Below are positions 1 through 64,000 of a stretch of 64,000 nucleotides of DNA, piece by piece. The notes under the pieces are model-generated. The model was given only the letters and a program-made list of their open reading frames with translations. It ran no database searches and was not told where the DNA came from. The translations under genes and the position numbers were made by a program. This DNA comes from a phage, in the sequence record OZ346219.1. One strand, written 5' to 3'. How positions within the stretch are numbered: position 1 is the stretch's first letter; each line of letters opens with the position of its first letter.

Positions 1-533
1 ACGATCATTTCTTTCATCATGCGAAGCTGATCATCTTTAGTCGGAGATCCAAACGTGATGGGGTCAAATCGAGATCGTAACGCTGGGATAATACCTTCTA
101 GATCGTTTGCTGTGATAATGAATGTCACGTTGTTTGAGTATGCCTCAGAGAAACTACGCAAGTGTCTTTGAGCATCAGCTAGCCCCGCTCGGTCATACTC
201 ATCGATAATAACAACTTTGCCTTTTTCTCTTTTTTCTTCATCGAGTGATACACTCTGCGCAAAGCGTGTAATCTCATCGCGGATAAAATCAATCTTACAA
301 TCTGCGCCGTTAACAAACAGATAATCAACACCCACATCTTCGCAAAGCGCCTTAGCAACGGTTGTTTTACCAGTACCTGGCGATGGGCTATGCAGGATCA
401 TAGAAGGGATTCGGCCTTGCTTAACAATCTGCGCGAAGATCTTTTTATCTGCTTCCGGCAGAATACATTCAGAAATTGATTTCGGACGGTATTTCTGTTC
501 CCACTGAAACTCATTTTCATTAACACTCAGCAT
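1..533 (-). CDS. 44: Clamp loader large subunit gp44 (N-terminal part; gene continues beyond window start)
   Basis: Minus-strand translation starts MLSVNENEFQWEQKYRP and contains HSPSPGTGKTT Walker A, matching T4 gp44; ATG at 531-533; lies downstream of gp45 as in T4. Confidence 0.85.
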   Translation of the reverse strand, partial: MLSVNENEFQWEQKYRPKSISECILPEADKKIFAQIVKQGRIPSMILHSPSPGTGKTTVAKALCEDVGVDYLFVNGADCKIDFIRDEITRFAQSVSLDEEKREKGKVVIIDEYDRAGLADAQRHLRSFSEAYSNNVTFIITANDLEGIIPALRSRFDPITFGSPTKDDQLRMMKEMI

Positions 534-566
534 ATAATCACCTCTCACAAATTACATCATTAAAAC

Positions 567-587
567 GGGGAGTATTTTATACTCCCC
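567..587 (-). other. GC-rich hairpin GGGGAGTATTTTATACTCCCC in the gp45-gp44 intergenic spacer
   Basis: Perfect 7-bp inverted repeat seen directly; same GGGRGTA...TACYCCC palindrome type recurs at early promoters elsewhere in window. Confidence 0.4.
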
Positions 588-599
588 ACAAACATTATA

Positions 600-1286
600 T
601 TAGTCGGTGTAGCTGGAGTCAAGGTCACACGCGATCATATAAGATACGGTTTCACTTGCCAGCCATACAGCCTTACGGCGAGTGAAGCTCAGTTTGTAAT
701 CGCCGAAGTCAGTAGCAACCAGTTTCATGTTATCTTTACGAATAAAGAAATGGAAGTCTGCGGTTCCGGTATATTCGCCCATGTCAAGACAAAACATCTC
801 ATTAGGATTATTTTTGTCAATCTCTTCCCAACCTTTGATCATCAGACGACCATCAATCGGAAGAAATTCAAGGCGGTCCACTTTAAGCTGATTGCTCATT
901 TTCATAAGCTGTTTCAGATCGTCGTTGCTCAGTTCGTAATCTACATCGCTTGCAGGTGGAGTAACTCGGCCTTTCGGTGATACGATAGCAGCAGCACTAG
1001 CACCAGGATAATTAATTTTCAGACGATCATTAGACACACGAATGTTTCCGGTGCGGTCATCAACCGTAATATCTGCTTCATCGCCTACCAGATTCAGAAT
1101 ACCCAAGAAAGAGTTAAGATCATAGATCCCAATTTCGTGTTCCAGTTCTTGATTCAGAGTCGCTTCACCATATACAACGTTTGTCATGTTTTTGGTGATC
1201 AGGACGTTTCCTTTTTTCAGGATGATACCTGGGTTAATAGCGGAAAAGTTTTTCAGGGTAGCAATGGTTTCTTTAGTCAGTTTCAT
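600..1286 (-). CDS. 45: Sliding clamp gp45
   Basis: Translation MKLTKETIATLKNFSAINPGI... aligns along its length with T4 gp45 (MKLSKDTTALLKNF...); size 228 aa; start moved to second Met (first M in track is TTG). Confidence 0.9.
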   Translation of the reverse strand: MKLTKETIATLKNFSAINPGIILKKGNVLITKNMTNVVYGEATLNQELEHEIGIYDLNSFLGILNLVGDEADITVDDRTGNIRVSNDRLKINYPGASAAAIVSPKGRVTPPASDVDYELSNDDLKQLMKMSNQLKVDRLEFLPIDGRLMIKGWEEIDKNNPNEMFCLDMGEYTGTADFHFFIRKDNMKLVATDFGDYKLSFTRRKAVWLASETVSYMIACDLDSSYTD

Positions 1287-1316
1287 CAAATCACCTTTAT
1301 CATGTTAATCAATTAA

Positions 1317-1694
1317 TTACGGGTTTACTTCGTGCTCATTTTGAATCTTTAGCATTCTTTCGATAAATTTTTTCTCGGCTTCCTTGTCGGATGAGTGAGT
1401 ATACTTCAATCCAATGTAAGCTGTCAAGTATTGTTGCAGAGCATAGACAGTAACAGGATTCTTTGCGGTCTTTTTGCCGTCGAGATATACCAGATCACCA
1501 CGAACATCAAACGCAAGTTTACGACGAATCACATCATCAACAAATTTATCTAGGACAAAATACCACTCAATACATTCTATCCCGTGACGGTAGTTCATTA
1601 CATCATTATCTTTGATATAGTCAAACGGAATATGACATAATTTACGATTTTGTAGGATGAATAGCATTTGTTCTTTTAAGCTCATACGTTTCAT
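1317..1694 (-). CDS. Hypothetical protein, RpbA-like by position between gene 45 and gene 46
   Basis: ORF track 1317..1715; synteny with T4 rpbA only, sequence not recognised; start uncertain. Confidence 0.4.
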   Translation of the reverse strand: MKRMSLKEQMLFILQNRKLCHIPFDYIKDNDVMNYRHGIECIEWYFVLDKFVDDVIRRKLAFDVRGDLVYLDGKKTAKNPVTVYALQQYLTAYIGLKYTHSSDKEAEKKFIERMLKIQNEHEVNP

Positions 1695-1698
1695 TCCA

Positions 1699-2076
1699 TC
1701 ACTTCCCATCAGCAATTGCGATCAGACGAGTTACTACTACGCTAGCGGCTTCAATCAGCAGTTCATCAGTGTCAATCTGATAACCCTTTTCGAGAATATC
1801 TTTACCTCGAATAGTTTTAGCACCTTTAGCAATTGAATCATCGTAATACTTGCGCATTGCCGCGATCCATTCTTTTTGCACCATATCATCAATATGCGCG
1901 TACAGTTCAAAGCGTGCTTGCTGCGGGATAACCTTCATTTTAGCTTTCTCGCTTTCTGGCATTTGTAGTACCCACGCTTTACGGATCTTGTTCATTGCTC
2001 GGTCAAATTCGAGACTGGTTTTCTTGTTCTGAATGTCTGCTACAGTAATTTTAGCCAGGTTTGCGGAAGTAGTCAT
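1699..2076 (-). CDS. Hypothetical protein
   Basis: ORF with GGAGA Shine-Dalgarno before ATG at 2076 (MTTSANLAK...). Confidence 0.5.
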   Translation of the reverse strand: MTTSANLAKITVADIQNKKTSLEFDRAMNKIRKAWVLQMPESEKAKMKVIPQQARFELYAHIDDMVQKEWIAAMRKYYDDSIAKGAKTIRGKDILEKGYQIDTDELLIEAASVVVTRLIAIADGK

Positions 2077-2106
2077 AATATTAATCTCCAAAATAAAATC
2101 AGTATA

Positions 2107-2337
2107 TCACGTTCTAAAGTTTGTTGCAACCCCAGCATCAGGGTAATCAAGTTTATCAAAGTTGGGGACCAGCATAAACTCATGATGACGGCAAGACAAC
2201 ATTTTTGTTATGTCTTCATCGCTGTATATGCTGTTTTTCATATCCCCCATACTAACTACATATTCTTCACCGGAATATAGATTGATTAATGTATACAATT
2301 CTAACTCCGGCTGCGTTACTCTGTCAAATGTTAACAT
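2107..2337 (-). CDS. Hypothetical small protein
   Basis: 76-aa ORF in track, tightly packed with neighbours. Confidence 0.4.
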   Translation of the reverse strand: MLTFDRVTQPELELYTLINLYSGEEYVVSMGDMKNSIYSDEDITKMLSCRHHEFMLVPNFDKLDYPDAGVATNFRT

Positions 2338-4006
2338 TCATTTCAGTGAATCGCCCACGTTTAACCATCTTGAGATGACGGCTAAAATCATCAGGGTTAT
2401 GGTCACGATGGCTGATAATATACACGTTATCATCTAACTTGTCAATGATGGAATCAAGTGCTTTTACGCCCTGAACGTCCGTAGCCCCATCATAAATTTC
2501 GTCGAGTACCAACAAAGAAATATTAGTACCAGATACTTTACCAGCAACATCACGCCATGTAAAGAGCATCGCAAGGTCAATACGTGCTTTTTCGCCTTGA
2601 CTGAATGATGTATACGAAAACGATTCACGCCCCCGTGATTTGATTGTTTCGTTAAACTCTTCATCTAGCGTAAAGATATAATCCGCTTCCATGATATCTA
2701 GATAATACGCAATCCGATCATTGAAATATGGAATATATTTCTTGACGATAGACGCCTTAACACCGGAATCTTTCAACATTTCTGTTACAAATCCACGGTG
2801 ATATTTTTCAAGAACTAGCTTTGATTTTTCATTAGTGATCTCTACCAGTTCGTGTTCCAGTTTAGCAAGTTCTTCGGAATTGTCAACCCTTTCTTTTTGC
2901 AATTCTTGCATTGCTTTCTGGATCTGTTTAGCCCGACCTACAGATGCCGTTAAATTCGCTCTCTGTGACTCTATAGCGCGTTTAATTTCCAAGACCTTAG
3001 TTTGTGCTGTCTGGAAAGAATTGGCTTTCTCTGCGTATTCTACGCGTTTCTCGTCAATAAGAGACAGTTTATGTTCGGCTTGTGCTTTTTGTTCGCGTAC
3101 AGCCTGATCATTACCCTGAATGATCGGTTGTGTGCACGTAGGACAGATCCCGCCTTTCTCGTGCATATGGATAACACGGTCAAAGTTCTGGATCTGCGCA
3201 CCAATCTGTGCGATAGCAGTATTAATTTTAGCCAATGCTGCGCTAGGATCTTCCGGCATAACAACAGCCAATAGCTCATCGGTCAAGCGCGTTTCTTCGG
3301 CTTTAAACGCTTTAGCTGATTCTACTTCTTTCTCGTACATATTCTGCAAACGCTGTAGATTCTCGGCACTCGCCTTGCTAGCGTCTTCTATGTACTTTTT
3401 ATGAGTGTTGATTTGTTGCTGAACGTGATTAGCTTTCATTTCCTGCATTTGGATATTCTGGGTAATCTCGCGCACATACGCTTTATTCAGTTTATCCATT
3501 TCGCCTAGCGTAGCAATATCAAGCAAATCCTCGACCAGTTTACGGCGACCCGCTGCCGGAAGACTCATAAACGGAACATAACCAGCAGTGCCTAAAACAA
3601 CGATCTGTTTAAAGCTGGCTAGGTTCATTCCTATGATACCTTCAAAATATTCCTGAAAGTCTTTGGTGCTTGCGCTCTCGTCGATCTTTTGACCGTCGCG
3701 ATGCACTTCGAAGACTTCCGGTTTTTGACCACGTTTGATATAAAACTCTTTTCCGTCCAGTTCAAACCAGACTTCGACTAACAGTTTCTTTTTGTTGACG
3801 CTGTTAATCAATTGGCCTTTCTTGATACTACGAAACGGTTTACCGAACAACACAAAGCAAAGCGCCTCGATCATTGTTGATTTACCAGCACCGTTAACAC
3901 CAGTGATTAGTGTCTTTTTGAATCCGTCTAGCTGAATCTCAACAGGTTCAGCACCCACGCTCATTATATTTTGATAGCGCAAGGTTTTAAAATTTAACTT
4001 TGCCAT
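2324..4006 (-). CDS. 46: Recombination endonuclease subunit gp46 (SbcC/Rad50-like ATPase)
   Basis: MAKLNFKTLRYQNIMSVG...LITGVNGAGKSTM matches T4 gp46 N-terminus and Walker A; 560 aa; start set at ATG after GGAG SD (track M is TTG). Confidence 0.9.
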   Translation of the reverse strand: MAKLNFKTLRYQNIMSVGAEPVEIQLDGFKKTLITGVNGAGKSTMIEALCFVLFGKPFRSIKKGQLINSVNKKKLLVEVWFELDGKEFYIKRGQKPEVFEVHRDGQKIDESASTKDFQEYFEGIIGMNLASFKQIVVLGTAGYVPFMSLPAAGRRKLVEDLLDIATLGEMDKLNKAYVREITQNIQMQEMKANHVQQQINTHKKYIEDASKASAENLQRLQNMYEKEVESAKAFKAEETRLTDELLAVVMPEDPSAALAKINTAIAQIGAQIQNFDRVIHMHEKGGICPTCTQPIIQGNDQAVREQKAQAEHKLSLIDEKRVEYAEKANSFQTAQTKVLEIKRAIESQRANLTASVGRAKQIQKAMQELQKERVDNSEELAKLEHELVEITNEKSKLVLEKYHRGFVTEMLKDSGVKASIVKKYIPYFNDRIAYYLDIMEADYIFTLDEEFNETIKSRGRESFSYTSFSQGEKARIDLAMLFTWRDVAGKVSGTNISLLVLDEIYDGATDVQGVKALDSIIDKLDDNVYIISHRDHNPDDFSRHLKMVKRGRFTEMNVNI

Positions 4007-4238
4007 TAATCCACTCCGCAATCACACATTCCATAATATTAAATGCTAACACATCTTCATCAATATTGTAAACACTTGCCGCCTTCACTTTAACTAGTGT
4101 GTCTCTGCGATCTGGCAACATGATCACATAATCCAGTGTCGCCGGATCATATGTCATAAAGGGATCAACATAAATCCCTTTATTCAATGCCAGATATTCG
4201 CGAAGACCTTCTATAACCCTGTGTCTAAGGTAGGTCAT
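3987..4238 (-). CDS. Hypothetical protein (inserted between gene 47 and gene 46)
   Basis: ORF track 3987..4250; start uncertain. Confidence 0.4.
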   Translation of the reverse strand: MTYLRHRVIEGLREYLALNKGIYVDPFMTYDPATLDYVIMLPDRRDTLVKVKAASVYNIDEDVLAFNIMECVIAEWINGKVKF

Positions 4239-4246
4239 CGATAGAA

Positions 4247-4831
4247 TCATTTTAGTTTATGTTCCTCTAAAAATTCTTCAATTTCACCTTGCAGGTCTTC
4301 CGCTTGCTGTTCCAGAATATCGCGAAATTCACCTACAGTCAAGCGGTAATCGCATTTCACCAGTCGATGCGGGAGAATATACCCTTTATACATTGTCTCT
4401 GACGCTTCCAGGAATACCCCACTATGCATGACAGAGATCCAACCTGTTAACGTCAATGGAGTATTCGGAAAATAATACTTGCCGGATTGTTTCCACTGTA
4501 CGAAAGCACCATATACAATCGGATTATATTCACCAACCACACTCTTAATAATGGATTCTACTTTGTCTTTTACAAAGTCGCCAATGTCCATAGTTATCAT
4601 CAACTCTTTTGGATTAATGATTTTAAGGTAACGACGGTAGCCGTCATCATACCACATCTTAACAACTGACCGATCAATATTCGCTTTCAGATAGCCATAG
4701 ATCGGATTCTTGTAATATGATTGTTTTAGTGTGTATGTGTGCACCAATTTAATAAAATGTTCCATTACCAACAAATCAGAATCAGCCGCGACCATAGTCG
4801 TATTCATAATATGTTCCTCGTTCAATCTCAT
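4247..4831 (-). CDS. Hypothetical protein (inserted between gene 47 and gene 46)
   Basis: 194-aa ORF in track; no recognisable motif. Confidence 0.45.
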   Translation of the reverse strand: MRLNEEHIMNTTMVAADSDLLVMEHFIKLVHTYTLKQSYYKNPIYGYLKANIDRSVVKMWYDDGYRRYLKIINPKELMITMDIGDFVKDKVESIIKSVVGEYNPIVYGAFVQWKQSGKYYFPNTPLTLTGWISVMHSGVFLEASETMYKGYILPHRLVKCDYRLTVGEFRDILEQQAEDLQGEIEEFLEEHKLK

Positions 4832-5099
4832 ATTGTTTCAGGTCTTCTAAAAGTTCATCCACTGCTTGTTTCAGCACATGACGCAGCGTAAAGTAATAGC
4901 TTTCATCAAATTCTATTTCCGCGCGAGGAATAGAACGAAACTTACACTTAACCGTAGTATCGGTGAGTCGCTTTTCGACCATCATCCGAACTTCTTCATG
5001 CTCTTTGGAATACCATACATCAACGGAGATCCCCTTGCGTCGAGCAAACATAGGCAATGCCGCATTAAATTCCATTACCTTTTGTGCAAGTGTTTTCAT
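4782..5099 (-). CDS. Hypothetical protein (inserted between gene 47 and gene 46)
   Basis: 105-aa ORF in track. Confidence 0.4.
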   Translation of the reverse strand: MKTLAQKVMEFNAALPMFARRKGISVDVWYSKEHEEVRMMVEKRLTDTTVKCKFRSIPRAEIEFDESYYFTLRHVLKQAVDELLEDLKQYEIERGTYYEYDYGRG

Positions 5100-5359
5100 C
5101 GTACAGACTCCATAGATCCACGCGCAATAACATTCTGGGTAATATCAGCAACCTTACGGGATACGATGTTTGTTAGCCCATCTTTGGTGATATTTTCACG
5201 ATCAAATGGGATTTCGTCATGAGTCCACAAACCATAGTTAGATCGAAATGATAGCATATACTGACCATCTCGCACAACCTCAAATACATGGATCTTAGTG
5301 AATTTCGATAAACCTTCGTTGATTTCTTTCAATGCATTAGTAATCATAACAACCTCCAA
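5096..5359 (-). CDS. Hypothetical protein (inserted between gene 47 and gene 46)
   Basis: 87-aa ORF in track. Confidence 0.4.
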   Translation of the reverse strand: MEVVMITNALKEINEGLSKFTKIHVFEVVRDGQYMLSFRSNYGLWTHDEIPFDRENITKDGLTNIVSRKVADITQNVIARGSMESVR

Positions 5360-5401
5360 TCAATTTTTAGAGAGTATAACGGGGATTTCTCCCCGCGTCA
5401 A

Positions 5402-6427
5402 CTAACTTTTTGCGCTATTTACCTCGGCTAAAAGTTCATCAGAAATACGCTTGACCGCCGCAAGTTCTTCCGGTTCTAGGTTTTGTTCTTCCAGATATTC
5501 ATAGACCATCTGAATAGTGCTTTTAACTTCAATAACACCTGTTTCCTGTGATGCGCTACTCTCCAGCTTATGGACCACTTTTAGCTTGTGTACAACGGCC
5601 TCTAAAGCGCTTTCTAACTTAGTTAACCCATTATCAGCGACCGTTGCGATAAGACGCACACTAAGCCCCTTAAAGCGTTCTACATCGATTTTATCATCTG
5701 ACGGGTAAGTGATACGCACATGATAAGTTTTGTCATTCTGGATAAACTCCTTTTTGTGTGTATCGGTATCGAATACCCAAAAACCACGCGGATCGTTTTC
5801 GTCACCAGCCGTTAGTGTGTATGGTGTACCAATATACGTTACGTTACCGCCATCACTGATAGTATGAAAGTGACCAGAAAACACTTCACGGTATTTCTTG
5901 AGGAAGTCCGCGCTATAACCTTCTGATTTTAGACCTTTATAGAAATAGTAACCGGACAATTCCCAATGGCCTACACAATATTCGCTGAATGAGTTTTGAA
6001 TAAACTCTAAAATCTCTGATTTATTGTCATCACAAAACCACGGGAACAGATCAAATGATACACCATCAAAGGTGACTGTTTCCGGTTTATCGATAACCTT
6101 AATGCAATCATACTGGCTTAACACTTCACGCGGTGCGTTAGGCTGGATCTTGTTTCGTTTAAACATATCATGGTTCCCGACCGTGATATAACAAGTAATT
6201 CCAGCCTCTTCCAGTAATGGGATGACCTTAGTACGGTTAAATTTCATGGTTTCATGGGTAATTGCTTTTCGGCAATCAAACCAATCCCCTGTTTGAATCC
6301 ATGTCTTAATATTATGCTCTTTGGAGTATTCAACCGCCTTCTTGATGGTATCAAGAATATACTCATGCACCCACGGATCATCGCCACCGATACCAGTATG
6401 CAGATCACCTAAAAGCAAAATTTTCAT
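5402..6427 (-). CDS. 47: Recombination endonuclease subunit gp47 (Mre11/SbcD-like phosphoesterase)
   Basis: MKILLLGDLHTGIGGDD...VGNHDM...GHWELSGYYFYKG closely matches T4 gp47 including metallophosphatase motifs. Confidence 0.9.
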   Translation of the reverse strand: MKILLLGDLHTGIGGDDPWVHEYILDTIKKAVEYSKEHNIKTWIQTGDWFDCRKAITHETMKFNRTKVIPLLEEAGITCYITVGNHDMFKRNKIQPNAPREVLSQYDCIKVIDKPETVTFDGVSFDLFPWFCDDNKSEILEFIQNSFSEYCVGHWELSGYYFYKGLKSEGYSADFLKKYREVFSGHFHTISDGGNVTYIGTPYTLTAGDENDPRGFWVFDTDTHKKEFIQNDKTYHVRITYPSDDKIDVERFKGLSVRLIATVADNGLTKLESALEAVVHKLKVVHKLESSASQETGVIEVKSTIQMVYEYLEEQNLEPEELAAVKRISDELLAEVNSAKS

Positions 6428-6517
6428 AGTCTCTTCCTCTCTTCGTTTTCGATGCTCTCACTATATCACAGAAAAATAAAAAGGGAAACCCCTTTCAGAG
6501 TCTCCCCTATAAAGCCA

Positions 6518-6805
6518 TTACAGCATACTTAATACCGTTTGCCGTGTACTAATCCACATAGCAGAAAGCAGTTCTGGCGTGTGTGGCTGTTTGTAGATAT
6601 CACGTAACTTTCCGATAGCGTAGATATACGCATCACGGTTATCATCGATGATAGCTTGTTCAGCCCACCGCTTAAGGCGTGCAATCTCTCGCGAGTTCTT
6701 ACGCAAGATCTTTTCCGCTTTCTTAGCGGCTTTAGCCTCTAGTTCTGCTTGTACTTTGTCTACTTCATTCACTGCAATCTGGTCATGCTGTTCATCGTAA
6801 GTCAT
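6518..6805 (-). CDS. Hypothetical protein
   Basis: 95-aa ORF between gp55 and gp47. Confidence 0.4.
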   Translation of the reverse strand: MTYDEQHDQIAVNEVDKVQAELEAKAAKKAEKILRKNSREIARLKRWAEQAIIDDNRDAYIYAIGKLRDIYKQPHTPELLSAMWISTRQTVLSML

Positions 6806-6806
6806 G

Positions 6807-7040
6807 TTATTTTCCTTCTGGGATATAGTCGATGATTAAAGAAAATTCATCTTCTGATACATTATAGCTATGTGAGATTGTACCCGTAAAGACCTCAAGA
6901 TCCGGTGATTTGATATTGCACGGATCGATAATCACCGGAACGCCGCAATCTCTCAAAAATAATTTGGCGAAATACGGCACAAGGTCAGTTTCAAACTCTG
7001 CTTCTTCCAGCAAACGGGAAATGTTAATTTTCAATCTCAT
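6807..7040 (-). CDS. Hypothetical protein
   Basis: 77-aa ORF between gp55 and gp47. Confidence 0.4.
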
Positions 7041-7557
7041 AAAATTGGTCCAAGCTAGGCAATTCCTCGGTCAATACATCTTCAACCTTTGGCGCTTTCG
7101 GTTTATTGACCGATTCCTCGTAGTTGTTGATTTTATCGTAAATGTCCTGTATGAATGCCTCATCAGCAATCTGGCACATATCAGCGTCGCGTTCGTCATA
7201 TACATGATGCACAAAATATTTGTATTTTGCGGCTGTCGCTGTTCTCTCTTTTTTAATGCGCTGTACAAAAGCATTAAAGCACGCTTGCGTGATGTAAGCA
7301 TGAGGATTTTTATACTTTGTCTCGTCAAAATTAATCAAACCCTTGACCGCCGCTTCGATTCCGTCGTCGATCATTTCTTCGCGCCACGTTTGACTATAAC
7401 CAGAAAAGTTAAAACGACGTGATAGATTTTTAGAGATTTGCATAATTGCTAGGCCGATTTGATCGCTCATTGGAACTTGCCGACCTTCTGCTGCAATTTG
7501 TTGTTTCCAACGGCAAATTTCTTCGTAAAGCTCTTTATTGTTTACATAATCAGACAC
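7024..7557 (-). CDS. 55: Late-transcription sigma factor gp55
   Basis: [11 protein letters not shown]...[58 protein letters not shown] nearly identical in blocks to T4 gp55. Confidence 0.9.
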
Positions 7558-7597
7558 TTCGCACCCTCGCTATTATTTAGGAAATAACCCTTTCGGG

Positions 7598-9067
7598 CTA
7601 TTCCCCATTACCATTATACTTTCTTTGCTTAGTTATCCACACTCTAACCATCTCTACAGATTCGCCGTCAGACGGATCAAGAGTTTTTCCTTTTTTCTTC
7701 ATGCGGTACTTAAATCCGTTAAATCTTGCATTCTCTTGCTCGTTAAAGTCGAACATCTTTTTAAATGATTTTCGCCCTTTACGTTCACCACATTCTAGCG
7801 GAATCATTCGATCTGTTATTACATTGGCATTAGGCAGAAACGTTTTTAGATAATCCACCAACGCCCAATCAGGAACATATAGATTAACATTCTCCTTGCT
7901 CTCGTTGTCTCTCAGGTTACAACGCAAACATAATTGAAATGCTGGTTCCAGATAATCAGACACATGACGCGCTTTCAAAAACTCGTTTGTCGGGAGATCA
8001 CAACTATTAGCAAGACCTTTTAAAATATCAATCTCCCATCGTTGAGGGTTAAAGCTGAACATCACAGCAACATTTTTATGATGAATGTAAGAGTTAAGAC
8101 CATAAGACCCGTAAGGTATCCGCTCACCAATACCATTTGTACACGCTTCACGGTCCCGATTCACGGTATAAATGAAGTCATCGCCACATTCATTTTTAAC
8201 CATATCAACAAGACGTTCAAAGGTATTGTTTGTTTCTGACTGGTGACGCGACCATCGTTCAGAGTCCGTCATAAGGATGATATTAACTCTATCTGTATTT
8301 TTATACTCTTTGAAATATAGTCTGGATTCTAGCGCACTCGGAACAAAATCGCAATTTGCATAGTATCGTAGATACTTCCCACTATATGTATCAAAGAGAT
8401 TTGCACATGCTATCGTAACCTTTTTAAAGTCTCCCCACGTACCGTGTTTGTTATCGTTCAAGAAAACAATTTTCGACCCATTCTTCCGGTGTCCTTCGTT
8501 ATGTTTTACCATAACGTTGATTTTCTTCTCTAATAACGCCTCATAAAGCCCTCTAAGAGAAGAATCGATCATATCAGTACCATCCTTCGCACTTTCTATC
8601 TTTTCTTTGATAGCGGCCTTCTCAGAGTCTTTTAGAACTAAGTTCTGTAGGCATTCCGATTCGTCGGCGATTGGTTCGCAATGCTTAGTGATAAGTTCAA
8701 GATTAGACTTAAACGGATACTCATTAAATTCAACCAGTTGAGGAACTTCATCAATGTAAAGAGCATAATCACCAAACATTTTTGAACGTTCCATATTAGA
8801 TAACGCTGTATGTGTAATGAATATCACATCAGCACCATCTTTAACTGATTGCATTATCGACGCTTGCACTGTCTTAAGGCTTCTTAGTCTTGTGCTATCA
8901 ATCAAGACAGCACGACCGCCCATTCTTTTAAACTTATTGTAAGATTGTTCACTTAAAACACGAGATGGCGAAGCAATAACCGCTTTTTCTTTTGTCTCTA
9001 GGACGTGGGAAAGTATAGCATCAGTTTTCCCCGCCGCTGGCAATGCGATTAATGTTTCAATCTTCAT
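7598..9067 (-). CDS. Uncharacterised P-loop NTPase (489 aa)
   Basis: Walker A-like LPAAGKT near N-terminus and Walker B-like ALYIDEV about 95 aa later; ATG overlaps stop of upstream ORF (TAATG); no match to T4 helicases/ligase that I can recall. Confidence 0.6.
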   Translation of the reverse strand: MKIETLIALPAAGKTDAILSHVLETKEKAVIASPSRVLSEQSYNKFKRMGGRAVLIDSTRLRSLKTVQASIMQSVKDGADVIFITHTALSNMERSKMFGDYALYIDEVPQLVEFNEYPFKSNLELITKHCEPIADESECLQNLVLKDSEKAAIKEKIESAKDGTDMIDSSLRGLYEALLEKKINVMVKHNEGHRKNGSKIVFLNDNKHGTWGDFKKVTIACANLFDTYSGKYLRYYANCDFVPSALESRLYFKEYKNTDRVNIILMTDSERWSRHQSETNNTFERLVDMVKNECGDDFIYTVNRDREACTNGIGERIPYGSYGLNSYIHHKNVAVMFSFNPQRWEIDILKGLANSCDLPTNEFLKARHVSDYLEPAFQLCLRCNLRDNESKENVNLYVPDWALVDYLKTFLPNANVITDRMIPLECGERKGRKSFKKMFDFNEQENARFNGFKYRMKKKGKTLDPSDGESVEMVRVWITKQRKYNGNGE

Positions 9068-9354
9068 TAGAAACCCTTACGTCGTTCTTTCTGGCATTTC
9101 TTGATCATTTTATCAGAAATTTCGCGCTTAGGTGCAATCTCTTTCACACCGAAAGCACTAATGCCAAATTCAGAGAGAATATATTCAACCAACAATTCAC
9201 GCACACGCGCTTTACCGATATTCACGCCGTTATTTTTCAGATATGTCTGGCCTTCGACTTGCATCAGATCTAAATCTGCGTCGGTAATATTGATTTCTTC
9301 CATGCGCCCAAATCGAGAATAAACCATGTGTGCGATTGCATTGTGTACTAACAT
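9067..9354 (-). CDS. Hypothetical protein translationally coupled to the P-loop NTPase
   Basis: ORF with GAGGAA SD and ATG at 9354; stop overlaps NTPase start. Confidence 0.5.
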   Translation of the reverse strand: MLVHNAIAHMVYSRFGRMEEINITDADLDLMQVEGQTYLKNNGVNIGKARVRELLVEYILSEFGISAFGVKEIAPKREISDKMIKKCQKERRKGF

Positions 9355-9375
9355 AATATATTCCTCACTCAAGAA

Positions 9376-9534
9376 TTACTTAATGATACTTACTTTACCA
9401 GATCCATGACAATGAGCGCAACACCCATCACCACGCAATCCTGTTCCGTTACAGTGTTTACACTTCTTCAACGGTAAAGCCATTATAGCAAATAAAGCAA
9501 TAATGAATACCGAAACTAAATTCTCAATAATCAT
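9376..9534 (-). CDS. Micro-protein (52 aa) with N-terminal hydrophobic helix and DnaJ-type CxxCxGxG zinc-finger repeats
   Basis: Hand-translated: MIIENLVSVFIIALFAIMALPLKKCKHCNGTGLRGDGCCAHCHGSGKVSIIK; not in ORF track (<60 aa). Confidence 0.4.
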   Translation of the reverse strand: MIIENLVSVFIIALFAIMALPLKKCKHCNGTGLRGDGCCAHCHGSGKVSIIK

Positions 9535-9793
9535 AAATCGCCCTCAGTTCTTTATAGCCTCCAATGTGCTCGTTGTCAATGAATATCTGGGGGTATACAA
9601 ACCGGAGGCTCTTTGAGTTCAGCCTCCCCGCCAGTTCTTCAATCATATCACGGTCGGGAATAATGTCAACCCCGACCTGCTTGAATACTGGTTTAAGTGT
9701 ATATGGAATACCCAGATCATCCAGTAGCTTCATTGCACTAATACAACCATAACAATGATAAGCCTCTTTCGGTATACCGTATATCTCGATCAT
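9524..9793 (-). CDS. Glutaredoxin-like protein (NrdH-like)
   Basis: CYGC redox motif near N-terminus, about 89 aa, C-terminal IGGY motif; position corresponds to T4 nrdH. Confidence 0.7.
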   Translation of the reverse strand: MIEIYGIPKEAYHCYGCISAMKLLDDLGIPYTLKPVFKQVGVDIIPDRDMIEELAGRLNSKSLRFVYPQIFIDNEHIGGYKELRAIYDY

Positions 9794-10266
9794 TTCTCAG
9801 CCTTTAATCTTTCTAGTTCTTCTTCCAGTTCCTTGATCCGTTGGTCACGTTCAAAGTCACGCTGCAACTTAGTGGCGAATACTCGTTTAAACTGATTGTA
9901 ATCATCGATTTTAAACACTTCTTCTTCGCCATAGCGACGCACAGAAACTTCGTAGTTATTGAAGAATTGTTGCATCATTGCTTCGGATGATAGTTCTGCT
10001 GATACTACTTTAAAATATTGATCTTCGGTAGGTGAAAACCAATTACAAGCATAAAGATAAACCTTTTCATTGTCTGGACACTGGTAAGCCTTACCATCGA
10101 TTTCAATCACAGAAACATATTCAGGTATAGTAGATGAATCAATAGCTAAGACTTTAAACTGACGGTCCCCGATAAACTCGGAGATCACACGATTCGCATC
10201 ACTGGTTGCAAAGGCTTTACGCGCTTGTTCGTTTTTCCACTGATAGGTCATGCCAACAACAAACAT
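9790..10266 (-). CDS. Paralogue family member 4 (divergent WEVGKTY-domain protein)
   Basis: N-terminus MFVVGMTYQWK aligns to MKWEVGKTYTWK of neighbours; C-terminal coiled-coil tail. Confidence 0.55.
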   Translation of the reverse strand: MFVVGMTYQWKNEQARKAFATSDANRVISEFIGDRQFKVLAIDSSTIPEYVSVIEIDGKAYQCPDNEKVYLYACNWFSPTEDQYFKVVSAELSSEAMMQQFFNNYEVSVRRYGEEEVFKIDDYNQFKRVFATKLQRDFERDQRIKELEEELERLKAEK

Positions 10267-10267
10267 A

Positions 10268-11092
10268 TTACCAACCTCGCTCTTTACCAATCAAAAATTC
10301 AACTTCACGACGTTTAATGTCTTCTTGAAGGTCTTTAATCTTCTGGCGATCTTGCATTATTTCGTCCATCTTGTCAAGTGCTGCGATGAAATCATCGAAA
10401 CGTTCAAAGGTTTTACCTTCATTTGCTTCGCTAAATTTAACCATTGTCAGGCCATAACGACTACTAAACAGACGTTTCAACTGTCCAACGATCTTAGAAT
10501 CAGTGGTTATAACTTCCAATTCTTCTACTTCACGAAAGAATTTTCTATCAGAATCAATAAACCAGCTAGTTCCTTTATGGTCGCTATCTTCGGTTGCACT
10601 CATTAGAGTATGGTCTTTACCATCAATTTCAATTACATTAACTTGCCCACATAGACTAACATTTTTAACAGTAAAAGGTCTATAATTTATTGCTCGTGCA
10701 ATAACATAATTAAGGTTAGATACGTTTTCAGCATAATGACAGAAGTCGGTCATAGCATTCGCATCTTTCCAAGTATAAGTTTTACCAACTTCCCATTTCT
10801 GGGGAACTTCTTCAACTTCACGAAAGAATTTTCGATCGAATGGACTAAAGAAATATGTTGCAGTCCAAATGTCTTTTCCTGTAGCAGTTTTCGCCGTATG
10901 ATAAACACCGTCTAGCTCTATTGCATTAATCCAACCGTTACCCTCGATCTCGATGATGGTAAATGGCTTGTCACCAATAGCTGCACTAATATCGCTGTTA
11001 AGTGGAGAAAGAACACCTTCTCCGTTAGTAATAAACTCAGTTTTAGAGTTTTCATCTTTCCAAGTGTAAGTTTTACCAATTTCCCATTTCAT
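10268..11092 (-). CDS. Paralogue family member 3, two tandem WEVGKTY domains
   Basis: MKWEIGKTYTWKD... and internal QKWEVGKTYTWKD..., each followed by DRKFFREVEE. Confidence 0.6.
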   Translation of the reverse strand: MKWEIGKTYTWKDENSKTEFITNGEGVLSPLNSDISAAIGDKPFTIIEIEGNGWINAIELDGVYHTAKTATGKDIWTATYFFSPFDRKFFREVEEVPQKWEVGKTYTWKDANAMTDFCHYAENVSNLNYVIARAINYRPFTVKNVSLCGQVNVIEIDGKDHTLMSATEDSDHKGTSWFIDSDRKFFREVEELEVITTDSKIVGQLKRLFSSRYGLTMVKFSEANEGKTFERFDDFIAALDKMDEIMQDRQKIKDLQEDIKRREVEFLIGKERGW

Positions 11093-11104
11093 AATATATT
11101 CCCC

Positions 11105-11569
11105 TTAACCGATTTTATCAAGTTCGTTTAATGCTTTCTCTGCTTCCGGTATAGCTTGCACCCTTTCCGGCATTTTGTCAAGAAAATCTTTCAACTCTTC
11201 AAAACTGGAGATATGACGCAAGGCATTAGCACCGATAGCCGCATGTGATTTGCATTCAAAGCGAATTTTATAATTATCCATAGCCAATTTGAGAAGATCA
11301 ATTAGTTTAGATTCTTCTGGAATAATAATTTCTTCAAATCTGCTACGGTCGTGACACAGAAACCAACAATATAGACCTACATCGGTTGAACTCATATAAG
11401 TTCCATCATGAAGATATACAGATCGCACGTATCCTTTTTTCGCATCAACCGACGCAACTTTAAACGGTAATCTCAGATATTTCAAATAATCAACATCATA
11501 CCATTTAAAAAATTGTTTTGCATCTTTTACATCTTTCCACGCATAGGTCTTACCAACTTCCCATTTCAT
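11105..11569 (-). CDS. Paralogue family member 2 (WEVGKTY domain)
   Basis: MKWEVGKTYAWKD at ATG 11569. Confidence 0.6.
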   Translation of the reverse strand: MKWEVGKTYAWKDVKDAKQFFKWYDVDYLKYLRLPFKVASVDAKKGYVRSVYLHDGTYMSSTDVGLYCWFLCHDRSRFEEIIIPEESKLIDLLKLAMDNYKIRFECKSHAAIGANALRHISSFEELKDFLDKMPERVQAIPEAEKALNELDKIG

Positions 11570-11573
11570 AATA

Positions 11574-12101
11574 TCATCTCTCATTTTTGATACGTGATTC
11601 TAATTGGATCATACGGTCGCGCGTTTGCTTATATTCTCGGATAGCACCGATCCGGCTAGGCATACCATCCAGTACGCTCTTAATACCTTCTAGGGTAGTG
11701 ATTTTAGCAATGCTATTATGTAACCCCATCTTATCGATCAACTGAATGTCGTAGGCTTCCATAAGCAGACCCAGGAGTTCTAAAGTTAGGTCTTCTTCTT
11801 TTTCTTCCGATTCTGGAATCTTAGGTTCAATAGTAACTTCGGTAAAGAAACGACGCTCACCAGACCAAAACCACACACCGGAACAGCCAATAGGGGATTC
11901 TTTTAACGTCATAGAGTCGTAACCACTTCCGATAATAGTAATTTCTCTAACATCACCATCATCGTCAATGTCTTCTACCATAAACGGGCGACCAGCCAAC
12001 AGGTCCACAATACATCTGTTAATAGACGACGAAAATTTAGTCAGTTCGGCTTTCGACGCTTCACATTCAATCTTGTAAGTTTTACCAACTTCCCATTCCA
12101 T
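11574..12101 (-). CDS. Paralogue family member 1 (WEVGKTY domain)
   Basis: MEWEVGKTYKIE after GAGGTGA SD. Confidence 0.6.
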   Translation of the reverse strand: MEWEVGKTYKIECEASKAELTKFSSSINRCIVDLLAGRPFMVEDIDDDGDVREITIIGSGYDSMTLKESPIGCSGVWFWSGERRFFTEVTIEPKIPESEEKEEDLTLELLGLLMEAYDIQLIDKMGLHNSIAKITTLEGIKSVLDGMPSRIGAIREYKQTRDRMIQLESRIKNER

Positions 12102-12111
12102 AATAATCACC

Positions 12112-12621
12112 TCAAATAATTTTCACTGGAATACTATTAACAATCTTGTATTGTACTTGATTGTCAGACCCCCGCCACGGCTTCTTCGTTGGCATATCTT
12201 TAATATAACGCCCATCGATGAACATGTCAACAGATTCTACAATTTTTCTTTGCTCATCATTCAATTGGTCAAGGGTATAACCAGACCATAGCCAAATATC
12301 TTTATTTGGCATCCATGATTTTACTTCATCGATGATCCGCTGTACACCCTTTAAATTGCGTTTATACAATGGATCGCCACCTAAGAATGTTAGTCCCTGA
12401 ATAAAATCAGGTCTAAGCAGATCCAGAATCAATCCCATTGTATCATCGGTGAATGGTTCCCCGTTCTTAGGATTGAGTAGGCTAGCATTAAAGCAACCAT
12501 CACATGCGTGTGAACATCCGGTAACGTAAAGGGAGACTCTCACTCCCTCACCGTTAACCATATCACAATCTTTAATATCGGCATAGCGTAGTTTGCCGTA
12601 TGTATCAGAACTCATATTCAA
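12112..12621 (-). CDS. nrdG: Anaerobic ribonucleotide reductase activating protein NrdG (radical SAM)
   Basis: CxxxCxxC cluster GCSHACDGC, about 160 aa, adjacent to nrdD. Confidence 0.85.
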   Translation of the reverse strand: MNMSSDTYGKLRYADIKDCDMVNGEGVRVSLYVTGCSHACDGCFNASLLNPKNGEPFTDDTMGLILDLLRPDFIQGLTFLGGDPLYKRNLKGVQRIIDEVKSWMPNKDIWLWSGYTLDQLNDEQRKIVESVDMFIDGRYIKDMPTKKPWRGSDNQVQYKIVNSIPVKII

Positions 12622-12832
12622 TTACCCCGAACTCGTTTACAATCTGCGCTTTATAGTAACCACCGCGAGATGCTAATAGATAAGCTGGGCTTAGGTATTC
12701 GTATTCACGGATTTCTACTTGTGCGTTTTCAGTTTCCCAAATCAGTAAAGTCCACATATTTGATTCTCCTGTAAAGTTGTATCTCGTCTTGATGAATATA
12801 GTATAGGGGATCTCGCGATCCCCGTCAAGCAT

Positions 12833-13381
12833 TTATTTTAAATTTTTTCGAATGTAGTCAGACCATTCCTTCCCTGTCAGTTCGGTCCCATTCTGGAAAC
12901 TGAAATATTCATACGGCATCGAGTCAAGATAAAACAGGATCATACATCGCGCCATATAATACCAATCACGATTAAAGTAAACTACGTTATCGCCAGTACC
13001 ATCAGCACCTTTATCATAACCATCGCGGGTACGGGCGACCCATTGAATAGTATCATTTTTCTCACGGATCGTAACAGGTTCCCAATATCCAGCACATCCA
13101 GCATGACCACACGAACAAGTAAGGAAATATTGTCCTTTTGCTTTGTTGTCGTCCCATTCACGATGGATTGGTTCGATCTCGTGAAACAGTGCTAAGCAAT
13201 CATGATTATGCAACACTGGCTTACCATCAATCAATGCATGGAATGTATACAAACGACCCGTAGACAAATAGCTATCCTCACGCTCAACCAGTTCAATAGC
13301 AATCTTTTTAGCTCGTTCTTTGTGTCGTTGTGCTTTACGCTTACGGTTTAATGATTTCATATTCACCTCACACATTATCAA
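12833..13381 (-). CDS. Hypothetical protein
   Basis: 182-aa ORF between nrdD and nrdG. Confidence 0.45.
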   Translation of the reverse strand: MIMCEVNMKSLNRKRKAQRHKERAKKIAIELVEREDSYLSTGRLYTFHALIDGKPVLHNHDCLALFHEIEPIHREWDDNKAKGQYFLTCSCGHAGCAGYWEPVTIREKNDTIQWVARTRDGYDKGADGTGDNVVYFNRDWYYMARCMILFYLDSMPYEYFSFQNGTELTGKEWSDYIRKNLK

Positions 13382-13917
13382 AGGTCGCGATATAGTACAT
13401 TATGAAAATGAGAACTTGCATTACCAATATTGTAGATAATAAATTCTTCATCCGGCGCTTGCGCTACAAATTGAGTATGAGCAACCGCCACAACCTTAAA
13501 AATACGATCCGTGATCTTGTGTTTAATTTCTGCCCCTACTTCCATAGGAACATATTCATTTGTTTCTGTTTCAGTCGCAAAACAGCCATCTTCTTCATAA
13601 GCACGAACAAATCGATCGCAATCAGTACGCTTAACAAATTCAAGAGTATACAATTCTCGTGAATTGTCGGTATAGACCAATACAGAATTATTATGATAGC
13701 GAATCACATACAGGTTATTATCATCGTCAATTACGCAAAAGCTACGGATTCCTTCGCCTTTACTCCAGCAGATATTAACCACCGTTCCTCTAATAAAAAA
13801 ACTTTCCTTTAAATTAAAACTAGTCAATGTGCTAGCGTGCATTTTAACAACAACACCATCGCCAATTTCCAGTTTACGAAGTTTAACTTCTTTGTTCAGT
13901 ACACAAAACATCATCAT
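13378..13917 (-). CDS. Hypothetical protein
   Basis: 179-aa ORF, first gene after early promoter at 13947-13974. Confidence 0.45.
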   Translation of the reverse strand: MMMFCVLNKEVKLRKLEIGDGVVVKMHASTLTSFNLKESFFIRGTVVNICWSKGEGIRSFCVIDDDNNLYVIRYHNNSVLVYTDNSRELYTLEFVKRTDCDRFVRAYEEDGCFATETETNEYVPMEVGAEIKHKITDRIFKVVAVAHTQFVAQAPDEEFIIYNIGNASSHFHNVLYRDL

Positions 13918-13946
13918 GTTGTCCTCTCGTTGTTTTCGATGTGAGC

Positions 13947-13974
13947 ATTATACATTAGCTAATCATGTTGTCAA
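13947..13974 (-). promoter_or_regulatory. Sigma70-like early promoter (TTGACA-16-TATAAT)
   Basis: Reverse complement reads TTGACA...TATAAT upstream of ORF 13378..13917. Confidence 0.55.
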
Positions 13975-13980
13975 CACCCC

Positions 13981-14011
13981 AAAACGAAAAAGCCGACCCT
14001 TTCGGATCGGC
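13981..14011 (-). terminator. Rho-independent terminator downstream of nrdD
   Basis: GCCGAUCCGAAAGGGUCGGC hairpin followed by UUUUUCGUUUU on minus strand. Confidence 0.6.
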
Positions 14012-14017
14012 TGAAAT

Positions 14018-15880
14018 TTACATGTGCTTAACGCGGTTTACCATCTCGGAGTGTTTCCCGTGGTTGAATGGACGCAGATCAACAGATCCAAGATATCCAC
14101 TAACGCGACGGATAACATTCATCTTTTCCAGATTGTCATTACCGCAATCAGGACAAACAAAACCAGACTCGGTCGCTCTCATTTCCTTAGTAGATCCGCA
14201 TACATGACATACATCAGAAGGAGTATTAACACCGAAGTAGTGCAATTTATCCATTGCATAGTCTACTACAGTTTCAAGACCTTTCAGGTTGTTTTTCATG
14301 TCTGGGAACTCAACATAAGAGATCATGCCACCGGACGCCAGCCAGTGATAATCTTTCTCAAAGTCAATTTTCTCAAATGGAGTGACTTTCCGGTCTACGT
14401 CAAGGTGGAATGAGTTGGTGTACCAGTCTTTATCGGTAGCACCCTTAACAATACCAAATTGCTCTCGGTCCAGTCGATTAAATCGATAGCAAAGGCTCTC
14501 GGCTGGAGTGCCGTAAAGACTAAACCCAAGTCCGGTTTCGTCCTTCCATTTTTCAGTATAATGACGCAAGATCTTAAGAATATGTTTACCGTATCGCTGC
14601 GCATCTTCCGAATCAAACGGATGAACACCAAACAGGACGCTCAATACCTCATGTAAACCAATATATCCAAGAGAGATACTAGCGCGACCATCTTTCAACA
14701 CTTCCAAAATTTCATCGTTTTGATGAATACGGAAAAACGCACCTTCGGTATACAGCACCGGAGCAACATTGGCTTTAGCCCCTTTTAAAGCGTCTACGCG
14801 ACTCATGAGCGCATCAAAGCAAATAGGCATACGATTGGCTAGCTCTTGTTCGAATAGCTCAATTCTGCGCATTACAGACGCTTTACCAGCACGACGCGCG
14901 GCAATAAGGGCAATACGCGGAAGATTCAGGGTCACAACACCCAAGTTATTACGTCCGTCTAATACTTCTTCGCCTTTCTCATTATGCCACACACCCAGGA
15001 AGCTACGACAACCCATCGGGCTAACCGGAACACTAGATCCGGTGATACTACGGTTATTCTTCGCAGAGATATAATCAGGGTAAAGACGCTTACTAGAACA
15101 TTCCAATGCAAGTTGCTTAATGTCGTAGTTCGGATCTTCCGGTTTAAGGTTTAATCCTTCTTCTAAGAACATCACCAGCTTAGGAAACACCGGAGTGATA
15201 CCATCTTTACCTAAACCTTTAGTTCGAACGTTCAGGATCGCTTTCTGAATCAGTTTTTCTTCCCAGCTAGTACCCATACCAAAGGTTAAAGTCACAAAAG
15301 GCGTTTGACCGTTGGTGGAGAACAAAGTGTTGATTTCATATTCCAACGCTTGATACCCGTCTAAAGTTTCTTTTTCTGTCTTCTCTTGTGCATAGAGAGT
15401 ATCAGCTTTGATTCCGTAGGTTTCGGCATCAGCAAGGTGTTTATGATATGTTTTCTCAACATACGGTGCTAACACCTGATCGATGTTTGCGATTGTGGTC
15501 CCGCCATATTGATGACTTGCCACCTGTGCGATAATTTGAGCGGTTACAGCACAAGCAACGCCGATTGATTTCGGACTTTCGATTTGTGCGCTACCCAATT
15601 TAAAACCATTCTCTAACATGTCTTTGAGATTAACAAGACAGCAGTTAGTAAACGGCATAGCGGGTGCATAATCCATATCATGATAATGAATGTCACCGTC
15701 TACATGCGCTTTATAGATGTGCTCAGGTAACACGGTTTTAGCAATCTGTTTAGACACAGCACCAGCAATCAGATCTCGACGTGTCGGGAATGTTCGCGCG
15801 TCTTTGTTCGCGTTCTCTTTGCTTACTTCGTTTTCTTTACCCGTTGCGATCTCTGTAATGTCTTTGATTAGTTTTTCCAT
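14018..15880 (-). CDS. nrdD: Anaerobic ribonucleoside-triphosphate reductase NrdD
   Basis: 620 aa; C-terminal glycyl-radical motif RVSGYLG and CPDCG zinc ribbon; uninterrupted (no intron). Confidence 0.9.
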   Translation of the reverse strand: MEKLIKDITEIATGKENEVSKENANKDARTFPTRRDLIAGAVSKQIAKTVLPEHIYKAHVDGDIHYHDMDYAPAMPFTNCCLVNLKDMLENGFKLGSAQIESPKSIGVACAVTAQIIAQVASHQYGGTTIANIDQVLAPYVEKTYHKHLADAETYGIKADTLYAQEKTEKETLDGYQALEYEINTLFSTNGQTPFVTLTFGMGTSWEEKLIQKAILNVRTKGLGKDGITPVFPKLVMFLEEGLNLKPEDPNYDIKQLALECSSKRLYPDYISAKNNRSITGSSVPVSPMGCRSFLGVWHNEKGEEVLDGRNNLGVVTLNLPRIALIAARRAGKASVMRRIELFEQELANRMPICFDALMSRVDALKGAKANVAPVLYTEGAFFRIHQNDEILEVLKDGRASISLGYIGLHEVLSVLFGVHPFDSEDAQRYGKHILKILRHYTEKWKDETGLGFSLYGTPAESLCYRFNRLDREQFGIVKGATDKDWYTNSFHLDVDRKVTPFEKIDFEKDYHWLASGGMISYVEFPDMKNNLKGLETVVDYAMDKLHYFGVNTPSDVCHVCGSTKEMRATESGFVCPDCGNDNLEKMNVIRRVSGYLGSVDLRPFNHGKHSEMVNRVKHM

Positions 15881-15924
15881 TGTATCACCTATGAAAAAGC
15901 GGGATTTCTCCCGCTCGTTGATAG

Positions 15925-16419
15925 TTATTTTACCAGTTCTGCTAATTCTTTTTCTTTAGCTTCTAGTTCAGCTTTAAGCTGTTTAATCTCTTGTCGCTTC
16001 TTATTAGCGGCTTCCTGCTTACTATTTCGGATAACCTGATCTAGATACAACTCCCAATCCTGAATATTTTTGATAATGTATCCGTCAACATTAATTGGTC
16101 GGAGATTCAGTACAGCTTCCAGTTTAGTCGCAAAAACTTTAATTGCTGGCGTGAAGTATTCATATTCGTTATCTTCAAACCAATAACCTAGACTTGCATT
16201 ATCAATACGAAGACGAAGTTCAAGATCAAGGTCTTTATCTTCGGTGTAAAGATCTTTCACCTGACCCAGCGAACTAACAACAACTTTAAAACGAATTTTA
16301 TCTACACCACCAAACACATCAGTAAGTATACCAGCAATTGAGCTATTAGCGCAAGATTGGTCGCTGAATGCGTCAAGGTTTTCTTTAGTTACAGTATACC
16401 AAACATCTTGTACCCACAT
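15925..16419 (-). CDS. Hypothetical protein with C-terminal coiled coil
   Basis: 164-aa ORF, ATG at 16419 after conserved GAGGATTATATT leader. Confidence 0.5.
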   Translation of the reverse strand: MWVQDVWYTVTKENLDAFSDQSCANSSIAGILTDVFGGVDKIRFKVVVSSLGQVKDLYTEDKDLDLELRLRIDNASLGYWFEDNEYEYFTPAIKVFATKLEAVLNLRPINVDGYIIKNIQDWELYLDQVIRNSKQEAANKKRQEIKQLKAELEAKEKELAELVK

Positions 16420-16450
16420 AATATAATCCTCTCGTTGTTTAGATGGGAGT

Positions 16451-16479
16451 ATCTTACTACTCCCGTTTCATCATGTCAA
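16451..16479 (-). promoter_or_regulatory. Sigma70-like early promoter with palindrome spanning the -10 element
   Basis: rc: TTGACA-17-TAAGAT; GGGAGTAGTAAGATACTCCC inverted repeat. Confidence 0.5.
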
Positions 16480-17042
16480 GCGTTAAATGACTTTTGGATC
16501 TCTTTCAGTTCAGCTACTTTATCGGCGCTGAATTTAGCGTAGGTATCATGTCGAATAATTTCACTTTCAAGAAAGGTTTCCAGCCGAGATCTATTTTCAA
16601 TAAGGAACTCTTTCAGGTCTTCCGCGTTCTTGATAAAGATTTTATTGTCGGTAATGTCATCTTCAATCGCAAAGGAGATAGAGCGAACTTTACCAAACAA
16701 GTTAATCAGATCTTCCAGAGATTCTTCTTTCTTAACTGGTTTCATTTCTTCAAACTGCTTTTTAGTGATGCGTTTAAAGTATTTGCGCTCGCTTGCATCA
16801 ATCATGATTGACGCACCCTCATAATCATGAGTTTCTACCAAATACACTTTACCCATAACATTAACCGTAAGAACTTTAAAGCCCCTGTGAAGCACACCAT
16901 ACAGGAACTTGTTATGTTGTGGGTAGCGTTTAACAAATTCCTCTGCGGACTCAGCATTACGGAAAGTGTAATAACGACCTCGTTCAAAAACAGCATCAGT
17001 TGAAGACTTAACCGGATACAATTTATACGTTTTCTGTACCAT
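16476..17042 (-). CDS. Hypothetical protein
   Basis: ORF with ATG at 17042 after GAGGATTATATT. Confidence 0.5.
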   Translation of the reverse strand: MVQKTYKLYPVKSSTDAVFERGRYYTFRNAESAEEFVKRYPQHNKFLYGVLHRGFKVLTVNVMGKVYLVETHDYEGASIMIDASERKYFKRITKKQFEEMKPVKKEESLEDLINLFGKVRSISFAIEDDITDNKIFIKNAEDLKEFLIENRSRLETFLESEIIRHDTYAKFSADKVAELKEIQKSFNA

Positions 17043-17056
17043 AATATAATCCTCTA

Positions 17057-17329
17057 TCATTTCACTAATTGAACAGCACGGAACAGAATGCGCTCACACG
17101 GAAGCAGCATAAATTCCCAACGCGGATCAAAGTCTTTAGCGGTGTATGTTTTCCCATCAACCGAGATTTCACTTACATAACCAACAGGTGACACTTTAAG
17201 AACAGTAAACCCATTCTTGATGACTTCGTAGGTATCTTTCACCCCTTCGTATTCATCATCTAAGAAGTCTTTATGTGCTTGCTCAGATTTAAAAACATAG
17301 GCAACACCGGATTTAAACATCTTACGCAT
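17057..17329 (-). CDS. Hypothetical protein
   Basis: MRKMFKSG... after GGAGAATCAACA leader. Confidence 0.45.
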   Translation of the reverse strand: MRKMFKSGVAYVFKSEQAHKDFLDDEYEGVKDTYEVIKNGFTVLKVSPVGYVSEISVDGKTYTAKDFDPRWEFMLLPCERILFRAVQLVK

Positions 17330-17360
17330 TGTTGATTCTCCTTCTTGATTAGATGGGAGT

Positions 17361-17389
17361 ATTTTACTACTCCCATTTCTTATTGTCAA
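17361..17389 (-). promoter_or_regulatory. Sigma70-like early promoter with palindrome spanning the -10 element
   Basis: rc: TTGACA-17-TAAAAT; GGGAGTAGTAAAATACTCCC. Confidence 0.5.
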
Positions 17390-17392
17390 CTA

Positions 17393-17866
17393 CTATCTTA
17401 ATCTTTGTATGAATTGTTTCTTATACTTCTTCGTGATCTCTTCTCTTGTATCAGCGTCACAATAATCGAAACCTTCTGCGTCCATAATAGCAACCATCTC
17501 CGCGCGTGTCAAGCGTGAAAATCGTTTTACTTTATCAACAGCATATTGAGGATGTAAATGATTGTTGGTGTAGTCTCCTTTGATGTAATTAACATAGTTT
17601 GTAGCCCAAACAACGAAATCAGCACCTAAAGCACCAACACCAAACCGTTTAAAGTCTCCGGTCAACGATCCTTCTAGGCGGTTGCAACACGAATGAAGCA
17701 ATCCCCTTACGCGGCCTTGCCCTTTCCCATCTAGATCGTGGTCGTGGTCAAGATGGTTTTTGCTCATATCCTCAAAAAGTGGCAATTGACAAAGGGGGCA
17801 AATGCCCCCCTGTTTTTCGAATAGTTCTTGTTTGTACTCTTTAGCACTCTTAGCAGTCAGTAACAT
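17393..17866 (-). CDS. 49: Endonuclease VII (Holliday-junction resolvase gp49)
   Basis: MLLTAKSAKEY...CPLCQ...NHLDHDHDLDGKGQGRVRGLL matches T4 endo VII zinc and catalytic motifs. Confidence 0.85.
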   Translation of the reverse strand: MLLTAKSAKEYKQELFEKQGGICPLCQLPLFEDMSKNHLDHDHDLDGKGQGRVRGLLHSCCNRLEGSLTGDFKRFGVGALGADFVVWATNYVNYIKGDYTNNHLHPQYAVDKVKRFSRLTRAEMVAIMDAEGFDYCDADTREEITKKYKKQFIQRLR

Positions 17867-17890
17867 AAATTCACCCTCCAAAGAAGGTAT

Positions 17891-18172
17891 TTAACCATTA
17901 ATCTTGTTTTTGACTACAAAGGATCGGAACTCATCAAAACCACCGATATAATCACCATCATAGAAAATCTGCGGCATGGTGGCAATAACTTCTACCCCTG
18001 CGCGATCCTGAATATCGGCAATGATAGAATCAATCTTTACCGGACGACCGTTTTCGTCCACACCATCATTAACCGGAATGTAGATGTAAGGGATCTTACG
18101 CGATTCACAAAGGCGCTTTGCATTCTGGCAATACTTACAGTTGTAACCTTCAAAACCAAAAATTTCTACCAT
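17891..18172 (-). CDS. nrdC: Glutaredoxin/thioredoxin NrdC-like
   Basis: MVEIFGFEGYNCKYCQNAKRL resembles T4 NrdC (CVYC redox motif region), ATG at 18172. Confidence 0.75.
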   Translation of the reverse strand: MVEIFGFEGYNCKYCQNAKRLCESRKIPYIYIPVNDGVDENGRPVKIDSIIADIQDRAGVEVIATMPQIFYDGDYIGGFDEFRSFVVKNKING

Positions 18173-18180
18173 GTTATACC

Positions 18181-18993
18181 TCAATCTACGTTAGTTACAT
18201 AAACTTCTTGTGTATCAGAAGACTTGCCACCTGAACGATCTAGGCAATAGGTCTTATTCAACAGGACGCAGTTTAAATCATTCCGCTTGATAAAGTCAAG
18301 AAGATGATCATTTACCTTTCCCTTATGATGTGTGACATTACTTATACCAAACTGAAAACCACGCGCCATAATAGATTCTACCCACTGATAGAATTTAATC
18401 TCTTCCTCGTCACTCCAGAACTTATTATATTCCGCAGAAGTGATAAGGTACGGCGGGTCCAAATAAACGAAATCACCTGGCAAGATCTCGATCTCGTCAT
18501 AACGACCAGACGTAAAACTGATTCGACCGTCTTTGTTTTCTTCCTTAAAATTCAGGACACGCTCTACCGCGTTTTCGTTAAAAGTCCGGCGACCAAAATT
18601 AGCATTAAATTCGCCCTTCCTGTTATGACGGTTAATGTTGCTAAAACTGTGCTGAATCAGAACAAACAGAGATAGCGGATCTGGATTCTCATTATACTTC
18701 TTACGGAATGCCATGTAAGCATCTTTATCATCACGAGACAAACCATTTTCGGCAATAATCCTCTTGATCATAAAAACCGGATCAGGACACTCATCAATGA
18801 CCTTGTAAGCGTCAATTAAGCGGTGATCATAGTCATTAGCCAGCACATCCCCTTCGACGTACAGAGACACGCTCAAGCCACCACAAAAGGCATCGACAAA
18901 GCGGTTATAGTGCTTAGGGAAATACTTACTAACACCAGGCAATAACTTTTCCTTATTGCCCGTATAGGGAATTAAACCTAATGCTTTCTTCAT
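18181..18993 (-). CDS. dam: DNA adenine methyltransferase Dam
   Basis: FCGGLSV (AdoMet motif I) and DPPY catalytic motif; overall similarity to T4 Dam. Confidence 0.85.
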   Translation of the reverse strand: MKKALGLIPYTGNKEKLLPGVSKYFPKHYNRFVDAFCGGLSVSLYVEGDVLANDYDHRLIDAYKVIDECPDPVFMIKRIIAENGLSRDDKDAYMAFRKKYNENPDPLSLFVLIQHSFSNINRHNRKGEFNANFGRRTFNENAVERVLNFKEENKDGRISFTSGRYDEIEILPGDFVYLDPPYLITSAEYNKFWSDEEEIKFYQWVESIMARGFQFGISNVTHHKGKVNDHLLDFIKRNDLNCVLLNKTYCLDRSGGKSSDTQEVYVTNVD

Positions 18994-19427
18994 TATCCCT
19001 TCCTCAAATAAGTTCTTTCAATTTCTACCAGTTCGAAAAATTCTTCCCAATCACACGGAAAATTGCAGTTTCCAAAATGGTCTTCATTGTAAAGTTCTTT
19101 ACCGGATGGCAACTTAATATCTGTTACAGTATACCAACCGCAACAATCGCAATCACCCTCAGCAACAGAAACTTTCGTAGGAATTTGCATCATTGCAAGA
19201 TACAAAGGCACGTCGGACTGTTCAAAGATCATGTAACCTTCATGGTCAAACGAAACAAAATTATCATCACCCAAAAAAGGGATATAGTGGTCATAGTCAG
19301 TAACAGGTTGACCGTGTAATTCCCATTCTACAATATTAATCTTACCGCTAAAAGTGATACCCATCATATCAACCATAAAATGGGTATCATCGATGTAAAT
19401 CTTACTAGGAGTTGGATAAACCATCAT
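18993..19427 (-). CDS. Hypothetical protein
   Basis: 144-aa ORF. Confidence 0.45.
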   Translation of the reverse strand: MMVYPTPSKIYIDDTHFMVDMMGITFSGKINIVEWELHGQPVTDYDHYIPFLGDDNFVSFDHEGYMIFEQSDVPLYLAMMQIPTKVSVAEGDCDCCGWYTVTDIKLPSGKELYNEDHFGNCNFPCDWEEFFELVEIERTYLRKG

Positions 19428-19434
19428 ATAATCC

Positions 19435-19731
19435 TCATATCTCAGAGAATAGAATCTCTGTTAATCGTACTGACTGCTCTCTGAATGTTAGCGTATACTC
19501 GAAAGGAAAGTCAACACCTAATTTCATAAGAGAATAGCCTACCGCCTCTTTATGCTTGTCTGTTAGGGCAATCCTAACCAATTCCCGTTGAATCTCTTTA
19601 GGCGGTGAATGGATAGTAACACGGGTATCATGTAATGTCCAGTCACCATTTCGAATTAAGATTAACGGTTTATCATCATTGAAGATCACCGACCCCTTTC
19701 CGGTCGGTGAGTGTTTTATACTAATCATCAA
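19435..19731 (-). CDS. Hypothetical protein
   Basis: 98-aa ORF. Confidence 0.4.
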   Translation of the reverse strand: MMISIKHSPTGKGSVIFNDDKPLILIRNGDWTLHDTRVTIHSPPKEIQRELVRIALTDKHKEAVGYSLMKLGVDFPFEYTLTFREQSVRLTEILFSEI

Positions 19732-19942
19732 ATTCTAAGAAATATTCTGGAACGATATAACCGTTAAAGTCATTACACTTATAAAAATGTGGTGCATTTA
19801 ATGCTGGATGAGCATTAGTAAAGAGTTTACCCTCTAGAAACAGAATGTAATTAATAGGTCTAATACCTACAGAATCAGGGTCTAAACCTTTTTCTTTCAG
19901 TTCAGCCAGCGTTAAAACTCGTCCAGATCGTAACTTAGCCAT
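19721..19942 (-). CDS. Hypothetical protein
   Basis: 73-aa ORF. Confidence 0.4.
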   Translation of the reverse strand: MAKLRSGRVLTLAELKEKGLDPDSVGIRPINYILFLEGKLFTNAHPALNAPHFYKCNDFNGYIVPEYFLEFDD

Positions 19943-20228
19943 GATTTACCCCTAATTCATCAAGATTATGTCGCAGCATTTCAGAGTATTTTTCTACTTC
20001 CTTGATCTTAGTGTGGATCTCCACGATCTCATCTTCACTATCAGATAGTTTAATGGCAATAGCGAGCGTGCTTTTACCAGCTTTCATAGTCTCTTTCCGT
20101 TCAACCAATAGATCCGCGTGTTTCAATAGCAATTCTTCACGTCGAACATAAGCGACGGTCAAAGCCTCATCAGCGATTTCTAAAGCATTTTCAGCGACAC
20201 CAACAACCATTTTACGAGTAGACAGCAT
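19935..20228 (-). CDS. Hypothetical protein
   Basis: 97-aa ORF. Confidence 0.4.
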   Translation of the reverse strand: MLSTRKMVVGVAENALEIADEALTVAYVRREELLLKHADLLVERKETMKAGKSTLAIAIKLSDSEDEIVEIHTKIKEVEKYSEMLRHNLDELGVNHG

Positions 20229-20242
20229 AAATTCACCTCACA

Positions 20243-20547
20243 TTATTTCACGTTAACGCCGTTATCAATCCAGCCGACGCTATTTGGTTTAACAGTTTTA
20301 CCATAGGATGCATACTTAATCAAGCATGGTTTAACATCATTATCAAATCTTCCTAAACGTACTCCCAAATCAGGAATATCCATGTATGCGGCTTTATATC
20401 CCCATGTGCCATATTCAGAATCAATCTCAACCGGACGGCCTTTAAAAGCATACACTACACCGTGACGGTCAACGATAACATAGCAATAACCAGCCGGAAG
20501 ATACACAGTTTAGCCGTAAACTTTAACTGGAGTAGCAGAAGAGATAA
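20243..20547 (-). pseudogene. Small gene interrupted by an in-frame TAA after codon 13 (possible nonsense mutant or reinitiation at GTG)
   Basis: Strong SD + ATG at 20547 gives MFISSATPVKVYG, then TAA at 20510-20512, then same frame continues TVYLPAGYCYVIVDRHG... to stop at 20243. Confidence 0.45.
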
Positions 20548-20621
20548 ACATAATATAATCCTCACATCGTTCATTTGATGCGGTCATTATATGATAACCG
20601 CATTTTCATGTCAACAGTTTT

Positions 20622-20996
20622 TTAAAAATCTTCTTCCGGTTTATATCGACCGTCATCGACTGGTTTTGGACTGAATCCTTTATGCGTGCGCGGCTTCGCT
20701 TCCGGTTTACCAGCAATCATCAAACCAAAACATTTCAGCCCCTTATAACACATAACAATATCAACCACGGTCCACGTTATAGGCCAGACGATTGCAGCAA
20801 TACAAAATGCTCCTGTATCGACCTCTTTGGTGTCCTTGTCGAATCTGGCATACAAGCAGAATACTAGATACGAGATCATTGCACCAGTAATCCAGATATA
20901 AAGTACATTAACAATATCTTGTGTTGTCAAATTGTCCTCCTTACATGTCTTGCAGTGCATAAAAGCATTTTTCTTCGTAGTCATAGAAAATGTCAA
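20622..20996 (-). CDS. Hypothetical membrane protein
   Basis: 124-aa ORF with hydrophobic segments. Confidence 0.4.
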   Translation of the reverse strand: MTFSMTTKKNAFMHCKTCKEDNLTTQDIVNVLYIWITGAMISYLVFCLYARFDKDTKEVDTGAFCIAAIVWPITWTVVDIVMCYKGLKCFGLMIAGKPEAKPRTHKGFSPKPVDDGRYKPEEDF

Positions 20997-21216
20997 AGTA
21001 TGCTTTTTCTACATACTCGCCATTGATCCAAGCGGCAGTAACAATCAGAGTGGTCCAGGTAGATCCGCTCTCAACGGTAAAGGTTTTAATACCCAGCTTC
21101 GCTGCCAAGTCGAACGCAAACCGGACGCAACCACGACAGGAAGTGATGTTGGAAGTTTTGATTTTAAAGCCACCGCGAGTTTTAGAAATTTCTACTTTAG
21201 CGAAAGACAGGTTGCT
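20941..21216 (-). CDS. Hypothetical protein
   Basis: MSNLSFAKVE... after GGAGAATCAAA leader and early promoter. Confidence 0.45.
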   Translation of the reverse strand, partial: SNLSFAKVEISKTRGGFKIKTSNITSCRGCVRFAFDLAAKLGIKTFTVESGSTWTTLIVTAAWINGEYVEKAYFDIFYDYEEKCFYALQDM

Positions 21217-21261
21217 CATTTTGATTCTCCTTAAGAAAGTGTGTTTCGTTTTGATGTGTGT

Positions 21262-21290
21262 AGTATAGGGGATCACCGATCCCCTGTCAA
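21262..21290 (-). promoter_or_regulatory. Sigma70-like early promoter with palindromic spacer
   Basis: rc: TTGACA-GGGGATCGGTGATCCCC-TATACT. Confidence 0.5.
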
Positions 21291-21306
21291 CAACTTTTTT
21301 ATGATT

Positions 21307-21564
21307 TTAGTGAATTAACTCTACACCAAAATGAGGCACAGAGAACGCCTTACAAAACACATATTCATCATGTTTAGGAATCGCCCCTAACCGCTCTATT
21401 TCGCTCGCTAACACTATAAACTGTTTATCTGGTGCATATGCCTTGCGTGCTTCAACAACGCACGGAAAACGCGTTTTAGAGAGTTCTGGATAGTTTTCCG
21501 AATCCAGCAGGACAATGAATACCCTGTTACATTGATTGTAGAATCCTGTTTTTGATTTCATCAA
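21307..21564 (-). CDS. Hypothetical protein
   Basis: 85-aa ORF. Confidence 0.4.
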   Translation of the reverse strand: MMKSKTGFYNQCNRVFIVLLDSENYPELSKTRFPCVVEARKAYAPDKQFIVLASEIERLGAIPKHDEYVFCKAFSVPHFGVELIH

Positions 21565-21868
21565 GTTTTCCTCTCAGTACAATTCGTGAAATCTTCCCTT
21601 CATGATTTCGTTGGTTCTTGTCTTCACAGTTTACCCATTCAACAAGGTCTTTACCTAACTCGAAAGCCCATTCTCGGTCCTGCTTTACGTTTTGTAGGTA
21701 TGGACTTTCTGACACTCTACGAAGTGATGTTGTCGTAACAAGAATGATCTCAGGAATGGTCGGATGTTCTTTTCCATATACAATAGGACGCGAGTCACTA
21801 TCAATACCTTGTAAGAAGGTGTATCCTGAATCACTTAGAATCATATACTTTTTCATTTCACACATCAC
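21527..21868 (-). CDS. Hypothetical protein
   Basis: 113-aa ORF. Confidence 0.4.
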   Translation of the reverse strand: MMCEMKKYMILSDSGYTFLQGIDSDSRPIVYGKEHPTIPEIILVTTTSLRRVSESPYLQNVKQDREWAFELGKDLVEWVNCEDKNQRNHEGKISRIVLRGKLDEIKNRILQSM

Positions 21869-22122
21869 AGTTTCCTCAACCAGTTATTAAAGCTAGCAAA
21901 CCATGATGCTTTTCGTGCTTCTTTTACTTTATGTGCACGTAAACCACTGAAACACCATTCATAATCATCACTGAAACATGATTCAACAGGAACACCCGCA
22001 TTTCGTAGTTCTCTGGTCTTTATCATGAATCCTTGACATAATGGGCGACCTTCAACAATGATAGGAAGTTTAACTTTTTCCATGAAAGTATACCCAGCAC
22101 GGTCAATAATTTCAATCTTCAT
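21865..22122 (-). CDS. MKIEIID-family small protein (paralogue A)
   Basis: MKIEIIDRAGYTFMEKVKLPIIVEGR... paralogous to next ORF. Confidence 0.5.
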   Translation of the reverse strand: MKIEIIDRAGYTFMEKVKLPIIVEGRPLCQGFMIKTRELRNAGVPVESCFSDDYEWCFSGLRAHKVKEARKASWFASFNNWLRKL

Positions 22123-22140
22123 AATATAATCCTCAATTAG

Positions 22141-22338
22141 TTATACCGCCCAGGCTTCATTTGCACGAAAACACCATTCATATTCAGGAAAATAACCTTT
22201 AATTGGTACGCCAGCTTTTTGTAGTTCCTGCGTTTCTACAAGATAATCAAGCCCATAACGACGACCTTCCACGATGATAGGAAGTTTAACGCCATTCATG
22301 AAAGAAAATCCACCGTCATCAATAATTTCAATTTTCAT
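22141..22338 (-). CDS. MKIEIID-family small protein (paralogue B)
   Basis: MKIEIIDDGGFSFMNGVKLPIIVEGR... Confidence 0.5.
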   Translation of the reverse strand: MKIEIIDDGGFSFMNGVKLPIIVEGRRYGLDYLVETQELQKAGVPIKGYFPEYEWCFRANEAWAV

Positions 22339-22582
22339 TTACATTGTCTCCATAGATCTTTCCAGCAATATCAATTTCACCAGCGCGAACATCTAGGATA
22401 AGATGCGGTAGGTGTATGCAGTTTTCCCACCCTACGCGCTTCATTTCTGAAACAGTGACGTAAGCCCATCCGTTCGCTGTAATAAAGTCTACTTCAACCT
22501 TGAGAGGAAAGCAAGACTTTTCTATGTCTTCGAATCCGATAATGTGTTTTGTCGTTGAATATGGAATATATCCGGTGATCAT
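22328..22582 (-). CDS. Hypothetical protein
   Basis: 84-aa ORF. Confidence 0.4.
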   Translation of the reverse strand: MITGYIPYSTTKHIIGFEDIEKSCFPLKVEVDFITANGWAYVTVSEMKRVGWENCIHLPHLILDVRAGEIDIAGKIYGDNVNEN

Positions 22583-23040
22583 TTTGTGATCTCCTTATAC
22601 TCAACACACCATAAGCGGGTAGCCCATGATAAACGCTCATAACGCTGGCAGAAATCGGACCATAGATATTGTGCACCGTTCGGCATAGTTGAAATATGCG
22701 TTTTCTCTCCAACTTTCACGAAAGAAGTATTCGATTTTGTGATCTCGACCGGAGTATATCCGAAAGCGGGTTCCAAGCCAACATCTGAACTAAATGCCAA
22801 TTTAACAGAATTTGTTTTTCTGACCGCTGTCCGGTTTCCTTCTGGGTATAGTACAGCAGGTTTAGCGCCTAAGCGGATAAACTCAGTGTTTTTAATAAAC
22901 AGAATATCATGATAACCGTCATATTCCGACACTTCCATAGTAACAGGAAAATCGACATGTGCTAAACCTGGTAGATCTCGCATATCATGAAAGGTCGCCA
23001 TCAACTTTTTCATTCTATATTCCTCACTCTTCTGTTTCAT
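22579..23040 (-). CDS. Hypothetical protein
   Basis: 153-aa ORF. Confidence 0.45.
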   Translation of the reverse strand: MKQKSEEYRMKKLMATFHDMRDLPGLAHVDFPVTMEVSEYDGYHDILFIKNTEFIRLGAKPAVLYPEGNRTAVRKTNSVKLAFSSDVGLEPAFGYTPVEITKSNTSFVKVGEKTHISTMPNGAQYLWSDFCQRYERLSWATRLWCVEYKEITK

Positions 23041-23221
23041 TTCTTTTATATGGTACTATAACAGGATTAATACAGCAAGCACCAATTACGTTATGAGCAC
23101 CACAATTTAAGCATTTATAATCATGGAACTTATTAAGGAATCGCCCGAACTCATAACCGACTAGCGCCGCATGTACTTGAGTCTCGATCTCATCCATATC
23201 AGCCAATGTTTTAACCTTCAT
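23024..23221 (-). CDS. Hypothetical protein
   Basis: ATG at 23221 after GAGGATTATATT. Confidence 0.4.
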   Translation of the reverse strand: MKVKTLADMDEIETQVHAALVGYEFGRFLNKFHDYKCLNCGAHNVIGACCINPVIVPYKRNETEE

Positions 23222-23231
23222 AATATAATCC

Positions 23232-23522
23232 TCAAATTGTAGTTTTGCGAAGATGGTCATTACATGCTTTTAATGCATCGGTCGCGGTGTCATAGCGAGT
23301 ATTATCATAGCACCAATAACCATCTGTCAACTGATAAATTAATCCATCCTTTTTAGCTTCGATGAAAGATAACTCTTTGAAAGTTTCTACTTTCTTTGCT
23401 GATAATCCACGGTCACGGCGCTTATAGAGTTTAGCCAAAATGCGTTCAGCTTGTTCCTCTTTATCACCAGACAGATCCCAGATGATGTTTCGGATATGCT
23501 TGATTAATTGTTCAGTGGTCAT
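23232..23522 (-). CDS. Hypothetical protein
   Basis: 96-aa ORF after early promoter 23551-23578. Confidence 0.45.
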   Translation of the reverse strand: MTTEQLIKHIRNIIWDLSGDKEEQAERILAKLYKRRDRGLSAKKVETFKELSFIEAKKDGLIYQLTDGYWCYDNTRYDTATDALKACNDHLRKTTI

Positions 23523-23550
23523 CTTTGATTCTCCTTAGTTGGTATGCGTG

Positions 23551-23578
23551 CATTATAGCATTGTGATTATCTTTGTCA
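23551..23578 (-). promoter_or_regulatory. Sigma70-like early promoter
   Basis: rc: TTGACA-16-TATAAT. Confidence 0.5.
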
Positions 23579-23583
23579 ACACC

Positions 23584-23615
23584 CAAAAACAAAAAAGGCT
23601 ACCCCGAAGGATAGC
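23584..23615 (-). terminator. Rho-independent terminator downstream of gp38-like gene
   Basis: GGCUAUCCUUCGGGGUAGCC hairpin + U-run on minus strand. Confidence 0.6.
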
Positions 23616-23623
23616 CCATAAAA

Positions 23624-24400
23624 TTACACGCGAGCACCGTAGATCGTGCCTACTTTATCCCAGCGAGGGGCATTACCAGTAACAGCTTTACCCGCAGCAC
23701 CACCGTTATATTCTGTACCGTTCCCCTGAGTATTACATCTTCCTCCAGCAGCACCAACGTTACCGCCCGCACCACCTGTATATGCACTAAGAGACCCCTT
23801 ACCAACAGATCCTTTACCCGGAGCGGAAATGGAGCCAGCGGTTGCACCAGAACCCATATTAGAGGAAGACCCGGCAGCACCGAATGGGCGACCACCGCCG
23901 CCACCAAATACTAGTCGACCCCTGTTACCGCCGCCACCGCCACCACCGCCGCCAGCGATAGCACCGTTATTTGTAATTCGTAGACGTGTACCGATAGCGT
24001 TATTGATTGCGTTTCCACCAGCAGCGCCAGCAGCGTTACTACCACCATTACCCCCACGTCCGTAGACAGTCACACCGGAGTTAATGATCAATGTTACATA
24101 TTCGTTTGTTAACGAGCTAGGGAAGTCAAGACAAGGAACGCCAGTAGATTGGGAAACAATATTACCTGTGATAGTAATTACTACCGGAGTAGATCCTTGT
24201 GCTTTCATCCAGTTAATAAGAGTGTCTTTATTGTAAGAGTTACTAGCACCAATGCTATAATGAATCTCTTTAGAACGTCCGACCATTGCTGACATATACG
24301 CCGGACGACCTAAGCGAACAGCTTGCATTGCGGCGCTCATCCACCGTTGACCAGTCTCGGACACAGCAGATGATCCTACCCATCCAGAAGATATTGCCAT
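23624..24400 (-). CDS. gp38-like receptor-binding adhesin homologue (T2-type, glycine-rich)
   Basis: N-terminus MAISSGWVGSSAVSETGQRWMS..., poly-glycine motifs (GGGGGGGGG, FGGGGGRPFGA) and C-terminal ...GTIYGARV match my recollection of T2/T6-type gp38 over the whole length. Confidence 0.7.
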   Translation of the reverse strand: MAISSGWVGSSAVSETGQRWMSAAMQAVRLGRPAYMSAMVGRSKEIHYSIGASNSYNKDTLINWMKAQGSTPVVITITGNIVSQSTGVPCLDFPSSLTNEYVTLIINSGVTVYGRGGNGGSNAAGAAGGNAINNAIGTRLRITNNGAIAGGGGGGGGGNRGRLVFGGGGGRPFGAAGSSSNMGSGATAGSISAPGKGSVGKGSLSAYTGGAGGNVGAAGGRCNTQGNGTEYNGGAAGKAVTGNAPRWDKVGTIYGARV

Positions 24401-24410
24401 AAAATTTCCT

Positions 24411-24435
24411 CACAAGAAAAGCCCCAATTAAGGGG
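24411..24435 (-). terminator. Rho-independent terminator immediately upstream of gp38-like gene
   Basis: GCCCCUUAAUUGGGGC hairpin + UUUUCUUG. Confidence 0.5.
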
Positions 24436-24454
24436 CATTGATTGATAATATTAC

Positions 24455-24676
24455 TTAGATGACCTCTGCTTCACCATCCAGGAAGAAAGACCATGTTTTG
24501 TTAGGATAGCGAAGCGCCCATGATTCAGCAGTTTTAACACCCGCTTCGAACAATTGACGGCTGGTTACTTTAGCCATACCATCTTCGATGGCAACGTTTT
24601 CAATAATCATCGGGTACTTAGCGCCACGCATGAAACCGAAACCAGCGGAAGATTTGATAATTTTAACAGTTGCCAT
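24455..24676 (-). CDS. Small protein distantly related to MKIEIID family
   Basis: MATVKIIKSSAGFGFMRGAKYPMIIEN... Confidence 0.45.
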   Translation of the reverse strand: MATVKIIKSSAGFGFMRGAKYPMIIENVAIEDGMAKVTSRQLFEAGVKTAESWALRYPNKTWSFFLDGEAEVI

Positions 24677-24717
24677 TTTTGATTCTCCTAGAAAGTGTAT
24701 CTCGTTTCGATGGGTGT

Positions 24718-24746
24718 ATTATGCAATAACACCGGATCGCTGTCAA
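24718..24746 (-). promoter_or_regulatory. Sigma70-like early promoter
   Basis: rc: TTGACA-17-CATAAT followed by conserved leader CGAAACGAGATACACTTTCTAGGAGAATCAAAA. Confidence 0.5.
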
Positions 24747-24763
24747 CACTTTCTAAGAAATTT

Positions 24764-25048
24764 TTAAACTAATCGAATATAGCCCAGAATTTCAGCACTT
24801 TTAGCCAGATCTAAAACTTCCCATTCAAGGTCTCCATAGTCATAATTTGCAACCATCAACTGACCATTTTTCATGCAGCAATCATGAGAGAAAATTTGCC
24901 CCGCATAAACTACGATAGTGATAAACTTTCCTGATTCTGGCGGTGTGGAAGACAAAGCGACCATATGACCATTCAGCTTAGTCACCAGTGATGGAACAAT
25001 AAAATTCGGGCTTACCTTAATACCGTTAAATTCGTTTGTGTCTTTCAT
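24764..25048 (-). CDS. Hypothetical protein
   Basis: 94-aa ORF. Confidence 0.4.
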   Translation of the reverse strand: MKDTNEFNGIKVSPNFIVPSLVTKLNGHMVALSSTPPESGKFITIVVYAGQIFSHDCCMKNGQLMVANYDYGDLEWEVLDLAKSAEILGYIRLV

Positions 25049-25395
25049 GCCAGACCTCGCAAAATACTAATAGCATAATCATGCTGGTTATTCATAATAT
25101 CAATTGCATTGTGATAACGAGCTAAACCATCAAGGATAAATTCTTGTTTATCCTGTTTCAGTTTGGTATCACGCGCAGCCATAAGAGCATCAAGAACAGG
25201 TCCAAAGTGATTATCTAATTCATCTTCGGTTGCAATATTTCCTATTGCCTCGTCGATCCGTGATTCTAATGCTTGCTTTTCGTTGATCACTTGCTGGGTA
25301 TATTCCAACACATCAAGAATATCGCGGGTAACGTCGCCATGATAAGGTATTCCCGCATGAAGGTGATCAATTAGTCGTTGAATGTCAATGTTCAT
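25045..25395 (-). CDS. Hypothetical protein
   Basis: 116-aa ORF. Confidence 0.4.
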   Translation of the reverse strand: MNIDIQRLIDHLHAGIPYHGDVTRDILDVLEYTQQVINEKQALESRIDEAIGNIATEDELDNHFGPVLDALMAARDTKLKQDKQEFILDGLARYHNAIDIMNNQHDYAISILRGLA

Positions 25396-25730
25396 TTGTA
25401 ACCCTCCTCTGAAAGCACATCCCAGATCGTTGAGTCAAGGTGCATTAAATTCCACATAATAGAGTCATAACTAACGAAGCCAGAAGTAAAAATTACATCA
25501 CACTGGCGATAGGTCTTATGAAAATCGGTGGCTGTCTCTGCATCAATAGGCATATCGTCACCGGAAAGCACCAGACATTTAAGAATCATAACTCTGTTAG
25601 CCGTTGGCGCTTGCTTAGTCTTTTCAGCATATTTTTCGATGATCCGTTTTGCCTTTTCTTCTTTGATACGTCCAGACCAAATCCGGTTTCGGTATTGATT
25701 CATAATAATTTCAATCACATCATTTTGCAT
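25392..25730 (-). CDS. Hypothetical protein
   Basis: 112-aa ORF. Confidence 0.4.
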   Translation of the reverse strand: MQNDVIEIIMNQYRNRIWSGRIKEEKAKRIIEKYAEKTKQAPTANRVMILKCLVLSGDDMPIDAETATDFHKTYRQCDVIFTSGFVSYDSIMWNLMHLDSTIWDVLSEEGYK

Positions 25731-25929
25731 TCTTCACGGTCTCCATAATGGTTTTGTAAGCCAGTTTAAGATGATCACCGAAAAACTTTGCGGTGTTACC
25801 CTTCGGATCGCGGAGCATGGTTTCTACGATCTCATCGGCAGCAACAATTTCTCCTTTCTTTGCTGCATGTTCTACCATATACTTCAAAGTTTCTTCGGAA
25901 GCAAGTGCTGCGGCTACTGGATTAATCAT
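25720..25929 (-). CDS. Hypothetical protein
   Basis: 69-aa ORF after early promoter. Confidence 0.4.
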   Translation of the reverse strand: MINPVAAALASEETLKYMVEHAAKKGEIVAADEIVETMLRDPKGNTAKFFGDHLKLAYKTIMETVKNAK

Positions 25930-25958
25930 TTTGATTCTCCTTTGTTGTCGATGTGTGC

Positions 25959-25987
25959 ATTATGATATACCCTATTCCGGTTGTCAA
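25959..25987 (-). promoter_or_regulatory. Sigma70-like early promoter
   Basis: rc: TTGACA-17-CATAAT. Confidence 0.5.
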
Positions 25988-25992
25988 CACCT

Positions 25993-26024
25993 AAAAACGA
26001 AAAAGCCACCCTTTCGGATGGCTT
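25993..26024 (-). terminator. Rho-independent terminator
   Basis: AGCCAUCCGAAAGGGUGGCU hairpin + UUUUUCGUUUUU. Confidence 0.6.
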
Positions 26025-26030
26025 TTGATT

Positions 26031-26256
26031 ATATTTTATTCACGTCCATTTGTATAGTAGTGTTTGAATCGACCTTTGCTAAACTAGTTAAACATAGTAA
26101 CCAATTCACCATCCCTTTCCAATGATAACCCTTCCTCGTCTTAGACGGGTCTTCCGATTCGGCAGTAATTGAACACGCGAAAGTATGAGGAAGCCAAATA
26201 GTTGTGTTAATGCTAGTATTCTTTTACTTCTGGTATGCATCCCACGGTGACTAACA
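26031..26256 (-). other. About 225-nt non-coding stretch with nested inverted repeats (candidate structured RNA, not a tRNA)
   Basis: No ORF of 60 aa or more; CTTCCTC...GAGGAAG long-range complementarity and internal hairpins; no canonical T-loop. Confidence 0.25.
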
Positions 26257-26656
26257 TTAAGACAGTCGAGTGAGTTTATAAATTGTTTTAAAACATAGAG
26301 CTTTGATATCGTCTAAAACGCTCTGTAACGAGCTATCAACATCATTATAAATCTCACTAGCCATTTGCGTTAACTCTTGCAAATAGGCAATTTCGCTAAT
26401 CTCCTTGCGGACGACCAACGTTGGCTGATAACGACCAGTGATCCCAATATTGGTTTCAGTGAAATCATCAACCAATTCTTGCATTTCAAGATAGAACTCT
26501 TCTAGAGCCTTATGTTTTGCATAAGATCCAGGACCAGTTACCCCAAAATGCGCAGAATGCATATAAGTAACACTCATCAGACATTCACCGATAAAGCGGT
26601 CAACTTTATTAGCTTTCCCCTCTTCGGACGTCTTTAGAAAATCAATGAATTTCATG
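26257..26656 (-). CDS. Hypothetical protein (133 aa)
   Basis: MKFIDFLKTSEEGK... with GGAGAA SD; downstream of late-promoter-like TATAAATA. Confidence 0.5.
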
Positions 26657-26944
26657 TTCTCTATTCTCCATATTATGCAACATAACAAACTGTTGTGCGG
26701 CATATTCCCCCATAATAAAACACTGCTTAGAATCCATACATTTACTACGAGCATACATCTTCATAATATGGGCATGAAATTTCTGGCTGGTTTCAATGGA
26801 AGGAGATATTTTGTTTACATATACTATCATTGCACCGTCGAAATAATCAGTAAAGTCACCAGTTGGATCATATTGATCAGCACTGACACTTCCGACCGCA
26901 GTCAAGCATATTGCCGCTGTTAGAGTTTTACGAATAAATGACAT
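26642..26944 (-). CDS. Secreted protein, possible RI-like antiholin (lysis inhibition)
   Basis: Signal-peptide-like N-terminus MSFIRKTLTAAICLTAVGSVSA; C-terminal C-x5-C-x3-GEYAAQ resembles T4 RI C-x5-C-x3-GAEMAQ; about 100 aa. Confidence 0.45.
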   Translation of the reverse strand: MSFIRKTLTAAICLTAVGSVSADQYDPTGDFTDYFDGAMIVYVNKISPSIETSQKFHAHIMKMYARSKCMDSKQCFIMGEYAAQQFVMLHNMENREHEIH

Positions 26945-26977
26945 AAGTCATTCCCCCAGATTTAAAATATTCAGTTA

Positions 26978-26985
26978 TATTTATA
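26978..26985 (-). promoter_or_regulatory. T4-type late promoter TATAAATA (minus strand) inside the loop of a 9-bp inverted repeat
   Basis: Plus strand tatttata at 26978-26985; flanking CCCCAGATT / AATCTGGGG arms. Confidence 0.5.
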
Positions 26986-27012
26986 ATCTGGGGCTTTATT
27001 TATGATTAACTC

Positions 27013-27609
27013 TTAGTTGGTAGTGCCATCAATAAAATGTTTACGGCACACAGAAACATATTTATCCTCTGCACCAACTTCGATTTGAGCACCATCGCGA
27101 ATAACATTACCCTCTTTATCTACACGAAGGACCATTGTTGCTTTCTTGCCACAATGACAAATACCCTTCATTTCGACCAGTTTATCAGCAAATGCCATCA
27201 ATGCCGCAGATCCTTCAAATAGATTGCCCTGAAAGTCAGTGCGAAGGCCATAGCACAGTACAGGGATATTTGCATCATCAACAAGCGCACACAAGCCTAA
27301 AACATGCTCTTTAGTCATAAATTGGGCTTCATCTACAAATACAGCATCAGGACGCCAGAGATCTGGTCTACGCTTACCTAACGATTCACGATAAACCAAG
27401 TCGAAAAGATCATCCGATTCCGTGAAGGTGATTGCGGGAGCACTTAGACCAATTCGTGAAACAACTTCACTTTCTGAATCTCGATTATCAATCGCTGGCT
27501 TAAGAATTAATACTCGCATATCACGTTCGGTATAGTTATAAGCACTTTGTAACAGAGAAGTTGATTTGCCAGCGTTCATAGATGCATAGTAGAAATATAG
27601 TTGCGCCAT
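27013..27609 (-). CDS. tk: Thymidine kinase
   Basis: MAQLYFYYASMNAGKSTSLLQ...CYGLRTDFQG...SVCRKH matches bacterial/T4 Tdk throughout. Confidence 0.9.
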   Translation of the reverse strand: MAQLYFYYASMNAGKSTSLLQSAYNYTERDMRVLILKPAIDNRDSESEVVSRIGLSAPAITFTESDDLFDLVYRESLGKRRPDLWRPDAVFVDEAQFMTKEHVLGLCALVDDANIPVLCYGLRTDFQGNLFEGSAALMAFADKLVEMKGICHCGKKATMVLRVDKEGNVIRDGAQIEVGAEDKYVSVCRKHFIDGTTN

Positions 27610-27902
27610 TAATTAATCTCCAAAAATCCAGCAAGACCTAAACCGATATAAGTCCAGATACAAAGGAAAAAGAAGCAAACACCCATAGCAAAGATAAATC
27701 CGCGTAGTGTCTTTGGATAACCTACCCAATATTCCCGACCATCTTCTAACCGGATCAACTTATTGCCTTGCGAGTCCATATCAACTACAACATGTTTATT
27801 TCGAGATTGCAATAGATATTGTTTTACAATCTCTACACCCGACATAATAACAATAACGAAAATAAAAATCCACACAACAAGATTAATGATAGTCTCAAGC
27901 AT
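27609..27902 (-). CDS. Hypothetical membrane protein (two hydrophobic segments)
   Basis: 97-aa ORF. Confidence 0.45.
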   Translation of the reverse strand: MLETIINLVVWIFIFVIVIMSGVEIVKQYLLQSRNKHVVVDMDSQGNKLIRLEDGREYWVGYPKTLRGFIFAMGVCFFFLCIWTYIGLGLAGFLEIN

Positions 27903-28137
27903 TTTCTATCACCTCCACCCAATCAGGCGTTTCCTGAAAGACTCCTTCGCCTTCATGATGGTCGCAACCTTTATTGCTGCAATACATCCACCAATCCCAC
28001 ATTCCCCACGGTAAACGCTGCATATCGTCGTTACAGCAAGTGAAGATGATAGGCCAACCACATCTAACACATCGGCAGTTTTCTTTCATGTGAGCGGTAT
28101 TAGGCTTCTTCATAGATGACTCCAATATAATCGACAT
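27895..28137 (-). CDS. Cys/Trp-rich small protein
   Basis: 80-aa ORF with CRCVRCGW...CC...CSNKGCDHHEG. Confidence 0.4.
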   Translation of the reverse strand: MSIILESSMKKPNTAHMKENCRCVRCGWPIIFTCCNDDMQRLPWGMWDWWMYCSNKGCDHHEGEGVFQETPDWVEVIENA

Positions 28138-28340
28138 TTACATTTAGGGCAATGCGGTTCTTTAATATAATACCCGTCTGTCTTTGGAACACTAACAGGA
28201 GCGGTTTTTATATTGTATTCGGTGAAACAACGAAAACAAGTTACGTTTTCTACAGACTGACGTTTCACCCAATCACCGGAATATAGATCATTTTTATTTG
28301 TCATATTCAACCACCACAATGTTAATGTCTGGAGTAGCAA
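28110..28340 (-). CDS. Zinc-ribbon-like small protein
   Basis: CFRCF...CPKCKC pattern. Confidence 0.4.
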   Translation of the reverse strand: MLLQTLTLWWLNMTNKNDLYSGDWVKRQSVENVTCFRCFTEYNIKTAPVSVPKTDGYYIKEPHCPKCKCRLYWSHL

Positions 28341-28749
28341 TATTAATGATCTCTTCTACACATTCCCACTCAAGGCCACCGATACCGCAACCGATTTTAG
28401 GAATATAGAAAGGCTGTATAGCACCCTCAAAAACATCATTGAGAGACTCAAATCCTTTCAGGATAGCACCATATTCAGCATTTGGACCCGGTCGGAATTG
28501 GGTATAGAGATTCACCCCGCACCAGTTATAACCATTAACTTGATGCGTCCAGACACTAAACCCACCCAGCTTTTCGACCTTACCGCGAGAAGTTTGCTTG
28601 TCAATCTCTAACGCTTGCGGGAACTCTTTCGCGATCTTCGCAGCAATACCAGCACCCATAGTATGAAAACAATTACAACCATGAATTAAATGACCGTTTC
28701 CTTGTTTAAACAGGGCGATGAGATCGCCCTTTACAGTATCAATAATCAT
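28294..28749 (-). CDS. Macrodomain protein, TARG1/OARD1/DarG-like (ADP-ribose processing)
   Basis: VKGDLIALFKQGNGHLIHGCNCFHTMGAGIAAKI and IPKIGCGIGGLEW parallel TARG1 VKGDLFA...HCISEDCRMGAGIA and PRIGCGLDRLQW as recalled. Confidence 0.65.
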   Translation of the reverse strand: MIIDTVKGDLIALFKQGNGHLIHGCNCFHTMGAGIAAKIAKEFPQALEIDKQTSRGKVEKLGGFSVWTHQVNGYNWCGVNLYTQFRPGPNAEYGAILKGFESLNDVFEGAIQPFYIPKIGCGIGGLEWECVEEIINIATPDINIVVVEYDK

Positions 28750-28764
28750 AATATAAACCTCTCA

Positions 28765-29124
28765 TTAGTCACGGGAAGACAACCCAGCCATAAAACGGCT
28801 TAACAGTGTGTCGCGATAAGCAAAGCATAATTGCTTATCAGGGGCAGTATCACACAGGTTACGTTTTGTTTTAGCAAAGCTGGCAATACTCAGATCCCAC
28901 GCTCGATTTTTTCGTTTTTCGTCTCGACCTTGTTTGTATGCTTCATCAAGTTCGAGCGCGATAAAATCACTACACATGTTATCATCATCACAGAAAGTTT
29001 TAATGATCTTTTTGTTGATCTCAAATCCTTTGTATTCAAACTTTGGATAAGGGCGCTCATTACTAGCAAGCGCACCAGCAGAGAACATCATAGCAATCAT
29101 AGCAATTATTGTCAACTTTTTCAT
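28765..29124 (-). CDS. Secreted/periplasmic hypothetical protein
   Basis: Signal peptide MKKLTIIAMIAMMFSAGALA; 4 Cys in mature part. Confidence 0.5.
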   Translation of the reverse strand: MKKLTIIAMIAMMFSAGALASNERPYPKFEYKGFEINKKIIKTFCDDDNMCSDFIALELDEAYKQGRDEKRKNRAWDLSIASFAKTKRNLCDTAPDKQLCFAYRDTLLSRFMAGLSSRD

Positions 29125-29131
29125 ATATTCC

Positions 29132-29722
29132 TCAATAGCGTTTAGTCTTAAGAATGCCTTTACTCTTTAGATGGTTAGCCTTTTTTAGTACGTCATCAGC
29201 ATAACCTAATCCGGCTTTATAGTTCCATCCAGCATTGTAAGAAGCTAGCGCGAGTCGGATATTACCGTTTCGAACATCCAGCCAGTATGCTAACTCATCC
29301 ATCGCGTAGAATGCAGAAACCTCGCGATTCATGATAAAGTTGATAGTCTGGCGATCACTCATTTTAACACCGCGCTTTGCATTTTTCGCTTTCACCGTTT
29401 TAAGGTAATTTTGAAATAATCCATAAGCATGATGATTTTTCTTTGGTGCTAAGTTTGCACCCGCGCTTGATTCTTGCCATGCGATACCCGCCAGGATGTG
29501 ACCTAAACCCTTTCCGTTATAGCGAATATTCGGATGGTCCTTTTTCAACTTACCGCTTTTCTCGAATTGTTCGCCGTATTGATAGGCGAAATGTAAATTA
29601 TCTAGTTGGTGTGCTGTAAAGTTGTCTATCGGCGCTTTTTTGATCGGTGCGCTAGTCGATGCGTGTGTAGCACCAACGGCTAGTGACAGACTCAATACTA
29701 TCGCTTTTAGAACTTTTAACAT
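29132..29722 (-). CDS. Secreted lytic transglycosylase-like protein (SLT domain)
   Basis: Signal peptide; AWQESSAG (catalytic E-S), GLFQ and YNAG motifs typical of family-1 lytic transglycosylases. Confidence 0.6.
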   Translation of the reverse strand: MLKVLKAIVLSLSLAVGATHASTSAPIKKAPIDNFTAHQLDNLHFAYQYGEQFEKSGKLKKDHPNIRYNGKGLGHILAGIAWQESSAGANLAPKKNHHAYGLFQNYLKTVKAKNAKRGVKMSDRQTINFIMNREVSAFYAMDELAYWLDVRNGNIRLALASYNAGWNYKAGLGYADDVLKKANHLKSKGILKTKRY

Positions 29723-29807
29723 TAATTTCTCCTGTTTGGCTTAACTTTCTGATTCCATAATATAGCCATATCACCAGAAAGTCAAGCATTATTTTAACCA
29801 ATCTCCA

Positions 29808-30230
29808 TTATTGGTCTACCTTCAAAACAACAGCCGACATTTTACCCGCCAGTCGTTTTGGATTCTCTATAATCATTCGGCAGCATAGACCGTGATATGG
29901 CTTACCCTCTTCGATTAGATCTACTGTCATCCCGATCCACATGTTACCGTCAGTAATTTCTAATCGATTCGGTCGGTCTTCCATTTTCAGGAAGTCGAAG
30001 ATCTCCGGCAAACGAGTTTCTATCTTATTGAATAGTTCCATTGTCTTATGTTCATCGATATGACGATCGGTTAGACGGTCGATCATATGCGGACTAAAGC
30101 GAATGAAAATATACTCACCATAACCATCATTCAAGCACTTTTCTTTGATCTTCGCATTGGTTTTGCGCATTTCGGTTTCGAAGAATCTACGCAGCTTACT
30201 ACGGCGAACATGTACGTTAATTGTTTCCAT
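29808..30230 (-). CDS. regB: RegB endoribonuclease
   Basis: METINVHVRRSKLRRFFETE...RLEITDGNMWIGMTV...CRMIIENPKRLAGK parallels T4 RegB. Confidence 0.8.
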   Translation of the reverse strand: METINVHVRRSKLRRFFETEMRKTNAKIKEKCLNDGYGEYIFIRFSPHMIDRLTDRHIDEHKTMELFNKIETRLPEIFDFLKMEDRPNRLEITDGNMWIGMTVDLIEEGKPYHGLCCRMIIENPKRLAGKMSAVVLKVDQ

Positions 30231-30234
30231 TTTA

Positions 30235-30569
30235 TTATCCTTTCTTAAACAAATTGCGAATCCAGTATACAAACGGGATTTCTTTAAACTTGAATTTCTC
30301 TATAGTTAATTCTTTAGTAGCAAGATGAATACCATAAGCATCATGTGTCACGATATGCCATTTTCTATAGTCCAAATGTGAACAACCGTCTGGATCTAGG
30401 TTAATAAGAGTTTCTCGCTCACTAGGATTATTTTTCCACAATTTTGTAATAGGATCGCACATAATTCGACCTAGCGTACCATGAATAATCTCACAACGGT
30501 AAAGTTTTCCAGCAGTGAGATAGGCGCACCCGTCATAGTCGGTATAAACAAACACTTCTTTAACACTCA
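30235..30569 (-). CDS. DGC(A/S)HL-family small protein (paralogue 1)
   Basis: MSVKEVFVYTDYDGCAYL...DPDGCSHLDYRKW; early promoter upstream. Confidence 0.5.
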
Positions 30570-30598
30570 TTTTAATACTCCTTTGTTTCGATGGGGGT

Positions 30599-30627
30599 AT
30601 ATTACTACCCCCGTTTTGTTGTGTCAA
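30599..30627 (-). promoter_or_regulatory. Sigma70-like early promoter with palindrome over -10
   Basis: rc: TTGACA-17-TAATAT; GGGGGTAGTAATATACCCCC. Confidence 0.5.
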
Positions 30628-30888
30628 CTACTTTTTCAAGATTTTTTTAATTGCGTTCCAAAGACCTTTATTCTCAGGTTGTTTTGGTTCTTCGATCAGT
30701 GTCCAGGTTCGACCGTCTAAGTGTGCGCAATTTTTAAGACAAATAAAAATCTGGTGTCCTTTATCATCACGGATATAACCACTATTCGCAAATCTTTCAT
30801 GTGGTGTATATTCATACAGTGTATTTGGTGTAATATACTTGCGGTTACTATAAGGTGTCATCACATACATCATGGTACTAACTCCCAA
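30628..30888 (-). CDS. DGC(A/S)HL-family small protein (paralogue 2)
   Basis: ...CLKNCAHLDGRTWTLI. Confidence 0.45.
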   Translation of the reverse strand: MGVSTMMYVMTPYSNRKYITPNTLYEYTPHERFANSGYIRDDKGHQIFICLKNCAHLDGRTWTLIEEPKQPENKGLWNAIKKILKK

Positions 30889-31064
30889 CGATCACCGCGA
30901 AGATGAGAACATCCACCATCAAGAAGGATCGTAATACGATAACCTATATCATCTTTGATGTAACCGATTGTCGGTGGATTTTCGTAGTCTCGTGTCGGGG
31001 TAAAATCATACATCTTTCCTGGCGTAATATCTTGTCCTTTATTGCTATTGGTATAAACTTTCAT
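30870..31064 (-). CDS. DGC(A/S)HL-family small protein (paralogue 3)
   Basis: ...LLDGGCSHLRGDRWELV. Confidence 0.45.
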   Translation of the reverse strand: MKVYTNSNKGQDITPGKMYDFTPTRDYENPPTIGYIKDDIGYRITILLDGGCSHLRGDRWELVP

Positions 31065-31085
31065 TTTCTTAATCTCCTATATTAA

Positions 31086-31532
31086 CTAACCACGGGTATA
31101 GTGTTCCAGAACAACGGTCAGATGAATATATTCTAATAAATCTTTCCAAAAGTCAACATCTGGTTCTTCCGGCATACCGTTTTTCTTTGCCTCTTCACGA
31201 GCGAGTTTAACCCGCTCGTAGAGATCTTTCAATTCTTCCCGCACATTATCAAAGGTTCTTTCTCCTAACTTACACGCTAAAATAGAAGAACGTCGCGCGA
31301 GCGGGAATTGTAGATCACCTGTCTGATAGATTTCAAGTAGCTGATAACCAACACGCAGAGCATGAGAAAGATCTTTCCAGTTACTGAAATACTTTTCAGA
31401 TTTGGCTACCTGCTTTTTGAGATAGCCAGACAAACCCCACATACCAACATGATAGAATTTATCTCGATGTGTTCGGATGTATTCCCATTCTCTGGAGGAT
31501 TCAATCAACATGTTACTAGGAGCGTGCACCAT
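31086..31532 (-). CDS. Hypothetical protein
   Basis: 148-aa ORF, start uncertain (overlaps HNH gene end). Confidence 0.4.
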   Translation of the reverse strand: MVHAPSNMLIESSREWEYIRTHRDKFYHVGMWGLSGYLKKQVAKSEKYFSNWKDLSHALRVGYQLLEIYQTGDLQFPLARRSSILACKLGERTFDNVREELKDLYERVKLAREEAKKNGMPEEPDVDFWKDLLEYIHLTVVLEHYTRG

Positions 31533-31963
31533 GTCAATTTAGCCATGTGATGCATTTCACCCCAACATTTATTAAGACCTGTCTCTTTAGCATGAATGAG
31601 ATTTTCAGATTTGCTAGTCCATTCCAAATTATACAGGTCAAAATTTCTTTTGTTTCCATCCTTATGATTCACTTCCGGCAAATTATAAGGATTCGGTATA
31701 AACGCAACAGCAAGAACTCTATGCATATTTAAAGTTTGCTTTATTCCTAACGGTCGGTTACGAACAGTAAACTTTGCATAGTTGTTAGTCTCAGGAATCC
31801 ATATAGAAATAAGATTACCGCTTTTCTTATTCCTGATTTTACCATAAGAACTAACTTCAAACAAGTCTATCGGGTGAAAATAATCAATAACTTTCCACTC
31901 TTCATCATGGTCATCACAATATCGTTTCACATCATACCCTCTTCTATAAAAACTTAAAAACAT
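31505..31963 (-). CDS. HNH homing endonuclease-like protein
   Basis: EVNHKDGNKRNFDLYNLEW...HHMAKLT HNH signature; start uncertain (track start is TTG). Confidence 0.65.
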   Translation of the reverse strand: MFLSFYRRGYDVKRYCDDHDEEWKVIDYFHPIDLFEVSSYGKIRNKKSGNLISIWIPETNNYAKFTVRNRPLGIKQTLNMHRVLAVAFIPNPYNLPEVNHKDGNKRNFDLYNLEWTSKSENLIHAKETGLNKCWGEMHHMAKLTWCTLLVTC

Positions 31964-31977
31964 AATATCAGATTTTA

Positions 31978-32005
31978 TAGAAAAGGGCAACCCCTAAAGG
32001 TTGCC
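31978..32005 (-). terminator. Rho-independent terminator downstream of endolysin
   Basis: GGCAACCUUUAGGGGUUGCC hairpin + CUUUUCU. Confidence 0.5.
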
Positions 32006-32012
32006 ACATAGT

Positions 32013-32402
32013 TTATTTTGGATCTTGGTATTTGCTGTGTGGTAGCTGAAAATGAACACCGTCTTTAAACGATACCCAATCCCCACCCCATTCAACAGGA
32101 ACACCCAATTCTCGACCAGCTTGTTTAAATGCATCAGCGATCATGCGGTAGTATTTCATGTTCCATGTATCCTTATCTTTCGGATACGCCACAACGTCAA
32201 CCGCGAAACCGTGAAGATGACGAGATTTCATAGTCTTAGATTTACCTTCCGCAACATATTTCTTTTGCGTTTCTAGACTACGCACACCTTCCGTAATACC
32301 AAAATCGACCGGAGTCAGTTCTAATGCACGATGAACGACTTTTACCAGGTCTGGATGTACACCAACAAGCCGATCTTTGCTTCTTTGAGATAATTTAAAC
32401 AT
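32013..32402 (-). CDS. Endolysin, peptidase M15 family (L-alanyl-D-glutamate peptidase type)
   Basis: SRHLHGFAVDV and DGVHFQL zinc-binding motifs; 129 aa. Confidence 0.7.
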   Translation of the reverse strand: MFKLSQRSKDRLVGVHPDLVKVVHRALELTPVDFGITEGVRSLETQKKYVAEGKSKTMKSRHLHGFAVDVVAYPKDKDTWNMKYYRMIADAFKQAGRELGVPVEWGGDWVSFKDGVHFQLPHSKYQDPK

Positions 32403-32430
32403 TATTCACCCCCTTTGTGAGTGATAATAT

Positions 32431-32622
32431 TTAGATTCCGGCGATCCTGCATAGAGTTCTTGTATTAGCACCAATAAGGATAGCATTAACGACAACCATT
32501 CCCCAATCAACCCACTGATTATTATAAATGCTAAACCCGTTTGCAAGACCAAATACAAGCATTCCGGTACACATACTCAGAGCAATAATCAACATCACGG
32601 TAAAACCAAATGCAAATCTCAT
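32431..32622 (-). CDS. Small hydrophobic membrane protein
   Basis: 63 aa, two predicted TM helices. Confidence 0.4.
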   Translation of the reverse strand: MRFAFGFTVMLIIALSMCTGMLVFGLANGFSIYNNQWVDWGMVVVNAILIGANTRTLCRIAGI

Positions 32623-32623
32623 A

Positions 32624-32890
32624 TTATTTTCCTTTTCTCTGTTTACGTTTATAAAAGTAATACATTACCTCATCGCGTCCAGTGACCCAACATGCTATGG
32701 CAGTAAACAGGTTTACAATTCCCAACACACCTACGGATGCGGCGCTGTCAACAGACATAGGAACAGTAAAGGCCATAGCTAACATAGCAACACCACAAAT
32801 GACATTAAGCACCATTATAATAAGACCGAAGAAAACCATTGTCAATCCTCCGACACAAGAAAACCAACAATCACGCCAGTGATAATACAT
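32624..32890 (-). CDS. Small hydrophobic membrane protein
   Basis: 88 aa. Confidence 0.4.
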   Translation of the reverse strand: MYYHWRDCWFSCVGGLTMVFFGLIIMVLNVICGVAMLAMAFTVPMSVDSAASVGVLGIVNLFTAIACWVTGRDEVMYYFYKRKQRKGK

Positions 32891-33033
32891 GATGCGCCGC
32901 TAATAAGACAACCCGCGCCAAGTGATTCCCACCAGATCAGAGAAGCGACAATAACACAGAATCCCCAGACTACCGCAATCACAACATAGGCAAGGGTCGC
33001 CCAAAACATATATTTGTTCATAATAAATCCCAT
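32842..33033 (-). CDS. Small hydrophobic membrane protein
   Basis: 63 aa. Confidence 0.35.
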   Translation of the reverse strand: MGFIMNKYMFWATLAYVVIAVVWGFCVIVASLIWWESLGAGCLISGASCIITGVIVGFLVSED

Positions 33034-33206
33034 TCACCAAACAAATAAGAAAAAAGCCATATCAACAGAAACGAGGCAATTGATCCGGCAAGCAAAATGA
33101 TATTAGAGAATCCGCCGTCTATCCAGGCGACAAAACAGAATACGCCAGTATAGAAGCATAAACCCAGTACAAAGCATACTATAAGCAACCATAGACAAAA
33201 CGCCAT
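33018..33206 (-). CDS. Small hydrophobic membrane protein
   Basis: 62 aa. Confidence 0.35.
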   Translation of the reverse strand: MAFCLWLLIVCFVLGLCFYTGVFCFVAWIDGGFSNIILLAGSIASFLLIWLFSYLFGEWDLL

Positions 33207-33267
33207 AGAAAGCCCTCCAGTGAGCTAATTTAGTGCGGGTAGTACATTACCCTACCCGTATTGTTAA

Positions 33268-33426
33268 TCAACGCAGAGCTTCTTCTAGCGCGATCCCAAA
33301 CCATCCACAAACAACGCCCATACAGACAGCTACAAGAAGATTCATTCTCTCTTTAGGGATCATTGCAATCATAACAACAACCATACAGAAAGCCATTACC
33401 ATTGAAGTTAACATTTGTTCAACCAT
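33268..33426 (-). CDS. Micro-protein (52 aa), hydrophobic
   Basis: Hand-translated MVEQMLTSMVMAFCMVVVMIAMIPKERMNLLVAVCMGVVCGWFGIALEEALR; not in track. Confidence 0.3.
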   Translation of the reverse strand: MVEQMLTSMVMAFCMVVVMIAMIPKERMNLLVAVCMGVVCGWFGIALEEALR

Positions 33427-33428
33427 TA

Positions 33429-33767
33429 TCACACCTTTAAAGTCATAGACGCATAAACATTAATGCCAGGCCAGTTAGGATCGCAATTATACTCAACATC
33501 CCACAAATAAAGCGGTTTAGATGTATCAGCCAAGTTTTTAAAATCTTCCACCCACATTTCAAGGCTATATGATGGATAAACTAGGCTATCATATCCGCCG
33601 TAACGTTGGCCTACTGGTCGGTCAGTAAAAACTACCTCAAGATCCGGTAATTCTTTTTCAAGGATAACCGCCAGCGCATAAATCAGACGGTCTTCCTTGT
33701 TACGCTGCCGAAGGACCGTTGTCAGTTGGTTTTTCTGGTTCACTAGCAAGCACCTCCACATTTTCAC
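33429..33767 (-). CDS. Hypothetical protein (overlaps upstream ORF; start unclear)
   Basis: 112-aa ORF. Confidence 0.35.
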   Translation of the reverse strand: MKMWRCLLVNQKNQLTTVLRQRNKEDRLIYALAVILEKELPDLEVVFTDRPVGQRYGGYDSLVYPSYSLEMWVEDFKNLADTSKPLYLWDVEYNCDPNWPGINVYASMTLKV

Positions 33768-34020
33768 AGAATGAAATTTTCACAGACACAATTTTACCAT
33801 AAGTGAAGAATGAATATACATTATCGAGATATTCAACGTCGCCTACAATCACATCAAACTGCGGATCAGCAACCGCCGCAACATATTCTACCAGTTCATC
33901 AAGAGAATGCAACTTAATTTCATCAATTCGGCTGTATTTGGTTGCATCTTTAATTTTAAAACCACGTTCTTTCAGTTTGTCAATCAGAATTTCACGCGGA
34001 GTTTCAAACAGTTTGCTCAT
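33700..34020 (-). CDS. Hypothetical protein
   Basis: MSKLFETPREIL... after GAGGATTATATT. Confidence 0.45.
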   Translation of the reverse strand: MSKLFETPREILIDKLKERGFKIKDATKYSRIDEIKLHSLDELVEYVAAVADPQFDVIVGDVEYLDNVYSFFTYGKIVSVKISFCENVEVLASEPEKPTDNGPSAA

Positions 34021-34041
34021 AATATAATCCTCACATTAAAT

Positions 34042-34242
34042 CTAAAATTTGTTAACGACGAATTGCATAATTAGACTAATCACAAACATTGCAAACCAAG
34101 TATAAATGCAACAGATAAAAGCTACATACAATTCAATCTGGTCAGAGAATACACCGGGTAAAAGCATTAGCAAAATAACAACAGTAAAGACGCTAGCGAT
34201 ACCCGCAACAAAACCAATATCATTTTTACTAATCGTCATCAA
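34042..34242 (-). CDS. Small hydrophobic membrane protein
   Basis: 66 aa. Confidence 0.4.
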   Translation of the reverse strand: MMTISKNDIGFVAGIASVFTVVILLMLLPGVFSDQIELYVAFICCIYTWFAMFVISLIMQFVVNKF

Positions 34243-34448
34243 GTCACCGTTTTGTAAAGAAACACAATAAAATCCAAGACAAGAAAGACAGTGTAAATGA
34301 TCATCGTCAAGACAGTAAACACTGTCAAATTTTCATCGTTAGTTAATTCATAGTCGCCCATCCATACAATCACAAGATATAGCATTGAAAGAATGGAAGC
34401 ACCTACGAAGTTAAAAAACATATTCTTGAGCGTCATATTAACAACCAT
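34239..34448 (-). CDS. Small hydrophobic membrane protein
   Basis: 69 aa. Confidence 0.4.
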   Translation of the reverse strand: MVVNMTLKNMFFNFVGASILSMLYLVIVWMGDYELTNDENLTVFTVLTMIIYTVFLVLDFIVFLYKTVT

Positions 34449-34620
34449 CGCGGCTTAAGTCAACAGCAATTGCATACAGCATAATGAATATGCTAGCAGA
34501 TCCGAGAATCAATACACCCTCACATTTTGAAACTCGCTCATCAAAATGTAACATTATCCATCCGAGGATGTTAAAGGCGCAGACCGCGCCTATGTTCGCT
34601 AACCAATTAATCTTTTTCAT
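34438..34620 (-). CDS. Small hydrophobic membrane protein
   Basis: 60 aa. Confidence 0.35.
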   Translation of the reverse strand: MKKINWLANIGAVCAFNILGWIMLHFDERVSKCEGVLILGSASIFIMLYAIAVDLSRDGC

Positions 34621-34628
34621 AATATACC

Positions 34629-34955
34629 TTAGAAAGAAACAGTTTTCAAGAAATCCAGATTTTCAGTGCCGAAAACAGAAAAGTAGTGTTTTCCTTTTTC
34701 GGTTTTAGAGAAAGCGATTGTCTTCTCTACATGGTGACGGAAGCCAGACAGACGATCACCCAGGTCAAGGCGGCAAGCGTAAGTAGTGCCGTTTTCGAAA
34801 GTAACCTCGATTTGAGTTTTGTCATATTCGCTTTCATAGGCTTTTGCTGCCGCGTCCTGTGCTTTACGCTCGAAGTCTTCGAAGTGGAATACTTCGTTTG
34901 CGTTAGCGAATACAGAAGATTCAGAGAAGATAACTTTAACAGATACTGGTTTCAT
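34629..34955 (-). CDS. Hypothetical protein
   Basis: 108-aa ORF after early promoter. Confidence 0.45.
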   Translation of the reverse strand: MKPVSVKVIFSESSVFANANEVFHFEDFERKAQDAAAKAYESEYDKTQIEVTFENGTTYACRLDLGDRLSGFRHHVEKTIAFSKTEKGKHYFSVFGTENLDFLKTVSF

Positions 34956-34997
34956 TTTGATACTCCTTAGTAGTTCGTGTTTCGTTTCGATGGGTGT

Positions 34998-35026
34998 ATT
35001 ATGCTATACACCCTATCGCGTGTCAA
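34998..35026 (-). promoter_or_regulatory. Sigma70-like early promoter
   Basis: rc: TTGACA-17-CATAAT + conserved leader. Confidence 0.5.
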
Positions 35027-35034
35027 CAACTTTT

Positions 35035-35223
35035 TTAGTCTTTTTTCAAAATTTTTAAGGCAGTTTCTACAGCACCTTTCCAACCCTCCCACATAATGGA
35101 CATAGTAATGAAGTTAAAGCACCCGCAGGAATCAACCTTTTTAGAGATAAACCATTCAACAAATCCTTCGCTCATACCATGCTCTTTAGCGGATTCGCGT
35201 AATTGTTCAATTTGGTCTTCCAT
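35035..35223 (-). CDS. Hypothetical protein
   Basis: 62-aa ORF. Confidence 0.35.
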   Translation of the reverse strand: MEDQIEQLRESAKEHGMSEGFVEWFISKKVDSCGCFNFITMSIMWEGWKGAVETALKILKKD

Positions 35224-35232
35224 AGTATCACC

Positions 35233-35433
35233 TCAACACTTAACATTATTCAAACGATTTTGAAAGTACATATAGCAAGCATAATTTTGTTTTGGCTGTA
35301 CCGTATCAGATAGACACGCTTTTGCAGCCTCGCGGTCCGATGGATCTACACCCTCAGCTTTAAGTAATGCTAAAATCTGGTTATAGCGTACTCTTAGCTG
35401 TACTAATGGTTTCTCTCCCATAAAACCCTCCAA
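35233..35433 (-). CDS. Hypothetical protein
   Basis: 66-aa ORF. Confidence 0.35.
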   Translation of the reverse strand: MEGFMGEKPLVQLRVRYNQILALLKAEGVDPSDREAAKACLSDTVQPKQNYACYMYFQNRLNNVKC

Positions 35434-35661
35434 TTAAAGTTGTTCTGCAATGTATGCGGTGCATTTGCGGAGTTTAGCCATAGCACCACCTTTCATGTCG
35501 CTTGCACCTACAAGGTTCATGATCTCTAAGCGATCAGCCGGATTCAGTCTAGTAGCCCAGATCTGGTTAGCCAGTTCCATTTTACCCATCTGCGGTTCCA
35601 TCTCAAACAGTTCGCGCTCAAAGTCGATAATTTCTTTTGCTGCGTCTTTAAAGTTAATCAT
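35434..35661 (-). CDS. Hypothetical protein
   Basis: 75-aa ORF. Confidence 0.4.
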   Translation of the reverse strand: MINFKDAAKEIIDFERELFEMEPQMGKMELANQIWATRLNPADRLEIMNLVGASDMKGGAMAKLRKCTAYIAEQL

Positions 35662-35690
35662 TTTGATTCTCCCGTTTCGTTGATGGTTGT

Positions 35691-35719
35691 ATTGTAGGGG
35701 AGTTATCCTCCCCTGTCAA
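35691..35719 (-). promoter_or_regulatory. Sigma70-like early promoter with palindromic spacer
   Basis: rc: TTGACA-GGGGAGGATAACTCCCC-TACAAT. Confidence 0.5.
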
Positions 35720-35727
35720 CACTTTTA

Positions 35728-35913
35728 TCAGAAATATGCAATATAGTTTGCCAGTCCTACAGAGTCATCATTCGGCATTGCTTTTACTGCCAGTTCAAAC
35801 CCTGCTTCAACTTTCTGTTTAGCGGATTCTTCGTTATAACCCCAGATTACCAGAATAGCTACTACGTTTTCTTTGCTTACTGCTTTCAGTGCTTTAGTGA
35901 TGCGACGTGCCAT
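35728..35913 (-). CDS. Hypothetical protein
   Basis: 61-aa ORF. Confidence 0.35.
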   Translation of the reverse strand: MARRITKALKAVSKENVVAILVIWGYNEESAKQKVEAGFELAVKAMPNDDSVGLANYIAYF

Positions 35914-35959
35914 AATTTGATTCTCCGTTTAAGAAAGTGTGTTTCGTTTCGATGGGTGT

Positions 35960-35988
35960 ATTATGCTATAGGCCGGATCTGGTGTCAA
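35960..35988 (-). promoter_or_regulatory. Sigma70-like early promoter
   Basis: rc: TTGACA-17-CATAAT. Confidence 0.5.
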
Positions 35989-36013
35989 CAACTTTTTTAA
36001 AAAAATTTTAGGC

Positions 36014-36040
36014 AATAAAAAAGCCACTCCGAAGAGTGGC
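36014..36040 (-). terminator. Rho-independent terminator
   Basis: GCCACUCUUCGGAGUGGC hairpin + UUUUUUAUU. Confidence 0.65.
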
Positions 36041-36185
36041 TTATAGGGAAGGTAGCGAATCTTCCTTGTCTCCAACCTGCTAGCGGCCTAGCAAGTTAAT
36101 GCTTTAGCGTACCGGATCGCCCATACGCCGCAATAAATGCGGCTAGGTGACGTCCAAATCATTCTAACCGCGCTGTCTTTAGTTC
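36041..36185 (-). ncRNA. Candidate small structured RNA (about 145 nt) between a late-promoter-like TATAAATA and a terminator
   Basis: GC-rich relative to surroundings, 3 or more hairpins (GCCGCA-TTTAT-TGCGGC, GCTAG-CGGC-CTAGC, GGAAG...CTTCC), no ORF longer than 24 codons. Confidence 0.3.
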
Positions 36186-36189
36186 ACTA

Positions 36190-36408
36190 TTATTTATATC
36201 GCTTTCTATCGCGACGTTTTTGGTCTTCTTCCTTGATAGAGTTAAATGCATCAAAAAGACACATGACACTAATAATAAACATAACCGTATTTTCTACGAT
36301 ATCCCACGGCTTCGCATCAGTACAGATCCCCCAAACGGTAAGAAATGCAAATAAGGCAGAAGAGATCACAAGAATGATACTTGCTAAGATATAAAAAGTC
36401 ATTTTCAT
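36190..36408 (-). CDS. Small hydrophobic membrane protein
   Basis: 72 aa. Confidence 0.4.
   Translation of the reverse strand: MKMTFYILASIILVISSALFAFLTVWGICTDAKPWDIVENTVMFIISVMCLFDAFNSIKEEDQKRRDRKRYK
36191..36198 (-). promoter_or_regulatory. T4-type late promoter TATAAATA (minus strand)
   Basis: Plus strand tatttata at 36191-36198, overlapping stop of ORF 36190..36408. Confidence 0.45.
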
Positions 36409-36599
36409 GGTTTTACCTCAATTCTTCGATATTCATCACACATCCACGCAGTAAGCAAGAATCCCAGCACATAAGAAACAAAATACGTTAATGCTTCTTC
36501 TGGTTTCGTGCTATGTATCATCAGTAAACCAGCGAGAACGGTCTTAACAATTACATTTAAAATAATTAGCCACGCAAATAATTTCATCGTTTGCCCCAT
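36405..36599 (-). CDS. Small hydrophobic membrane protein
   Basis: 64 aa. Confidence 0.4.
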   Translation of the reverse strand: MGQTMKLFAWLIILNVIVKTVLAGLLMIHSTKPEEALTYFVSYVLGFLLTAWMCDEYRRIEVKP

Positions 36600-36823
36600 T
36601 TCGGTCGAGTCTTTTCAAACTTATACATTCCGTAACAATCTCGAATCATCCACGTAACAAGAGCACCAGTCAACACAGACAATACACAGAAGAAGTAAAA
36701 CGGTCCGGTTGCATTATCAACATGAGCAAGCCAGGTAAAGAAAACACATGCTAAGAATGTAAAGAACATCATAAAACACAAGAAAGCAAAATATTTTATG
36801 CTACTCATAGCGCCACCATACAA
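36584..36823 (-). CDS. Small hydrophobic membrane protein
   Basis: 79 aa. Confidence 0.4.
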   Translation of the reverse strand: MYGGAMSSIKYFAFLCFMMFFTFLACVFFTWLAHVDNATGPFYFFCVLSVLTGALVTWMIRDCYGMYKFEKTRPKWGKR

Positions 36824-36911
36824 CAGATCATAAGAAAACCAAACGCAATAAGAATTGCATCAAATTTAGTGAACTCAGGTCCACCTATCAACATCATTCG
36901 TTCTATTTCGT

Positions 36912-37154
36912 TCATAGCGTACAAAGCCATTTAAAAGCACCACATAAAGCGATCAAAAGACTAGGTATAAACGAGATTACAACAAGACCAAAAAAATCAT
37001 CTAAGGTAACACCGGAATAGCTACCTACTGTAACAACACCGATCATCAGACACAGAAAGAAAACAAATGCAAGCATAAACAAAGTATTGCTAAACAGTTT
37101 AGTGATCATTAGACACCCCACGACGATCAATTTCAAAAACTTTTTTATCATCAA
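36912..37154 (-). CDS. Small hydrophobic membrane protein
   Basis: 80 aa. Confidence 0.4.
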   Translation of the reverse strand: MMIKKFLKLIVVGCLMITKLFSNTLFMLAFVFFLCLMIGVVTVGSYSGVTLDDFFGLVVISFIPSLLIALCGAFKWLCTL

Positions 37155-37302
37155 CGAAGCATGTCACAACTGCCTCGTTGACTTCCGCAAATTGTTGTGT
37201 TACCCACTTAAGGTCAGAGCGAAACAATGTTCTATTAATAACAAATGTTTTACCGCTCTTATCCTTACCCATAAATTTTGCTTTAACCATATCAAATTCC
37301 AT
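37099..37302 (-). CDS. Hypothetical small protein
   Basis: 67-aa ORF, start uncertain. Confidence 0.35.
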   Translation of the reverse strand: MEFDMVKAKFMGKDKSGKTFVINRTLFRSDLKWVTQQFAEVNEAVVTCFVDDKKVFEIDRRGVSNDH

Positions 37303-37311
37303 ATTATCACC

Positions 37312-37470
37312 TTATTTGCTAATCGCTAAACCCAATCCGAAGAGAGCACCCGATGCTACAGTATACCCGAAAGTTTCAAAGGCAGTAAAGATATCTAAGC
37401 CACCAGCTAACAGAGTTGCAGTAAACAGAGTACCAGCTACGAACATAAAAGTTTTACCGATAAATTTCAT
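37312..37470 (-). CDS. Micro-protein (52 aa), hydrophobic
   Basis: Hand-translated MKFIGKTFMFVAGTLFTATLLAGGLDIFTAFETFGYTVASGALFGLGLAISK after GGAGAATCAAA leader; not in track. Confidence 0.4.
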   Translation of the reverse strand: MKFIGKTFMFVAGTLFTATLLAGGLDIFTAFETFGYTVASGALFGLGLAISK

Positions 37471-37501
37471 TTTGATTCTCCTTTCGTTTGTTTGTTGGGG
37501 T

Positions 37502-37530
37502 ATCTTACTACCCCCGTTTCATGTTGTCAA
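37502..37530 (-). promoter_or_regulatory. Sigma70-like early promoter with palindrome over -10
   Basis: rc: TTGACA-17-TAAGAT; GGGGGTAGTAAGATACCCC. Confidence 0.5.
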
Positions 37531-37536
37531 CTATTT

Positions 37537-37911
37537 TTAAGAATATTTTACTTCGTCTACAATGTCTTTCATGACATTGATTTCCATTCCGGTCAGAACA
37601 CGTTGGAACATGTGCTGAACATACGCTTTCAGATATTCATTTGATGGCTTGCTATCAAAAGTCTTTTTAGTGTAGTAGTCATCACCGAAAGCTACTGTAA
37701 TTACATTTTCGTCGTCGTTCCAAGCGATATAAGCAAATTTGCCGTTATCCCAGAAGCGAGCACTAATTGCTACTTTTGTTGAATCGAATCCTACTTCGCT
37801 GTGAGATTCAAGAACTACTTGCGTGCCAGTTTCTTTATGAATGTAGTAGCGGGATACTAAGTCAAAGTTACGGGTGTAGTGACATTCGAATTTATCTTTA
37901 AACAACATCAT
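37537..37911 (-). CDS. Hypothetical protein
   Basis: 124-aa ORF after early promoter. Confidence 0.45.
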   Translation of the reverse strand: MMLFKDKFECHYTRNFDLVSRYYIHKETGTQVVLESHSEVGFDSTKVAISARFWDNGKFAYIAWNDDENVITVAFGDDYYTKKTFDSKPSNEYLKAYVQHMFQRVLTGMEINVMKDIVDEVKYS

Positions 37912-37949
37912 TTTTGATTCTCCTAAGTGTGTTTCGTTTCGATATGTGC

Positions 37950-37978
37950 ATTATGCTATAGTCGTTTATGGTTGTCAA
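37950..37978 (-). promoter_or_regulatory. Sigma70-like early promoter
   Basis: rc: TTGACA-17-CATAAT. Confidence 0.5.
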
Positions 37979-37983
37979 CACCT

Positions 37984-38015
37984 AAAAACAAAAAACCCCG
38001 AAAAATTTTTCGGGG
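37984..38015 (-). terminator. Rho-independent terminator downstream of acb1-like gene
   Basis: CCCCGAAAAAUUUUUCGGGG hairpin + U-run. Confidence 0.6.
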
Positions 38016-38022
38016 TATAGAA

Positions 38023-38493
38023 TTACAGTTTGGTCGTCCACTCCAGGTCTAGATCTTCGACATACTCATGAGATCGGACAATCTCTAAATCGAACTCTAG
38101 GTCAGTACCAAATTTACGCGCACCAACATCATAAGAAAGCGTGATATGCGGTACATATTCAGGATAATCCCACGTCGCACCTAAAGCAGTGCCTATATCG
38201 TGTCTGAATTGCATGTAGTCGCTTTCAAATGCCAACACAAGCGCATTAGTACCGGATTGAGTTTCAAACACTTTAAGATGGCATAGAGAGCCTAAAAACT
38301 TTTCACCCTCTTCTGGTATAAACGGAACATAGACACGAGAATATAAGATAGTGCTATGCAGTTTATCACGAGGAACGGCATTAGGCAGATCGTAGAACTC
38401 CTGCAATTTTTCAATGCGGTCTAGTGTATCCTCAGTGAATTTAACCGCCGCATATGTACCTTTAACGGATTCTCTAAACGGGGTCATAATCAA
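38023..38493 (-). CDS. acb1: 2H phosphoesterase, Acb1-like (T4 57B position; cyclic-oligonucleotide phosphodiesterase candidate)
   Basis: Two H-x-T/S motifs (HSTIL, HITLS) about 90 aa apart; 156 aa; immediately downstream of gp57A-like gene as in T4. Confidence 0.6.
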   Translation of the reverse strand: MIMTPFRESVKGTYAAVKFTEDTLDRIEKLQEFYDLPNAVPRDKLHSTILYSRVYVPFIPEEGEKFLGSLCHLKVFETQSGTNALVLAFESDYMQFRHDIGTALGATWDYPEYVPHITLSYDVGARKFGTDLEFDLEIVRSHEYVEDLDLEWTTKL

Positions 38494-38747
38494 GCCTCCG
38501 TGATCAGTTCTACTTCCTCTTCCGCTGCGTCGTCTTTAGGGAGAAGTGCTTTCACTTCTTCGACAATAGCATCAAGGGAAACAGTCCCGTTTTCGTCTGG
38601 CTGAATACCCAGAATGCGTACCAGTTCCATCAATACACACTCACGATCTTTCAGTTGGCCTTCTAAGAATGCGGCCTTTTCTTGAGTGTCAAACAGACGT
38701 ACTTTCAGGACATTAATCATTTGTTCATGCTGATTGGACATATTCAC
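38490..38747 (-). CDS. 57A: gp57A-like tail-fibre assembly chaperone (small coiled-coil protein)
   Basis: 85 aa, acidic coiled-coil, position immediately downstream of gene 1. Confidence 0.5.
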   Translation of the reverse strand: MNMSNQHEQMINVLKVRLFDTQEKAAFLEGQLKDRECVLMELVRILGIQPDENGTVSLDAIVEEVKALLPKDDAAEEEVELITEA

Positions 38748-38773
38748 ATCTCCTACTTGTTGATAACTTTTTA

Positions 38774-39430
38774 TTAAATGTTCGCGAGAATCGCGCTTTC
38801 AAATTCTTCTAATGTACCATTATTTATGATAATGGTTTCACCGTCAATAGGCAAAATTCCTTTTTCGGTGGAGTGAGTAGATACAATACCAGTATCACGC
38901 TGAATATGCAACACCTTAGCACCCATAGCACGCATGAGAGCAATTTCAATAGGCTGACGCACATCAACCACTACAAAATACCCTTCTTCATTTTTGCGCT
39001 TCATAAACTCATCCACAAAGAGATTACACCAATAAAGCGGATTGATCAAGTTAACCATTATATCAGTACCGAGAGTGGTTAACATGAGACGAATAGACCA
39101 GACGTTATTATGTTTTTCTCCGATCTCATTAACAACCTTGTAAATCTCAGCCAGACGATCACAAGTAAAGGAACTACCGCCATACTTCGAATCTAGCATA
39201 AGCAGACACTGAATAAACCACTTATGCGCGGTATATGTATCAATACCTAGATCGGCTTCTCTGTCACGCCCTAACCCATCAAAGTCAAGATAAGTCAGAC
39301 CTAAGTCTGGTTGACATTCGCATAAGATTTCTTTGATCGGTGCTGCCAGTTGATAACTATGTCCATCAATTATTAACGCGGCAGTGTCTTTTCCTACTCG
39401 CTTTTTACCACAAAGTGCAATCAGTTTCAT
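38774..39430 (-). CDS. 1: Deoxynucleoside monophosphate kinase gp1
   Basis: MKLIALCGKKRVGKDT... and conserved blocks match T4 gp1 (MKLIFLSGVKRSGKDT...). Confidence 0.85.
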   Translation of the reverse strand: MKLIALCGKKRVGKDTAALIIDGHSYQLAAPIKEILCECQPDLGLTYLDFDGLGRDREADLGIDTYTAHKWFIQCLLMLDSKYGGSSFTCDRLAEIYKVVNEIGEKHNNVWSIRLMLTTLGTDIMVNLINPLYWCNLFVDEFMKRKNEEGYFVVVDVRQPIEIALMRAMGAKVLHIQRDTGIVSTHSTEKGILPIDGETIIINNGTLEEFESAILANI

Positions 39431-39445
39431 TATATAAGCCTCTTA

Positions 39446-40036
39446 TTACTTTCTAAAAGCAGGGTGCATAGCTTTAATACCTTCCACCCGCTGACGATCC
39501 GCCGCCTGAATTGCTGGGCGAGGAACGATCAGTTGACCATCACGTTCAATGCTCATTGTTTTAAAGGGAAGAATTGCAGTACACACCAGAGATTCATGCA
39601 TATCATCGGTGTATGTTAACTCAAGTTCCCCCAATTGTGAACACCAACAACCATAAAAGTTAAAAGTGCACACAATGTTACGTCGTTCGTTGTCCATCAT
39701 GTGAACTTGAACGGCTTCCGGCATTGAATCCTTCCACGCAGTGGAGTTACCGTTATTGTAGTCTACTATAGAAAGCATCCATGTGTAAAGGTTTAGATAG
39801 CTTTCCAAATGCTCATCGACAATAAACCGGACTACCAACGGGTCAAACTCCACATGACTAGACGGATAATCAGCGACCGCCAAACCATATTGACCAGCAA
39901 CTTGCTTAGTCGGTGGAATGGTTATAGCAGGAAGTGTAACACCTTGAGCATTTAAAGTAAAGCCTTTTGTTAGCTGTCCATCTGGAATATTGATCTGCCA
40001 GTTGCTAGGGTTAGCATAGTTAAAGAGATTAGACAT
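39446..40036 (-). CDS. Probable gp3 tail tube terminator / sheath stabiliser (by synteny)
   Basis: 196-aa ORF immediately upstream of gene 1; sequence not independently recognised. Confidence 0.4.
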   Translation of the reverse strand: MSNLFNYANPSNWQINIPDGQLTKGFTLNAQGVTLPAITIPPTKQVAGQYGLAVADYPSSHVEFDPLVVRFIVDEHLESYLNLYTWMLSIVDYNNGNSTAWKDSMPEAVQVHMMDNERRNIVCTFNFYGCWCSQLGELELTYTDDMHESLVCTAILPFKTMSIERDGQLIVPRPAIQAADRQRVEGIKAMHPAFRK

Positions 40037-40225
40037 TACTGATTCCTCAAATGAAAATATTTATTAACAATTGTCGCTTTGCGACGTGCCGTAGGCACTG
40101 ACTACTTTTTAACCGAAACAAATTTTTATTATTCTAAAGATCTTTCTTCGTTTTGGTTATGTTTTAACCAATAACTATATTTTTATACAGTAATAAATAA
40201 AACGGGTACTATACGAGGACTTCTT

Positions 40226-40480
40226 ATGACAGAAGACATTTTGTTAAAACTCTATGATCGTCTGGATAACGAATTAGCAACATTGCGGGGTGAAGTTCTC
40301 TATTTGTCTAAATGCAATACAGATCTGCTTAAGCAGATTGCAGAAAGGGATGATCAAATAAAATCCCTTTCAGGTGCATTACGTGATCGCGACAAGGCAT
40401 TAGAGATTTTACAGCGTGTTACCAATAAGGAAGAATTAAAAGACTTCTTACATGGTTATGCTCATGCTATCGATCTATAA
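40226..40480 (+). CDS. Hypothetical coiled-coil protein
   Basis: 84-aa plus-strand ORF with SD; followed by bidirectional terminator. Confidence 0.45.
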   Translation: MTEDILLKLYDRLDNELATLRGEVLYLSKCNTDLLKQIAERDDQIKSLSGALRDRDKALEILQRVTNKEELKDFLHGYAHAIDL

Positions 40481-40481
40481 T

Positions 40482-40513
40482 AAAAAAGCCCGTCAATGAC
40501 GGGCTTAATTTTT
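40482..40513. terminator. Bidirectional rho-independent terminator
   Basis: GCCCGTCAATGACGGGC hairpin flanked by A-run and T-run. Confidence 0.6.
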
Positions 40514-41540
40514 AATATGTATCAGCTAATTTAATTATGTTATCAAGTTCCGTGATTGGTAAAGTTTCTGTGTATCCATCTTTCAACATGGATTTATCAA
40601 CAACGCCACAATGATAAGTTCTCTTTATTTCCTTTTCAAGTTCCCACGGAATCCAGCCATCAACACTTTGTTTGACGTAAACAAGTTTGTGAACAAACTT
40701 AGATTTCTGCATATGTTGTTTCATTCTGGTTTCCGGTAATTCATTGGTTACACCAAACTTTATAAATTTATCATCTAACGTCTGGATATAAAAATATCCC
40801 ATCTCAGATGGACGATAGCCAGAAGAACTACATTTCGGACACCCTTTAGCATTTCTGTTGAACGTACAATATCTTACGGAAAATTCTGCATCATGTTTTG
40901 TACATTTAAGTTTTATCCATGAATTTGCAGTACCTATCCATTCACCATCGACACCTATATATTCATACCCTAACTTTTTACATTTATCTTCTATTCTAGA
41001 TAGTGCATCTTCCACGGGAACGACATATTCCATCTTAAATTGTTCAGCCGCGCATTTCTTACAACCACATGTACCATGATTTTTAAAATCAAAGAACTTT
41101 GTATTCTTCCAAATATGGTCATGTTTCTTGCATCTAAGAATCATCTTAGTAATTTGTGATTTCCACCCACCAACAAATCCCAAAAATTCATAATCAAGAT
41201 CTTTACATTTTTCTTCAATGAATTTGGTTGCTTCCTCTTCTGTCATAACTCCCCTACATTGAGGGCAACCAACAATAACCTTTTTAGCATAGAAACTATT
41301 ACTGGAAACATCATAGACAGATCCATGCTTATTGCATTGGATAACAGATCTAGTCAATTTTCCTTTCCATTCTCCAGAAAATCCTAAAAATGTATGGTCG
41401 ACAAGTTTACACCTCTCAATAACTTTGTCCGCAAATTCTCTAGGAGATTTTGTTACTTTGTTTACTCTGTATTCTATTTCTTCCGGTTGACGAAGATCAT
41501 AAACGTGGGGATTGCTCCCCACGGAATTAATATTAAGCAT
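40512..41540 (-). CDS. Three-fold Cys/His zinc-ribbon repeat protein with C-terminal GIY-YIG-like (T5orf172-type) domain; homing-endonuclease-like
   Basis: Three about 50-aa repeats (FLGFxGxW...CxKH...CPxC) and C-terminal GYFYIQ...KFGVTN...R...H; ATG overlaps stop of upstream gene (ATGCTTAA). Confidence 0.5.
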   Translation of the reverse strand: MLNINSVGSNPHVYDLRQPEEIEYRVNKVTKSPREFADKVIERCKLVDHTFLGFSGEWKGKLTRSVIQCNKHGSVYDVSSNSFYAKKVIVGCPQCRGVMTEEEATKFIEEKCKDLDYEFLGFVGGWKSQITKMILRCKKHDHIWKNTKFFDFKNHGTCGCKKCAAEQFKMEYVVPVEDALSRIEDKCKKLGYEYIGVDGEWIGTANSWIKLKCTKHDAEFSVRYCTFNRNAKGCPKCSSSGYRPSEMGYFYIQTLDDKFIKFGVTNELPETRMKQHMQKSKFVHKLVYVKQSVDGWIPWELEKEIKRTYHCGVVDKSMLKDGYTETLPITELDNIIKLADTY

Positions 41541-42354
41541 CCTTCCACACCTTCCTTGCATCATAGTTTTTACCTTTAGAAACAAATTTATATGTGTTAA
41601 GGTAGATAATATTGCTCCAGTCTTTCGGGCTAATCTCAACAAGTTTTGTTTTAATGTGTCCAGGTAGATATGCTTTGATCATGTGATCACTTCCACGCAT
41701 ACCTTTTACATCGCTCCATTTGATTTTTAAGCGTGTTTTATTGCTCAAGGTAGGAGTAGATGCATATTGCTTTAAAAGTGCCTCTAAAAACTGCTGACGG
41801 GCTTTAGGCGTTACATAGTGTAAGTTAAGACCCAGCATTACAGTATTACCCGCCTTTGTCTTAGAATCACCCAGACAAATGATCAGCGGGAAAACATCCC
41901 AATATGGCAAAGTGTCTTTATACTTCGCATCATACATAAAGGTATAGATTCGCCCTACTTGCGGTTTTACAATCTGGTGTCCCTTTATTCCCGCTTTTAT
42001 TGTTTTAGTAAACCACTCCTGTGATTTTTCTTTAGGACGACTCTTTGATACAGCACGCATAGACGCACGAAAATCATTAATCATCATCATTGCGCGTTGC
42101 TGCTTATTGAGACCCTTTGCTCCTTTCCCTTTTAGTTTTTCAACTTCTATTGCTGTTTTAATTTCGCTGGCATAACGAGACATACTTTTAGTGAAAGTCG
42201 CATAGGCTATTCCCTTAGAATCTGCAAATGCTTTAGCTGTCATACCTTTGGCTTTTGCTTTCGCAAATTCTACACCCAATTCGACCCACTGTTTAGACTT
42301 TCGTTTTTGGGGAGACGGCTTTTCGTCTTCTGTGATTATTTCAAATACGCTCAT
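41533..42354 (-). CDS. Probable gp2-like DNA end-protector protein (by size and synteny)
   Basis: 273 aa, located between gp4 and gp3 as gene 2 in T4; sequence not independently recognised. Confidence 0.35.
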   Translation of the reverse strand: MSVFEIITEDEKPSPQKRKSKQWVELGVEFAKAKAKGMTAKAFADSKGIAYATFTKSMSRYASEIKTAIEVEKLKGKGAKGLNKQQRAMMMINDFRASMRAVSKSRPKEKSQEWFTKTIKAGIKGHQIVKPQVGRIYTFMYDAKYKDTLPYWDVFPLIICLGDSKTKAGNTVMLGLNLHYVTPKARQQFLEALLKQYASTPTLSNKTRLKIKWSDVKGMRGSDHMIKAYLPGHIKTKLVEISPKDWSNIIYLNTYKFVSKGKNYDARKVWKDA

Positions 42355-42365
42355 AATATTATCCT

Positions 42366-42839
42366 CTATTTGTTAAGACCTTTAAAGCCAAACACTTTCT
42401 TTAATGCATGTTCGGTGATGATCTTAAACTCCATGTTATGCTTTTGGCATAATTTCACGGCAGCTAACCATTTTTCAGTATTTTTTGTGTATGTCCATAC
42501 TTCATGCATATATCGTTGCTTTGTCTTCGCGGTCATTCTTTTTGGCTTTTCCGGTGGCCTTGTCTCTTTAGCTGGTTTAACTTCCCATAAATGCTCCTTG
42601 CCATCATCAAACTTAACGTAAAAATCCATAAAGTATCTGTGTCTTTTCCCGTCTGTTGATGACTCATAAGGAATTACTACGGTCTCAGATCCCCATTTTG
42701 CAACTCTAGGATTGCGGTCTAAAAATTTCATTATATGTAATTCCCAACTTGACCTGTAGACGATTTTTTTCAGGTCGCCTTTATACTTCTCCGGGTTTTC
42801 AGGTCTATATTTACCCTTATATGTGTTGCAATTACCCAT
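42366..42839 (-). CDS. 4: Head completion protein gp4
   Basis: YKGKYRPENPEKYKGDLKKIVYRSSWE...WEVKP matches T4 gp4 (YKGKFNPKNRKKYVGDLNNITYRSSWE...). Confidence 0.8.
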   Translation of the reverse strand: MGNCNTYKGKYRPENPEKYKGDLKKIVYRSSWELHIMKFLDRNPRVAKWGSETVVIPYESSTDGKRHRYFMDFYVKFDDGKEHLWEVKPAKETRPPEKPKRMTAKTKQRYMHEVWTYTKNTEKWLAAVKLCQKHNMEFKIITEHALKKVFGFKGLNK

Positions 42840-43534
42840 TATACCACCTTCTTCTTGCAGTTGTCACCATGCCATCTAACATAATTTCCCTGATTGGCTG
42901 TTTTTCCACAATGAGGACAGGTGAAATACGGACGAGACTTTGACAATTCACTATATTTTTGTTTCATTTCTGGCGTGTTATGAATACGTTTCCATTTCTC
43001 TACGTTTTCTTGTGACAACTTTCTACCCTTACCCGCTTTAGAGATGTTGTCTCTCCATTCTTGTGTAATTTCTCTTGACGCAATATTTCTTTTATGTTCT
43101 TCTGTAAACACTCTACCTTTTAATGAAGCAGATAATTTCTGTCGATGTTCCTCAGATAATTTAATTCCTTTTCTCTTTCCTTTAGTTGCTTCTGATATTC
43201 TGCGTCTAGTCTCTTCGGATCTTTTTCTTCCTGTATGAAATTTTCTTGAAGTCTCGACCGCAAGTTTTCTTACCCACTCAAATTGTTTATTGTTATAGTT
43301 GGTAGACCCCATCAATATTTTCGCCGCATGTACAATTCCGTGATGTGTTGGATGCATTTTTGCTAAAAGTTGATGAGCAACAAAATGTTCAGACCCCGTT
43401 AACTCAACTATATTTTCTGGACTATCATCACCTCCCATACAACGAGGAATAATATGATGTTTTTCTTTATATCCTTCAAGCGTTCTATGCTTTGCGCGTT
43501 CAATTAATCGATCATAATGTTTTTGATAGTCCAT
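42839..43534 (-). CDS. HNH homing endonuclease with NUMOD-like repeats
   Basis: HHIIPRCMGGDDSPENIVELTGSEHFVAH HNH core plus repeated TGRKRSEETRRRIS / LSEEHRQKLS modules. Confidence 0.75.
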   Translation of the reverse strand: MDYQKHYDRLIERAKHRTLEGYKEKHHIIPRCMGGDDSPENIVELTGSEHFVAHQLLAKMHPTHHGIVHAAKILMGSTNYNNKQFEWVRKLAVETSRKFHTGRKRSEETRRRISEATKGKRKGIKLSEEHRQKLSASLKGRVFTEEHKRNIASREITQEWRDNISKAGKGRKLSQENVEKWKRIHNTPEMKQKYSELSKSRPYFTCPHCGKTANQGNYVRWHGDNCKKKVV

Positions 43535-43549
43535 TTTAGCACCCTTTAT

Positions 43550-43557
43550 TATAAATA
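43550..43557 (+). promoter_or_regulatory. T4-type late promoter TATAAATA upstream of gene 53
   Basis: Exact TATAAATA about 33 nt before gp53 ATG. Confidence 0.6.
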
Positions 43558-43589
43558 CATAATACTATTTATCAATTGAGGGTGCTAAA

Positions 43590-44144
43590 ATGCTCTTTTC
43601 TTTCTTCCCTGCCATTGAATACAACGGCAAGATGATTACTGACATTGTGCGCAATTACCGCGCATATTTCAACGCAATAATTTCTGATTATAACATACAA
43701 ACATATTACATTCAAGGGAGTCCACGACCGGAACAAGTTGCATATGAAGTATACGGAAACCAACAACTTTATTGGATCTTGCTGATGCTTAATGACGTAT
43801 ACGATCCGTTCCATGACTGGATCACCGATCAAGAGACAGCATATGAATCAGCCGAACAGCGATATGCAAATGTAGGAGGAAATCAAGTATTATACCACGT
43901 TGATATTGACGGAAACAAGTATTGGAATCTTACCGAATATCCGAAAGGATCAAGCAATTGGTATGATAAAGGGGATATTCATCATCGTCATTTGCAGTTT
44001 CAAGGTGCACTATCGGCAGTAGACACACTGGAAGATGCGATTCTCCGCAATGAGGAACGACGCAAGATCAAGATCATAGATCCTACACAAATTAAACAAT
44101 TTATTAACGCATTCATTCGAGAAATGGAAAAGGCTGATGTGTAA
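43590..44144 (+). CDS. 53: Baseplate wedge protein gp53
   Basis: TYYIQGSPRPEQVAYEVYGNQQLYWILLMLNDVYDPFHDWIT matches T4 gp53. Confidence 0.85.
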   Translation: MLFSFFPAIEYNGKMITDIVRNYRAYFNAIISDYNIQTYYIQGSPRPEQVAYEVYGNQQLYWILLMLNDVYDPFHDWITDQETAYESAEQRYANVGGNQVLYHVDIDGNKYWNLTEYPKGSSNWYDKGDIHHRHLQFQGALSAVDTLEDAILRNEERRKIKIIDPTQIKQFINAFIREMEKADV

Positions 44145-44155
44145 GGTGATTAATT

Positions 44156-45955
44156 ATGCTAATGTTTAATAACTCCGTTAAATGGTTTACCGGAATTGTA
44201 GAAAACAGGGAAGACCCGTTAATGCTGGGGCGTGTTCAGGTTAGGATTCATGGTATACATCCCTCGCTATCCGCGCACGGTGACATTCAAGGTCTTCCAA
44301 CAGAAGATCTATTATGGATTACGCCAATACAAGATATTACAAGCGCGGCGATCTCCGGTATAGGTCAAAGCCCTACTGGTATTGTTGAAGGTTCAATGGT
44401 ATTTGGTTTGGCTTTAGATGAACGTTATTTAAACTGCGTTATTCTGGGTACTATTGCCGGACAATATACAGAGAAACCACTCACTACAGAAGGTTTTTGC
44501 GACCCTTCTGGTGCATATCCTCGTTATATTGGTAATGATGTTAATATTCTTGCTCGTGGCGGTATTAACCCAGAAACCGGACAAACAACAAAACCTGATA
44601 GTGTCTATATTCGAGATGAAAACACTGGAGTTGCAGTAAATCCAGACGACGAGCCATTAGACCAAATTCCGGTTGATGATAATCCTGATTTTACAATAGA
44701 AAAAATGCTGCGGGGCGATGAGGGATATCGCGAGAAATGGTATCTTGATTCAGAAGGATATCCGACAATAGGCATCGGGCATTTGATCATTTATAAGAAA
44801 ACCAGTGATCTTGGTATTATCAATAATGAACTTTCTAAGCTGGTAGGGCGTGAAGTTACAAACGGAAGACTTACCGCCGAAGAAGTTAGTAAAGTATTTG
44901 CTGACGATATAGAAAAGACTCGTCGTGATATGCGCAAACATCCACGAATTGCACCTGTCTATAATAAATGTAATGCCTCACGTCGTATGGCATTAGAAAA
45001 TATGGCGTTTCAAATGGGTGTTGGAGGATTGGGTAAATTTAAGAATAGTCTTGCTGCGATGTTAGCGGAAGAATGGAAACAAGCCTATGATGGATTACGT
45101 CAATCGGTATGGGCTAACCAAACTCCAGGACGCTCCAGCCGTGTTTCTAAAATTATTTTAACTGGTAACTTAGAATCATATGGCGTAATTGCTCCAAAGA
45201 AAGAGGAATCAATTTCGGATGATCCGCGAGCACGTTTGAGAAATGCCCGTATTGCTGCCTATAAGACGCAGAGAGCAGAAGAAGACCCAGAAGCACCGTT
45301 TACCCCACAAGACACACGAATCATGTTTAAAGAGCCTAAGAGTTCGTATTCTGCGAGGTATCCTTATAACCATGTGTACGAGTCAGAGAGCGGTCATATT
45401 ATCGAGATTGATGATACTCCTTCTCATGAGCGATATCATCGCAAACATCCTTCTGGTACATTTGAAGAAACCAGACCGGACGGAACGAGGGTAGAAAAGA
45501 TTGAAGGCGATGATTATCTGATCGTTAAACAAGGCCGGAAAGTAAACGTTAAGGGTAATTTGCAAGTTGTTGTTGAAGGTGACGCGCAAGTTTATTATAT
45601 GGGTAATGTGATGCAAACCGTTGATGGTAACGTCACGGAATTTATTCGTGGTAATGTTAATCAGACCGTTGAGGGTACAGCTAATATGCATGTTGTAGGT
45701 GATGTTACCGCTCAACTTGACGCTAATTTAACGGCTAATGTCAAGGGTAATGCTGAATTAATGATCGAGGGCAACACTACCGAAACAATTAAAGGTAACT
45801 ATGATTTAACCGTTGAGGGTAATTTTAATATGACCGTCAATGGCACTAAATCAGATCAGGTTAATGGTGACTGGTCCCGTAATTGTGGTGCAAGCGTTAA
45901 AGATATTGCATCTGGTACAGTTAAAATTGATGGTAGCCGTATTGATCTTGGGTGA
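44156..45955 (+). CDS. 5: Baseplate hub / tail lysozyme gp5
   Basis: N-terminal OB-fold region VGIVENREDPLMLGRVQVRIHGIH, lysozyme domain LRGDEGYREKWYLDSEGYPTIGIGHL, C-terminal VxGxxxxxV beta-helix repeats. Confidence 0.9.
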   Translation: MLMFNNSVKWFTGIVENREDPLMLGRVQVRIHGIHPSLSAHGDIQGLPTEDLLWITPIQDITSAAISGIGQSPTGIVEGSMVFGLALDERYLNCVILGTIAGQYTEKPLTTEGFCDPSGAYPRYIGNDVNILARGGINPETGQTTKPDSVYIRDENTGVAVNPDDEPLDQIPVDDNPDFTIEKMLRGDEGYREKWYLDSEGYPTIGIGHLIIYKKTSDLGIINNELSKLVGREVTNGRLTAEEVSKVFADDIEKTRRDMRKHPRIAPVYNKCNASRRMALENMAFQMGVGGLGKFKNSLAAMLAEEWKQAYDGLRQSVWANQTPGRSSRVSKIILTGNLESYGVIAPKKEESISDDPRARLRNARIAAYKTQRAEEDPEAPFTPQDTRIMFKEPKSSYSARYPYNHVYESESGHIIEIDDTPSHERYHRKHPSGTFEETRPDGTRVEKIEGDDYLIVKQGRKVNVKGNLQVVVEGDAQVYYMGNVMQTVDGNVTEFIRGNVNQTVEGTANMHVVGDVTAQLDANLTANVKGNAELMIEGNTTETIKGNYDLTVEGNFNMTVNGTKSDQVNGDWSRNCGASVKDIASGTVKIDGSRIDLG

Positions 45956-45963
45956 GGTAACTA

Positions 45964-46530
45964 ATGGTTGAAATTCTTCCGATGAGTTCAAAATTGGAGG
46001 ATATCAGCGAGCGAGAAATCTTTGAGGTGGTGTTCTCTTATAAAGCAACGCCACCGGATGCAAATACCACATACACGATTAAAGAGTTTAAGATCAGCGA
46101 GTATCGCCCTAATAAGGGCGTTACCGTTGAAGAAACTAAAATATCTGGTGAGTATCGGGATAGTTTTTCGCTTGGCGCGGATTCTCTTAAATATATAACG
46201 AAAGATCGAATTAAAAAATCTGCCGGAAGTTTTGATGATTTACCAGATCCAACTACCGCAGATCTATATTATTTTAACGCTCCTACACGTCTACAGGAGG
46301 TTTATACTTATAAAGTCACCCTAACCTATATCCAATCTGTTTCAGAGTCTTCTGGTGGTTCTGGTGAAGGAAATAGTGGTGGTTCCAATAGCCGAGAGGG
46401 TGCTGGTGAAACTAATCCGCCTCCGGTAGTAACCGAACACACAATAGAGAAAGTTTATACTCAAACCGTTTTTGGAAATTGGGATGAGTGGGCGCAGCAA
46501 CTAAGAGATTATGTACATAGGGGTGTTTAA
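45964..46530 (+). CDS. Hypothetical protein (gene 5.1-5.3 position)
   Basis: 188-aa ORF between gp5 and PAAR protein. Confidence 0.45.
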
Positions 46531-46823
46531 TGGCTGGATTATCCTACGATAAAGCTAAAACTACAGGGCACGGAAACTACCCACCTACGGTAATTAATGC
46601 AACTCAATCTAAGGTATTTGTTGAGGGTATCCCTGTATTAGTCGAAGGAGACCCAATTACACCACATACAAAAACAACAAAGCCTTATGATACACACGGG
46701 GGAACTACGGTCGCCAGTACCCCGAAAGTATTTGTTACCGGAAAGAAAGCAATTCAAATGGCAGATCGTATTAGCTGTGGCGATACCGTCGCTATGGCAT
46801 CACCGAAGGTATTCATAAAATGA
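46530..46823 (+). CDS. 5.4: PAAR-repeat tail spike tip protein gp5.4
   Basis: 97 aa, position after gene 5, PAAR-like sequence. Confidence 0.7.
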
Positions 46824-48724
46824 CAAAGCAAAAGATTACACAAATTCCTGATATTTTTAATGCTGCTACATTCGATGAAATTAAAAGCGCATTAACAGAC
46901 TGGATGAGAAACCAGGAAGAATTTAAAGATTTTGATTTTAATGGTGCTGGTATTAACGTATTGATGGACTTGCTCGCATATAACACTCTGTATATTCAGC
47001 AATTCGCTAACGCCGCGCTATATGAATCTTTTATCAGAACGGCAATTAAGCGTAGTTCAGTTGTTCAAGCCGCGCAAGATTTAGGATATTTGCCAGCAAG
47101 TAAAACTAGTGCATCGACTACAATTATGTTGCACGTAACACATCCGCGAAATCCGGCAAGTATTCGAATCCCACGAGGAACTAAATTTATTGCAAGTGTG
47201 GATCGCCAGACTTCTTACCCGTTTGTGACTACAGAAGACGTTGTGAGCGTTTTAGGTTCAAATGGTTTATATACGCCTATGCTTAAAGTCGCACAAGGTC
47301 GTATTGTTCGTACAGAAATGTTATTTGATCCGAAGAAACAAATTCTGATCCGCGATCCTGATATTGACCGCGCTCAGGTTAAGTTGTGGGTAGATGGTGC
47401 TGAATGGAAAGACTGGACGCGAGAAAGTATTGTTAATGCAACTGGCGCTAGTAATATTTTCTATATGCGTGAAACCGTAGACGGACATACTGAAATTTTC
47501 TTTGGTGAGGGTGAATCAACTTTATCTGCCGCTGGCGGTGCACTGGAAGCAAATTATATTGGTGGACTTAAGCCGTCAACTGGTGCTAATATTGTTATCG
47601 AATATATCAGCACTAAAGGCGCGGAAGCAAACGGTTCAGTTAATTTCACATACGCGGATACATTGGCATCAATTTCTATTGTTAAAATTATTGAGAATCC
47701 GACAAATGATCGTGATTATGTCGGTGCAGATGGTGGTGGTGATCCTGAATCAATCGAACGTATCCGTGAACTTGCTCCGGTAATGCGTGAATCTCAGCGT
47801 CGTTGTGTGACTGCTTCCGACTATGAGGCTTTTGTGTCTAGCCGTTTTGGTAGTATTGTTCAGGCGGTACAATGTTTCACCGACCGAGAAAAACCGGGTT
47901 ATGCTTTTGTTGCTGTTAAGCCTAAATCTGGCTTGCGCTTGACAACCGTTCAAAAAGAAGATATGCGGGATTATCTGGCAAAATATAACCTTGCCCCTAT
48001 CACGCCGAGCATCATTGACCCTAACTATCTGTATATTAAACAGAATATTAAAGTTTCCTATTCAATCAACGACTTGTCAGAATCAGAGCAGTGGTTGCGC
48101 GGTGCGGTTATTGATCAGATTGATGCATATTATACCGACGAAGTGGAAATTTTTAACCAGACCTTTAGTAAGTCTAAAATGCTTGCGCGTATTGACAAAG
48201 CTGATGTATCTGTGATAGGTTCTAGTGCAGAAATCGAGATGGTGCGAGAGATCGACAACTTCTATAAAGCACCGATGGCTGGAATCAAGTTTTTAAACCA
48301 GTATAAGAGCGGAATCAAGTCTAGTTCATTCAACTTCGAAAAGGACGACAAGCAATATCCAATCCATTATGTAAGTACAGAAATGAACAAAGAATCCGGT
48401 TTAGCTAAATTGCTGGTTGGACCTTTCCCTGTTGATTCTACAATCGCTTTACCGCACTATTCCGGCACTGATTTTGATAAAGAGGTTATTGACGGGGCGG
48501 ACCTATACTTTGAGGTTGGAGAGGTTCAGCATTATGACGACCTTATTTCATGGGATCTGGGTAAACTGAATATCAATAGCGATCGCTTTACTGGTTCATA
48601 TATTGAGTTGACAGCTAAACCGATTGCTGATAACATCTTTACTAAAGACGGTTCTTTGATCGTGTTTGAAAACGATCTCCGTCCTCAGTACACAACTATT
48701 AGTCTGGAGGCAATTGCTCAATGA
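46820..48724 (+). CDS. 6: Baseplate wedge protein gp6
   Basis: [24 protein letters not shown]... and [20 protein letters not shown] match T4 gp6. Confidence 0.9.
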
Positions 48725-51700
48725 TTAAAGCGCCTAGTGTAACTAGCTTGACAATAGAAAAATTGTCTGCTAATCAGGCGTATATCACATGGGATGACGT
48801 AGGCGAAAACTTCTTTTATTTTGTGGAGTTAGCCGAAACCAGAACACGAGACGGGGAGATCATCCCCGTCGATGAGTTAAGCTGGGTAAACCTGGGATAT
48901 ACTGCCGAACAAAACTGGTTTGAGGATAAAAACCTTTTTCCAGAATATTATTACAAGTTTCGTGTAGCAGTAGCCGCAGAAGGATTTGAACAAAGTAAAT
49001 GGGTTGAGACAGAAGAGTTTCAGACATTTAAAACAAACGCATATAATTTTTCTATGATGCGAGAGTTCAACCTTGCAAACGAGTTTATAAAGGAAAAATT
49101 TACATACGATAATCGAGAGTATGTCAAGTTTAATACTGACCTGATTCAAGCATCATTGATGAAGGAAGATTTTGTCTTTAGTCCTGAATATGCAAACATG
49201 ACAAATATCTCAAACTACATTGTAGTTGATGAGAACTTTCATGAAATACAGGACCACATAGAAAAAGTTTGTACTGATATAAACCGCACTATGTTAGCGG
49301 AAATGAACGGTGTTTTGTACCTTTTCGAACGGTTCCAGCCGATCGTGAAAGTGTCAAATGATAAAGGCCAATCATGGAAAGCATACAAGGCTTTTAATGA
49401 CCGTGTAGGCAATCCAGTTTCCCGTACATGCGTTTATCAGTCTAAAACCACTACTTACGTTTTAGGATATGATCGAATCTTTTACGGACGACAAGCGAGC
49501 GATACTCGATGGAGAGCGGACGATGTTCGATTTAGTGATGATACGATCACTTTTGCAAAGGTCGGTGACGAAAACGATTTAGGCTTTGACGTTGAGGTCT
49601 TTGGTGTATTTTCCAGATTAACAGGTGATACCACAAAATACGCCGAAGCTATGGCGTGTAGTGATGACTATTTGTGGGTTGGTGCTAAAGATGTTATTCG
49701 CAGGATTCGTCTTAAGAATACTCCTGTTGATACCGTACAGGGTTCGCCTACGTTTGGAGAAAAAATATTCGATCCTGATGTTATCCGAGTAACAGGAAAT
49801 GATAAAGCTGTCATTCAGAAAATGGATGTGATCGACGGTAAATTGCTTGTATTTGTTACGGGTGAAGTTAAACAGCGTTATCAAGATCCAACTAAACCAG
49901 AAAACGTTGTTCCGTCAGATGATGCTGGTGTATACTTAATAGGGAGTGATGGTCTGTCTTTTCAGAGAGTATTTGGCAACACTCCGCAGGAAAGGGAATA
50001 TATTCAGCATGGGTTCAGTAATATGTCAACCAATGGTGATGAGGTGTTCATAAGCCATTATAATCATCACTTCGAAAGCATTTTACCTGATCCAGAAACT
50101 GCCGAGAAATATGAATTGGGCGAAGCTGTAAAATATTCTCAGGAGCCAACTTATCTAACTGATAAGAAAATACATCAAACTACTTTCAGAGCAAGTTATG
50201 ATGATTTGCGTATTTGGGAGTTAGGACCGCAAGCGTATTATAACGAGGCTGATTATACATGGATGCGTCGAAACGGTGTCCGTGTGTGGATCACAAATGA
50301 TAATCGCCCGTTGGTTGTTTATCCAGAGGTTATCTATACTCAAGAAGTTGATACGTCTGGCATTCTTGACCAAAATAGGGTCAACCGAGAAGTTTATGAT
50401 AAAGGGACCGTGACCTGTTATCTTAACAATGTTAAATTTGAAGGATTCAAACAATATGCATCCGGTGTAATGTTCCATAAAAACACAGGAGAGATCATAG
50501 GATTCTATCAATTTAATTATCGTGTTCGTGATCAGGTTGGTGTATATTGGAAACCTACAAATGTAGCATTTGTTGCTGAATTGCAAAATCAGGTTCGAGA
50601 GGTTCCCTGGGTTCCGGTTCACTACGATCGAGAGCAAGATCCAGATTTGCGGCCTTTACTGAATAAGATGACGCCGGATAGCTTTTTACTTGAGAACGAA
50701 AATTTCAGAAAATTCTCTGAATATTATCTGCAATTCTTAAGCGATGGTTCAGGAACATATTATAATAAACTAAAAAATCTGATTAAAAACAAATATCCAC
50801 GCGAGAAAGATGCATATGAGTATCTTTGGTCAGAGATGAACAAACGAAACATATATGCAGATAAAAACAAGCGAGATGCGGTAGTAAGATTCTTTGAATC
50901 CCGCAAATCAGATTTTTATTCCACTAAGGGTGTGGAGGCTTCTTATAAGTTCTTGTTTAAGTTACTTTATAATGAAGATGTGGAAATTGAGGTTGAATCA
51001 CAAGCCGGACTAGAGTATGATATTGTTGTTAGTTCAACGAACATTGACGAGGATATCGTAGGTCGCACGATTTATACTCCGACCGGACGGGCTAACGTGA
51101 CTTACCTTGAAAGGGAATATGAAGGTGGTCGCCTACGCTGGCGAGTAACCATTCATAACCTGATCGGGCGGTTCGAAGAAGGTCAAGTGATCAAATCAGA
51201 GAAAACAGCGTTTGAAGGGATGATCCTTGTTGGTGTTCGTGGTAAAGAGTTGTTGAGTAGTTCAATCGACTATATCAACCGCTCACGAAGCCAATACACC
51301 ATGAAGATTAAAAGTGCATTGCCAGTTTCGCGCTATGCAAATGATGTAATGCGATTCGTTCATCCTGTCGGCTTTGGGTTTATCGGTGTTACCCTGCTTA
51401 CAATGTTCATTAACAGCGGGTTAAGCATGAAGCACACCGAGACTATAATTCAATCTCTGAAAAATTATAAGTTTGACAGCGGATTGCCTAGCGTGTATCC
51501 TGATCGGGTGGCAGACCTTGACGTTGACGGAAACATTAAGAAAGACCCGCTTACCGGAAAAGCATTATATTTGACTTCACCTTTAATTGGTGAAGAATTT
51601 CCGGTTCCCCCTGAATATGATCAGGAGAACAGCGAATTGTTCCACGGACTTAAAGCAAGCGAACGAAGATTTGCAATGAGTCCACTGTTTGACCAGTCGG

Positions 51701-51807
51701 CGGTAACATTCTCTATGTTCCGTGAACTTGTGGATAAACGGTTGAAGGATAATATAGGGAATCCACGCGATCCGAAGAATCCGACACAGAGGAAAATTAA
51801 TGGCTAA
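48721..51807 (+). CDS. 7: Baseplate wedge protein gp7
   Basis: 1028-aa ORF in gp6-gp7-gp8 order with overlapping stop/start. Confidence 0.8.
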   Translation: MIKAPSVTSLTIEKLSANQAYITWDDVGENFFYFVELAETRTRDGEIIPVDELSWVNLGYTAEQNWFEDKNLFPEYYYKFRVAVAAEGFEQSKWVETEEFQTFKTNAYNFSMMREFNLANEFIKEKFTYDNREYVKFNTDLIQASLMKEDFVFSPEYANMTNISNYIVVDENFHEIQDHIEKVCTDINRTMLAEMNGVLYLFERFQPIVKVSNDKGQSWKAYKAFNDRVGNPVSRTCVYQSKTTTYVLGYDRIFYGRQASDTRWRADDVRFSDDTITFAKVGDENDLGFDVEVFGVFSRLTGDTTKYAEAMACSDDYLWVGAKDVIRRIRLKNTPVDTVQGSPTFGEKIFDPDVIRVTGNDKAVIQKMDVIDGKLLVFVTGEVKQRYQDPTKPENVVPSDDAGVYLIGSDGLSFQRVFGNTPQEREYIQHGFSNMSTNGDEVFISHYNHHFESILPDPETAEKYELGEAVKYSQEPTYLTDKKIHQTTFRASYDDLRIWELGPQAYYNEADYTWMRRNGVRVWITNDNRPLVVYPEVIYTQEVDTSGILDQNRVNREVYDKGTVTCYLNNVKFEGFKQYASGVMFHKNTGEIIGFYQFNYRVRDQVGVYWKPTNVAFVAELQNQVREVPWVPVHYDREQDPDLRPLLNKMTPDSFLLENENFRKFSEYYLQFLSDGSGTYYNKLKNLIKNKYPREKDAYEYLWSEMNKRNIYADKNKRDAVVRFFESRKSDFYSTKGVEASYKFLFKLLYNEDVEIEVESQAGLEYDIVVSSTNIDEDIVGRTIYTPTGRANVTYLEREYEGGRLRWRVTIHNLIGRFEEGQVIKSEKTAFEGMILVGVRGKELLSSSIDYINRSRSQYTMKIKSALPVSRYANDVMRFVHPVGFGFIGVTLLTMFINSGLSMKHTETIIQSLKNYKFDSGLPSVYPDRVADLDVDGNIKKDPLTGKALYLTSPLIGEEFPVPPEYDQENSELFHGLKASERRFAMSPLFDQSAVTFSMFRELVDKRLKDNIGNPRDPKNPTQRKING

Positions 51808-52795
51808 TGAAAATAGTGTGATCTATCGCTCAATCATTACTAGTAAATTCAGAACGGAAAAACTTCTGAATTTCTATAATTCTGTAGGCGATGGGGCAAA
51901 TCAAATTACAATTTATGGAACGTTTGGACGTTCGGAGCCGTGGTCAGAAAACGAAAAAGAGGTGGGCTTTGCCCCACCTTATCCGACCGATTCAACGGCT
52001 GGTGTTGTTGACATGTGGACCCATATGATGGGGGCGGTTAAGATTAACAAATCACTTCTTGATGCGGTTATCCCTCGTAAAGATTGGGGTGATACCGGAC
52101 AGGATAACCCGCGCACATTCTTTATCAATGACATTGTTGTTGTCAACTCAGCACCATATAACCGAACTGATGTTGGTAGCGGCTGGATGGTGTATCGCGT
52201 AACCGATGTTCCTGATCGCGGTTACTGCTCGATTTCAAGCATTGACGCTAAAGTAGAGTGTTTGAAGTTGGGCGGAAAGTGGACACCAACTCATGAATCA
52301 ATCGCGCCACCAGTCGGGAAAGGCGATTCTATTGATATGGGTGACGGATATCGTTGGGAATATCTGTACACAATTCCACCTGATGCGGCGATCAACCGTT
52401 GCACCAATGAACATATTGTTGTACCGTTCCCCGATGAACTGCGACAAGATCCGGCGCGTTGGGGCTATGACAATGTGATCACCTGGTATAATGACTATAA
52501 TCTGCTTTATCGGCTGAAAGTAGTAACTTTGCGTTTTCAGGCTTATATGGACTCTGCGCAATTCCCAACTACCGCGTTAGTGGGTAATACTGGTTTCCGT
52601 CAGTTAAGCATTATCCTTAACCCATTGGAAAAGAAAGCACGCCCTAGCGATCCAGACGTTAAAGCGGTCAAAGATAAGTACCGACCGCAAGACTTAGAGC
52701 CACACTCAGGCGAAATGATCTACATGGAAAACCGACAACCTATCGTTCGGTCATTAGATCAAACAGAACTTGTTTCTGTATTGTTTGAGTTCTAA
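51800..52795 (+). CDS. 8: Baseplate wedge protein gp8
   Basis: 331-aa ORF following gp7. Confidence 0.75.
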   Translation: MANENSVIYRSIITSKFRTEKLLNFYNSVGDGANQITIYGTFGRSEPWSENEKEVGFAPPYPTDSTAGVVDMWTHMMGAVKINKSLLDAVIPRKDWGDTGQDNPRTFFINDIVVVNSAPYNRTDVGSGWMVYRVTDVPDRGYCSISSIDAKVECLKLGGKWTPTHESIAPPVGKGDSIDMGDGYRWEYLYTIPPDAAINRCTNEHIVVPFPDELRQDPARWGYDNVITWYNDYNLLYRLKVVTLRFQAYMDSAQFPTTALVGNTGFRQLSIILNPLEKKARPSDPDVKAVKDKYRPQDLEPHSGEMIYMENRQPIVRSLDQTELVSVLFEF

Positions 52796-52810
52796 GTGTA
52801 TGATTTAAAA

Positions 52811-52842
52811 GCCAATTCTAGAGAGTTGGCTTTTTCTATTTT
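52811..52842 (+). terminator. Rho-independent terminator after gene 8
   Basis: GCCAATTCTAGAGAGTTGGC hairpin + TTTTTCTATTTT. Confidence 0.6.
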
Positions 52843-52847
52843 GGGTG

Positions 52848-52875
52848 TTGACAATCTTGTCTGATAAGGTATAAT
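52848..52875 (+). promoter_or_regulatory. Sigma70-like promoter (TTGACA-16-TATAAT) inside the late baseplate module
   Basis: Read directly on plus strand upstream of ORF 52905. Confidence 0.6.
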
Positions 52876-52904
52876 GCTCACATCTAAACAACGGAGGATA
52901 AATT

Positions 52905-53162
52905 ATGGCACGTCGTAAATTTACAGATAATTGTGAAGCAATTCAGGTATCCCCTTGCGGTTGGGATGTGATCGCGAACGGTGAAAAGATCGGAGAGATC
53001 ATCGATCATACTCATTCATCACTAGCCGATTACACCGATGAACTATGGGAGGGTATCAACTTCATGAATGACACTAAACGATTCAAGACTATCGACGAAG
53101 CTATCTATTTTGTGTATAATCCAACTTTCGGTATGTGGGGAACTAGAAAATGGCACGCGTAA
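52905..53162 (+). CDS. Hypothetical protein (cassette gene 1)
   Basis: 85-aa ORF with GGAGGA SD. Confidence 0.5.
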   Translation: MARRKFTDNCEAIQVSPCGWDVIANGEKIGEIIDHTHSSLADYTDELWEGINFMNDTKRFKTIDEAIYFVYNPTFGMWGTRKWHA

Positions 53163-53482
53163 ACATTAAACTACACTACACAATGGGTAAAGCTAAGTTC
53201 CCAATGCAAAAGCATTACTATGGTCTACGTGCACAAGATCCAAAACTCTATGGTACTCATTGGTTTTGTAAACATGATAACCAATGGCACACATACGAAG
53301 AAATGCACGAGATGATGAAACAGGGTATTGAATTGAGTTATTCTAATTATGACCATCGTATAACTTGCATTCGAAAATTGAAACGATGGATTCGTAAGAA
53401 TCCGCAATTTAAAAACTTTGTGTTCTTTATGTCTCATGTTTATTTGGGACATAGCGTTACCGTCACAGCAAAGGTTAAATAA
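53150..53482 (+). CDS. Hypothetical protein (cassette gene 2)
   Basis: 110-aa ORF. Confidence 0.5.
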   Translation: MARVNIKLHYTMGKAKFPMQKHYYGLRAQDPKLYGTHWFCKHDNQWHTYEEMHEMMKQGIELSYSNYDHRITCIRKLKRWIRKNPQFKNFVFFMSHVYLGHSVTVTAKVK

Positions 53483-54321
53483 TGGCACGACTTTCTAAAC
53501 AAGAACAAAAATTACACGATCGGGTGATGGAGTTGATTAATTCAGATCGCCCATTGACATATGAAGAAAAAGAATTTTGCTATAATAACTATCATGGCGA
53601 TGGTCTAGGCGGTTCAGGTGCATTCTTTACCCCAGAAGGGCTTGCACGGGATTTTACCATCGATGCACATTGCACAGGAAAAGTATTAGATCTTTGTGCT
53701 GGGATCGGTCGCTTATCTTTTTGTATGTTACATCGTTGTAAGCCAGAAAAGATCGTATGCATCGAACTCAATCCAGAATTTGCGCGGATTGGCAAGCGAC
53801 TATTACCGGAGGCAGAATGGATCACCAGCGATGTATTCGAATTTGAGTCAAACGAAAAATTCGATGTGGTGATCAGCAATCCACCCTTCGGGAAAATCAA
53901 TACAACCGACACAAAGGATGTATTTGAGTACACTGGCGGTGAGTTTGAATTTAAGGTTATGACGCTAGGGCAAAAGTTTGCTGATGTTGGCTATTTTATT
54001 GTTCCTGTGGGTTCCGCTGGTTTTGCTTATTCCGGCAGACCTTATTATGACGGGACCATGAAGTCTAATAAATATCTAAAATGGAGCAAACAAACTGGTT
54101 TGGTGACTTATGCCGGATGTGGGATCGATACATCAATCTATCGCGATGAATGGCACAGTACCAACGTTTTAACAGAAGTGGTTGAGGTTCGGTATTACGA
54201 GAAAGAAGCCGTAGAAGCGCCTAAATCACGCCCTAACGAACAAATAGAAGAAAGTAAGGAGATTACCTTACCGAAACAGGAAAGCGAGTCTGGGACGCTC
54301 TCAGATTTGTTTGACATTTAA
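53482..54321 (+). CDS. SAM-dependent methyltransferase with NPPF catalytic motif (putative N6-adenine DNA methyltransferase)
   Basis: Motif I VLDLCAGIGRL and motif IV VISNPPFG. Confidence 0.6.
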   Translation: MARLSKQEQKLHDRVMELINSDRPLTYEEKEFCYNNYHGDGLGGSGAFFTPEGLARDFTIDAHCTGKVLDLCAGIGRLSFCMLHRCKPEKIVCIELNPEFARIGKRLLPEAEWITSDVFEFESNEKFDVVISNPPFGKINTTDTKDVFEYTGGEFEFKVMTLGQKFADVGYFIVPVGSAGFAYSGRPYYDGTMKSNKYLKWSKQTGLVTYAGCGIDTSIYRDEWHSTNVLTEVVEVRYYEKEAVEAPKSRPNEQIEESKEITLPKQESESGTLSDLFDI

Positions 54322-54327
54322 TTATAA

Positions 54328-54351
54328 GCCGTCCTTGTGGGCGGCTTTTTT
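54328..54351 (+). terminator. Rho-independent terminator after methyltransferase cassette
   Basis: GCCGTCCTTGTGGGCGGC hairpin + TTTTTT. Confidence 0.6.
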
Positions 54352-54361
54352 GTATGTATTT

Positions 54362-54369
54362 TATAAATA
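54362..54369 (+). promoter_or_regulatory. T4-type late promoter TATAAATA upstream of gene 9
   Basis: Exact TATAAATA about 28 nt before gp9 ATG. Confidence 0.6.
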
Positions 54370-54396
54370 ATACATCATAACATGAGGAATTAAACA

Positions 54397-55251
54397 ATGG
54401 CACAAGTTCCAAAGAAAAGAATAGACACAGGTACTGTCGGCAATCCATCGACTGGCGATATCTTATATGATGGTGGTAATAAAATTAACGATAACTTTGA
54501 TTCAATATATGACGCATTTGCTGATCAGCGGTTTAAAGACGTAGACCACGGAGTGGGAAGAATGGTTATTCATGCAACCGGATACTATCAGAAGCATCCA
54601 CGTCAAAGCTACGCGGGTTCCGCTGTTGAGATTGGGAGTCTACACGATATCGATACAACTCAAGGCGCACTTATTGCTATTCTACCTAAAGCAAAGGTCG
54701 GCGAGGGTGTTGTATTCATAAATAGTAACGGTAGCCTTTCAACGACGACACCGCTCAATATTCGAACTCAAGCAGGTGATTCTATTAGCGGTTATTCCGG
54801 TGATGCTACAATAACACAACCATTTTCAAAAGTCACTGTTTGGTGTACTGCCGTTGAAGGTAGTCGCGTAACATGGCGATTGGGTATCGAAAGTATGTTT
54901 ACCGATACAACAACGCCATTAGATAAAACAGTTAACGTAACTGGAGTAGCAACAAACGTTGCTATTGCCGCAAAAACAGAATATGTTTCCATCAAATTAT
55001 TAACTACCGCTAGCAATACATCCGGTTCAAAAATGCGTTCAAGTGAAACGCTACTGATGATTGATTCTAAAGCCGGAAAAGTTTATGCGACGGAATATGC
55101 AGTTTTGCAGAAGACAGAAGATGAACTATACACGGTTCGTTATTTCATCGGTTCCGGCGATAAAGTATATGCAGAGTATAAGGCTACTGGCGAAAATATT
55201 CGTTTAGCAGTTAAAGCCGTAGACACTATTAAAATCGGGGTTGCTACATGA
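54397..55251 (+). CDS. 9: Baseplate wedge / long tail fibre socket protein gp9
   Basis: KKRIDTGTVGNPSTGDILYDGGNKINDNFDSIYDAFADQR and HATGYYQKH match T4 gp9. Confidence 0.85.
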   Translation: MAQVPKKRIDTGTVGNPSTGDILYDGGNKINDNFDSIYDAFADQRFKDVDHGVGRMVIHATGYYQKHPRQSYAGSAVEIGSLHDIDTTQGALIAILPKAKVGEGVVFINSNGSLSTTTPLNIRTQAGDSISGYSGDATITQPFSKVTVWCTAVEGSRVTWRLGIESMFTDTTTPLDKTVNVTGVATNVAIAAKTEYVSIKLLTTASNTSGSKMRSSETLLMIDSKAGKVYATEYAVLQKTEDELYTVRYFIGSGDKVYAEYKATGENIRLAVKAVDTIKIGVAT

Positions 55252-57050
55252 AACAATTAATTAATATCGGTAACGTTGTTGATGACGGTACAGGTGATTA
55301 TCTAAGAAAAGGCGGTCAAAAGATTAATGACAACTTTTCTGAACTTTATACTAAGCTGGGGGATGGTGATATCCCTCATGCATCCGGCGCGTGGAAAACT
55401 CACACACAACCAGTATTAAAACCAAATTTTGGTGATGCATGGGCGATTAATACAACGAACAACGCTGTTTCTGTTGAATTGCCTAAAGGAAGCGCGAGCG
55501 ATTATAATAAAACAATTAAACTTCGTGATGTTTGGCGCTCATGGGCTGCACATAACGTAACGTTGAAGCCAGCACAAGGTGATACCATTAAGGGATCTCC
55601 AATCGACCGTGAGTTGTATAAAGATTTCATGGATGTTGAATTGGTTTATTGTGCGCCTGGACGTTGGGAATATGTCGAAAATAAACGAGTAGATACTATC
55701 ACCACTTCCGATTTAAGCACAGTCGCTAAGGAAGTTTATATTGCAACCGAAGGACAAACAGACTTCCCTAATGTGTTTGGTTCCAATACTTACAATATTC
55801 GAAATGTTGAAGTGTATTATCGCGGTAACTTGCTTTATTATGGCAAGGATTTAACCGATGATTCTAACTATGGTTCAATCGGTGAAAACGGTGATATTGT
55901 TCCTCTGGACGGTAAAAGCATTAAATTACGCTTCCCTTGTTCGGCGGGTGATACCATTCAAATCATCACTTATATGGACGGTATCGCATCCTTCCGGTCA
56001 AGCTATATTACTCATACAATCCGCGTTTATGAAACAGGAATGACCACTTTGGAATCCATCCCTGGTGAAGTTTGGGTCGGTGAACTTGCTAATAAGAAAG
56101 AGTTTACTAATGCTGAATTAGGCGTAAGTAAGCGAGATCTTATTAATCCAAATTCATTTGAATTGCTGATCAACGGCACACAAATGATTAAAGCGGGTGA
56201 TGCGGATTTACCTTCCTTTATTTGTGAAGGTGCTGACGGTGAAACGGAAGAAAGCTGCGTACTTGCTGGCGGTCAATGGGTGGAATCTGGTGAAGATTAT
56301 TCATTAATGTTTGACGAAAACAGCGTGGTGACTGGTATTAAATTATCTAAAGCACTAGATAACCGAGACACTATCACAATTCGCTGGTTTAATAATGATA
56401 TCGGAACATTAATGGAATGGGACGGTGTAGGCGGTATTAAAGAAAAAGCAGATAAAATCTATCTTAATAACGAAGATGAAGTTACTCTGACAAATCGAAT
56501 TGAATATACCGATTTCCAGAATCCAAGCCAAGCAACTAAACGCCCAATGGAAGATTATACAGGTCGTGTGATGGATATCTATTCCATCTTTGATATTTTC
56601 CATCCTATAGGCACAATTTATGAAAACGCGCATAACCCAGCTAACCCGGCGACATATATGGGAATTGGTACATGGGTACGTTATGCGGAAGGAGAATTTC
56701 TGGCTGGTTGGTCTTCTGACGCAAGCGATCAAAACTTCGCACTAAACAACAACGATCTTGATACACATGGTCAACCTACACACACCGCAGGTGGTAACGG
56801 TGGTGATGTTGCATACCAGATCAAGAAAAATATGATTCCTGAATTACAGAGCAACGATCGAGTTCTTGTAAAAGATGATAACGGAAATATTATTATCGGT
56901 GGTTGTCAGGTAGACCCTGATGCAGTAGGTCCAGCGTTTACCAAATATCGAGAAGATAATGTTAAGGTTAATCAGGGAAATACCGATCCATCAATGATGG
57001 GTATTCTTCCTCCATACAGAACTGTCTATCGTTGGCTAAGGGTAGGTTAA
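55248..57050 (+). CDS. 10: Baseplate wedge protein gp10
   Basis: 600-aa ORF in gp9-gp10-gp11 order; N-terminal GNVVDDGTGDYLRKGGQKINDNF motif shared with gp9. Confidence 0.8.
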   Translation: MKQLINIGNVVDDGTGDYLRKGGQKINDNFSELYTKLGDGDIPHASGAWKTHTQPVLKPNFGDAWAINTTNNAVSVELPKGSASDYNKTIKLRDVWRSWAAHNVTLKPAQGDTIKGSPIDRELYKDFMDVELVYCAPGRWEYVENKRVDTITTSDLSTVAKEVYIATEGQTDFPNVFGSNTYNIRNVEVYYRGNLLYYGKDLTDDSNYGSIGENGDIVPLDGKSIKLRFPCSAGDTIQIITYMDGIASFRSSYITHTIRVYETGMTTLESIPGEVWVGELANKKEFTNAELGVSKRDLINPNSFELLINGTQMIKAGDADLPSFICEGADGETEESCVLAGGQWVESGEDYSLMFDENSVVTGIKLSKALDNRDTITIRWFNNDIGTLMEWDGVGGIKEKADKIYLNNEDEVTLTNRIEYTDFQNPSQATKRPMEDYTGRVMDIYSIFDIFHPIGTIYENAHNPANPATYMGIGTWVRYAEGEFLAGWSSDASDQNFALNNNDLDTHGQPTHTAGGNGGDVAYQIKKNMIPELQSNDRVLVKDDNGNIIIGGCQVDPDAVGPAFTKYREDNVKVNQGNTDPSMMGILPPYRTVYRWLRVG

Positions 57051-57051
57051 T

Positions 57052-57696
57052 ATGATTTCTAAAACACGTTCAAAAGCTAGTGTATTTTCCAGCGATGCGG
57101 CGTTTATTTCATACGATCCAGGATCGAAAGATCCTGTTATCGGTGGTTCTCGTCCAATTGGTGGCGTTAATGTCGATCAATCAAGAAAAGGTTCCTATGT
57201 AAACAACGTTCAATCTGCAATTGATGACCTTTATTCATTGTCAATGATCCGAATTGGTGATGTGTTGGTTACAACCAACTCAACTCCACCACAAGCCGCA
57301 GGACAGATTGAAACTCTGTCATTTTCTGGTTCTGTTAACAATCAGCATAATCCAGACGCAAACAAAGTATTAATTGATGTTTTGGGTTATCCATTTATTG
57401 TTGATGTTGGGTCTTCCGGCGTTTCTCTATGTGAGAAAGTAACGGAAAAATTTACCGAACTAATGAATAAAAACATTATGTTCAAAGAAGTAAAAAGAAA
57501 AGGAAGTAGCAACGACCAATTAGAAATTCATTATATCGATTCTCTTGAACACCCACCAACCGATATTAACAAGTACGGAATTACAATCACAGGAAATGTT
57601 GATTCTCCTGCTCGTGTTGGTTATGGTTCATGGTCTCGAATGGGTACAGAAGAGAAATTTGGAACTACCCTATATTATTTCAAACGTATTGCATAA
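57052..57696 (+). CDS. 11: Baseplate wedge protein gp11
   Basis: 214-aa ORF between gp10 and gp12. Confidence 0.7.
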   Translation: MISKTRSKASVFSSDAAFISYDPGSKDPVIGGSRPIGGVNVDQSRKGSYVNNVQSAIDDLYSLSMIRIGDVLVTTNSTPPQAAGQIETLSFSGSVNNQHNPDANKVLIDVLGYPFIVDVGSSGVSLCEKVTEKFTELMNKNIMFKEVKRKGSSNDQLEIHYIDSLEHPPTDINKYGITITGNVDSPARVGYGSWSRMGTEEKFGTTLYYFKRIA

Positions 57697-57707
57697 GGTG
57701 ATGTATA

Positions 57708-59108
57708 ATGGCAAACAATACTATTAACCATGTAAAAGACGATGCTCAATACGTCAAGTTTAACCCTGTAAATGATTGGCCTCAAAGCATTACCAACGTA
57801 CAAGCGGCTTTAGCCGCTATTAATGGCTTTGCCGTAAATGGATTACCGGACGCTACGGAAGATACAGCCGGGATCGCTGCAATCGCAACTCAGGAAGAAG
57901 TAAACGACGGCACTGTAGACAATAAGATCGTGACTCCAAAAACACTAGCTGTTAAAATGTCACGTCCAGATGCTACAAAAGAAGTAAAAGGCATTACCCG
58001 ATTTGCCACGATGGAAGAATCGCTGCAAGAGAGCAACGAGAACATGGCAATCGGTCCAGACACACTAAACCATTACTTCACCACTAAAAAGGCGTCAGAG
58101 AGCGTTCAGGGGACTATTAAGATATGTTCTCTTGAGGCGGCAAAGATTGGCAGTGATGACACAATGGCAGTAACACCGAAAAAGATGCACACTGCCATTG
58201 CACAGATTGTGCCGGGATTAATTCCAGATCAAAACACAGCAACCGAAAGCGCACAGGGTTTAGTTCAGTTAGCAACTAATGCGCAGGTTTTACAAGGCCA
58301 GATTCGAGAAGGTTTTGCAATTAGCCCTTATGCATTTGCAAATGCTCGCGCCAATGAGAATCAGGCGGGTACTGTTAAGATCGCCAGCCAGTCACAGATG
58401 AATGCTGGTTCAGATGATACTGTAGTTGTTTCTGCTAAGAAGTTTGCAAGCACTAAGGCAACAACGTCTCAATACGGCATTGTTAAACTACGAGACACCG
58501 TAGGAAGTGAGGCTAACGCTGCACTATCAGCAAATGCTAAGGTTCTTCCTAGCACTGGCGGTACGGTAAGCGGAAACGTCTATAAAGGTTCAAACTCAGA
58601 CGGCAACCAGTTTGTTACTAAAAATGAATTAGCGAATCACGCAATGCCAATTGGTGGTATTATCCTTTCTGGATTCAATGCCGATCGAGGTGACTTTCTG
58701 ATCTGTAATGGTCGTTCACTGAATAAAAATCAATATCCGCAATTATTTTCTGCGATTGGTTATACCTTTGGTGGTTCAGGTGACAATTTTAATCTTCCTG
58801 ATATGCGCGGTTTAGTTGCTCGTGGTTGCGATCATGGAAGAAACCTTGATCCAGGTCGTCGATTTGGTTCTTATCAAGAAGACGCAATGCAGAGAATTAC
58901 TGGTAAATTCCCTGTAGCTGACCGCTGGCGCGGTTGGTATGGTGGAGCATTTACCGCACAGCGCGGTCAATGGAGCACGAACTATAAAAACGGTGGTGGT
59001 GATGATTGGGGCTCTACTGTTAACTTTGATTCAGGAAGATCCGTAAGAACGGCTAACGAGACTCGCGTCAAGAGTCTGGCATTAAACTATATCATAAGGG
59101 TGCGCTAA
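57708..59108 (+). CDS. 12: Short tail fibre protein gp12
   Basis: 466-aa ORF with repetitive beta-rich sequence, position before fibritin. Confidence 0.75.
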   Translation: MANNTINHVKDDAQYVKFNPVNDWPQSITNVQAALAAINGFAVNGLPDATEDTAGIAAIATQEEVNDGTVDNKIVTPKTLAVKMSRPDATKEVKGITRFATMEESLQESNENMAIGPDTLNHYFTTKKASESVQGTIKICSLEAAKIGSDDTMAVTPKKMHTAIAQIVPGLIPDQNTATESAQGLVQLATNAQVLQGQIREGFAISPYAFANARANENQAGTVKIASQSQMNAGSDDTVVVSAKKFASTKATTSQYGIVKLRDTVGSEANAALSANAKVLPSTGGTVSGNVYKGSNSDGNQFVTKNELANHAMPIGGIILSGFNADRGDFLICNGRSLNKNQYPQLFSAIGYTFGGSGDNFNLPDMRGLVARGCDHGRNLDPGRRFGSYQEDAMQRITGKFPVADRWRGWYGGAFTAQRGQWSTNYKNGGGDDWGSTVNFDSGRSVRTANETRVKSLALNYIIRVR

Positions 59109-60877
59109 TGATTGAACAATTAAACATCCACGAGATCCCACATGTTGACGGTGTACCAAGCGAAGGACAGCACCGTATTAACTGGATCAAGAATGGCGAA
59201 TGTTTAAGCGCAGCAACGACACAGACTGGCAATGACGGGACGCTTAACCGCGCCCCTGTTGCAATTCAAGAAAACGTTGCACGCGTAAACGAAAACGCAA
59301 AATCAACCGTCGCTAAAGTTAACGAGGTTGTAACGGCGGTTAACGATATTAAAACAACTTTAGGGGTAATTTCTGACGGAAGTATCATTGATGTGGTTAA
59401 CCAGACTGTCGCAAAAGTTGAATCCGTCGAAGATAACTTAGGAGAAACAGCAAGAACTCTACAAACAACGGTAGACGCTGTATCAGAACTTAACGTCAAG
59501 ATTGGTGATCGCCCCGCTGCCGATCCGAGCACAAGAACAATCTATGATGACATTTCTTTCATCAAACAAGAAATGGGTTCTTATCCTAACTTTAATATCA
59601 ATGGTTCCCCTGATGCTGGCAGTTCCGGTTCTGGCATCAAATACCGAGTTATTCAGAATACCGCAGCATTAAATGACCACGGTCGCCGAATCGTTCAGCT
59701 TGAAAACGACTGGCAAGATTCTGACGTAGGCGAGTTAACAAAACAAGTTAACAAAATGCGCAGTGAGATCGGCGACACGTCTCTTGCAACACAAGAAAAT
59801 GTGTATGTTCGTCTCCGCACCAACGCAAGAAACATTGCTAACTTATCAAACGAAGTTCTAGAAGTCAAGAAAGCAATTTTGTTTGATTCAATCCCTGATA
59901 TCGGGACTAAAGTCACTACGCTGGGAACTAATTATGAACGTCTAAACAATGATGTTAATGGTGTAGATTCCGGTATTCGTCCTCGTCTTCTGGCTGTCGA
60001 GAATAAGATCGGAACGCCTCAATCGGCTGGAAGCATTGACTATCGATTAACCAACACAGAGCGAGAATTTTTAGATCTTAAACAGGTTGTTGGTGTAAGC
60101 GGTGCTGACGGTTTGCGCGGTGAAGTTGTTCGACTTTCCAATGAGATTGGCACTGACAGCGATCGACATACTCTAGCCGGACGTCTTAAAGTTGTAGAAA
60201 ACACTCAGGGTCGGTTAGAAGCAAGCGTACAGGACATGGAACAGATTGTAGGTGATCGCGAATCAGGTTTGACCGCTGGCGTTATTAAACTATCAAGTGA
60301 TATCTATGGCGATGATGGTTCAGAAGATCCATTTACTCAGAAAGGCGTGATTAAAATCGTCAAAGAGCTACAAACATCTAACGGAAACAAAGTAGATGAT
60401 GTACCTGATGACGGTTTCCATTATCTGCGTAAGCGCGGAGAATGGGTGCAAGTTGCATATGCTGCTGGAGCATTTAAAAATACCGCAGATATTACGGTTG
60501 AACTTGACGAACAGGATGTTTATAAACCGATTCCGCTTAACGACATGGCGGAAGAAGTTAATGCTCGTCAAATGGTGAAAAGTGAATCTGTTGTTACCGT
60601 TCAGGACAAAGGTTTATTCCGTTGTGTATTCCGTTGTGATGTACAAGCTCAACATAATGCAACATTCATTGTTGCGATTTTCAAAAATGGACAGATGGTA
60701 CATGAAGCGAAAAATGGTCATTACGGAACAGACGAATTGATCAGCTATTCTACCAGTGCTTTCCTAAATATTGAAACGGGAGATCAGATTAACATCCGTA
60801 TTAAGGGTGTATCTGCCGAAGCAGTAGCACAGCCAGTACAAATTAAAGAGTTCCTCTTTGGGATTTCTCCGGTATAA
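59108..60877 (+). CDS. wac: Fibritin (whisker, wac) with C-terminal extension beyond the foldon-like segment
   Basis: N-terminus PHVDGVPSEGQHRINWIKNGE matches T4 fibritin PFVDGPPAEGQSRISWIKNGE; foldon-like DDGFHYLRKRGEWV near residue 440 followed by about 130 extra residues. Confidence 0.75.
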   Translation: MIEQLNIHEIPHVDGVPSEGQHRINWIKNGECLSAATTQTGNDGTLNRAPVAIQENVARVNENAKSTVAKVNEVVTAVNDIKTTLGVISDGSIIDVVNQTVAKVESVEDNLGETARTLQTTVDAVSELNVKIGDRPAADPSTRTIYDDISFIKQEMGSYPNFNINGSPDAGSSGSGIKYRVIQNTAALNDHGRRIVQLENDWQDSDVGELTKQVNKMRSEIGDTSLATQENVYVRLRTNARNIANLSNEVLEVKKAILFDSIPDIGTKVTTLGTNYERLNNDVNGVDSGIRPRLLAVENKIGTPQSAGSIDYRLTNTEREFLDLKQVVGVSGADGLRGEVVRLSNEIGTDSDRHTLAGRLKVVENTQGRLEASVQDMEQIVGDRESGLTAGVIKLSSDIYGDDGSEDPFTQKGVIKIVKELQTSNGNKVDDVPDDGFHYLRKRGEWVQVAYAAGAFKNTADITVELDEQDVYKPIPLNDMAEEVNARQMVKSESVVTVQDKGLFRCVFRCDVQAQHNATFIVAIFKNGQMVHEAKNGHYGTDELISYSTSAFLNIETGDQINIRIKGVSAEAVAQPVQIKEFLFGISPV

Positions 60878-60886
60878 GAAATTAAA

Positions 60887-60906
60887 GGGGCGTTAAGCCC
60901 CTTTTT
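60887..60906 (+). terminator. Rho-independent terminator after wac
   Basis: GGGGCGTTAAGCCCC hairpin + TTTTT. Confidence 0.55.
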
Positions 60907-60923
60907 CGTTTATAGGTGATATT

Positions 60924-61856
60924 ATGTCAGGATATGTAACCAATAACCCAAGAGAATTAAAAGACGCTATTCTGCGTCGTTTAGGCGCACCAGTAATTAA
61001 CGTAGAAGTAACAGAAGACCAGATTTACGATTGTATTCAGAGAGCATTAGAACTCTATGGGGAATATCATTTCGATGGTGTGAATAAAGGATATAAAGTA
61101 TTTCGTGTTAGTGCCGAGCAAGCGCAACACGGGGTATTTGATTTAAGCGATTCTGGAGTATTCGCAGTAACTAAAATAATTCGAACAAACGTAGGTAGCG
61201 CGGCTACGATGGATGGTACTGCCGTTTATCCGTGGTTTACTGACTTTCTGTTGGGTTTAGCTGGTGTAAATGGCGGTTTAGGATCTGGCTGTAGTAAATT
61301 TTATGGTCCAAATGCAATGGGTGGTGATCTAGGATATTTCGAACAGCTTATGAGCTATCGAGCCACTATGCAAAATATGCTCAATCCGCTGCCAGATTAT
61401 TGGTATAACAGCGCAAACGGACAACTTAAGATAACAGGAAACTTCCGAGAAGGTGATCTCATTGTTGTTGAATTATATGTTAAAAGCTATGTAGACGTTC
61501 CTGATATGATCGGCGCGGTTGCTGGTTATGCTCATGCAGGAGGTTGTTCTACCGCTGGCGGGATTAGCGCCGTTTATGATAATCCAACTGCTGGTTTAAG
61601 CGGGATTGTTGCTGGCATGGGACCGATCAGTGAGAACAAGCAGGGCGCATATAATAACCGTTGGGTTAAAGACATGGCAACCGCTTTCACTAAGGAGGTG
61701 TGGGGGTCTATCATGGCTAAACATCAAGGTCTGCAATTACCCGGCGGTGTCACTGTTGATGGTATCCGAATCATTGAAGAAGCACGCGCCGACATTGAGA
61801 AATTGCGACAAGAACTAGAATTATTAGATCCTCCGTTCGGCATCCTCATGATTTGA
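60924..61856 (+). CDS. 13: Neck protein gp13
   Basis: 310-aa ORF, position and size match T4 gp13. Confidence 0.75.
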
Positions 61857-61892
61857 TTTATTGGGGGAGTATTCCCCCATTTGGAGTAACAT

Positions 61893-62633
61893 ATGTTTAA
61901 CAACACTCTTTTTGCTCGCCTTGAATCGCAAAAGGATTATGAGAATACACGACAAACAGAGATTCTTAATCCTTATGTGAACTTTCACAAATATACAAAT
62001 ACTCAGACGTTAGCCGACGTTATGGTCGCCGAAGCTATTCAGATGCGAGGTGTAGAATTATATTACATCCCTCGTGAATTTGTCAAACCAGATATGATCT
62101 TTGGTGAGGATGTTCAAAGCAGATTTACTAAAGCATGGAAATTTGCGGCTTATATTAACTCATTTGATGGGTATGAAGGAGCGGGTAATTTCTTCTCTAG
62201 TTTCGGGTATCAAGCTAATGATGAATTAACTTTTACGGTTAACCCCAACCTATTCAAGCATCAAGTAGATGATCAAGAGCCAAAATCAGGTGACTTAATT
62301 TATATTCCAATGAGTAATGATCTCTTTGAAATTAATTACGTCGAGCCATATCAGCCGTTTTTTCAGGCTGGCAAAAATGCCATGCGTAAAATTATTGCAG
62401 AGAAATTCGTGTATAGCGGTGAGGAATTGCGACCAGAATTACAACGCAATGAGGGAATTAATGTTGATGAGTTTGCGGATCTGGATCTTGCACCGATCAC
62501 TAATCTGGACGGGTTAACAGATATCAACTTAGATCAGTACAAAGAAGATAAGCAATTCAGAAGCGAAGGACAAGATTTTATTGATCCGTTTGATCCTATT
62601 AATGGCAAGGGTTCACCTTTCGCCGATTTTTGA
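61893..62633 (+). CDS. 14: Neck protein gp14
   Basis: 246-aa ORF following gp13. Confidence 0.7.
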
Positions 62634-62659
62634 TAAATACTCATAAACAAGGGGGTCAA

Positions 62660-63493
62660 ATGTTCGGTTGGCACTATAATTCGTCAATTAGACGGTATAT
62701 TGTATTGCTGGGTAATTTATTCTCCGGCGTACAAATTAAAAGGGTGCGTAGCGACGGTGAGCGTTTTATTAAAGTTCCTATCACCTACGCAAAGAAAGAA
62801 AAATTCATGATGAGTCTGGACAAATATAACAATATCTCAAGTGAGGAAGACATAGCAAAGGTAGAAACTATTTTACCGCGTATGTGTCTTTCTTTGATTG
62901 ATATGACATACGCCCAGAACTTTAAAACAAATATTGCAAATAAGACAGTACCAAAATATACGGCTGATGGAATCAGGAGCGTAACACAATATAATCCTGT
63001 ACCATATAAGTTTACTTTCGAGTTAGGGATTTATACGCGTAACGAAGATGATATGTTTCAGATAATTGAACAGATTCTTCCTTACTTCCAGCCTCATTTT
63101 AACTGTAAGATTAAAGAACTACACGGTAATGATGTATGGATTGATCGAGATATTCAGGTCACAATTAGTTCTATTACTCCAGATGAACAGGTAGGAGAAG
63201 ATAAGTTTTCTCGTCGTCGTCTTGAGTGGACCATTATGTTCGAATTTATCGGGTTTATATATCCTCCAGCTACCGACGTTAAGGGGGAAATTAGAACGAT
63301 TTATCTTGATTTTCATGCCAATTCTCGTGAATTGAATCCTATCGGTAATTTTGAATCAGTGGATCACGAGGTCGTTAAACGTGACGTCGAGCAAGATGAT
63401 TGGGACGGAACTATCAAAGAATCATATTCTAGTGATATTCCAATACCAGTTGCACCGACCCCACCGGGTCCACGTATTGTAAGAGAATTTTAA
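62660..63493 (+). CDS. 15: Tail sheath stabiliser / tail completion protein gp15
   Basis: MFGWHYNSSIRRY...ERFIKVPITYAKKEKFMM...ILPYFQPHFN matches T4 gp15; start set at internal ATG after AAGGGGG SD. Confidence 0.85.
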   Translation: MFGWHYNSSIRRYIVLLGNLFSGVQIKRVRSDGERFIKVPITYAKKEKFMMSLDKYNNISSEEDIAKVETILPRMCLSLIDMTYAQNFKTNIANKTVPKYTADGIRSVTQYNPVPYKFTFELGIYTRNEDDMFQIIEQILPYFQPHFNCKIKELHGNDVWIDRDIQVTISSITPDEQVGEDKFSRRRLEWTIMFEFIGFIYPPATDVKGEIRTIYLDFHANSRELNPIGNFESVDHEVVKRDVEQDDWDGTIKESYSSDIPIPVAPTPPGPRIVREF

Positions 63494-63506
63494 GAGGTAA
63501 TTTATT

Positions 63507-64000
63507 ATGTCAGATCTAGGCTTAGATATGAAGCAATTAATGAATTTCGAAAGTCTAGGTCTTCCGGGGTCATTCGACGCGGAAGAAGATCGAGTGAGCT
63601 ATGATCCGCTCGTCTTGACTCCGGTCGAAAGTCATCCAGAAGATCGTAATATTGACTTACAACGAGATTATAATGAGGCACGTCAGAATATTCATTTTCA
63701 GAATCAGATGATGATGGACGCCGCAAAGATTTATCTTGAACTTGCAAAAAATAGTGAGTCTCCGAGGTTCCTACAAGCATTTAACGGCCTCATGCAGCAA
63801 ATGAGCAACAACAATAAAGAATTGCTGAACATCCATAAGGATATGAAGAAAATCACCGAGCAAGCTGGAGAGAAAAAGAAAGATAATACCCCAGCCGCAC
63901 CAGTTAATATCCAGAATGCGACCGTCTTTATGGGTTCTCCTAGTGATTTAATGGATGAAATCGAAGACGAGGAAGCGCGAGTTATTGAAGGTGAGACAGT
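63507..64000 (+). CDS. 16: Terminase small subunit gp16 (5' part; gene runs past window end)
   Basis: ...NIHFQNQMMMDAAKIYLELAKNSESPR...HKDMKKITEQ...NIQNATVFMGSPSDLMDEIE matches T4 gp16. Confidence 0.85.
   Translation, partial: MSDLGLDMKQLMNFESLGLPGSFDAEEDRVSYDPLVLTPVESHPEDRNIDLQRDYNEARQNIHFQNQMMMDAAKIYLELAKNSESPRFLQAFNGLMQQMSNNNKELLNIHKDMKKITEQAGEKKKDNTPAAPVNIQNATVFMGSPSDLMDEIEDEEARVIEGET

Follow-up and report, generated by a model that had tools for sequence, protein, structure and literature searches.

A 64,000-nucleotide stretch of phage DNA (OZ346219.1; hereafter the window) raises the question of what the promoter, palindrome and leader units that recur along it are, and what they do there. 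The window is 96-98.6% identical to kaaroe, RB49 and Phi1, and sequence comparison identifies it as a Krischvirus, an RB49-like T4-type coliphage. We curated 16 minus-strand units at 12.7-38 kb, three more beyond this range (-35 starts at 5401, 622 and, on the plus strand, 52848) and one degenerate candidate near 33271 (Table 1). Each unit occupies the space that separates the stop codon of a small early gene from the start codon of the following one, and the common build comprises an AT-rich upstream tract, TTGACA-N16/17-(T/C)AnnnT, a GC-rich hairpin and an A/C-rich leader ending in GGAGAATCAAA-ATG. These units are very probably the promoter-early stem-loops (PeSLs) of RB49-type T4-like phages.

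Table 1. PeSLs and related elements of the window. Class A, terminator hairpin upstream of the -35; class B, palindrome in the spacer; class C, palindrome over the -10.
Type	Span (strand)	-35 start	Hairpin or palindrome	Promoter and other features
Class A	37909..38016 (-)	37978	terminator hairpin 38016-37995 with T-run	TTGACA, N17, CATAAT; leader ATCGAAACGAAACACAC..GGAGAATCAAAAATG
Class C	37468..37555 (-)	37530	GGGGTA-gtaaga-TACCCC, 37514-37497	-10 TAAGAT, overlapped
Class A	35911..36042 (-)	35988	terminator 36042-36021	CATAAT; conserved leader complete
Class B	35659..35745 (-)	35719	GGGGAG-gataa-CTCCCC, filling spacer	
Class C	34953..35051 (-)	35026	GGGTGTAT-agcata-ATACACCC, 35013-34992	-10 CATAAT
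Class C	30568..30652 (-)	30627	GGGGGTA-gtaata-TACCCCC, 30612-30593	
PeSL-like promoter	29720..29820 (-)	29785	weak AT-rich hairpins only	TTGACT, N17, TATTAT; downstream of regB, predicted to drive vs.1 homologue
Class A	25927..26026 (-)	25987	terminator 26026-26001	CATAAT
Class C, weak stem	24674..24771 (-)	24746	GGTGT..ACACC	-10 CATAAT
Class A	23520..23617 (-)	23579	terminator 23617-23596	TATAAT; downstream boundary of g38 cassette
Class B	21217..21315 (-)	21290	GGGGATC-ggt-GATCCCC	
Class C	20549..20639 (-)	20614	ATGCGGTTAT-catata-ATGACCGCAT, 20603-20578	-10 TATAAT
Class C	17327..17414 (-)	17389	ATGGGAGTA-gtaaaa-TACTCCCAT, 17376-17353	
Class C, hybrid	16417..16504 (-)	16479	GGGAGTA-gtaaga-TACTCCC, 16464-16445	
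Class A	13915..14012 (-)	13974	terminator 14012-13991	TATAAT; after nrdD
Class B	12755..12853 (-)	12828	GGGGATC-gcga-GATCCCC	TTGACG
Class B, out of range	5345..5426 (-)	5401	CGGGGA-gaaa-TCCCCG	TTGACG
Stem-loop downstream of -10, out of range	531..647 (-)	622	GGGGAGTAT-aaa-ATACTCCCC, 587-567	TTGACT
Class A	52807..52907 (+)	52848		directly after gp8
Degenerate PeSL-like candidate	33204..33275 (-)		CGGGTAG..CTACCCG over -10	TTGATT, N16, TAATGT; sequence reading only

The units far exceed chance expectation. TTGAC-N17-19-TAnnnT has 37 matches in the window, 31 of them on the minus strand, compared with 10.05 ± 2.79 in dinucleotide shuffles, and 0 of 100 shuffles reached 37. The palindrome over the -10, GGGRGTAGTAANAYNCYCCC, occurs four times (16445, 17355, 30593 and 37496; 0.01 expected), and that in the spacer three times (-35 at 12828, 21290 and 35719; 0.05 expected). 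For the leader, GGAGAATCAAA with at most one mismatch gives 12 matches against 2.1 expected, 11 of the 12 being PeSL leaders, while CATCGAAACGAAACAC with at most three mismatches gives five against 0.8. The tract upstream of the promoters is 73% AT compared with a 60% background (p = 5.5e-6). Additionally, self-BLAST independently recovered a family of dispersed repeats, 80-125 bp long and 68-83% identical, with 13 minus-strand members at 12.7-38 kb and an inverted plus-strand copy at 52798-52907; between gp8 and gp9, the plus-strand PeSL precedes an island made up of small ORFs and a methyltransferase. All sites cited in the first-pass annotation are present on the minus strand and far above chance, with coordinates and palindrome sequences exact, and its figure of at least 13 sites holds, with 16 curated in range. 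The conserved leader that it described is likewise borne out, and its TTGACA-17-TAnnnT promoter holds as an enriched pattern, with the amendment that five sites carry CATAAT as the -10. Its two palindrome sub-types are both real, and a third common one, with a T-run terminator hairpin upstream of the -35, has to be added.

PeSLs were described in RB49 and phi1 by Arbiol, Comeau, Kutateladze, Adamia and Krisch (2010, Genome Biol Evol 2:140; PMC2839356), with 51-52 elements per genome, five sub-classes set by stem-loop position, and promoter and terminator activity from lacZ evidence. Nothing essential differs in the window, whose units share with the published ones a TTGACA-N17-TATAAT-like promoter preceded by AT-rich sequence, a G(n)-loop-C(n) stem-loop of variable position, and SD and ATG at the 3' end, all over ~100 bp; in both, the elements stand ahead of small ORFs in hyperplastic regions, and chimeric PeSLs mark deletion junctions. 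Of the five stem-loop positions published, four are present in the window, where no stem-loop overlapping the -35 was seen. The comparison with related genomes that had been proposed as a check places the window PeSLs at orthologous positions in nine relatives, including RB49 and Phi1, with cores 90-100% identical, and the annotation of GEC-3S has promoters and terminators in the corresponding places, including a promoter at the site homologous to 29785. Specifically, PeSL 21290 is nearly identical over the whole element to the spacer-type RB49 PeSL211/210, a tested terminator, and it has exactly the spacer of RB49 PeSL206/205, a tested promoter. Every testable PeSL-defining feature is found here, and the position of the window within the RB49-like Krischvirus group, in which PeSLs were defined, further supports the promoter-early stem-loop reading first put forward from the letters.

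A PeSL unit would work through four parts: a UP-like tract rich in AT; a sigma-70 promoter close to consensus, which unmodified host RNA polymerase would use immediately after infection; a GC-rich hairpin whose place varies from upstream of the -35, through the spacer and across the -10, to just past the -10; and an unstructured A/C-rich leader ending in GGAGAATCAAA-ATG. The hairpin would be transcribed solely within read-through RNA from upstream, which it would attenuate or terminate, so that each cassette would be transcriptionally insulated and restart from its own promoter. The leaders themselves are unstructured (z-scores +0.1 to +1.7). Their GGAGAATCAAA block agrees at 10 of 11 positions with GG*AGRAYARAA, the strong cleavage consensus of T4 RegB/S1 (Durand et al., reviewed in PMC3014915), the exception being position 8, which is C rather than A in every copy. 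Like the T4 sites, it is part of the translation-initiation region of early genes, where the RNA is unstructured and A-rich; the window also carries regB, and RB49 RegB is a divergent orthologue of the T4 enzyme. By this analogy, we infer that PeSL leaders may be cleaved by RegB, a proposal that is new here.

Support for termination by the hairpins differs between classes. Local hairpins of -10.9 kcal/mol or lower occur at 16 of the 19 PeSL sites, or 17 when the 35988 terminator, beyond the scanned interval, is included; about 11-24% of random windows reach this range (Mann-Whitney p = 1e-7), and the z-scores of individual stems run from -2.8 to -5.7. Stem covariation is thin, a single pair changing from A:U to G:C with one G:U intermediate. 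The first-pass annotation had placed a terminator in every unit, which stands for class A, the only sub-type shaped as an intrinsic terminator: the U-tract is confined to the six class A hairpins, five in range and 52848 on the plus strand. Downstream of the stems over the -10 come ATCGAAAC-like tails, in which 0-2 of 8 nt are T, and some of these stems score as terminators on the opposite strand only. Hairpins lacking a U-tract may also terminate sense transcription. The published spacer-type element PeSL211/210, the sole tested hairpin, reduced downstream lacZ as much as rrnB T1 did (PMC2839356). That result weighs against a different role for the spacer and -10 types, which we consider possible though doubtful, namely that they stabilize 3' ends or block processing after leader cleavage, or terminate antisense, plus-strand transcription. 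Their sense-strand tails lack T-runs, as this role would have it, and 25-45 nt past the hairpin comes a RegB-like site, which suits a stabilizer or processing barrier; read on the plus strand, the stems at 17351-17378, 30590-30615 and 37497-37514 precede GTTTT/GTTTC tracts and are scored as terminators, which would suit termination of a putative antisense transcript.

The palindromes could instead act as protein sites on double-stranded or cruciform DNA, as operators of an early-promoter repressor or targets of a recombination protein, rather than as RNA hairpins. Their location within the core promoter or across it means that a protein bound there would obstruct RNA polymerase, and a GGGG..CCCC theme recurs among them; a DNA-binding recombination protein was a speculation of Arbiol et al. 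themselves (PMC2839356). Loops are flipped between orthologues (GCGA/TCGC at 12828, GGT/ACC at 21290), which suggests that DNA hairpins do form. However, the stems are unrelated across sub-types (GGGAGTA, GGGGATC, CGGGGA, GCGGTTAT, GGGTGTAT), their positions spread over -54 to +55 with respect to the -35, loop sequence is free to vary, even to the point of inversion, G:T wobbles in the stems fit RNA pairing better than a DNA site, and a spacer-type stem-loop alone lowered read-through in E. coli in the absence of any phage protein (PMC2839356). We consider protein sites improbable as the general explanation. The operator alternative offered by the first-pass annotation is not supported in the form of a single repressor site: one common operator is unlikely because the palindromes differ in both sequence and position. 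A structure-specific protein may nevertheless bind them.

As dispersed direct repeats of roughly 100 bp, PeSLs would also provide homology patches at which the phage recombination system could delete, insert or swap the intervening genes. In relatives, frd.2 lies between two PeSLs, and PeSL 16479 combines parts of both: it matches the kaaroe ORF059|frd.2 PeSL at 100% identity on the upstream side of a common 23-nt block, AACAACGAGAGGATTATATTATG, and the kaaroe frd.2|ORF057 PeSL at 100% on the downstream side, which places the crossover within this SD-ATG block at 16417-16439. Read from these identities, the element is the direct recombination product of a precise frd.2 deletion; the junction was found in 0 of 59 database genomes. 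A second locus is the g38 cassette, bounded on one side by PeSL 23520..23617 and missing from G2248 and LF73P4, where a single PeSL of different type replaces it, joining in the shared leader. In a small, hand-curated set, about 4 of 16 indel breakpoints lie in or adjoin PeSLs compared with roughly one expected (binomial p = 0.017), and a variable insertion site (26031-26223) lies directly upstream of PeSL 25927..26026. Other indels are homing-endonuclease insertions (15010, 18186 and 31538-32008) or an unequal crossover between tandem paralogues (22122/22169), and two lack a PeSL (28108-28301 and 34036-34433). The proposed shuffling of gene cassettes is accordingly upheld at frd.2 and g38, with other indels arising by these other routes. 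That the units are ordinary promoter and terminator signals, evolved independently, alike through functional constraint and without a special part in recombination, is very improbable. In favour of this reading, early genes can be expected to have strong sigma-70 promoters and hairpins between them, PeSLs are stably kept at orthologous positions, and most of the indels occur without PeSL involvement. Against it, the similarity covers positions not known to matter for promoter function, such as CATCGAAACGAAACAC and the exact distance from SD to ATG, BLAST E-values between copies fall to 1e-15, PeSL 16479 is a hybrid, PeSL type is swapped at g38, and mini-circles carrying chimeric PeSLs have been published (PMC2839356).

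PeSL cassettes are already known, and their promoter strength, terminator activity and mini-circle formation are taken from the literature (PMC2839356); the frd.2 deletion by PeSL-by-PeSL recombination is a clean new example. The PeSLs and PmSLs of T4/PST and KVP40/nt-1 (Comeau, Arbiol and Krisch 2014; PMC4122927) are likewise composite promoter-terminator repeats at indel boundaries in plastic regions, but their promoters (TTTACW, TTGYVH) and stems (AGNA..TCNT, A3-4G3..C3T3-4) are different: the window has RB49-type promoters, nearly perfect in their sigma-70 consensus, and stems of the form G(n)..C(n). As in the conserved Botstein-Campbell linker sequences, exchange between modules would be targeted by a shared sequence. 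Lambdoid morons (Hendrix et al. 2000) also consist of a gene that has its own promoter on one side and its own terminator on the other; their regulatory sequences are unrepeated and not thought to drive mobility, whereas in PeSLs the regulatory unit is itself the recombining repeat.

The repeated cassettes are the promoter-early stem-loop (PeSL) elements published by Arbiol et al. 2010 (PMC2839356), a feature already known. That study describes ~51-52 repeated intergenic motifs per genome in RB49 and phi1, concentrated upstream of ORFans in hyperplastic regions. Each motif combines an AT-rich tract with the consensus sigma-70 promoter downstream of it and a poly-G/poly-C stem-loop, for which five positions occur, and includes the Shine-Dalgarno sequence (SD) and ATG of the gene that follows. 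The in vivo evidence on promoters, terminators and mini-circles comes from PeSL206/205, 193/192 and 211/210 of RB49/phi1 (PMC2839356). Specifically, PeSL206/205 is a strong promoter of about 13,000 Miller units, the PeSL211/210 stem-loop has terminator-like activity, and mini-circles carry chimeric PeSLs. The first-pass annotation had proposed this resemblance, which is borne out: the units are orthologous to the RB49/Phi1 type examples, and all published traits that we checked in the sequence are present.

Pieces of 10 kb and 25 kb from the region at 12.8-38 kb share 96-98.6% identity with at least 59 Krischvirus genomes, the nearest being kaaroe, FL38 and RB49, and by this identity the window belongs to an RB49-like, T4-type coliphage (Krischvirus). 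Minus-strand genes occupy ~1-44 kb and are followed by plus-strand baseplate genes, and 12.8-38 kb contains small early genes, most of them hypothetical, that lie between nrdG/nrdD and 57B/gene 1. This nrdG-to-57B block holds 16 of the 19 PeSLs, and the sole PeSL of the virion module (+52848; sites are named by the start of their -35 element) stands at the head of a non-structural island that separates gp8 from gp9. PeSLs are therefore enriched in hyperplastic regions before small ORFs with no known function and rare in core and virion modules.

All sequences quoted in the first-pass annotation were found on the minus strand at the coordinates it gave. The pattern TTGAC-N17-19-TAnnnT has 37 matches in the window, 31 of them on the minus strand, against 10.05 +/- 2.79 in shuffles (3.7-fold). 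Palindromes spanning the -10 (4 matches, 0.01 expected) or lying in the spacer (3, 0.05 expected) and the leader blocks GGAGAATCAAA (12, 2.1 expected) and CATCGAAACGAAACAC (5, 0.8 expected) likewise exceed chance. Promoter-blind self-BLAST recovered dispersed repeats of 80-125 bp at 68-83% identity with 14 members, namely 13 minus-strand members within the region and one inverted plus-strand copy, so that the element is conserved in sequence over ~100 bp. The PeSL count rests on inspection of every intergenic gap, which gave 16 minus-strand units within the region, where at least 13 had been claimed, and three outside it (5401, 622 and +52848), plus a degenerate candidate around 33271. Because their -10 is CATAAT, five units had escaped the earlier TAnnnT pattern.

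All 19 sites carry a near-consensus sigma-70 promoter, with 10-12 of 12 hexamer matches and a spacer of 16-17 nt. The C at -12 in five of them (CATAAT) is in line with the published RB49 consensus; the account of early promoters in Nolan et al. 2006 gives a predicted RB49 early consensus with T or C at -12, which reportedly fits the 5'-end mapping data of Desplats 2002 (PMC135041, as cited through PMC1524935). Additionally, all 19 PeSLs occupy 54-101-nt gaps separating same-strand ORFs, with an SD and ATG at their end, a placement with which the RB49 and GEC-3S annotations are consistent. Matches to TTGACA-N17-TAnnnT inside genes (12230, 17512, 29115, 32845, 31537 and elsewhere) were set aside, being without hairpin, leader and SD-ATG. 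Rfam at gathering thresholds found no family in the whole window and a tRNA/tmRNA scan of the window found none; the repeats are no curated RNA family. An IMG/VR scan with the -10-type motif returned only four contigs, which come from Krischvirus-like genomes or match the same loci. Transposon, MITE and integron attC readings were set aside, as no terminal inverted repeats were seen at the unit ends and the authors of PMC2839356 report no integrase.

Each unit runs from an AT-rich tract through (G)TTGACA, a spacer of 16-17 nt, the -10 hexamer and a leader to GGAGAATCAAA and ATG, with a strong local hairpin in addition. Over positions -25 to -3 before the -35 the tract averages 73% AT (background 60%, p = 5.5e-6), and the leader frequently reads (A/G)CACCCATCGAAACGAAACAC before GGAGAATCAAA and ATG. 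Hairpins were scored by a sliding RNAfold scan; strict Watson-Crick scoring missed terminators with G:T pairs. Hairpins that reach -10.9 kcal/mol or lower are present within the scanned interval at 16 of the 19 sites, or at 17 if the terminator of PeSL 35988 (36042-36021), just beyond that interval, is counted, and the sites are far more structured than random windows (p = 1e-7). The leaders show essentially no structure when folded from the predicted start to a point shortly beyond the ATG (MFE -0.2 to -5.1 kcal/mol, z +0.1 to +1.7). No hairpin overlapping the -35 was seen among the 19 sites.

Hairpin classes of the PeSL units, and coordinates of features in the window
Feature	Position (strand)	Observation
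Hairpin upstream of -35 with T-run (class A, canonical terminator)		6 units
Hairpin filling the spacer (class B)		4 units
Hairpin overlapping -10 (class C)		7 units
Hairpin after -10		1 unit
Unit with weak hairpins only	29785	
Spacer palindrome of PeSL 12828	12806-12823 (-)	Loop GCGA, TCGC in orthologue; stem kept
Spacer palindrome of PeSL 21290	21267-21285 (-)	Loop GGT, ACC in orthologue; stem kept
-10 stems preceded by minus-strand A-tracts	17351-17378, 30590-30615, 37497-37514 (+)	Intrinsic-terminator look on + strand
SD-ATG block common to two tandem PeSLs	16417-16439	23 nt; site of the frd.2 crossover
g38 adhesin cassette	23546-24455	
HNH_3 + NUMOD4 homing-endonuclease ORF	31505-31990 (-)	161 aa; in this place (31505-32008) nine of nine relatives have the 5' 246 nt of nrdC.11 plus vs.6, ORF100 and vs.8
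nrdC.11	31086-31532	Truncated 148-aa ORF
Tandem paralogous small genes	21945-22122, 22164-22338 (-)	71% nucleotide identity; single fused copy in JSE, LF73P4, OZ035808, JK32 and G2248, consistent with unequal crossing-over
regB	29808-30230	SD = GGAU
Stem-loop CCCCAGAT..ATCTGGGG	26950-27010 (-)	Immediately upstream of rI homologue; loop includes TATAAATA, the T4 late-promoter consensus
Non-coding stretch of ~170 nt	36015-36195 (-)	Between ORF stop (36190) and terminator 36042-36021; three hairpins + terminator, -64.9 kcal/mol, z = -4.58 vs shuffles; no Rfam match; ~96% identity in relatives; may be a structured 3'UTR or small RNA
Gap without called minus-strand ORF	40037-40511	475 nt; hairpin at 40486-40506 resembles a bidirectional terminator
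ORF068 homologue downstream of PeSL 20614	~20512 (-)	Codon 14 GAA -> TAA vs RB49 and kaaroe; nonsense mutant or sequencing error

To compare gene content, 11-39.5 kb was aligned to nine relatives by chained BLAST. At 16417-16481 all eight relatives with a covered locus are longer than the window by 1.17 kb, and at this frd.2 locus a 65-nt piece of the window aligns to both flanks in the relatives. Three-way alignments demonstrate that the PeSL at this position, 16479, is a hybrid. Its upstream part, up to and through AACAACGAGAGGATTATATTATG, shows 100% identity to the PeSL that separates ORF059 from frd.2 in kaaroe, and from AACAACGAGAGGATTATATTATG onward it shows 100% identity to the one that separates frd.2 from ORF057 there. 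Since PeSL 16479 matches one kaaroe PeSL on each side of this block, frd.2 (RefSeq annotation: goF-like mRNA metabolism modulator) was lost by a crossover within the SD-ATG block common to the two tandem PeSLs. The junction occurs in 0 of 59 database genomes and in neither metagenomic contig spanning the site; none of the four IMG/VR contigs with the -10-type motif shows frd.2 deleted. The loss of frd.2 is a clean new deletion and a clean natural example of the PeSL shuffling mechanism.

The proposal that such cassettes mark recombinational shuffling holds for this hybrid and for the g38 boundary. A variable insertion site beside PeSL 25987 is the third indel linked to a PeSL, and as the other indels are unrelated to PeSLs the association is partial. 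The g38 adhesin cassette is absent from G2248 and LF73P4, which have a single spacer-type PeSL (TTGACACGGGGAGAAATCCCCGTATAAT) in its place, and homology to the window restarts in the shared leader. PeSL types are swappable at this locus, where some relatives have another type in place of the window's. A variable insertion site adjoins the terminator of PeSL 25987, where JK32 and G2248 carry a 2.1-kb gene and Phi1 carries ORF084.1. The events unrelated to PeSLs include homing-endonuclease insertions at 15010 and 18186, replacement of 31538-32008 by an HNH/NUMOD4 gene, an apparent unequal crossover between tandem paralogues (22122/22169), and indels at 28108-28301 and 34036-34433. In this hand-curated set from nine relatives, ~4 of 16 breakpoints lie in or beside a PeSL where ~1 would be expected (p = 0.017). 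Gene shuffling here does make use of PeSLs, which are one route among others.

The palindromes had also been considered as operator sites, a reading that is unlikely for a single repressor, since the stems and their positions differ: the sub-types have at least five unrelated stem sequences between them, at positions from -54 to +55. Moreover, the stem-loops include G:T positions, and the loops vary, being even inverted between orthologues. Such inversions, observed by comparing the window with OZ035808 and JK32, bear the signature of hairpin-templated strand switching or of within-loop recombination. A terminator reading fits one class. A hairpin followed by a U-tract, as in rho-independent terminators, was found in the six class-A units only (5-7 T in the 8-nt tail), whereas the spacer- and -10-type hairpins have 0-4 T in that tail; class A alone looks like an intrinsic terminator. 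Some -10-type stems score as terminators on the plus strand only, their sense strand being without a T-rich tail, which suggests possible insulation from antisense transcription. The -10-type stem shows one compensatory pair, A:T to G:C with a G:T intermediate, and this single covarying pair is by itself too little to prove RNA-level selection. The published stem-loop assay (PMC2839356) covers a spacer-type stem only, and the -10 class is a putative attenuator of read-through; its hairpin may instead be a 3'-end stabiliser or an antisense terminator.

The strong RegB/S1 sites of T4 read GG*AGRAYARAA and lie in translation-initiation regions of early genes (PMC3014915). Nine PeSL leaders with GGAGAATCAAA match this consensus at 10 of 11 positions, the mismatch always being C at position 8. 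On crude gene calls, the SD is GGAG in 14 of the 17 genes next to a PeSL and in 21 of 89 other genes (p = 7e-6). The PeSL leader is a plausible predicted target of RegB/S1, a new proposal; Arbiol et al. (PMC2839356) make no mention of RegB. The regB gene of RB49 has the same SD, GGAU, as that of the window, and RB49 RegB is divergent (PMC3014915). It is conceivable, if rather unlikely, that the PeSL is a four-function cassette comprising a promoter, a read-through attenuator, a near-consensus RegB/S1 site located in the SD (GG^AGAATCAAA) and a protective 3' end. If true, genes travelling with a PeSL would gain insulation, expression in the early phase and an early shut-off programmed through the phage RegB, and the hairpin 25-45 nt upstream would protect the 3' end of the upstream mRNA once it is processed. 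Hairpins without U-tracts would then be retained because they protect this end after RegB processing.

The motifs recur in related phages, with PeSL cores that share 90-100% identity with the orthologues of RB49, Phi1, GEC-3S, JSE, kaaroe, JK32, G2248 and others, and positions homologous to the window PeSLs are annotated as promoters and terminators in the GEC-3S record. PeSLs already explain, in the published account, how T4-like phages can exchange small accessory genes and keep regulation intact; they are therefore expected in another RB49-like genome, and these sites should be labelled early promoters/PeSLs, not as new. The modest additions from the window are the PeSL-by-PeSL deletion, the PeSL type swap at g38 and the RegB hypothesis. 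As read from the RB49 record, PeSL211/210 belongs to the spacer type and differs little from window PeSL 21290, and the spacer of PeSL206/205, GGGGATCGGTGATCCCC, is identical to that of the same window unit.

Follow-up and report, generated by a model that had tools for sequence, protein, structure and literature searches.

The gp38 protein of phage S16 (chain D of PDB entry 6F45) is the structural archetype of the adhesin considered here, with an N-terminal attachment segment and glycine-rich motifs. S16 is reported to bind OmpC, and its gene 38 comes directly after gene 37. In phages T2, T6 and Bas45, gene 38 is a late-strand gene flanked by gene 37 and the holin gene t. The partner gp37 of this adhesin type, as in T2 and S16, ends in a self-cleaving S74 chaperone domain instead of a T4-type needle tip. 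Displacement of gene 38 has been published for RB49 (Trojet 2011, citing Desplats 2002), a preprint reported it for five Krischviruses, with about 55 kb separating gp38 and gp37 (10.64898/2026.04.02.716166), and gp38 was found away from the holin gene in the Krischvirus genomes FL37 and FL38, but not in FL04, FL15 and FL20 (Lutz 2025, PMC12032242). The displaced gene 38, its function and the variation of its position within the genus are all already in print. The hyperplastic regions of RB49 and phi1 are populated by PeSL cassettes (promoter-early stem-loops), for which the published criteria are flanks made of a composite sigma-70 promoter and a stem-loop, and excision of a mini-circle by PeSL recombination; in the commonest PeSL design, a hairpin lies between the −35 and −10 elements (Arbiol 2010, PMC2839356).

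We analysed a 64,000-nt stretch of phage DNA (sequence record OZ346219.1, one strand; hereafter the window). We assign it to a Krischvirus (RB49-like) genome by sequence comparison: its first 25 kb are collinear with positions 19.9–46.7 kb of RB49, and the 3 kb around gene 38 are 97–99% identical to Krischvirus genomes (98.6–98.7% for ELT3 and KFS-EC, 97.2% for RB49). Gene 38 lies on the minus strand at 23624..24400 (258 codons plus a stop codon) and is preceded by the Shine-Dalgarno sequence GAGGA (24407..24411, same strand), 6 nt 5′ of the ATG. A preliminary description, made from the letters alone, had taken this minus-strand ORF for a T2/T6-type gp38 adhesin, and strong gp38 matches in Pfam, PHROG and PDB bear out that identification. 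The protein begins with MAISSGWVGSSAVSETGQRWMS, ends with IYGARV and contains several glycine runs of up to nine residues, glycine making up 33% of residues 110–258. It matches Pfam GP38 (PF05268) over profile positions 1–218 of 218 (E 5.3e-72), Pfam Gp38_N (PF21721) over positions 1–40 of 40 (E 3.9e-18) and the PHROG 2056 family 'tail fiber protein; host specificity' (E 2e-98). Its residues 1–256 align with residues 1–247 of 6F45_D, the S16 receptor recognition protein (E 1e-49), residues 1–40 of the two proteins being aligned with each other. Judged by their scores, these family matches far exceed chance.

Both parts typical of a T2/T6/S16-type adhesin are present, an N-terminal docking domain and a glycine-rich C-terminal receptor-binding domain. 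The predicted gp37-tip docking domain corresponds to codons 1–40 (24281..24400, minus strand), whereas the receptor-binding domain contains a mosaic hypervariable block of glycine-rich motifs and variable loops (23690..24100, minus strand). An alignment of six gp38 proteins revealed invariant glycine motifs separated by variable segments; the variable loops of S16 gp38 are unlike those of the window. No signal peptide or other added domain was detected in gp38, whose length and architecture are the standard ones by comparison with Pfam and PDB. By its match to the structural archetype and its full two-part architecture, the protein is a complete T2-type adhesin. The gene is very probably gene 38, encoding the sole long-tail-fibre tip adhesin of an RB49-like (Krischvirus) T4-type phage, with its normal job at an unusual address.

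RB49, Phi1, JSE, KFS-EC, ELT3 and GEC-3S all have this gene at the corresponding locus, flanked by the same ORFs, hairpins and promoter, and several database records of it are variously labelled 'hypothetical protein', 'tail assembly' or 'assembly catalyst'. At the amino acid level, the window gp38 is 99.6% identical to its KFS-EC and ELT3 homologues and 98.5% identical to RB49 gp38, from which it differs by four substitutions and nothing else (window residue, position, RB49 residue: S4K, S5A, A176G and K201E). Codons 1–40 are identical in RB49, GEC-3S and Brandy49 except for codons 4–5. The 45 N-terminal residues of gp38 in Bas45, T2 and T6 differ more from those of the window, each version being presumably matched to its own gp37 tip.

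Published genetics on RB49 establish the function of this gene. RB49 gp38 is treated as the fibre adhesin by Golomidova et al. (2022, PMC9569957), whose RB49 host-range mutants were changed only in gp38 (E230K, or E230K + Y231S); both E230 and Y231 are retained in the window gp38, inside the mosaic block. RB-TnSeq assigns RB49 to OmpA and ties this dependence to gp38 (preprint 10.64898/2026.04.02.716166), and phage Bas45 (Tequatrovirus PaulHMueller) is OmpA-dependent (PMC8594841). Because the window protein departs from RB49 gp38 by so few substitutions and is about 90% identical to the OmpA-dependent Bas45 adhesin, OmpA is its most likely receptor, and some O antigens may be used too, as reported for RB49. 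Two of the four positions that distinguish it from RB49 gp38, K201 and A176 (E and G, respectively, in RB49), fall in the receptor-binding half, and a shift in specificity is possible. A Peptidase_S74 domain is present in gp37 of the relatives RB49, kvi and G2248, whose gp37 thus ends as it does in T2 and S16, consistent with a fibre that receives its gp38 cap once it has been trimmed. In such a fibre, the N-terminal ~40 residues of gp38 would cap the trimmed trimeric gp37 tip, and the variable loops would bind OmpA and possibly certain O antigens.

The position of the gene is that of an early gene, as the preliminary description had it, between tk on one side and dam and an nrdC-like ORF on the other. 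The gene tk (27013–27609, minus strand; PF00265, 1e-51) and the antiholin gene rI (26642–26944, minus strand) are located upstream of gene 38, and dam (18181–18993, minus strand) is located downstream, followed by an nrdC-like thioredoxin ORF with a CKYC motif just downstream of dam. All four are on the strand of gene 38; late baseplate genes (encoding gp5, gp7 and a fibritin-like protein) are on the opposite strand, beyond 44 kb of the window. The immediate neighbours are two ORFans, one of 73 codons adjoining the 5′ side of gene 38 (24455..24676, minus strand; homologue of RB49 ORF080c, with no Pfam match) and one of 96 codons that is the next ORF on the 3′ side (23232..23522, minus strand; homologue of RB49 ORF078c). 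The RB49 record (AY343333) names the same ORF gene 38 (CDS 45367–46143) and shows the same order as the window, dam/nrdC, gene 38, rI/tk.

Gene 38 is thus located between rI/tk and dam/nrdC and not directly downstream of gene 37, an adjacency that is typical of the family and does not define it. In RB49, gene 37 (151717–154656) is encoded on the opposite strand, with the small ORF dc5 and then the holin gene t behind it; the two fibre genes are separated by about 55 kb one way round the circular map and by about 106 kb the other way. The word 'relocated' used in the preliminary description is the accepted one for RB49. The same description had called for a search for gene 37 and for a second gp38, which we carried out in the window, and neither is present there: a tblastn search with RB49 gp37 gave a chance-level match only (E 1.5), and the whole window contains one gp38-like sequence. 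The window does not extend to gene 37 of this phage, and the fibre ends of the phage's nearest relatives are split in type, those of ELT3 and kaaroe being of the RB49 type and that of KFS-EC not. That gene 38 lies in a hyperplastic part of the early region, at a slot filled in some Krischviruses and empty in others, is well supported, and our sorting of FL37, FL38, FL04, FL15 and FL20 into occupied and empty sites agrees with Lutz 2025.

The gene is framed by two hairpins that the preliminary description had read as terminators. The one downstream is a strong intrinsic terminator just 3′ of the stop codon (23596..23617, minus strand), with a 9-bp stem, a UUCG loop and a U-run, and its stability stands out (−14.7 kcal/mol, z = −4.0 against shuffled sequences). 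The one upstream (24421..24436, minus strand; GCCCC-TTAATT-GGGGC then TTTTCTT) fits the terminator pattern, with five G-C pairs and a 6-nt loop, its stem ending 20 nt 5′ of the ATG, but its folding energy is ordinary (centroid −11.2 kcal/mol, z = −1.4, with 19 of 200 shuffled sequences folding as well). The interval first delimited, 23584–24435, does cover the ORF and both hairpins, except that the upstream stem really starts at 24436. The upstream hairpin is invariant in RB49, GEC-3S and Brandy49 and is probably a partial attenuator. A GC-rich hairpin is also found between the gene 37 stop codon and the gene 38 ribosome-binding site in T2, T6, Bas45 and kvi, where gene 38 follows gene 37, so that the upstream element looks like a regular part of the gene 38 unit and not like something specific to this location.

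On the 3′ side, the terminator is followed by a perfect sigma-70 promoter (TTGACA-16-TATAAT with an extended TG, 12 of 12 positions; 23552..23579, minus strand). Together, terminator and promoter form a full PeSL, which would drive the next ORF, the ORF078c homologue, and further PeSLs are found near gene 38 in the window. The idea that the gene is specially insulated by terminators is not supported, one flank being a standard PeSL and the other having counterparts in T2, T6, Bas45 and kvi. The nearest strong promoter match upstream of gene 38 is a sigma-70-type sequence before the ORF080c homologue (TTGACA-17-CATAAT, 11 of 12 positions; 24718..24746, minus strand), which is conserved in RB49, GEC-3S, Brandy49 and kvi and is annotated as a promoter at the equivalent position of the GEC-3S record. 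A weaker match (9 of 12 positions) lies inside the ORF080c homologue (24594–24567). A sequence scan detected no promoter between the upstream hairpin and the gene 38 ATG, where there is no room for one. The Shine-Dalgarno sequence of gene 38 lacks the RegB target GGAG, which is likewise missing in 20 of the 38 neighbouring RB49 genes, and the notion that gene 38 escapes RegB unlike its early neighbours is therefore uninformative.

From this arrangement of signals we infer a sigma-70 read-through route for gene 38. Transcription would start at the promoter 24746–24718, with the ORF080c homologue as the probable first cistron, and partial read-through of the upstream hairpin would carry the transcript into gene 38, which would have no promoter of its own; the transcript would end at 23596, in the strong terminator that follows the gene. 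Low, early or continuous expression would suffice, one gp38 being needed per fibre. The stem-loop of a PeSL can terminate transcription as well as rrnB T1 (Arbiol 2010, PMC2839356), and the upstream hairpin might therefore block most of the read-through. In T2, T6, Bas45 and kvi, too, gene 38 appears to lack its own promoter, and transcription presumably reaches it from gene 37. A literature search returned no transcript or proteome data for Krischvirus.

T4-type phages shut off their early promoters, which would favour a late source of gene 38 mRNA. The main alternative to the sigma-70 route leaves gene and function unchanged and makes transcription late, either from the rI late promoter 2.6 kb upstream, reading through the stem-loops, or from a non-consensus late promoter; gp38 would then be made late, as is customary for a virion protein. 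The nearest late-promoter motif on the strand of gene 38 is indeed TATAAATA before rI (26978..26985, minus strand), about 2.6 kb upstream, and it corresponds to the predicted RB49 late promoter Pl:48756 (Nolan 2006 supplement); all genes between it and gene 38 are on the same strand. However, at least two terminator-like hairpins intervene, one with an 11-bp stem (26026–26001) and the one directly before gene 38. Moreover, exact and relaxed searches for TATAAATA, ATAAATA, TATAAAT and TAAATA detected none of these motifs between gene 38 and the rI promoter, and the list of RB49 late promoters predicted by a hidden Markov model includes none near gene 38 (Nolan 2006). The earlier remark that no late promoter precedes the gene thus stands, and we regard late transcription as possible but rather unlikely.

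How the specificity of the adhesin is exchanged can be read from a locus alignment of the window, RB49, GEC-3S and Brandy49. Identity to GEC-3S and Brandy49 is reduced to 40–75% only at window positions ~24100–23690, inside the receptor-binding domain, whereas identity stays at about 97% or more over both hairpins, the promoter and the two ends of gene 38 (~300 nt at its start, ~70 nt at its finish). A sensitive DNA search of the locus gave matches outside Krischvirus that are confined to the gene 38 ORF, the best one being with the Tequatrovirus Bas45 (83% nucleotide identity), whose gp38 is 90% identical to that of the window (227 of 253 residues) and near-identical from residue 45 on. Because divergence is confined to an internal block and the flanks are conserved, these alignments indicate that specificity moves through intragenic recombination and not at the flanks. 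Recombination inside gene 38 has been described (Trojet 2011). The flanking terminators were rejected as exchange boundaries for the phages with a displaced gene, the breakpoints being inside the gene.

Fourteen genomes, including kvi and LF73P4, have no gene 38 at this site, where the ORF080c homologue is followed by a 61-nt spacer, TTGACA-CGGGGAGAAATCCCCG-TATAAT, and then by the ORF078c homologue. This spacer is a single PeSL with its hairpin between the −35 and −10 elements, and its inner sequence CGGGGAGAAATCCCCG is unlike either flank of the occupied site. Simple excision of gene 38 was rejected, the empty-site PeSL not being a chimera of the occupied-site flanks. Since neither flank is related to the spacer, the two states of the site are best described, as far as the sequences tell, as alternative alleles and not as a simple excision pair.

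These observations weigh on a reading in which the gene would be an extra adhesin cassette, spare or second, that the phage stores among its early genes to switch host range and that is swapped as a unit between the flanking terminators. The stem-loops on both flanks and the slot that is filled or empty among relatives do resemble the PeSL cassettes of Arbiol 2010, and gene 38 has clearly been exchanged between genera, the similarity to Bas45 being restricted to the ORF. Yet the divergent block is intragenic with gene ends and flanks well conserved, the empty-site element does not combine the two flanks, and besides the single copy in the window, exactly one gp38 match was found in each related occupied-site genome among the matches listed (best 60, tblastn). 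We consider a spare cassette very improbable.

The occupancy of the early site, sorted with a kvi junction query among Krischvirus genomes, was compared with the type of fibre end, sorted with a query across the junction between the RB49 gene 37 end and dc5. After removal of RefSeq duplicates, 52 distinct phages remained, which are database records sharing ancestry and not independent events. The site is occupied in 37 phages with an RB49-type gene 37 end and in a single phage with another end (KFS-EC); it is empty in 14 phages, all with another end, and in none with an RB49-type end. KFS-EC has kept the early-site gene although both the shaft and the tip of its gp37 belong to a different type. 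At least 10 of the 14 empty-site phages have a gene 38 of their own directly after gene 37 (order in kvi: gene 37, gene 38, dc5, t), and in those phages the module formed by the gene 37 end and gene 38 is 90–92% identical in nucleotides to that of many Tequatroviruses. The gp37 of kvi is only about 45% identical to RB49 gp37. Because the early-site gene is always kept with an RB49-type end and is absent with other ends, KFS-EC excepted, this distribution is the one expected of the adhesin of the RB49-type fibre and not of a gene with an independent early role.

It is extremely unlikely that the adhesin fold has been co-opted for a non-structural role early in infection, be it receptor masking, which the preliminary description also suggested, or superinfection exclusion: the early-strand site, the sigma-70-type promoters around it, the missing late-promoter motif and the retention of the gene by KFS-EC would suit such a role, but the gp37-docking domain is intact and conserved in a protein of standard gp38 build, the E230K and Y231S mutations and the RB-TnSeq assignment of RB49 concern this very gene, none of the 37 phages with an RB49-type end is without it, and the 14 phages that lack it all have another gene 37 end, in at least 10 of them with a gene 38 beside it.

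The sequence AAAAAGAATTAA after gene 38 of kvi was considered as a remnant of an RB49-type gene 37 3′ end, which would have made the displaced state ancestral, and this proposal was withdrawn. The junction with AAAAAGAATTAA is also present in KFS-EC and G2248, with a different sequence to its left; it therefore marks a module boundary before dc5 and is uninformative on the direction of evolution.

In outline, the pattern of occupied and empty sites appears to match the cassette model of Arbiol 2010. Like PeSL cassettes, gene 38 lies in a hyperplastic region and has a stem-loop terminator plus a sigma-70 promoter as its downstream flank, and in relatives one PeSL stands where the entire gene 38 unit would be. 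It differs from them in that its cargo is a putative essential virion gene and not an ORFan, that its upstream flank is the hairpin 24436–24421 only, without a promoter, and that the empty-site PeSL is not a recombinant of its flanks. A further-reaching proposal, which is tentative and to which we give rather less than even weight, is that the adhesin gene is a movable unit in a PeSL slot, that in most RB49-like phages an essential virion protein would be made from an early sigma-70 unit by attenuated read-through of a hairpin, uncoupled from the late tail-fibre operon, and that the slot would be vacated whenever a fibre end of another type takes over, in at least 10 of 14 cases with a gene 38 of its own.

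The feature is real and its earlier identification was correct, and it was already known. In annotation, the gene should be called gene 38, encoding the long-tail-fibre adhesin, a probable OmpA binder. For host-range engineering, it matters that specificity is exchanged through the ~400-nt intragenic block shared with Tequatroviruses and not through the flanking elements. Our analysis adds little on relocation, function and position variation; its modest point of interest is regulatory, a virion protein encoded amid early-type signals only. If the proposed movable unit and its sigma-70 expression are true, Krischvirus would offer a naturally occurring setting in which to ask whether fibre assembly depends on when and in what dose the tip adhesin is supplied, and how a late structural gene gets re-wired into an early regulon.

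The displaced gene 38 (g38), which encodes the tail-fibre tip adhesin, lies among early genes at window positions 23624..24400 (minus strand). It is surrounded by small ORFans, several of which resemble one another. The ORFs at 21865-22122 and 22141-22338 share 53% identity (E 3e-22), and each shows approximately 31% identity to the ORF located just upstream of g38 (24455-24676). The ORF just downstream of g38 (23232-23522) is 37% identical to the ORF at 25392-25730. A Pfam scan of four flanking ORFs (22141, 23232, 24455 and 24764) yielded no match for any of them. As judged from these similarities, the small ORFans flanking g38 on both sides are paralogous, which places g38 between two partly duplicated ORFan blocks.

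At the beginning of g38 itself, we detected a small mosaic patch (24386-24394) covering codons 3-5, which read I-S-S in the window and in GEC-3S versus I-K-A in RB49 and Brandy49. Several nucleotide changes are grouped within these 9 nt, and the adjoining 300 nt are nearly identical. The corresponding early site is empty in kvi, where it displays a design of the promoter-early stem-loops (PeSLs) known from RB49 and phi1 (Arbiol 2010, PMC2839356), with a stem-loop between the −35 and −10 boxes. This design recurs in two elements of the window, at 17351-17389 and 30590-30627. Each is a minus-strand promoter of the sigma-70 type, with a strong hairpin overlapping its spacer or −10 region.

The tblastn search of the phage collection with gp38 identified 806 places in 798 phage records, implying that eight records contain two gp38-like places; none of these is among the best 60 matches. 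Names given to g38 vary between database records ('hypothetical protein', 'tail assembly', 'receptor recognizing protein' or 'tail fiber adhesin'). Some g38 records carry the name 'distal long tail fiber assembly catalyst', which is that of the T4 gp38 chaperone and is wrong for the adhesin gp38 family.

The displaced g38 accompanies the RB49-type end of gene 37 (g37; followed in RB49 by the small ORF dc5 and the holin gene t), with KFS-EC (NC_055757; L011 7805-11307) as the single exception. The gp38 of KFS-EC is 99.6% identical to that of the window and its gene occupies the early site, but the shaft and tip of its g37 are kvi-like. This g37 is followed by an ORF of 107 aa (MGYWVSSEINTK...) that is not gp38-like, then by about 160 nt of non-coding sequence before dc5. 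A third Krischvirus tail-fibre arrangement is present in G2248 (MK327932; L009 7325-11605) and G37-3 (MK327941; L010), in which the early g38 site is empty. Here, gene 37 retains the S74 chaperone domain; downstream of it come three ORFs, each about 100 aa long and without Pfam match, and then dc5 and the holin gene.

The arrangements of RB49, kvi, KFS-EC and G2248 become homologous again at a common point 5′ of dc5, AAAAAGAATTAAGGAAAA (L003 16646-16660; about 12092 in kvi, L008; about 11037 in KFS-EC, L011), to the left of which each has a different sequence. The last four codons of RB49 g37, stop included, are supplied by AAAAAGAATTAAGGAAAA, which may represent either a hotspot for recombination or the boundary of a module. 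In kvi-type Krischviruses, the 3′ end of g37 and the 5′ half of g38 (kvi, MN850615; L008 10750-11775) exhibit 90-92% nucleotide identity to many Tequatroviruses, including RB14, HP3, KarlGJung and fPS-65. This level of sequence identity suggests that the two genera have recently exchanged the fibre-tip module.

Follow-up and report, generated by a model that had tools for sequence, protein, structure and literature searches.

A hairpin predicted to gate translation of the antiholin gene rI in Krischvirus phages

Introduction

Several late genes of T4-like phages are controlled at the level of translation by an RNA hairpin which is coupled to a late promoter. This combination has been documented for T4 e, soc, 49 and I-TevI, and also for segB and mobE (PMC3014915; PMC2988022). 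All of these (T4 e, soc, 49, I-TevI and segB, and mobE of Aeh1) are late genes which lie within an early transcription unit, as would likewise be the case for the gene described here. In the T4 e-type design the late promoter box TATAAATA either falls within the 5' strand of the hairpin or immediately precedes it, while the 3' strand holds the Shine-Dalgarno sequence; late RNA is made without the 5' strand and can be translated. In the literature searched we found no report of gating of the e/soc type for rI or for any antiholin.

Lysis inhibition is the delay of lysis brought about by RI, a periplasmic antiholin which binds the holin T. For a long time a SAR domain was ascribed to T4 RI, but a 2021 study showed that the protein carries instead a signal peptide which is cleaved after A24 (PMC8385771). 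In T4 the rI operon is transcribed from two promoters, a late one between tk and rI.1 and an early one 3.3 kb upstream (PMC2962797). In our folding analysis the T4 rI cassette showed no hairpin which encloses the late promoter or masks the first ribosome site. For RB49, 17 late promoters were predicted by Nolan et al. 2006 (suppl. S5).

Here we describe the rI locus of a phage from a 64-kb stretch of DNA (sequence record OZ346219.1), which is called the window throughout. Structure prediction, placement and conservation suggest that it is a probable new instance of this known T4 regulatory design.

The rI locus and its relatives

Positions 26000 to 28000 of the window were 97–98% identical to Krischvirus coliphages (RB49-like; kaaroe, ECD7 and RB49), and tk, rI and rI.-1 are annotated under the matching region in the records of all three. 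On the minus strand we found tk, which encodes thymidine kinase and lies upstream of rI (27013..27609; Pfam TK, E = 1.2e-51), then rI itself, which encodes the 100-aa antiholin RI (26642..26944, stop codon included) and was identified by Pfam, PHROG, PDB, BLASTP and existing annotation, and then a downstream member of the rI operon, a homologue of rI.-1 (26257..26655; Pfam DUF5856, 6.1e-21; phrog_858, 5.7e-43). The rI.-1 ORF, which is already annotated in RB49 and JSE, overlaps the rI stop by 14 nt. The gene order tk-rI-rI.-1 is that of T4, tk-(rI.1)-rI-rI.-1, so rI fills the same place in the genome, with tk upstream of it and rI.-1 downstream, and with a late promoter after tk in both phages; however, the small T4 gene rI.1 is absent here between tk and rI.

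The ORFs of at least 130 aa between 600 and 43534 are all on the minus strand, except for one which overlaps a minus-strand ORF, and the plus-strand late block begins with gene 53 at 43590. The terminator scan found a hairpin followed by a U-tract, resembling an intrinsic terminator, at 26001..26026 (minus strand), which is likely the end of the rI/rI.-1 transcription unit; just past it lies an early promoter (25987..25959, minus strand) which is the counterpart of RB49 Pe:47746. On the other side of rI, a probable early promoter, TTGACA-17-TAATAT (30599..30627, minus strand), was located by its coordinate offset to RB49 Pe:52389 (score 34.8). Of the sites from which early read-through RNA is predicted to come, this promoter, approximately 3.7 kb upstream of rI, is the nearest. 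Between it and rI the gene strand contains only two weak 6-pair terminator candidates, and no convincing terminator.

The best sigma70-type match of the region is a different site, at 29087-29115 on the minus strand (TTGACA-17-TATGAT with an extended -10 TG, 11/12). It is situated at the very start of a 119-aa signal-peptide-like ORF (28765-29124), about 2.1 kb upstream of rI, and has no counterpart among the RB49 early promoters of Nolan 2006.

Identity of the RI protein

An earlier note on this DNA had described the 100-aa ORF as a secreted RI-like protein with a signal-peptide-like N-terminus and a C-terminal C-x5-C-x3-G segment resembling that of T4 RI. We found that residues 4-97 match the Pfam family PF24205 (Antiholin; E = 1.6e-23), scoring 82.8 bits where the cutoff is 27, and that the ORF also matches phrog_1246 (lysis inhibition; 3.7e-26). 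A PDB search with the single sequence returned only T4 antiholin chains (6psk_R, E = 0.009, residues 36-93). The profile version of this search gave 1e-23, which is circular and was not counted as evidence because T4 RI sits in the profile. The alignment with T4 RI which the earlier note had suggested as a check did reveal similarity, running end to end in BLASTP at 26% identity (E = 1e-5).

In an alignment of 9 homologues from 8 lineages the invariant columns were V41, Y42, S49, S53, F56, C69, C75 and G79. C69, C75 and G79 form the C-x5-C-x3-G segment here, and the spacing of the two cysteines ranged from 3 to 5 residues among the 9 homologues; the cysteine pair and the glycine are shared with T4 RI, which the segment resembles according to the earlier note. 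The ORF reads MSFIRKTLTAAICLTAVGSVSADQ...SKCMDSKQCFIMGEYAAQ... The features of residues 1-22 fit the proposed signal peptide: R5 and K6 form a candidate n-region, followed by a core of 14 small or hydrophobic residues and by VSA at 20-22 (VSA|DQ), which fits the -3/-1 rule and aligns within 2 residues of the T4 cleavage site. RI is thus probably exported by an N-terminal signal peptide which is cleaved after VSA22.

Judged by its sequence family, the 100-aa ORF encodes a true RI antiholin and represents, in Krischvirus, the orthologue of T4 rI, and we regard its Pfam membership as decisive for this identity. T4 RI (PDB 6PSK/6PSH, PF24205) shares with it the Pfam family, a length of approximately 100 aa and the layout of an N-terminal export signal plus a periplasmic domain of about 75 aa, although the two proteins are only 26% identical. 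The partner holin T is encoded both by T4 and by Krischvirus; it was searched for in RB49, as that region is beyond this window, and RB49 gene t matched Pfam Phage_holin_T at 4.5e-61. A role in lysis inhibition like that of T4 RI would be expected of this protein from its family, and our literature search (titles and abstracts) found no paper establishing lysis inhibition by RB49. The label given in the earlier note was right about the family and understated the case, as the gene is already known and is annotated as rI in the public records of RB49, kaaroe, ECD7, JSE and others.

The late promoter of rI

An exact match to the T4-type (gp55-dependent) late promoter box TATAAATA was found on the minus strand at 26978..26985 (read as 26985..26978), 41 nt before the rI AUG. 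The earlier note had claimed a late promoter upstream of rI, and two lines of evidence support this. The site is the same as RB49 Pl:48756 (48714-48756, minus strand), which was predicted by Nolan 2006, meaning that the promoter is not new. In addition, exact TATAAATA boxes are found 31-57 nt before rI.1 or rI in T4 (33 nt before rI.1), Karamvirus AS6, Muldoonvirus PS2, Gualtarvirus MP1 and Slopekvirus KP27, so that the position of the box before the rI cassette is conserved over six genera, Krischvirus included. The number of exact boxes in the 64-kb window (4, vs 5.8 expected) is not above chance taken alone. Late transcripts begin 6 nt after a box which spans -13 to -6, and by this rule the late transcript of rI is predicted to start at approximately 26972, within the loop of the hairpin described below.

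Two further candidates were rejected. We weighed the near-box CATAAATA (~27003-26996) as another possible late promoter and set it aside because it is not kept in Krischvirus JK32. The exact TATAAATA at 36191-36198 (minus strand) overlaps the last codons of the ORF 36190-36408 and has no gene start after it, and is probably a chance match and not a promoter.

A hairpin covering the promoter and the ribosome site

Repeat search and RNA folding identified an imperfect inverted repeat, or RNA hairpin, at 26954..26993 (minus strand). The earlier note had placed the late promoter in the loop of a perfect 9-bp repeat. Both the box and the repeat (CCCCAGATT, 26993..26985, and AATCTGGGG, 26962..26954) are real, but the repeat extends to 17-nt arms (26954-26970 and 26977-26993; 88% complementary) with 6 nt between them, and since the arms are longer than first described, TATAAATA lies mostly in the 5' arm and internal loop, not in a free 22-nt loop; the first T of the box is the last base of the 9-bp stem. 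In the minimum free energy fold the 9-bp stem is separated by a 2x2 internal loop from a 6-bp A-U stem, which closes a 6-nt loop, and this hairpin alone has a predicted energy of -16.4 kcal/mol. The rI Shine-Dalgarno sequence, read from the sequence as GGGGG 8 nt before the AUG (26953..26957, minus strand), has 4 of its 5 Gs within the 3' arm. The 5' arm, by comparison, is upstream of the predicted late start.

Directly after the first hairpin the RNA is predicted to fold into a second small hairpin, GAAUGAC-UUAU-GUCAUUU (26935..26952, minus strand), which has the rI AUG at its loop and would be present in both early and late transcripts. The combined fold with both hairpins had a z-score of -4.4, with 1 of 200 shuffles equally good. 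Perfect hairpins of at least 9 bp are more numerous in the window than in Markov-1 random sequence (19 vs 7.8 ± 2.8 expected). The chance that such a repeat would fall in the 68-nt spacer between tk and rI is about 0.008, and the hairpin not only lies inside this spacer but spans the promoter and the Shine-Dalgarno sequence exactly. As neither element is rare alone, the case rests on their placement and conservation and not on motif counts. Rfam, searched with a permissive threshold, returned nothing beyond a snoRNA match attributable to chance (E = 1, 15.9 vs 41 bits), and no known RNA family is present at the hairpin in Rfam.

In Krischvirus, T4 (L001 ~1485-1510), PS2 (L009 ~690-715) and MP1 (L010 ~665-690), a small hairpin presents the rI AUG at its apical loop, with stems which differ between them (GAAUGAC/GUCAUUU, AGGCC/GGCCU, AGGGAC/GUCCCU and GGGC/GCCC, respectively). 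No start-codon hairpin was found at rI in AS6, KP27 or AhFM11. A hairpin of this kind may be conserved at the site where rI translation starts.

Conservation of the hairpin

We compared the hairpin between 12 Krischviruses and found that the outer stem, the box, the Shine-Dalgarno sequence and their spacing were invariant. JK32 has an RI which is only 77% identical, yet all four of these elements are unchanged in it, with a 6-nt deletion and substitutions in the spacer just upstream of the hairpin. The CCCC of the 5' arm, which is free of promoter or Shine-Dalgarno constraint, is also kept in JK32 even though adjacent bases have changed. The variable positions of the hairpin are those of the internal and apical loops, and the sole stem change, in PHB13, converts an A-U pair into G.U. 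Variable columns made up 2 of 30 paired columns vs 14 of 31 unpaired or spacer columns (Fisher P = 0.001), a P value which overstates the independence of the columns, since most of the variable ones come from JK32 alone and from one deletion event. Compensatory (double) stem changes numbered 0 in the 12 sequences, which are too similar to yield any, so the structure cannot be proven by covariation, and part of the stem is constrained in any case by the promoter box and the Shine-Dalgarno sequence. A search of IMG/VR for further relatives returned one locus only (ECD7), which added no diversity.

Outside Krischvirus, a masking hairpin at rI or rI.1 was absent in T4, AS6, MP1 and KP27 and marginal in PS2 (0.44 vs 0.51). 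Gating is therefore not family-wide in the genera sampled, and the masking hairpin appears, from these sequences, to be a Krischvirus feature.

Phage Skers (MW748999, L015 380-400) has a 12-nt deletion which removes the usual rI AUG and codons 2-4. Its rI is annotated from an in-frame ATG inside GGGGGAATGAC, 1 nt after the G run, giving a protein which begins MTRKTLT. This could be a real variant with odd spacing of the ribosome site, or it could be an assembly error.

Proposed translational gating of rI

The earlier note did not recognise that the 3' arm of the hairpin is the rI Shine-Dalgarno sequence, and it is this overlap which points to translational gating of read-through mRNA. On the basis of the predicted folds we consider it fairly probable that the hairpin is a translational gate, by which read-through mRNA made early would yield no RI and the protein would come from the late transcript. 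The gene is predicted to lie inside a long minus-strand early unit (...tk-rI-rI.-1-terminator) and would additionally have its own gp55-type late promoter. We infer that RNA reading through from tk would fold into the 40-nt hairpin (approximately -16 kcal/mol) across the promoter sequence, and as its 3' arm would pair 4 of the 5 Shine-Dalgarno Gs, rI would be poorly translated from such RNA. Late RNA starting at ~26972, in the loop, would not contain the 5' arm, and the ribosome site would open. RI would then be made late, together with its late partner, the holin T.

The calculated probability that the Shine-Dalgarno sequence is unpaired was 0.001 in the read-through RNA. For the late RNA it was about 0.29 for starts at 26971-26974, with a range of 0.16-0.29; the late transcript is therefore still partly structured at this site, which counts against gating. 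T4 gene e was used as a positive control and showed the same calculated accessibility switch: its Shine-Dalgarno sequence was fully paired when the RNA was long and open when the RNA began at the proximal late promoter, which is its published behaviour. The rI hairpin resembles the T4 e-type design in that TATAAATA is associated with the 5' strand and the Shine-Dalgarno sequence with the 3' strand, and its late RNA is predicted to be translatable in the same manner. It differs in two respects: the box occupies the internal loop and inner stem, midway along the hairpin, and not the arm which pairs with the Shine-Dalgarno sequence, and the AUG is in a second, adjacent hairpin and not in the masking stem. 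It should also be noted that gating of the T4 e type is documented, whereas the putative gate on rI is proposed from sequence and fold prediction. For Krischviruses, the literature searched yielded neither mapped transcript 5' ends nor RNA-seq or translation data. The stricter claim, that in Krischviruses the late-promoter transcript is the sole source of RI and that masking of the ribosome site by the hairpin keeps early read-through mRNA silent, has in our view slightly better than an even chance of being correct.

The main rival is that the hairpin is a terminator or 3'-end stabiliser for early tk RNA, with rI and rI.-1 transcribed from the late promoter only. The outcome, late-only RI, would be the same and the control would be transcriptional. 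Termination of tk transcripts had also been suggested in the earlier note. The base of the stem is indeed G+C-rich, and ARNold calls a terminator on the gene strand in phage G2494 (-11.16). Moreover, AS6 and KP27 have, as here, a G+C-rich hairpin and TATAAATA in the spacer before the rI cassette, and theirs is a canonical terminator hairpin with a U-tract right before the late promoter, so a terminator followed by a late promoter is an arrangement which is found in relatives. However, the hairpins of AS6 and KP27 are wholly upstream of the box and are followed by the U-tract, from which we take them to act on transcription, whereas the hairpin here has the box inside it and no U-tract, and its 3' arm is the ribosome site. 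The gene-strand tail after the stem is GGGGGAAUGACUUAUG, the hairpin was not flagged by our terminator scan, and when the supplementary tables of Nolan 2006, RB49 terminator predictions included, were searched by coordinate, no entry fell in that range. A terminator would also have no need for a 3' arm which coincides with the Shine-Dalgarno sequence or for an enclosed promoter, and we consider this explanation unlikely. On the opposite strand a T-rich tail, CTTTATTTAT, comes after the stem, and the record of TB34 annotates two terminators there on the plus strand, so the hairpin might instead be an intrinsic terminator which stops antisense RNA from entering tk, its overlap with the ribosome site being incidental. 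We found no plus-strand gene or known promoter feeding the site, given the almost uniform minus-strand orientation of the ORFs around it, and the 2x2 internal loop and A+U inner stem make a poor terminator. Such a role would leave unexplained why the arms bracket the promoter and the Shine-Dalgarno sequence exactly, and is very unlikely.

The two remaining explanations, action at the DNA level and pure chance, are less likely. The promoter box is within the repeat, and I-TevI provides a precedent for DNA-level control in its autorepression via an operator which overlaps its late promoter (PMC2988022), so the repeat could act on the late promoter as a cruciform or as a protein-binding palindrome. 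Occlusion of the promoter by the hairpin, as the earlier note had it, would need a DNA cruciform, for which we found no evidence; the arms are imperfect, and short for a cruciform to be extruded, the palindrome has no DNA-binding protein linked to it, and the arms coincide with an RNA-level signal, the Shine-Dalgarno sequence, with no sequence feature favouring a DNA reading. We regard this explanation as highly improbable. It is quite unlikely, too, that the hairpin is a functionless palindrome which arose by chance in an A+T-rich spacer and was kept by kinship and by constraint on the promoter and the Shine-Dalgarno sequence. About 8 perfect 9-bp hairpins are expected per 64 kb and there is no covariation, both of which would fit chance; the low probability of a repeat in the 68-nt spacer, the retention in JK32 of the unconstrained CCCC and the z-score of the fold argue against it. 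So does gene 53, in the same window, whose late promoter has the same layout as that of rI and was counted in favour of gating.

Several deposited Krischvirus genomes label the rI hairpin as a terminator, on differing strands: TB34 (L007 954-1002), G2494 (L018 148-187), G37-3 and G5211. These labels are probably misreadings of a hairpin which masks the ribosome site, and translational gating as proposed here would correct them.

The importance of this locus is modest, as the gene and its late promoter are already public and the regulatory design is textbook knowledge from T4. Should the gate prove real, a lysis-timing gene would join the hairpin-gated late genes, and rI would be the first antiholin shown to have an RNA gate of the T4 e/soc type. 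There would also be a lineage-specific difference from T4 in the timing of RI production: Krischviruses would be competent for lysis inhibition only late, unlike T4, in which the rI cassette is unmasked. This would bear on when RB49-like phages, several of which are therapeutic candidates, can read the superinfection signal.

Other late promoters in the window

The late promoter of gene 53 is TATAAATA at 43550-43557 on the plus strand, for the gene starting at 43590. It lies within a perfect 13-bp inverted repeat, ATTTTAGCACCCT (43533-43545) and AGGGTGCTAAAAT (43579-43591), whose 33-nt spacer contains two back-to-back promoters; the other is a sigma70-like TTGATA-16-TATAAT (43575..43548, minus strand) for an ORF resembling a NUMOD3 endonuclease (42839-43534). 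The 13-bp arms hold the Shine-Dalgarno sequence and AUG of both divergent genes, which is why the two have an identical translation start, AGGGTGCTAAAATG. An RNA which crossed the whole of 43533-43591 would bury either start site.

A further late TATAAATA is found on the plus strand at 54362, after a strong terminator hairpin, AAGCCGTCC...GGGCGGCTTTTTT (region 54300-54400). This box is in the loop of a 7-bp A+T repeat, ATGTATT/AATACAT, which does not reach the ribosome site, and late boxes here may often be surrounded by short A+T palindromes.

Follow-up and report, generated by a model that had tools for sequence, protein, structure and literature searches.

Tk.4 of an RB49-like phage, a macrodomain of the TARG1/DarG clade with glutamine at the catalytic lysine position, is a probable anti-DarTG2 hydrolase

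DarTG systems stop phages through ADP-ribosylation of DNA, and T-even phages counter them in several layers, namely AdfA (T4 gp61.2), the NADAR protein AdfN (T4 gp30.3) and the macrodomain protein AdfM, or Tk.4. AdfA and AdfN have folds unrelated to that of Tk.4; AdfN is an orphan antitoxin-like hydrolase too, but it is specific for guanosine-linked ADP-ribose (DarTG1) and does not counter DarTG2. T4 devoid of both adfA and adfN was still resistant to DarTG2, and a further factor was predicted (PMC11825919). In HIDEN-SEQ, a transposon sequencing approach applied to T4, tk.4 was the single significant hit on a host expressing DarTG2; a clean tk.4 knockout was DarTG2-sensitive, and the gene was dispensable on K-12 (bioRxiv 10.1101/2025.11.20.689424). 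The authors of this preprint (November 2025) described a structural likeness to DarG of M. tuberculosis (Mtb), renamed the gene adfM (anti-DarT factor macrodomain) and judged from genetic evidence that enzymatic removal of ADP-ribose from DNA by T4 Tk.4 "seems likely" (bioRxiv 10.1101/2025.11.20.689424). The anti-DarTG2 role of tk.4 is thus already published for the T4 ortholog, the allele for which this function was established, through genetics. A stand-alone macrodomain of chimalliviruses, PhiKZ gp104, counters DarTG2 as well and removes ADP-ribose from DNA in vitro (PMC13309987). It is also called AdfM, the same name having been given independently to T4 Tk.4 (bioRxiv, November 2025) and to PhiKZ gp104 (Cell Rep 2026), and according to the Cell Rep paper no macrodomain Adf had been reported before (PMC13309987). 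In the literature on Tk.4 and AdfM, made up, apart from unrelated mentions, of the HIDEN-SEQ genetics and of the PhiKZ paper on the other lineage, we found no biochemistry of the Tk.4 lineage, and no phage macrodomain is among the enzymes tested in two papers on hydrolase specificity.

In Streptomyces coelicolor, SCO6735 consists of an ALC1-like macrodomain that stands alone and has a glutamine (Gln85) in place of the catalytic lysine; it protects E. coli against DarT and cleaves thymidine-linked ADP-ribose on ssDNA faster than DarG or TARG1 (PMC9411070). The Q85A, Q85E and N27S variants are inactive, and K34E nearly abolishes the activity on DNA (PMC9411070). In the mechanism proposed from mutagenesis and molecular dynamics, the backbone oxygen of Val25 holds a water molecule and Gln85, locked by Asn27, positions the distal ribose (PMC9411070).

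The DNA analyzed here, hereafter the window, is a stretch of 64,000 nucleotides of a phage (sequence record OZ346219.1). The 4 kb surrounding tk.4 are 98-98.6% identical to RB49-like Escherichia phages (Krischvirus, Straboviridae), 58 of the 59 matching records covering at least 80% of this stretch. Judged by this identity, the window is from a Krischvirus, an RB49-like T-even phage. Its tk.4 shares 99.3% nucleotide identity with RB49 tk.4 (RB49p091), annotated as "phosphatase; contains A1pp phosphatase motif". The order of the minus-strand genes (tk, three small ORFs, tk.4, vs, vs.1, regB) is common to the window, RB49, T4 and T2, and since it is the same in T4 and T2, the window gene is the positional ortholog of T4 tk.4. 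The original prediction had placed a 151-aa ORF with macrodomain motifs at this locus, and its coordinates, ATG, TAA and motifs were all verified on the minus strand, a strand that the prediction had left unstated. The features of the locus are as follows:

28294..28749, minus strand: tk.4 / adfM coding sequence, a single macrodomain of 151 aa (ORF listing; ATG start, TAA stop)
28758..28763, minus strand: Shine-Dalgarno sequence GAGAGG, 8 nt 5' of the tk.4 ATG, within the 15-nt spacer past the vs stop codon
29087..29115, minus strand: candidate early promoter TTGACA-17-TATGAT with an upstream TG, within vs (consensus match, 11/12)
28110..28304, minus strand: RB49p090, 64 aa, with a phage zinc-binding domain, 3' of tk.4 (Pfam Phage_zn_bind_2, E 1.1e-23)

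The candidate promoter is a near-consensus extended -10 site (TTGACA, 17 nt, TG-n-TATGAT) about 340 nt 5' of tk.4. Between positions 26000 and 33000, 10 of the 11 top-scoring promoter-like sites are on the minus strand, and several strong sigma-70-like matches lie upstream of tk.4, which fits early transcription of the gene as far as sequence can tell. The RB49p090 ORF, its ATG included, shares its first 11 nt with the 3' end of tk.4, and both genes are therefore probably co-transcribed. T4 carries the small genes tk.1-tk.3 where the window has this ORF. The ORFs overlapping tk.4 on the plus strand (31-44 aa each) are unsupported and were rejected. As to the transcript, a RIL-seq study of T2 reports pairing between the tk.4 mRNA, mislabelled there as "putative thymidine kinase", and the host sRNA ArcZ, and the Tk.4 protein level is the same in a delta-arcZ host (bioRxiv 10.64898/2026.06.19.733364). 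Searching the whole 64-kb window gave no Rfam match at gathering score and no tRNA gene, and a tblastn search for T4 AdfA, AdfN and Alt homologs found none in the window.

Other parts of the early region were also compared with RB49 and T4. A homolog of RB49 57B, annotated "RNA ligase", lies at 38023-38487 on the minus strand (98.5% nucleotide identity); T4 57B is acb1, an anti-CBASS nuclease (HIDEN-SEQ preprint, bioRxiv 10.1101/2025.11.20.689424), and the window therefore holds, behind a misleading annotation, another known counter-defence gene besides tk.4. It adjoins a homolog of dmd (in T4, an antitoxin-like inhibitor of RnlA/LsoA) at 37099-37302 on the minus strand. In T4, dmd adjoins genes 61 and 41, so the two phages differ in the layout of their early region. 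RB49 nrdC.11 (699 nt) matches the window by its 3' 453 nt only, at 31086-31538 (minus strand). Directly 5' of this remnant is a 161-aa ORF with HNH_3 and NUMOD4 homing-endonuclease domains (31505-31990, minus strand), adjoined on its upstream side by an M15 peptidase endolysin (32013-32402). Between those points, RB49 contains the nrdC.11 N-terminus, vs.6, a small ORF and vs.8 (compared stretch 8089-9911). It seems that nrdC.11 is truncated in the window phage by a homing-endonuclease insertion or replacement.

The fold of Tk.4 was assigned by profile and structure comparisons. Pfam Macro (PF01661) matched residues 22-135 over the complete profile (1-118 of 118; E 6.1e-7, 29.9 bits for a cut-off of 22) and PHROG 335 matched residues 1-151 (E 5.8e-63); an A1pp (macro) domain had already been recorded in tk.4 orthologs by Nolan et al. 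2006 (PMC1524935). These matches go well beyond what chance would give. The AlphaFold2 model built with 115 homologs (mean pLDDT 97.2, pTM 0.92) shows the alpha/beta/alpha macro fold in three layers and superposes on macrodomains of known structure. Foldseek against the PDB returned TARG1 at the top (TM 0.76-0.82, 28-30% identity), followed by Poa1p, DarG of T. aquaticus and M. tuberculosis (TM 0.78-0.80), BT1257 and SCO6735; the entry 5M3I, named "RNase III inhibitor", is the macrodomain of M. tuberculosis DarG (PMC5179494). The family profile searched against PDB sequences recovered BT1257 (7.6e-16), SCO6735 (1.8e-14), TARG1 (1.8e-14), Mtb DarG (3.3e-13) and Poa1p (1.8e-12), all with 47-62 bits, a range in which subclasses are poorly separated by overall similarity. 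The closest structures belong to the ALC1-like / TARG1-like class, clearly apart from the MacroD, viral, PARG and macroH2A types. Tk.4 is thus a member of the TARG1/DarG (ALC1-like) clade; the original prediction had proposed this assignment, to be checked by comparing the predicted structure with TARG1 and DarG, and it is borne out by the Pfam, PHROG, profile and Foldseek matches. The loops expected to bind ADP-ribose (MGAGIA, GxGxGG and D9) are conserved in sequence.

The residues of the putative active site were located by alignment. VKGDL corresponds to residues 6-10 of the 151-aa translation, HGCNCFHTMGAGIA to residues 23-36 and IPKIGCGIGGLEW to residues 116-128, and five elements were delineated:

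28720..28731, minus strand: K7-G-D9-L, the N-terminal motif (G8 and D9 nearly invariant in the alignment)
28669..28683, minus strand: the H23-G24-C25-N26-C27 motif (alignments)
28642..28659, minus strand: M31-G-A33-G-I-A, loop 1, the substrate-binding loop (alignments)
28498..28512, minus strand: N80-L-Y82-T83-Q84 (alignments)
28366..28401, minus strand: P117-K-I-G120-C-G122-I-G124-G125-L-E-W128, the glycine-rich diphosphate-binding loop (alignments)

Conservation was counted in two sets, one of 121 sequences (the query and its 120 closest cluster representatives) and one of 137 other representatives from a clustering at 50% identity. Asp9, a conserved N-terminal acidic residue which we take to contact adenine as in macrodomains in general, is D or N in 135 of the 137 representatives. 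N26 is invariant (121/121 and 137/137, 258/258 together) and matches DarG N22, PhiKZ AdfM N23 and SCO6735 N27, H23 and G24 matching SCO6735 H24 and V25; PhiKZ N23 has itself been equated with N22 of Taq DarG, near the distal ribose (Cell Rep 2026, PMC13309987). A33, at the position of DarG K29 and SCO6735 K34, is Ala in 109/121 sequences, Lys being present in 2/121 and 2/137. In the glycine-rich loop, G120 and G122 are invariant and correspond to SCO6735 G126 and G128. The Tk.4 family also has invariant residues of its own, D50, N80 and Y82, together with K60 in 125/137.

The main difference concerns the catalytic lysine. Gln84 occupies the position of this residue in TARG1 (K84), DarG (K80) and PhiKZ AdfM (K78), and corresponds to Gln85 of SCO6735. 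This register was obtained concordantly in three independent sequence alignments, made with phmmer (Mtb DarG, TARG1), MAFFT (TARG1, PhiKZ gp104) and the family HMM (TARG1, BT1257, SCO6735), and it is from these, not from measured distances, that Gln84 is placed with respect to the ligand pocket. PTKK of Mtb DarG aligns with YTQF, and a direct count places N23 and K78 of PhiKZ gp104 in the columns of N26 and Q84. Glutamine is present in 118/121 and 136/137 sequences (254/258) and lysine in 0/137; the NLYTQ motif is common to T4 and T2 Tk.4. DarG K80A is inactive and does not rescue cells from DarT (PMC5179494), and since DarG needs K80 where the family has Gln, a Lys-based mechanism is excluded for the Tk.4 family. 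The original prediction had instead stressed an Asp-to-Gly change at the TARG1 catalytic Asp. This alignment holds, as G124 faces TARG1 D125 (GCGLD125RLQW versus GCGIG124GLEW, with Ala or Gly in the family), but the change carries little information because DarG also lacks the TARG1-type Asp and keeps only the Lys (PMC9411070), and the replacement of the catalytic Lys by Gln84 had been overlooked.

The "phosphatase" annotation suggests a metabolite-processing enzyme, an ADP-ribose-1''-phosphate phosphatase or an O-acetyl-ADP-ribose deacetylase. Apart from the inherited name, this reading is based on similarity to Poa1p, which carries Ser, not Gln, at the Gln84 position. The label traces to the old A1pp domain name, not to an assay, and was rejected as a statement of function. 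In T4 the phenotype is confined to DarTG2, and no Appr-1''-p-generating pathway was seen in the window, so that we regard such a metabolite activity as highly improbable.

The glutamine has a direct precedent in SCO6735. The family HMM aligns N-x-Y-T-Q of the Tk.4 family with A-N-M-I-G-Q of SCO6735, and this register is right, because the chain numbers, minus a 20-residue tag, give the published H24, V25, N27, K34, Q85 and K89. H24, V25, N27 and Q85 thereby become H23, G24, N26 and Q84 in the window protein. The loss of TARG1 K84 and D125 and of DarG K80 could also be read as the sign of a non-catalytic protein, a binder as the original prediction also allowed, which would neutralise the toxin by attaching to ADP-ribosylated DNA or to DarT2 itself, with no hydrolysis; indeed, the dead SCO6735 Q85A still blocked DarT in vitro, an effect termed "interaction-inhibition" (PMC9411070). 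Several observations make this improbable. Gln84 and Asn26 are essentially invariant over more than 250 diverse relatives, as is the case for catalytic or positioning residues, and the same Gln is required for hydrolysis by SCO6735 (PMC9411070). An isolated DarG macrodomain bearing K80A fails both to rescue cells and to inhibit DarT (PMC5179494), and a lesion that is bound but not removed would leave replication blocked. Given the SCO6735 precedent, an active hydrolase is thus more likely than a binder, and Tk.4 is treated here as working like SCO6735, without being assigned to the SCO6735/BT1257 subclass.

The ORF, fold, class, orthology and conserved residues observed here, together with the published requirement for the T4 ortholog on DarTG2 hosts and the cleavage of thymidine-ADP-ribose by a Gln-type enzyme of the class, lead us to infer that the window copy does the same job, via hydrolysis. 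We therefore consider the product of tk.4 of this phage to be probably an anti-DarTG2 thymidine-ADP-ribose hydrolase, and the counter-defence against DarTG put forward in the original prediction gains support from the need for its T4 ortholog. The protein would be expressed from the leftward early gene cluster as a stand-alone macrodomain. Host DarT2 puts ADP-ribose on thymidines of single-stranded phage DNA and blocks replication; Tk.4, most likely acting as an orphan antitoxin-like enzyme, would bind the DNA-linked ADP-ribose and hydrolyse the link between ribose and thymine, so that ADP-ribose is set free and the template becomes usable again. Catalysis would probably be of the SCO6735 type and not follow the lysine route of TARG1 and DarG: Gln84, fixed by Asn26, may position the distal ribose, while the Gly24 backbone may hold the water that begins cleavage.

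The family is widespread. It was detected by tblastn in 2,784 of 50,697 phage records (about 5%), including T4-like, rV5-like, Felix O1-like, PaP1-like, Ackermannviridae, Campylobacter and Vibrio phages, and among 1.84 billion representatives a profile search gave 1,339 clusters (clustered at 50% identity) at E <=1e-30 and 8,875 at <=1e-10, placing tk.4 among the commonest accessory genes of large virulent phages. The closest relatives outside Krischvirus are from rV5-like phages (Vequintavirinae; V5, FV3, Bas59) with 66-68% aa identity, as against 44% for T4, T2 and T6, which suggests lateral exchange between Krischvirus and rV5-like phages. The size of the family and its many host genera suggest a general pressure, and could mean that Tk.4 is a broader eraser of ADP-ribose from nucleic acids or proteins, whose main target would be other than DarT2-modified DNA. 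It might remove uracil-linked ADP-ribose from RNA, oppose further ADP-ribosylating defences or tune the modifications that the phage makes with its own Alt/ModA/ModB-type transferases. TARG1, DarG and SCO6735 also hydrolyse uracil-ADP-ribose on ssRNA (PMC13036486), SCO6735 and TARG1 act on protein ADP-ribosylation too (PMC9411070), and the window protein is devoid of residues important for DNA activity in its relatives (DarG K80 and K29, SCO6735 K34 and K89), the missing DNA-contact lysines K29/K34 and K89 fitting another substrate preference. We nevertheless hold this to be unlikely, although such an activity could coexist with the anti-DarTG2 one: T4 tk.4 is dispensable on K-12 and was the single hit specifically on DarTG2, and the window contains no Alt homolog.

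The anti-DarTG2 hydrolase reading can finally be set against each characterized system. The DarG macrodomain (PDB 5M3I, 5M31/5M3E, 7OMU) has Lys80 and Lys29 where the window protein has Gln84 and Ala33, and its Asn22, near the distal ribose, is matched by N26. DarG also has a C-terminal DarT-binding domain and a neighbouring darT, whereas the window protein is single-domain and is flanked by vs and the 64-aa ORF. In the defence-system and NCBI libraries, DarG models were the only matches and covered the macrodomain part alone: 50.5 bits for the NCBIfam equivalog NF048014 (cut-off 250; profile 2-141 of 338) and 53 bits for PADLOC DarG (profile 3-141 of 329). Membership in DarG was ruled out by the equivalog score, the absence of Lys80 and the lack of a DarT-binding domain. 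Human TARG1 / OARD1 (PDB 4J5R/4J5S) has VKGDL, MGAGIA and an equally short mobile loop in common with the window protein, but its K84/D125 catalytic dyad is replaced by Q84 and G124, and membership was ruled out as both catalytic residues are missing.

In the SCO6735/BT1257 subclass (PDB 5E3B, 2FG1), Gln85 is locked by Asn27, an arrangement found again as Q84 and N26. However, the mobile loop of this subclass is 5 residues longer than in DarG and TARG1 and bears K89/K94, which the window protein lacks. The interval from the Gln to the next conserved Tyr (Q84-Y93) is 8 residues in the window protein, as in TARG1, and 13 in SCO6735, and relative to the family profile BT1257 has an insertion of 6 residues and SCO6735 one of 5. 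With K34 and Val25 replaced by Ala33 and Gly24 and an identity of about 24%, membership in this subclass was ruled out by the short loop and the lack of a Lys34 equivalent. Tk.4-type proteins could tentatively be seen as a third mechanistic ALC1-like subtype, with Gln, a short loop of TARG1 length and none of the lysines of DNA activity (K29/K34, K80, K89), in which the family-specific D50, K60, N80 and Y82 would stand in for the missing lysines, but we find this doubtful. If true, no characterized relative need share their chemistry or their range of substrates, and the enzyme could for instance erase thymine- and uracil-ADP-ribose on DNA and RNA and so act against several ADP-ribosylating defences, not only DarTG2.

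PhiKZ AdfM is imported into the phage nucleus, keeps the catalytic Lys78 and shares 26% identity with the window protein; it scores 133-138 bits against DarG models, compared with about 50 (50-53) for the window protein. PhiKZ-type membership was ruled out by this identity, by K78 versus Q84 and by the DarG-model scores, and T4-type and PhiKZ-type AdfM belong to distinct lineages that differ in their catalytic residues. T4 Tk.4 has the same position, PHROG 335 and the HGCNC, NLYTQ and PxIGxGIG motifs including the Gln, with 155 aa instead of 151; T4 and T2 Tk.4 share 44% identity with the window protein over its full length, and because identity is only 44% the specificity of the window copy could differ from that of T4. 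The AdfM layer is thus retained in the RB49 (Krischvirus) branch. The Lys of DarG, TARG1 and PhiKZ AdfM is absent throughout the T4-type AdfM lineage, which resembles the Gln-type SCO6735, so that "DarG-like hydrolysis" is an assumption here; the "phosphatase" label is misleading.
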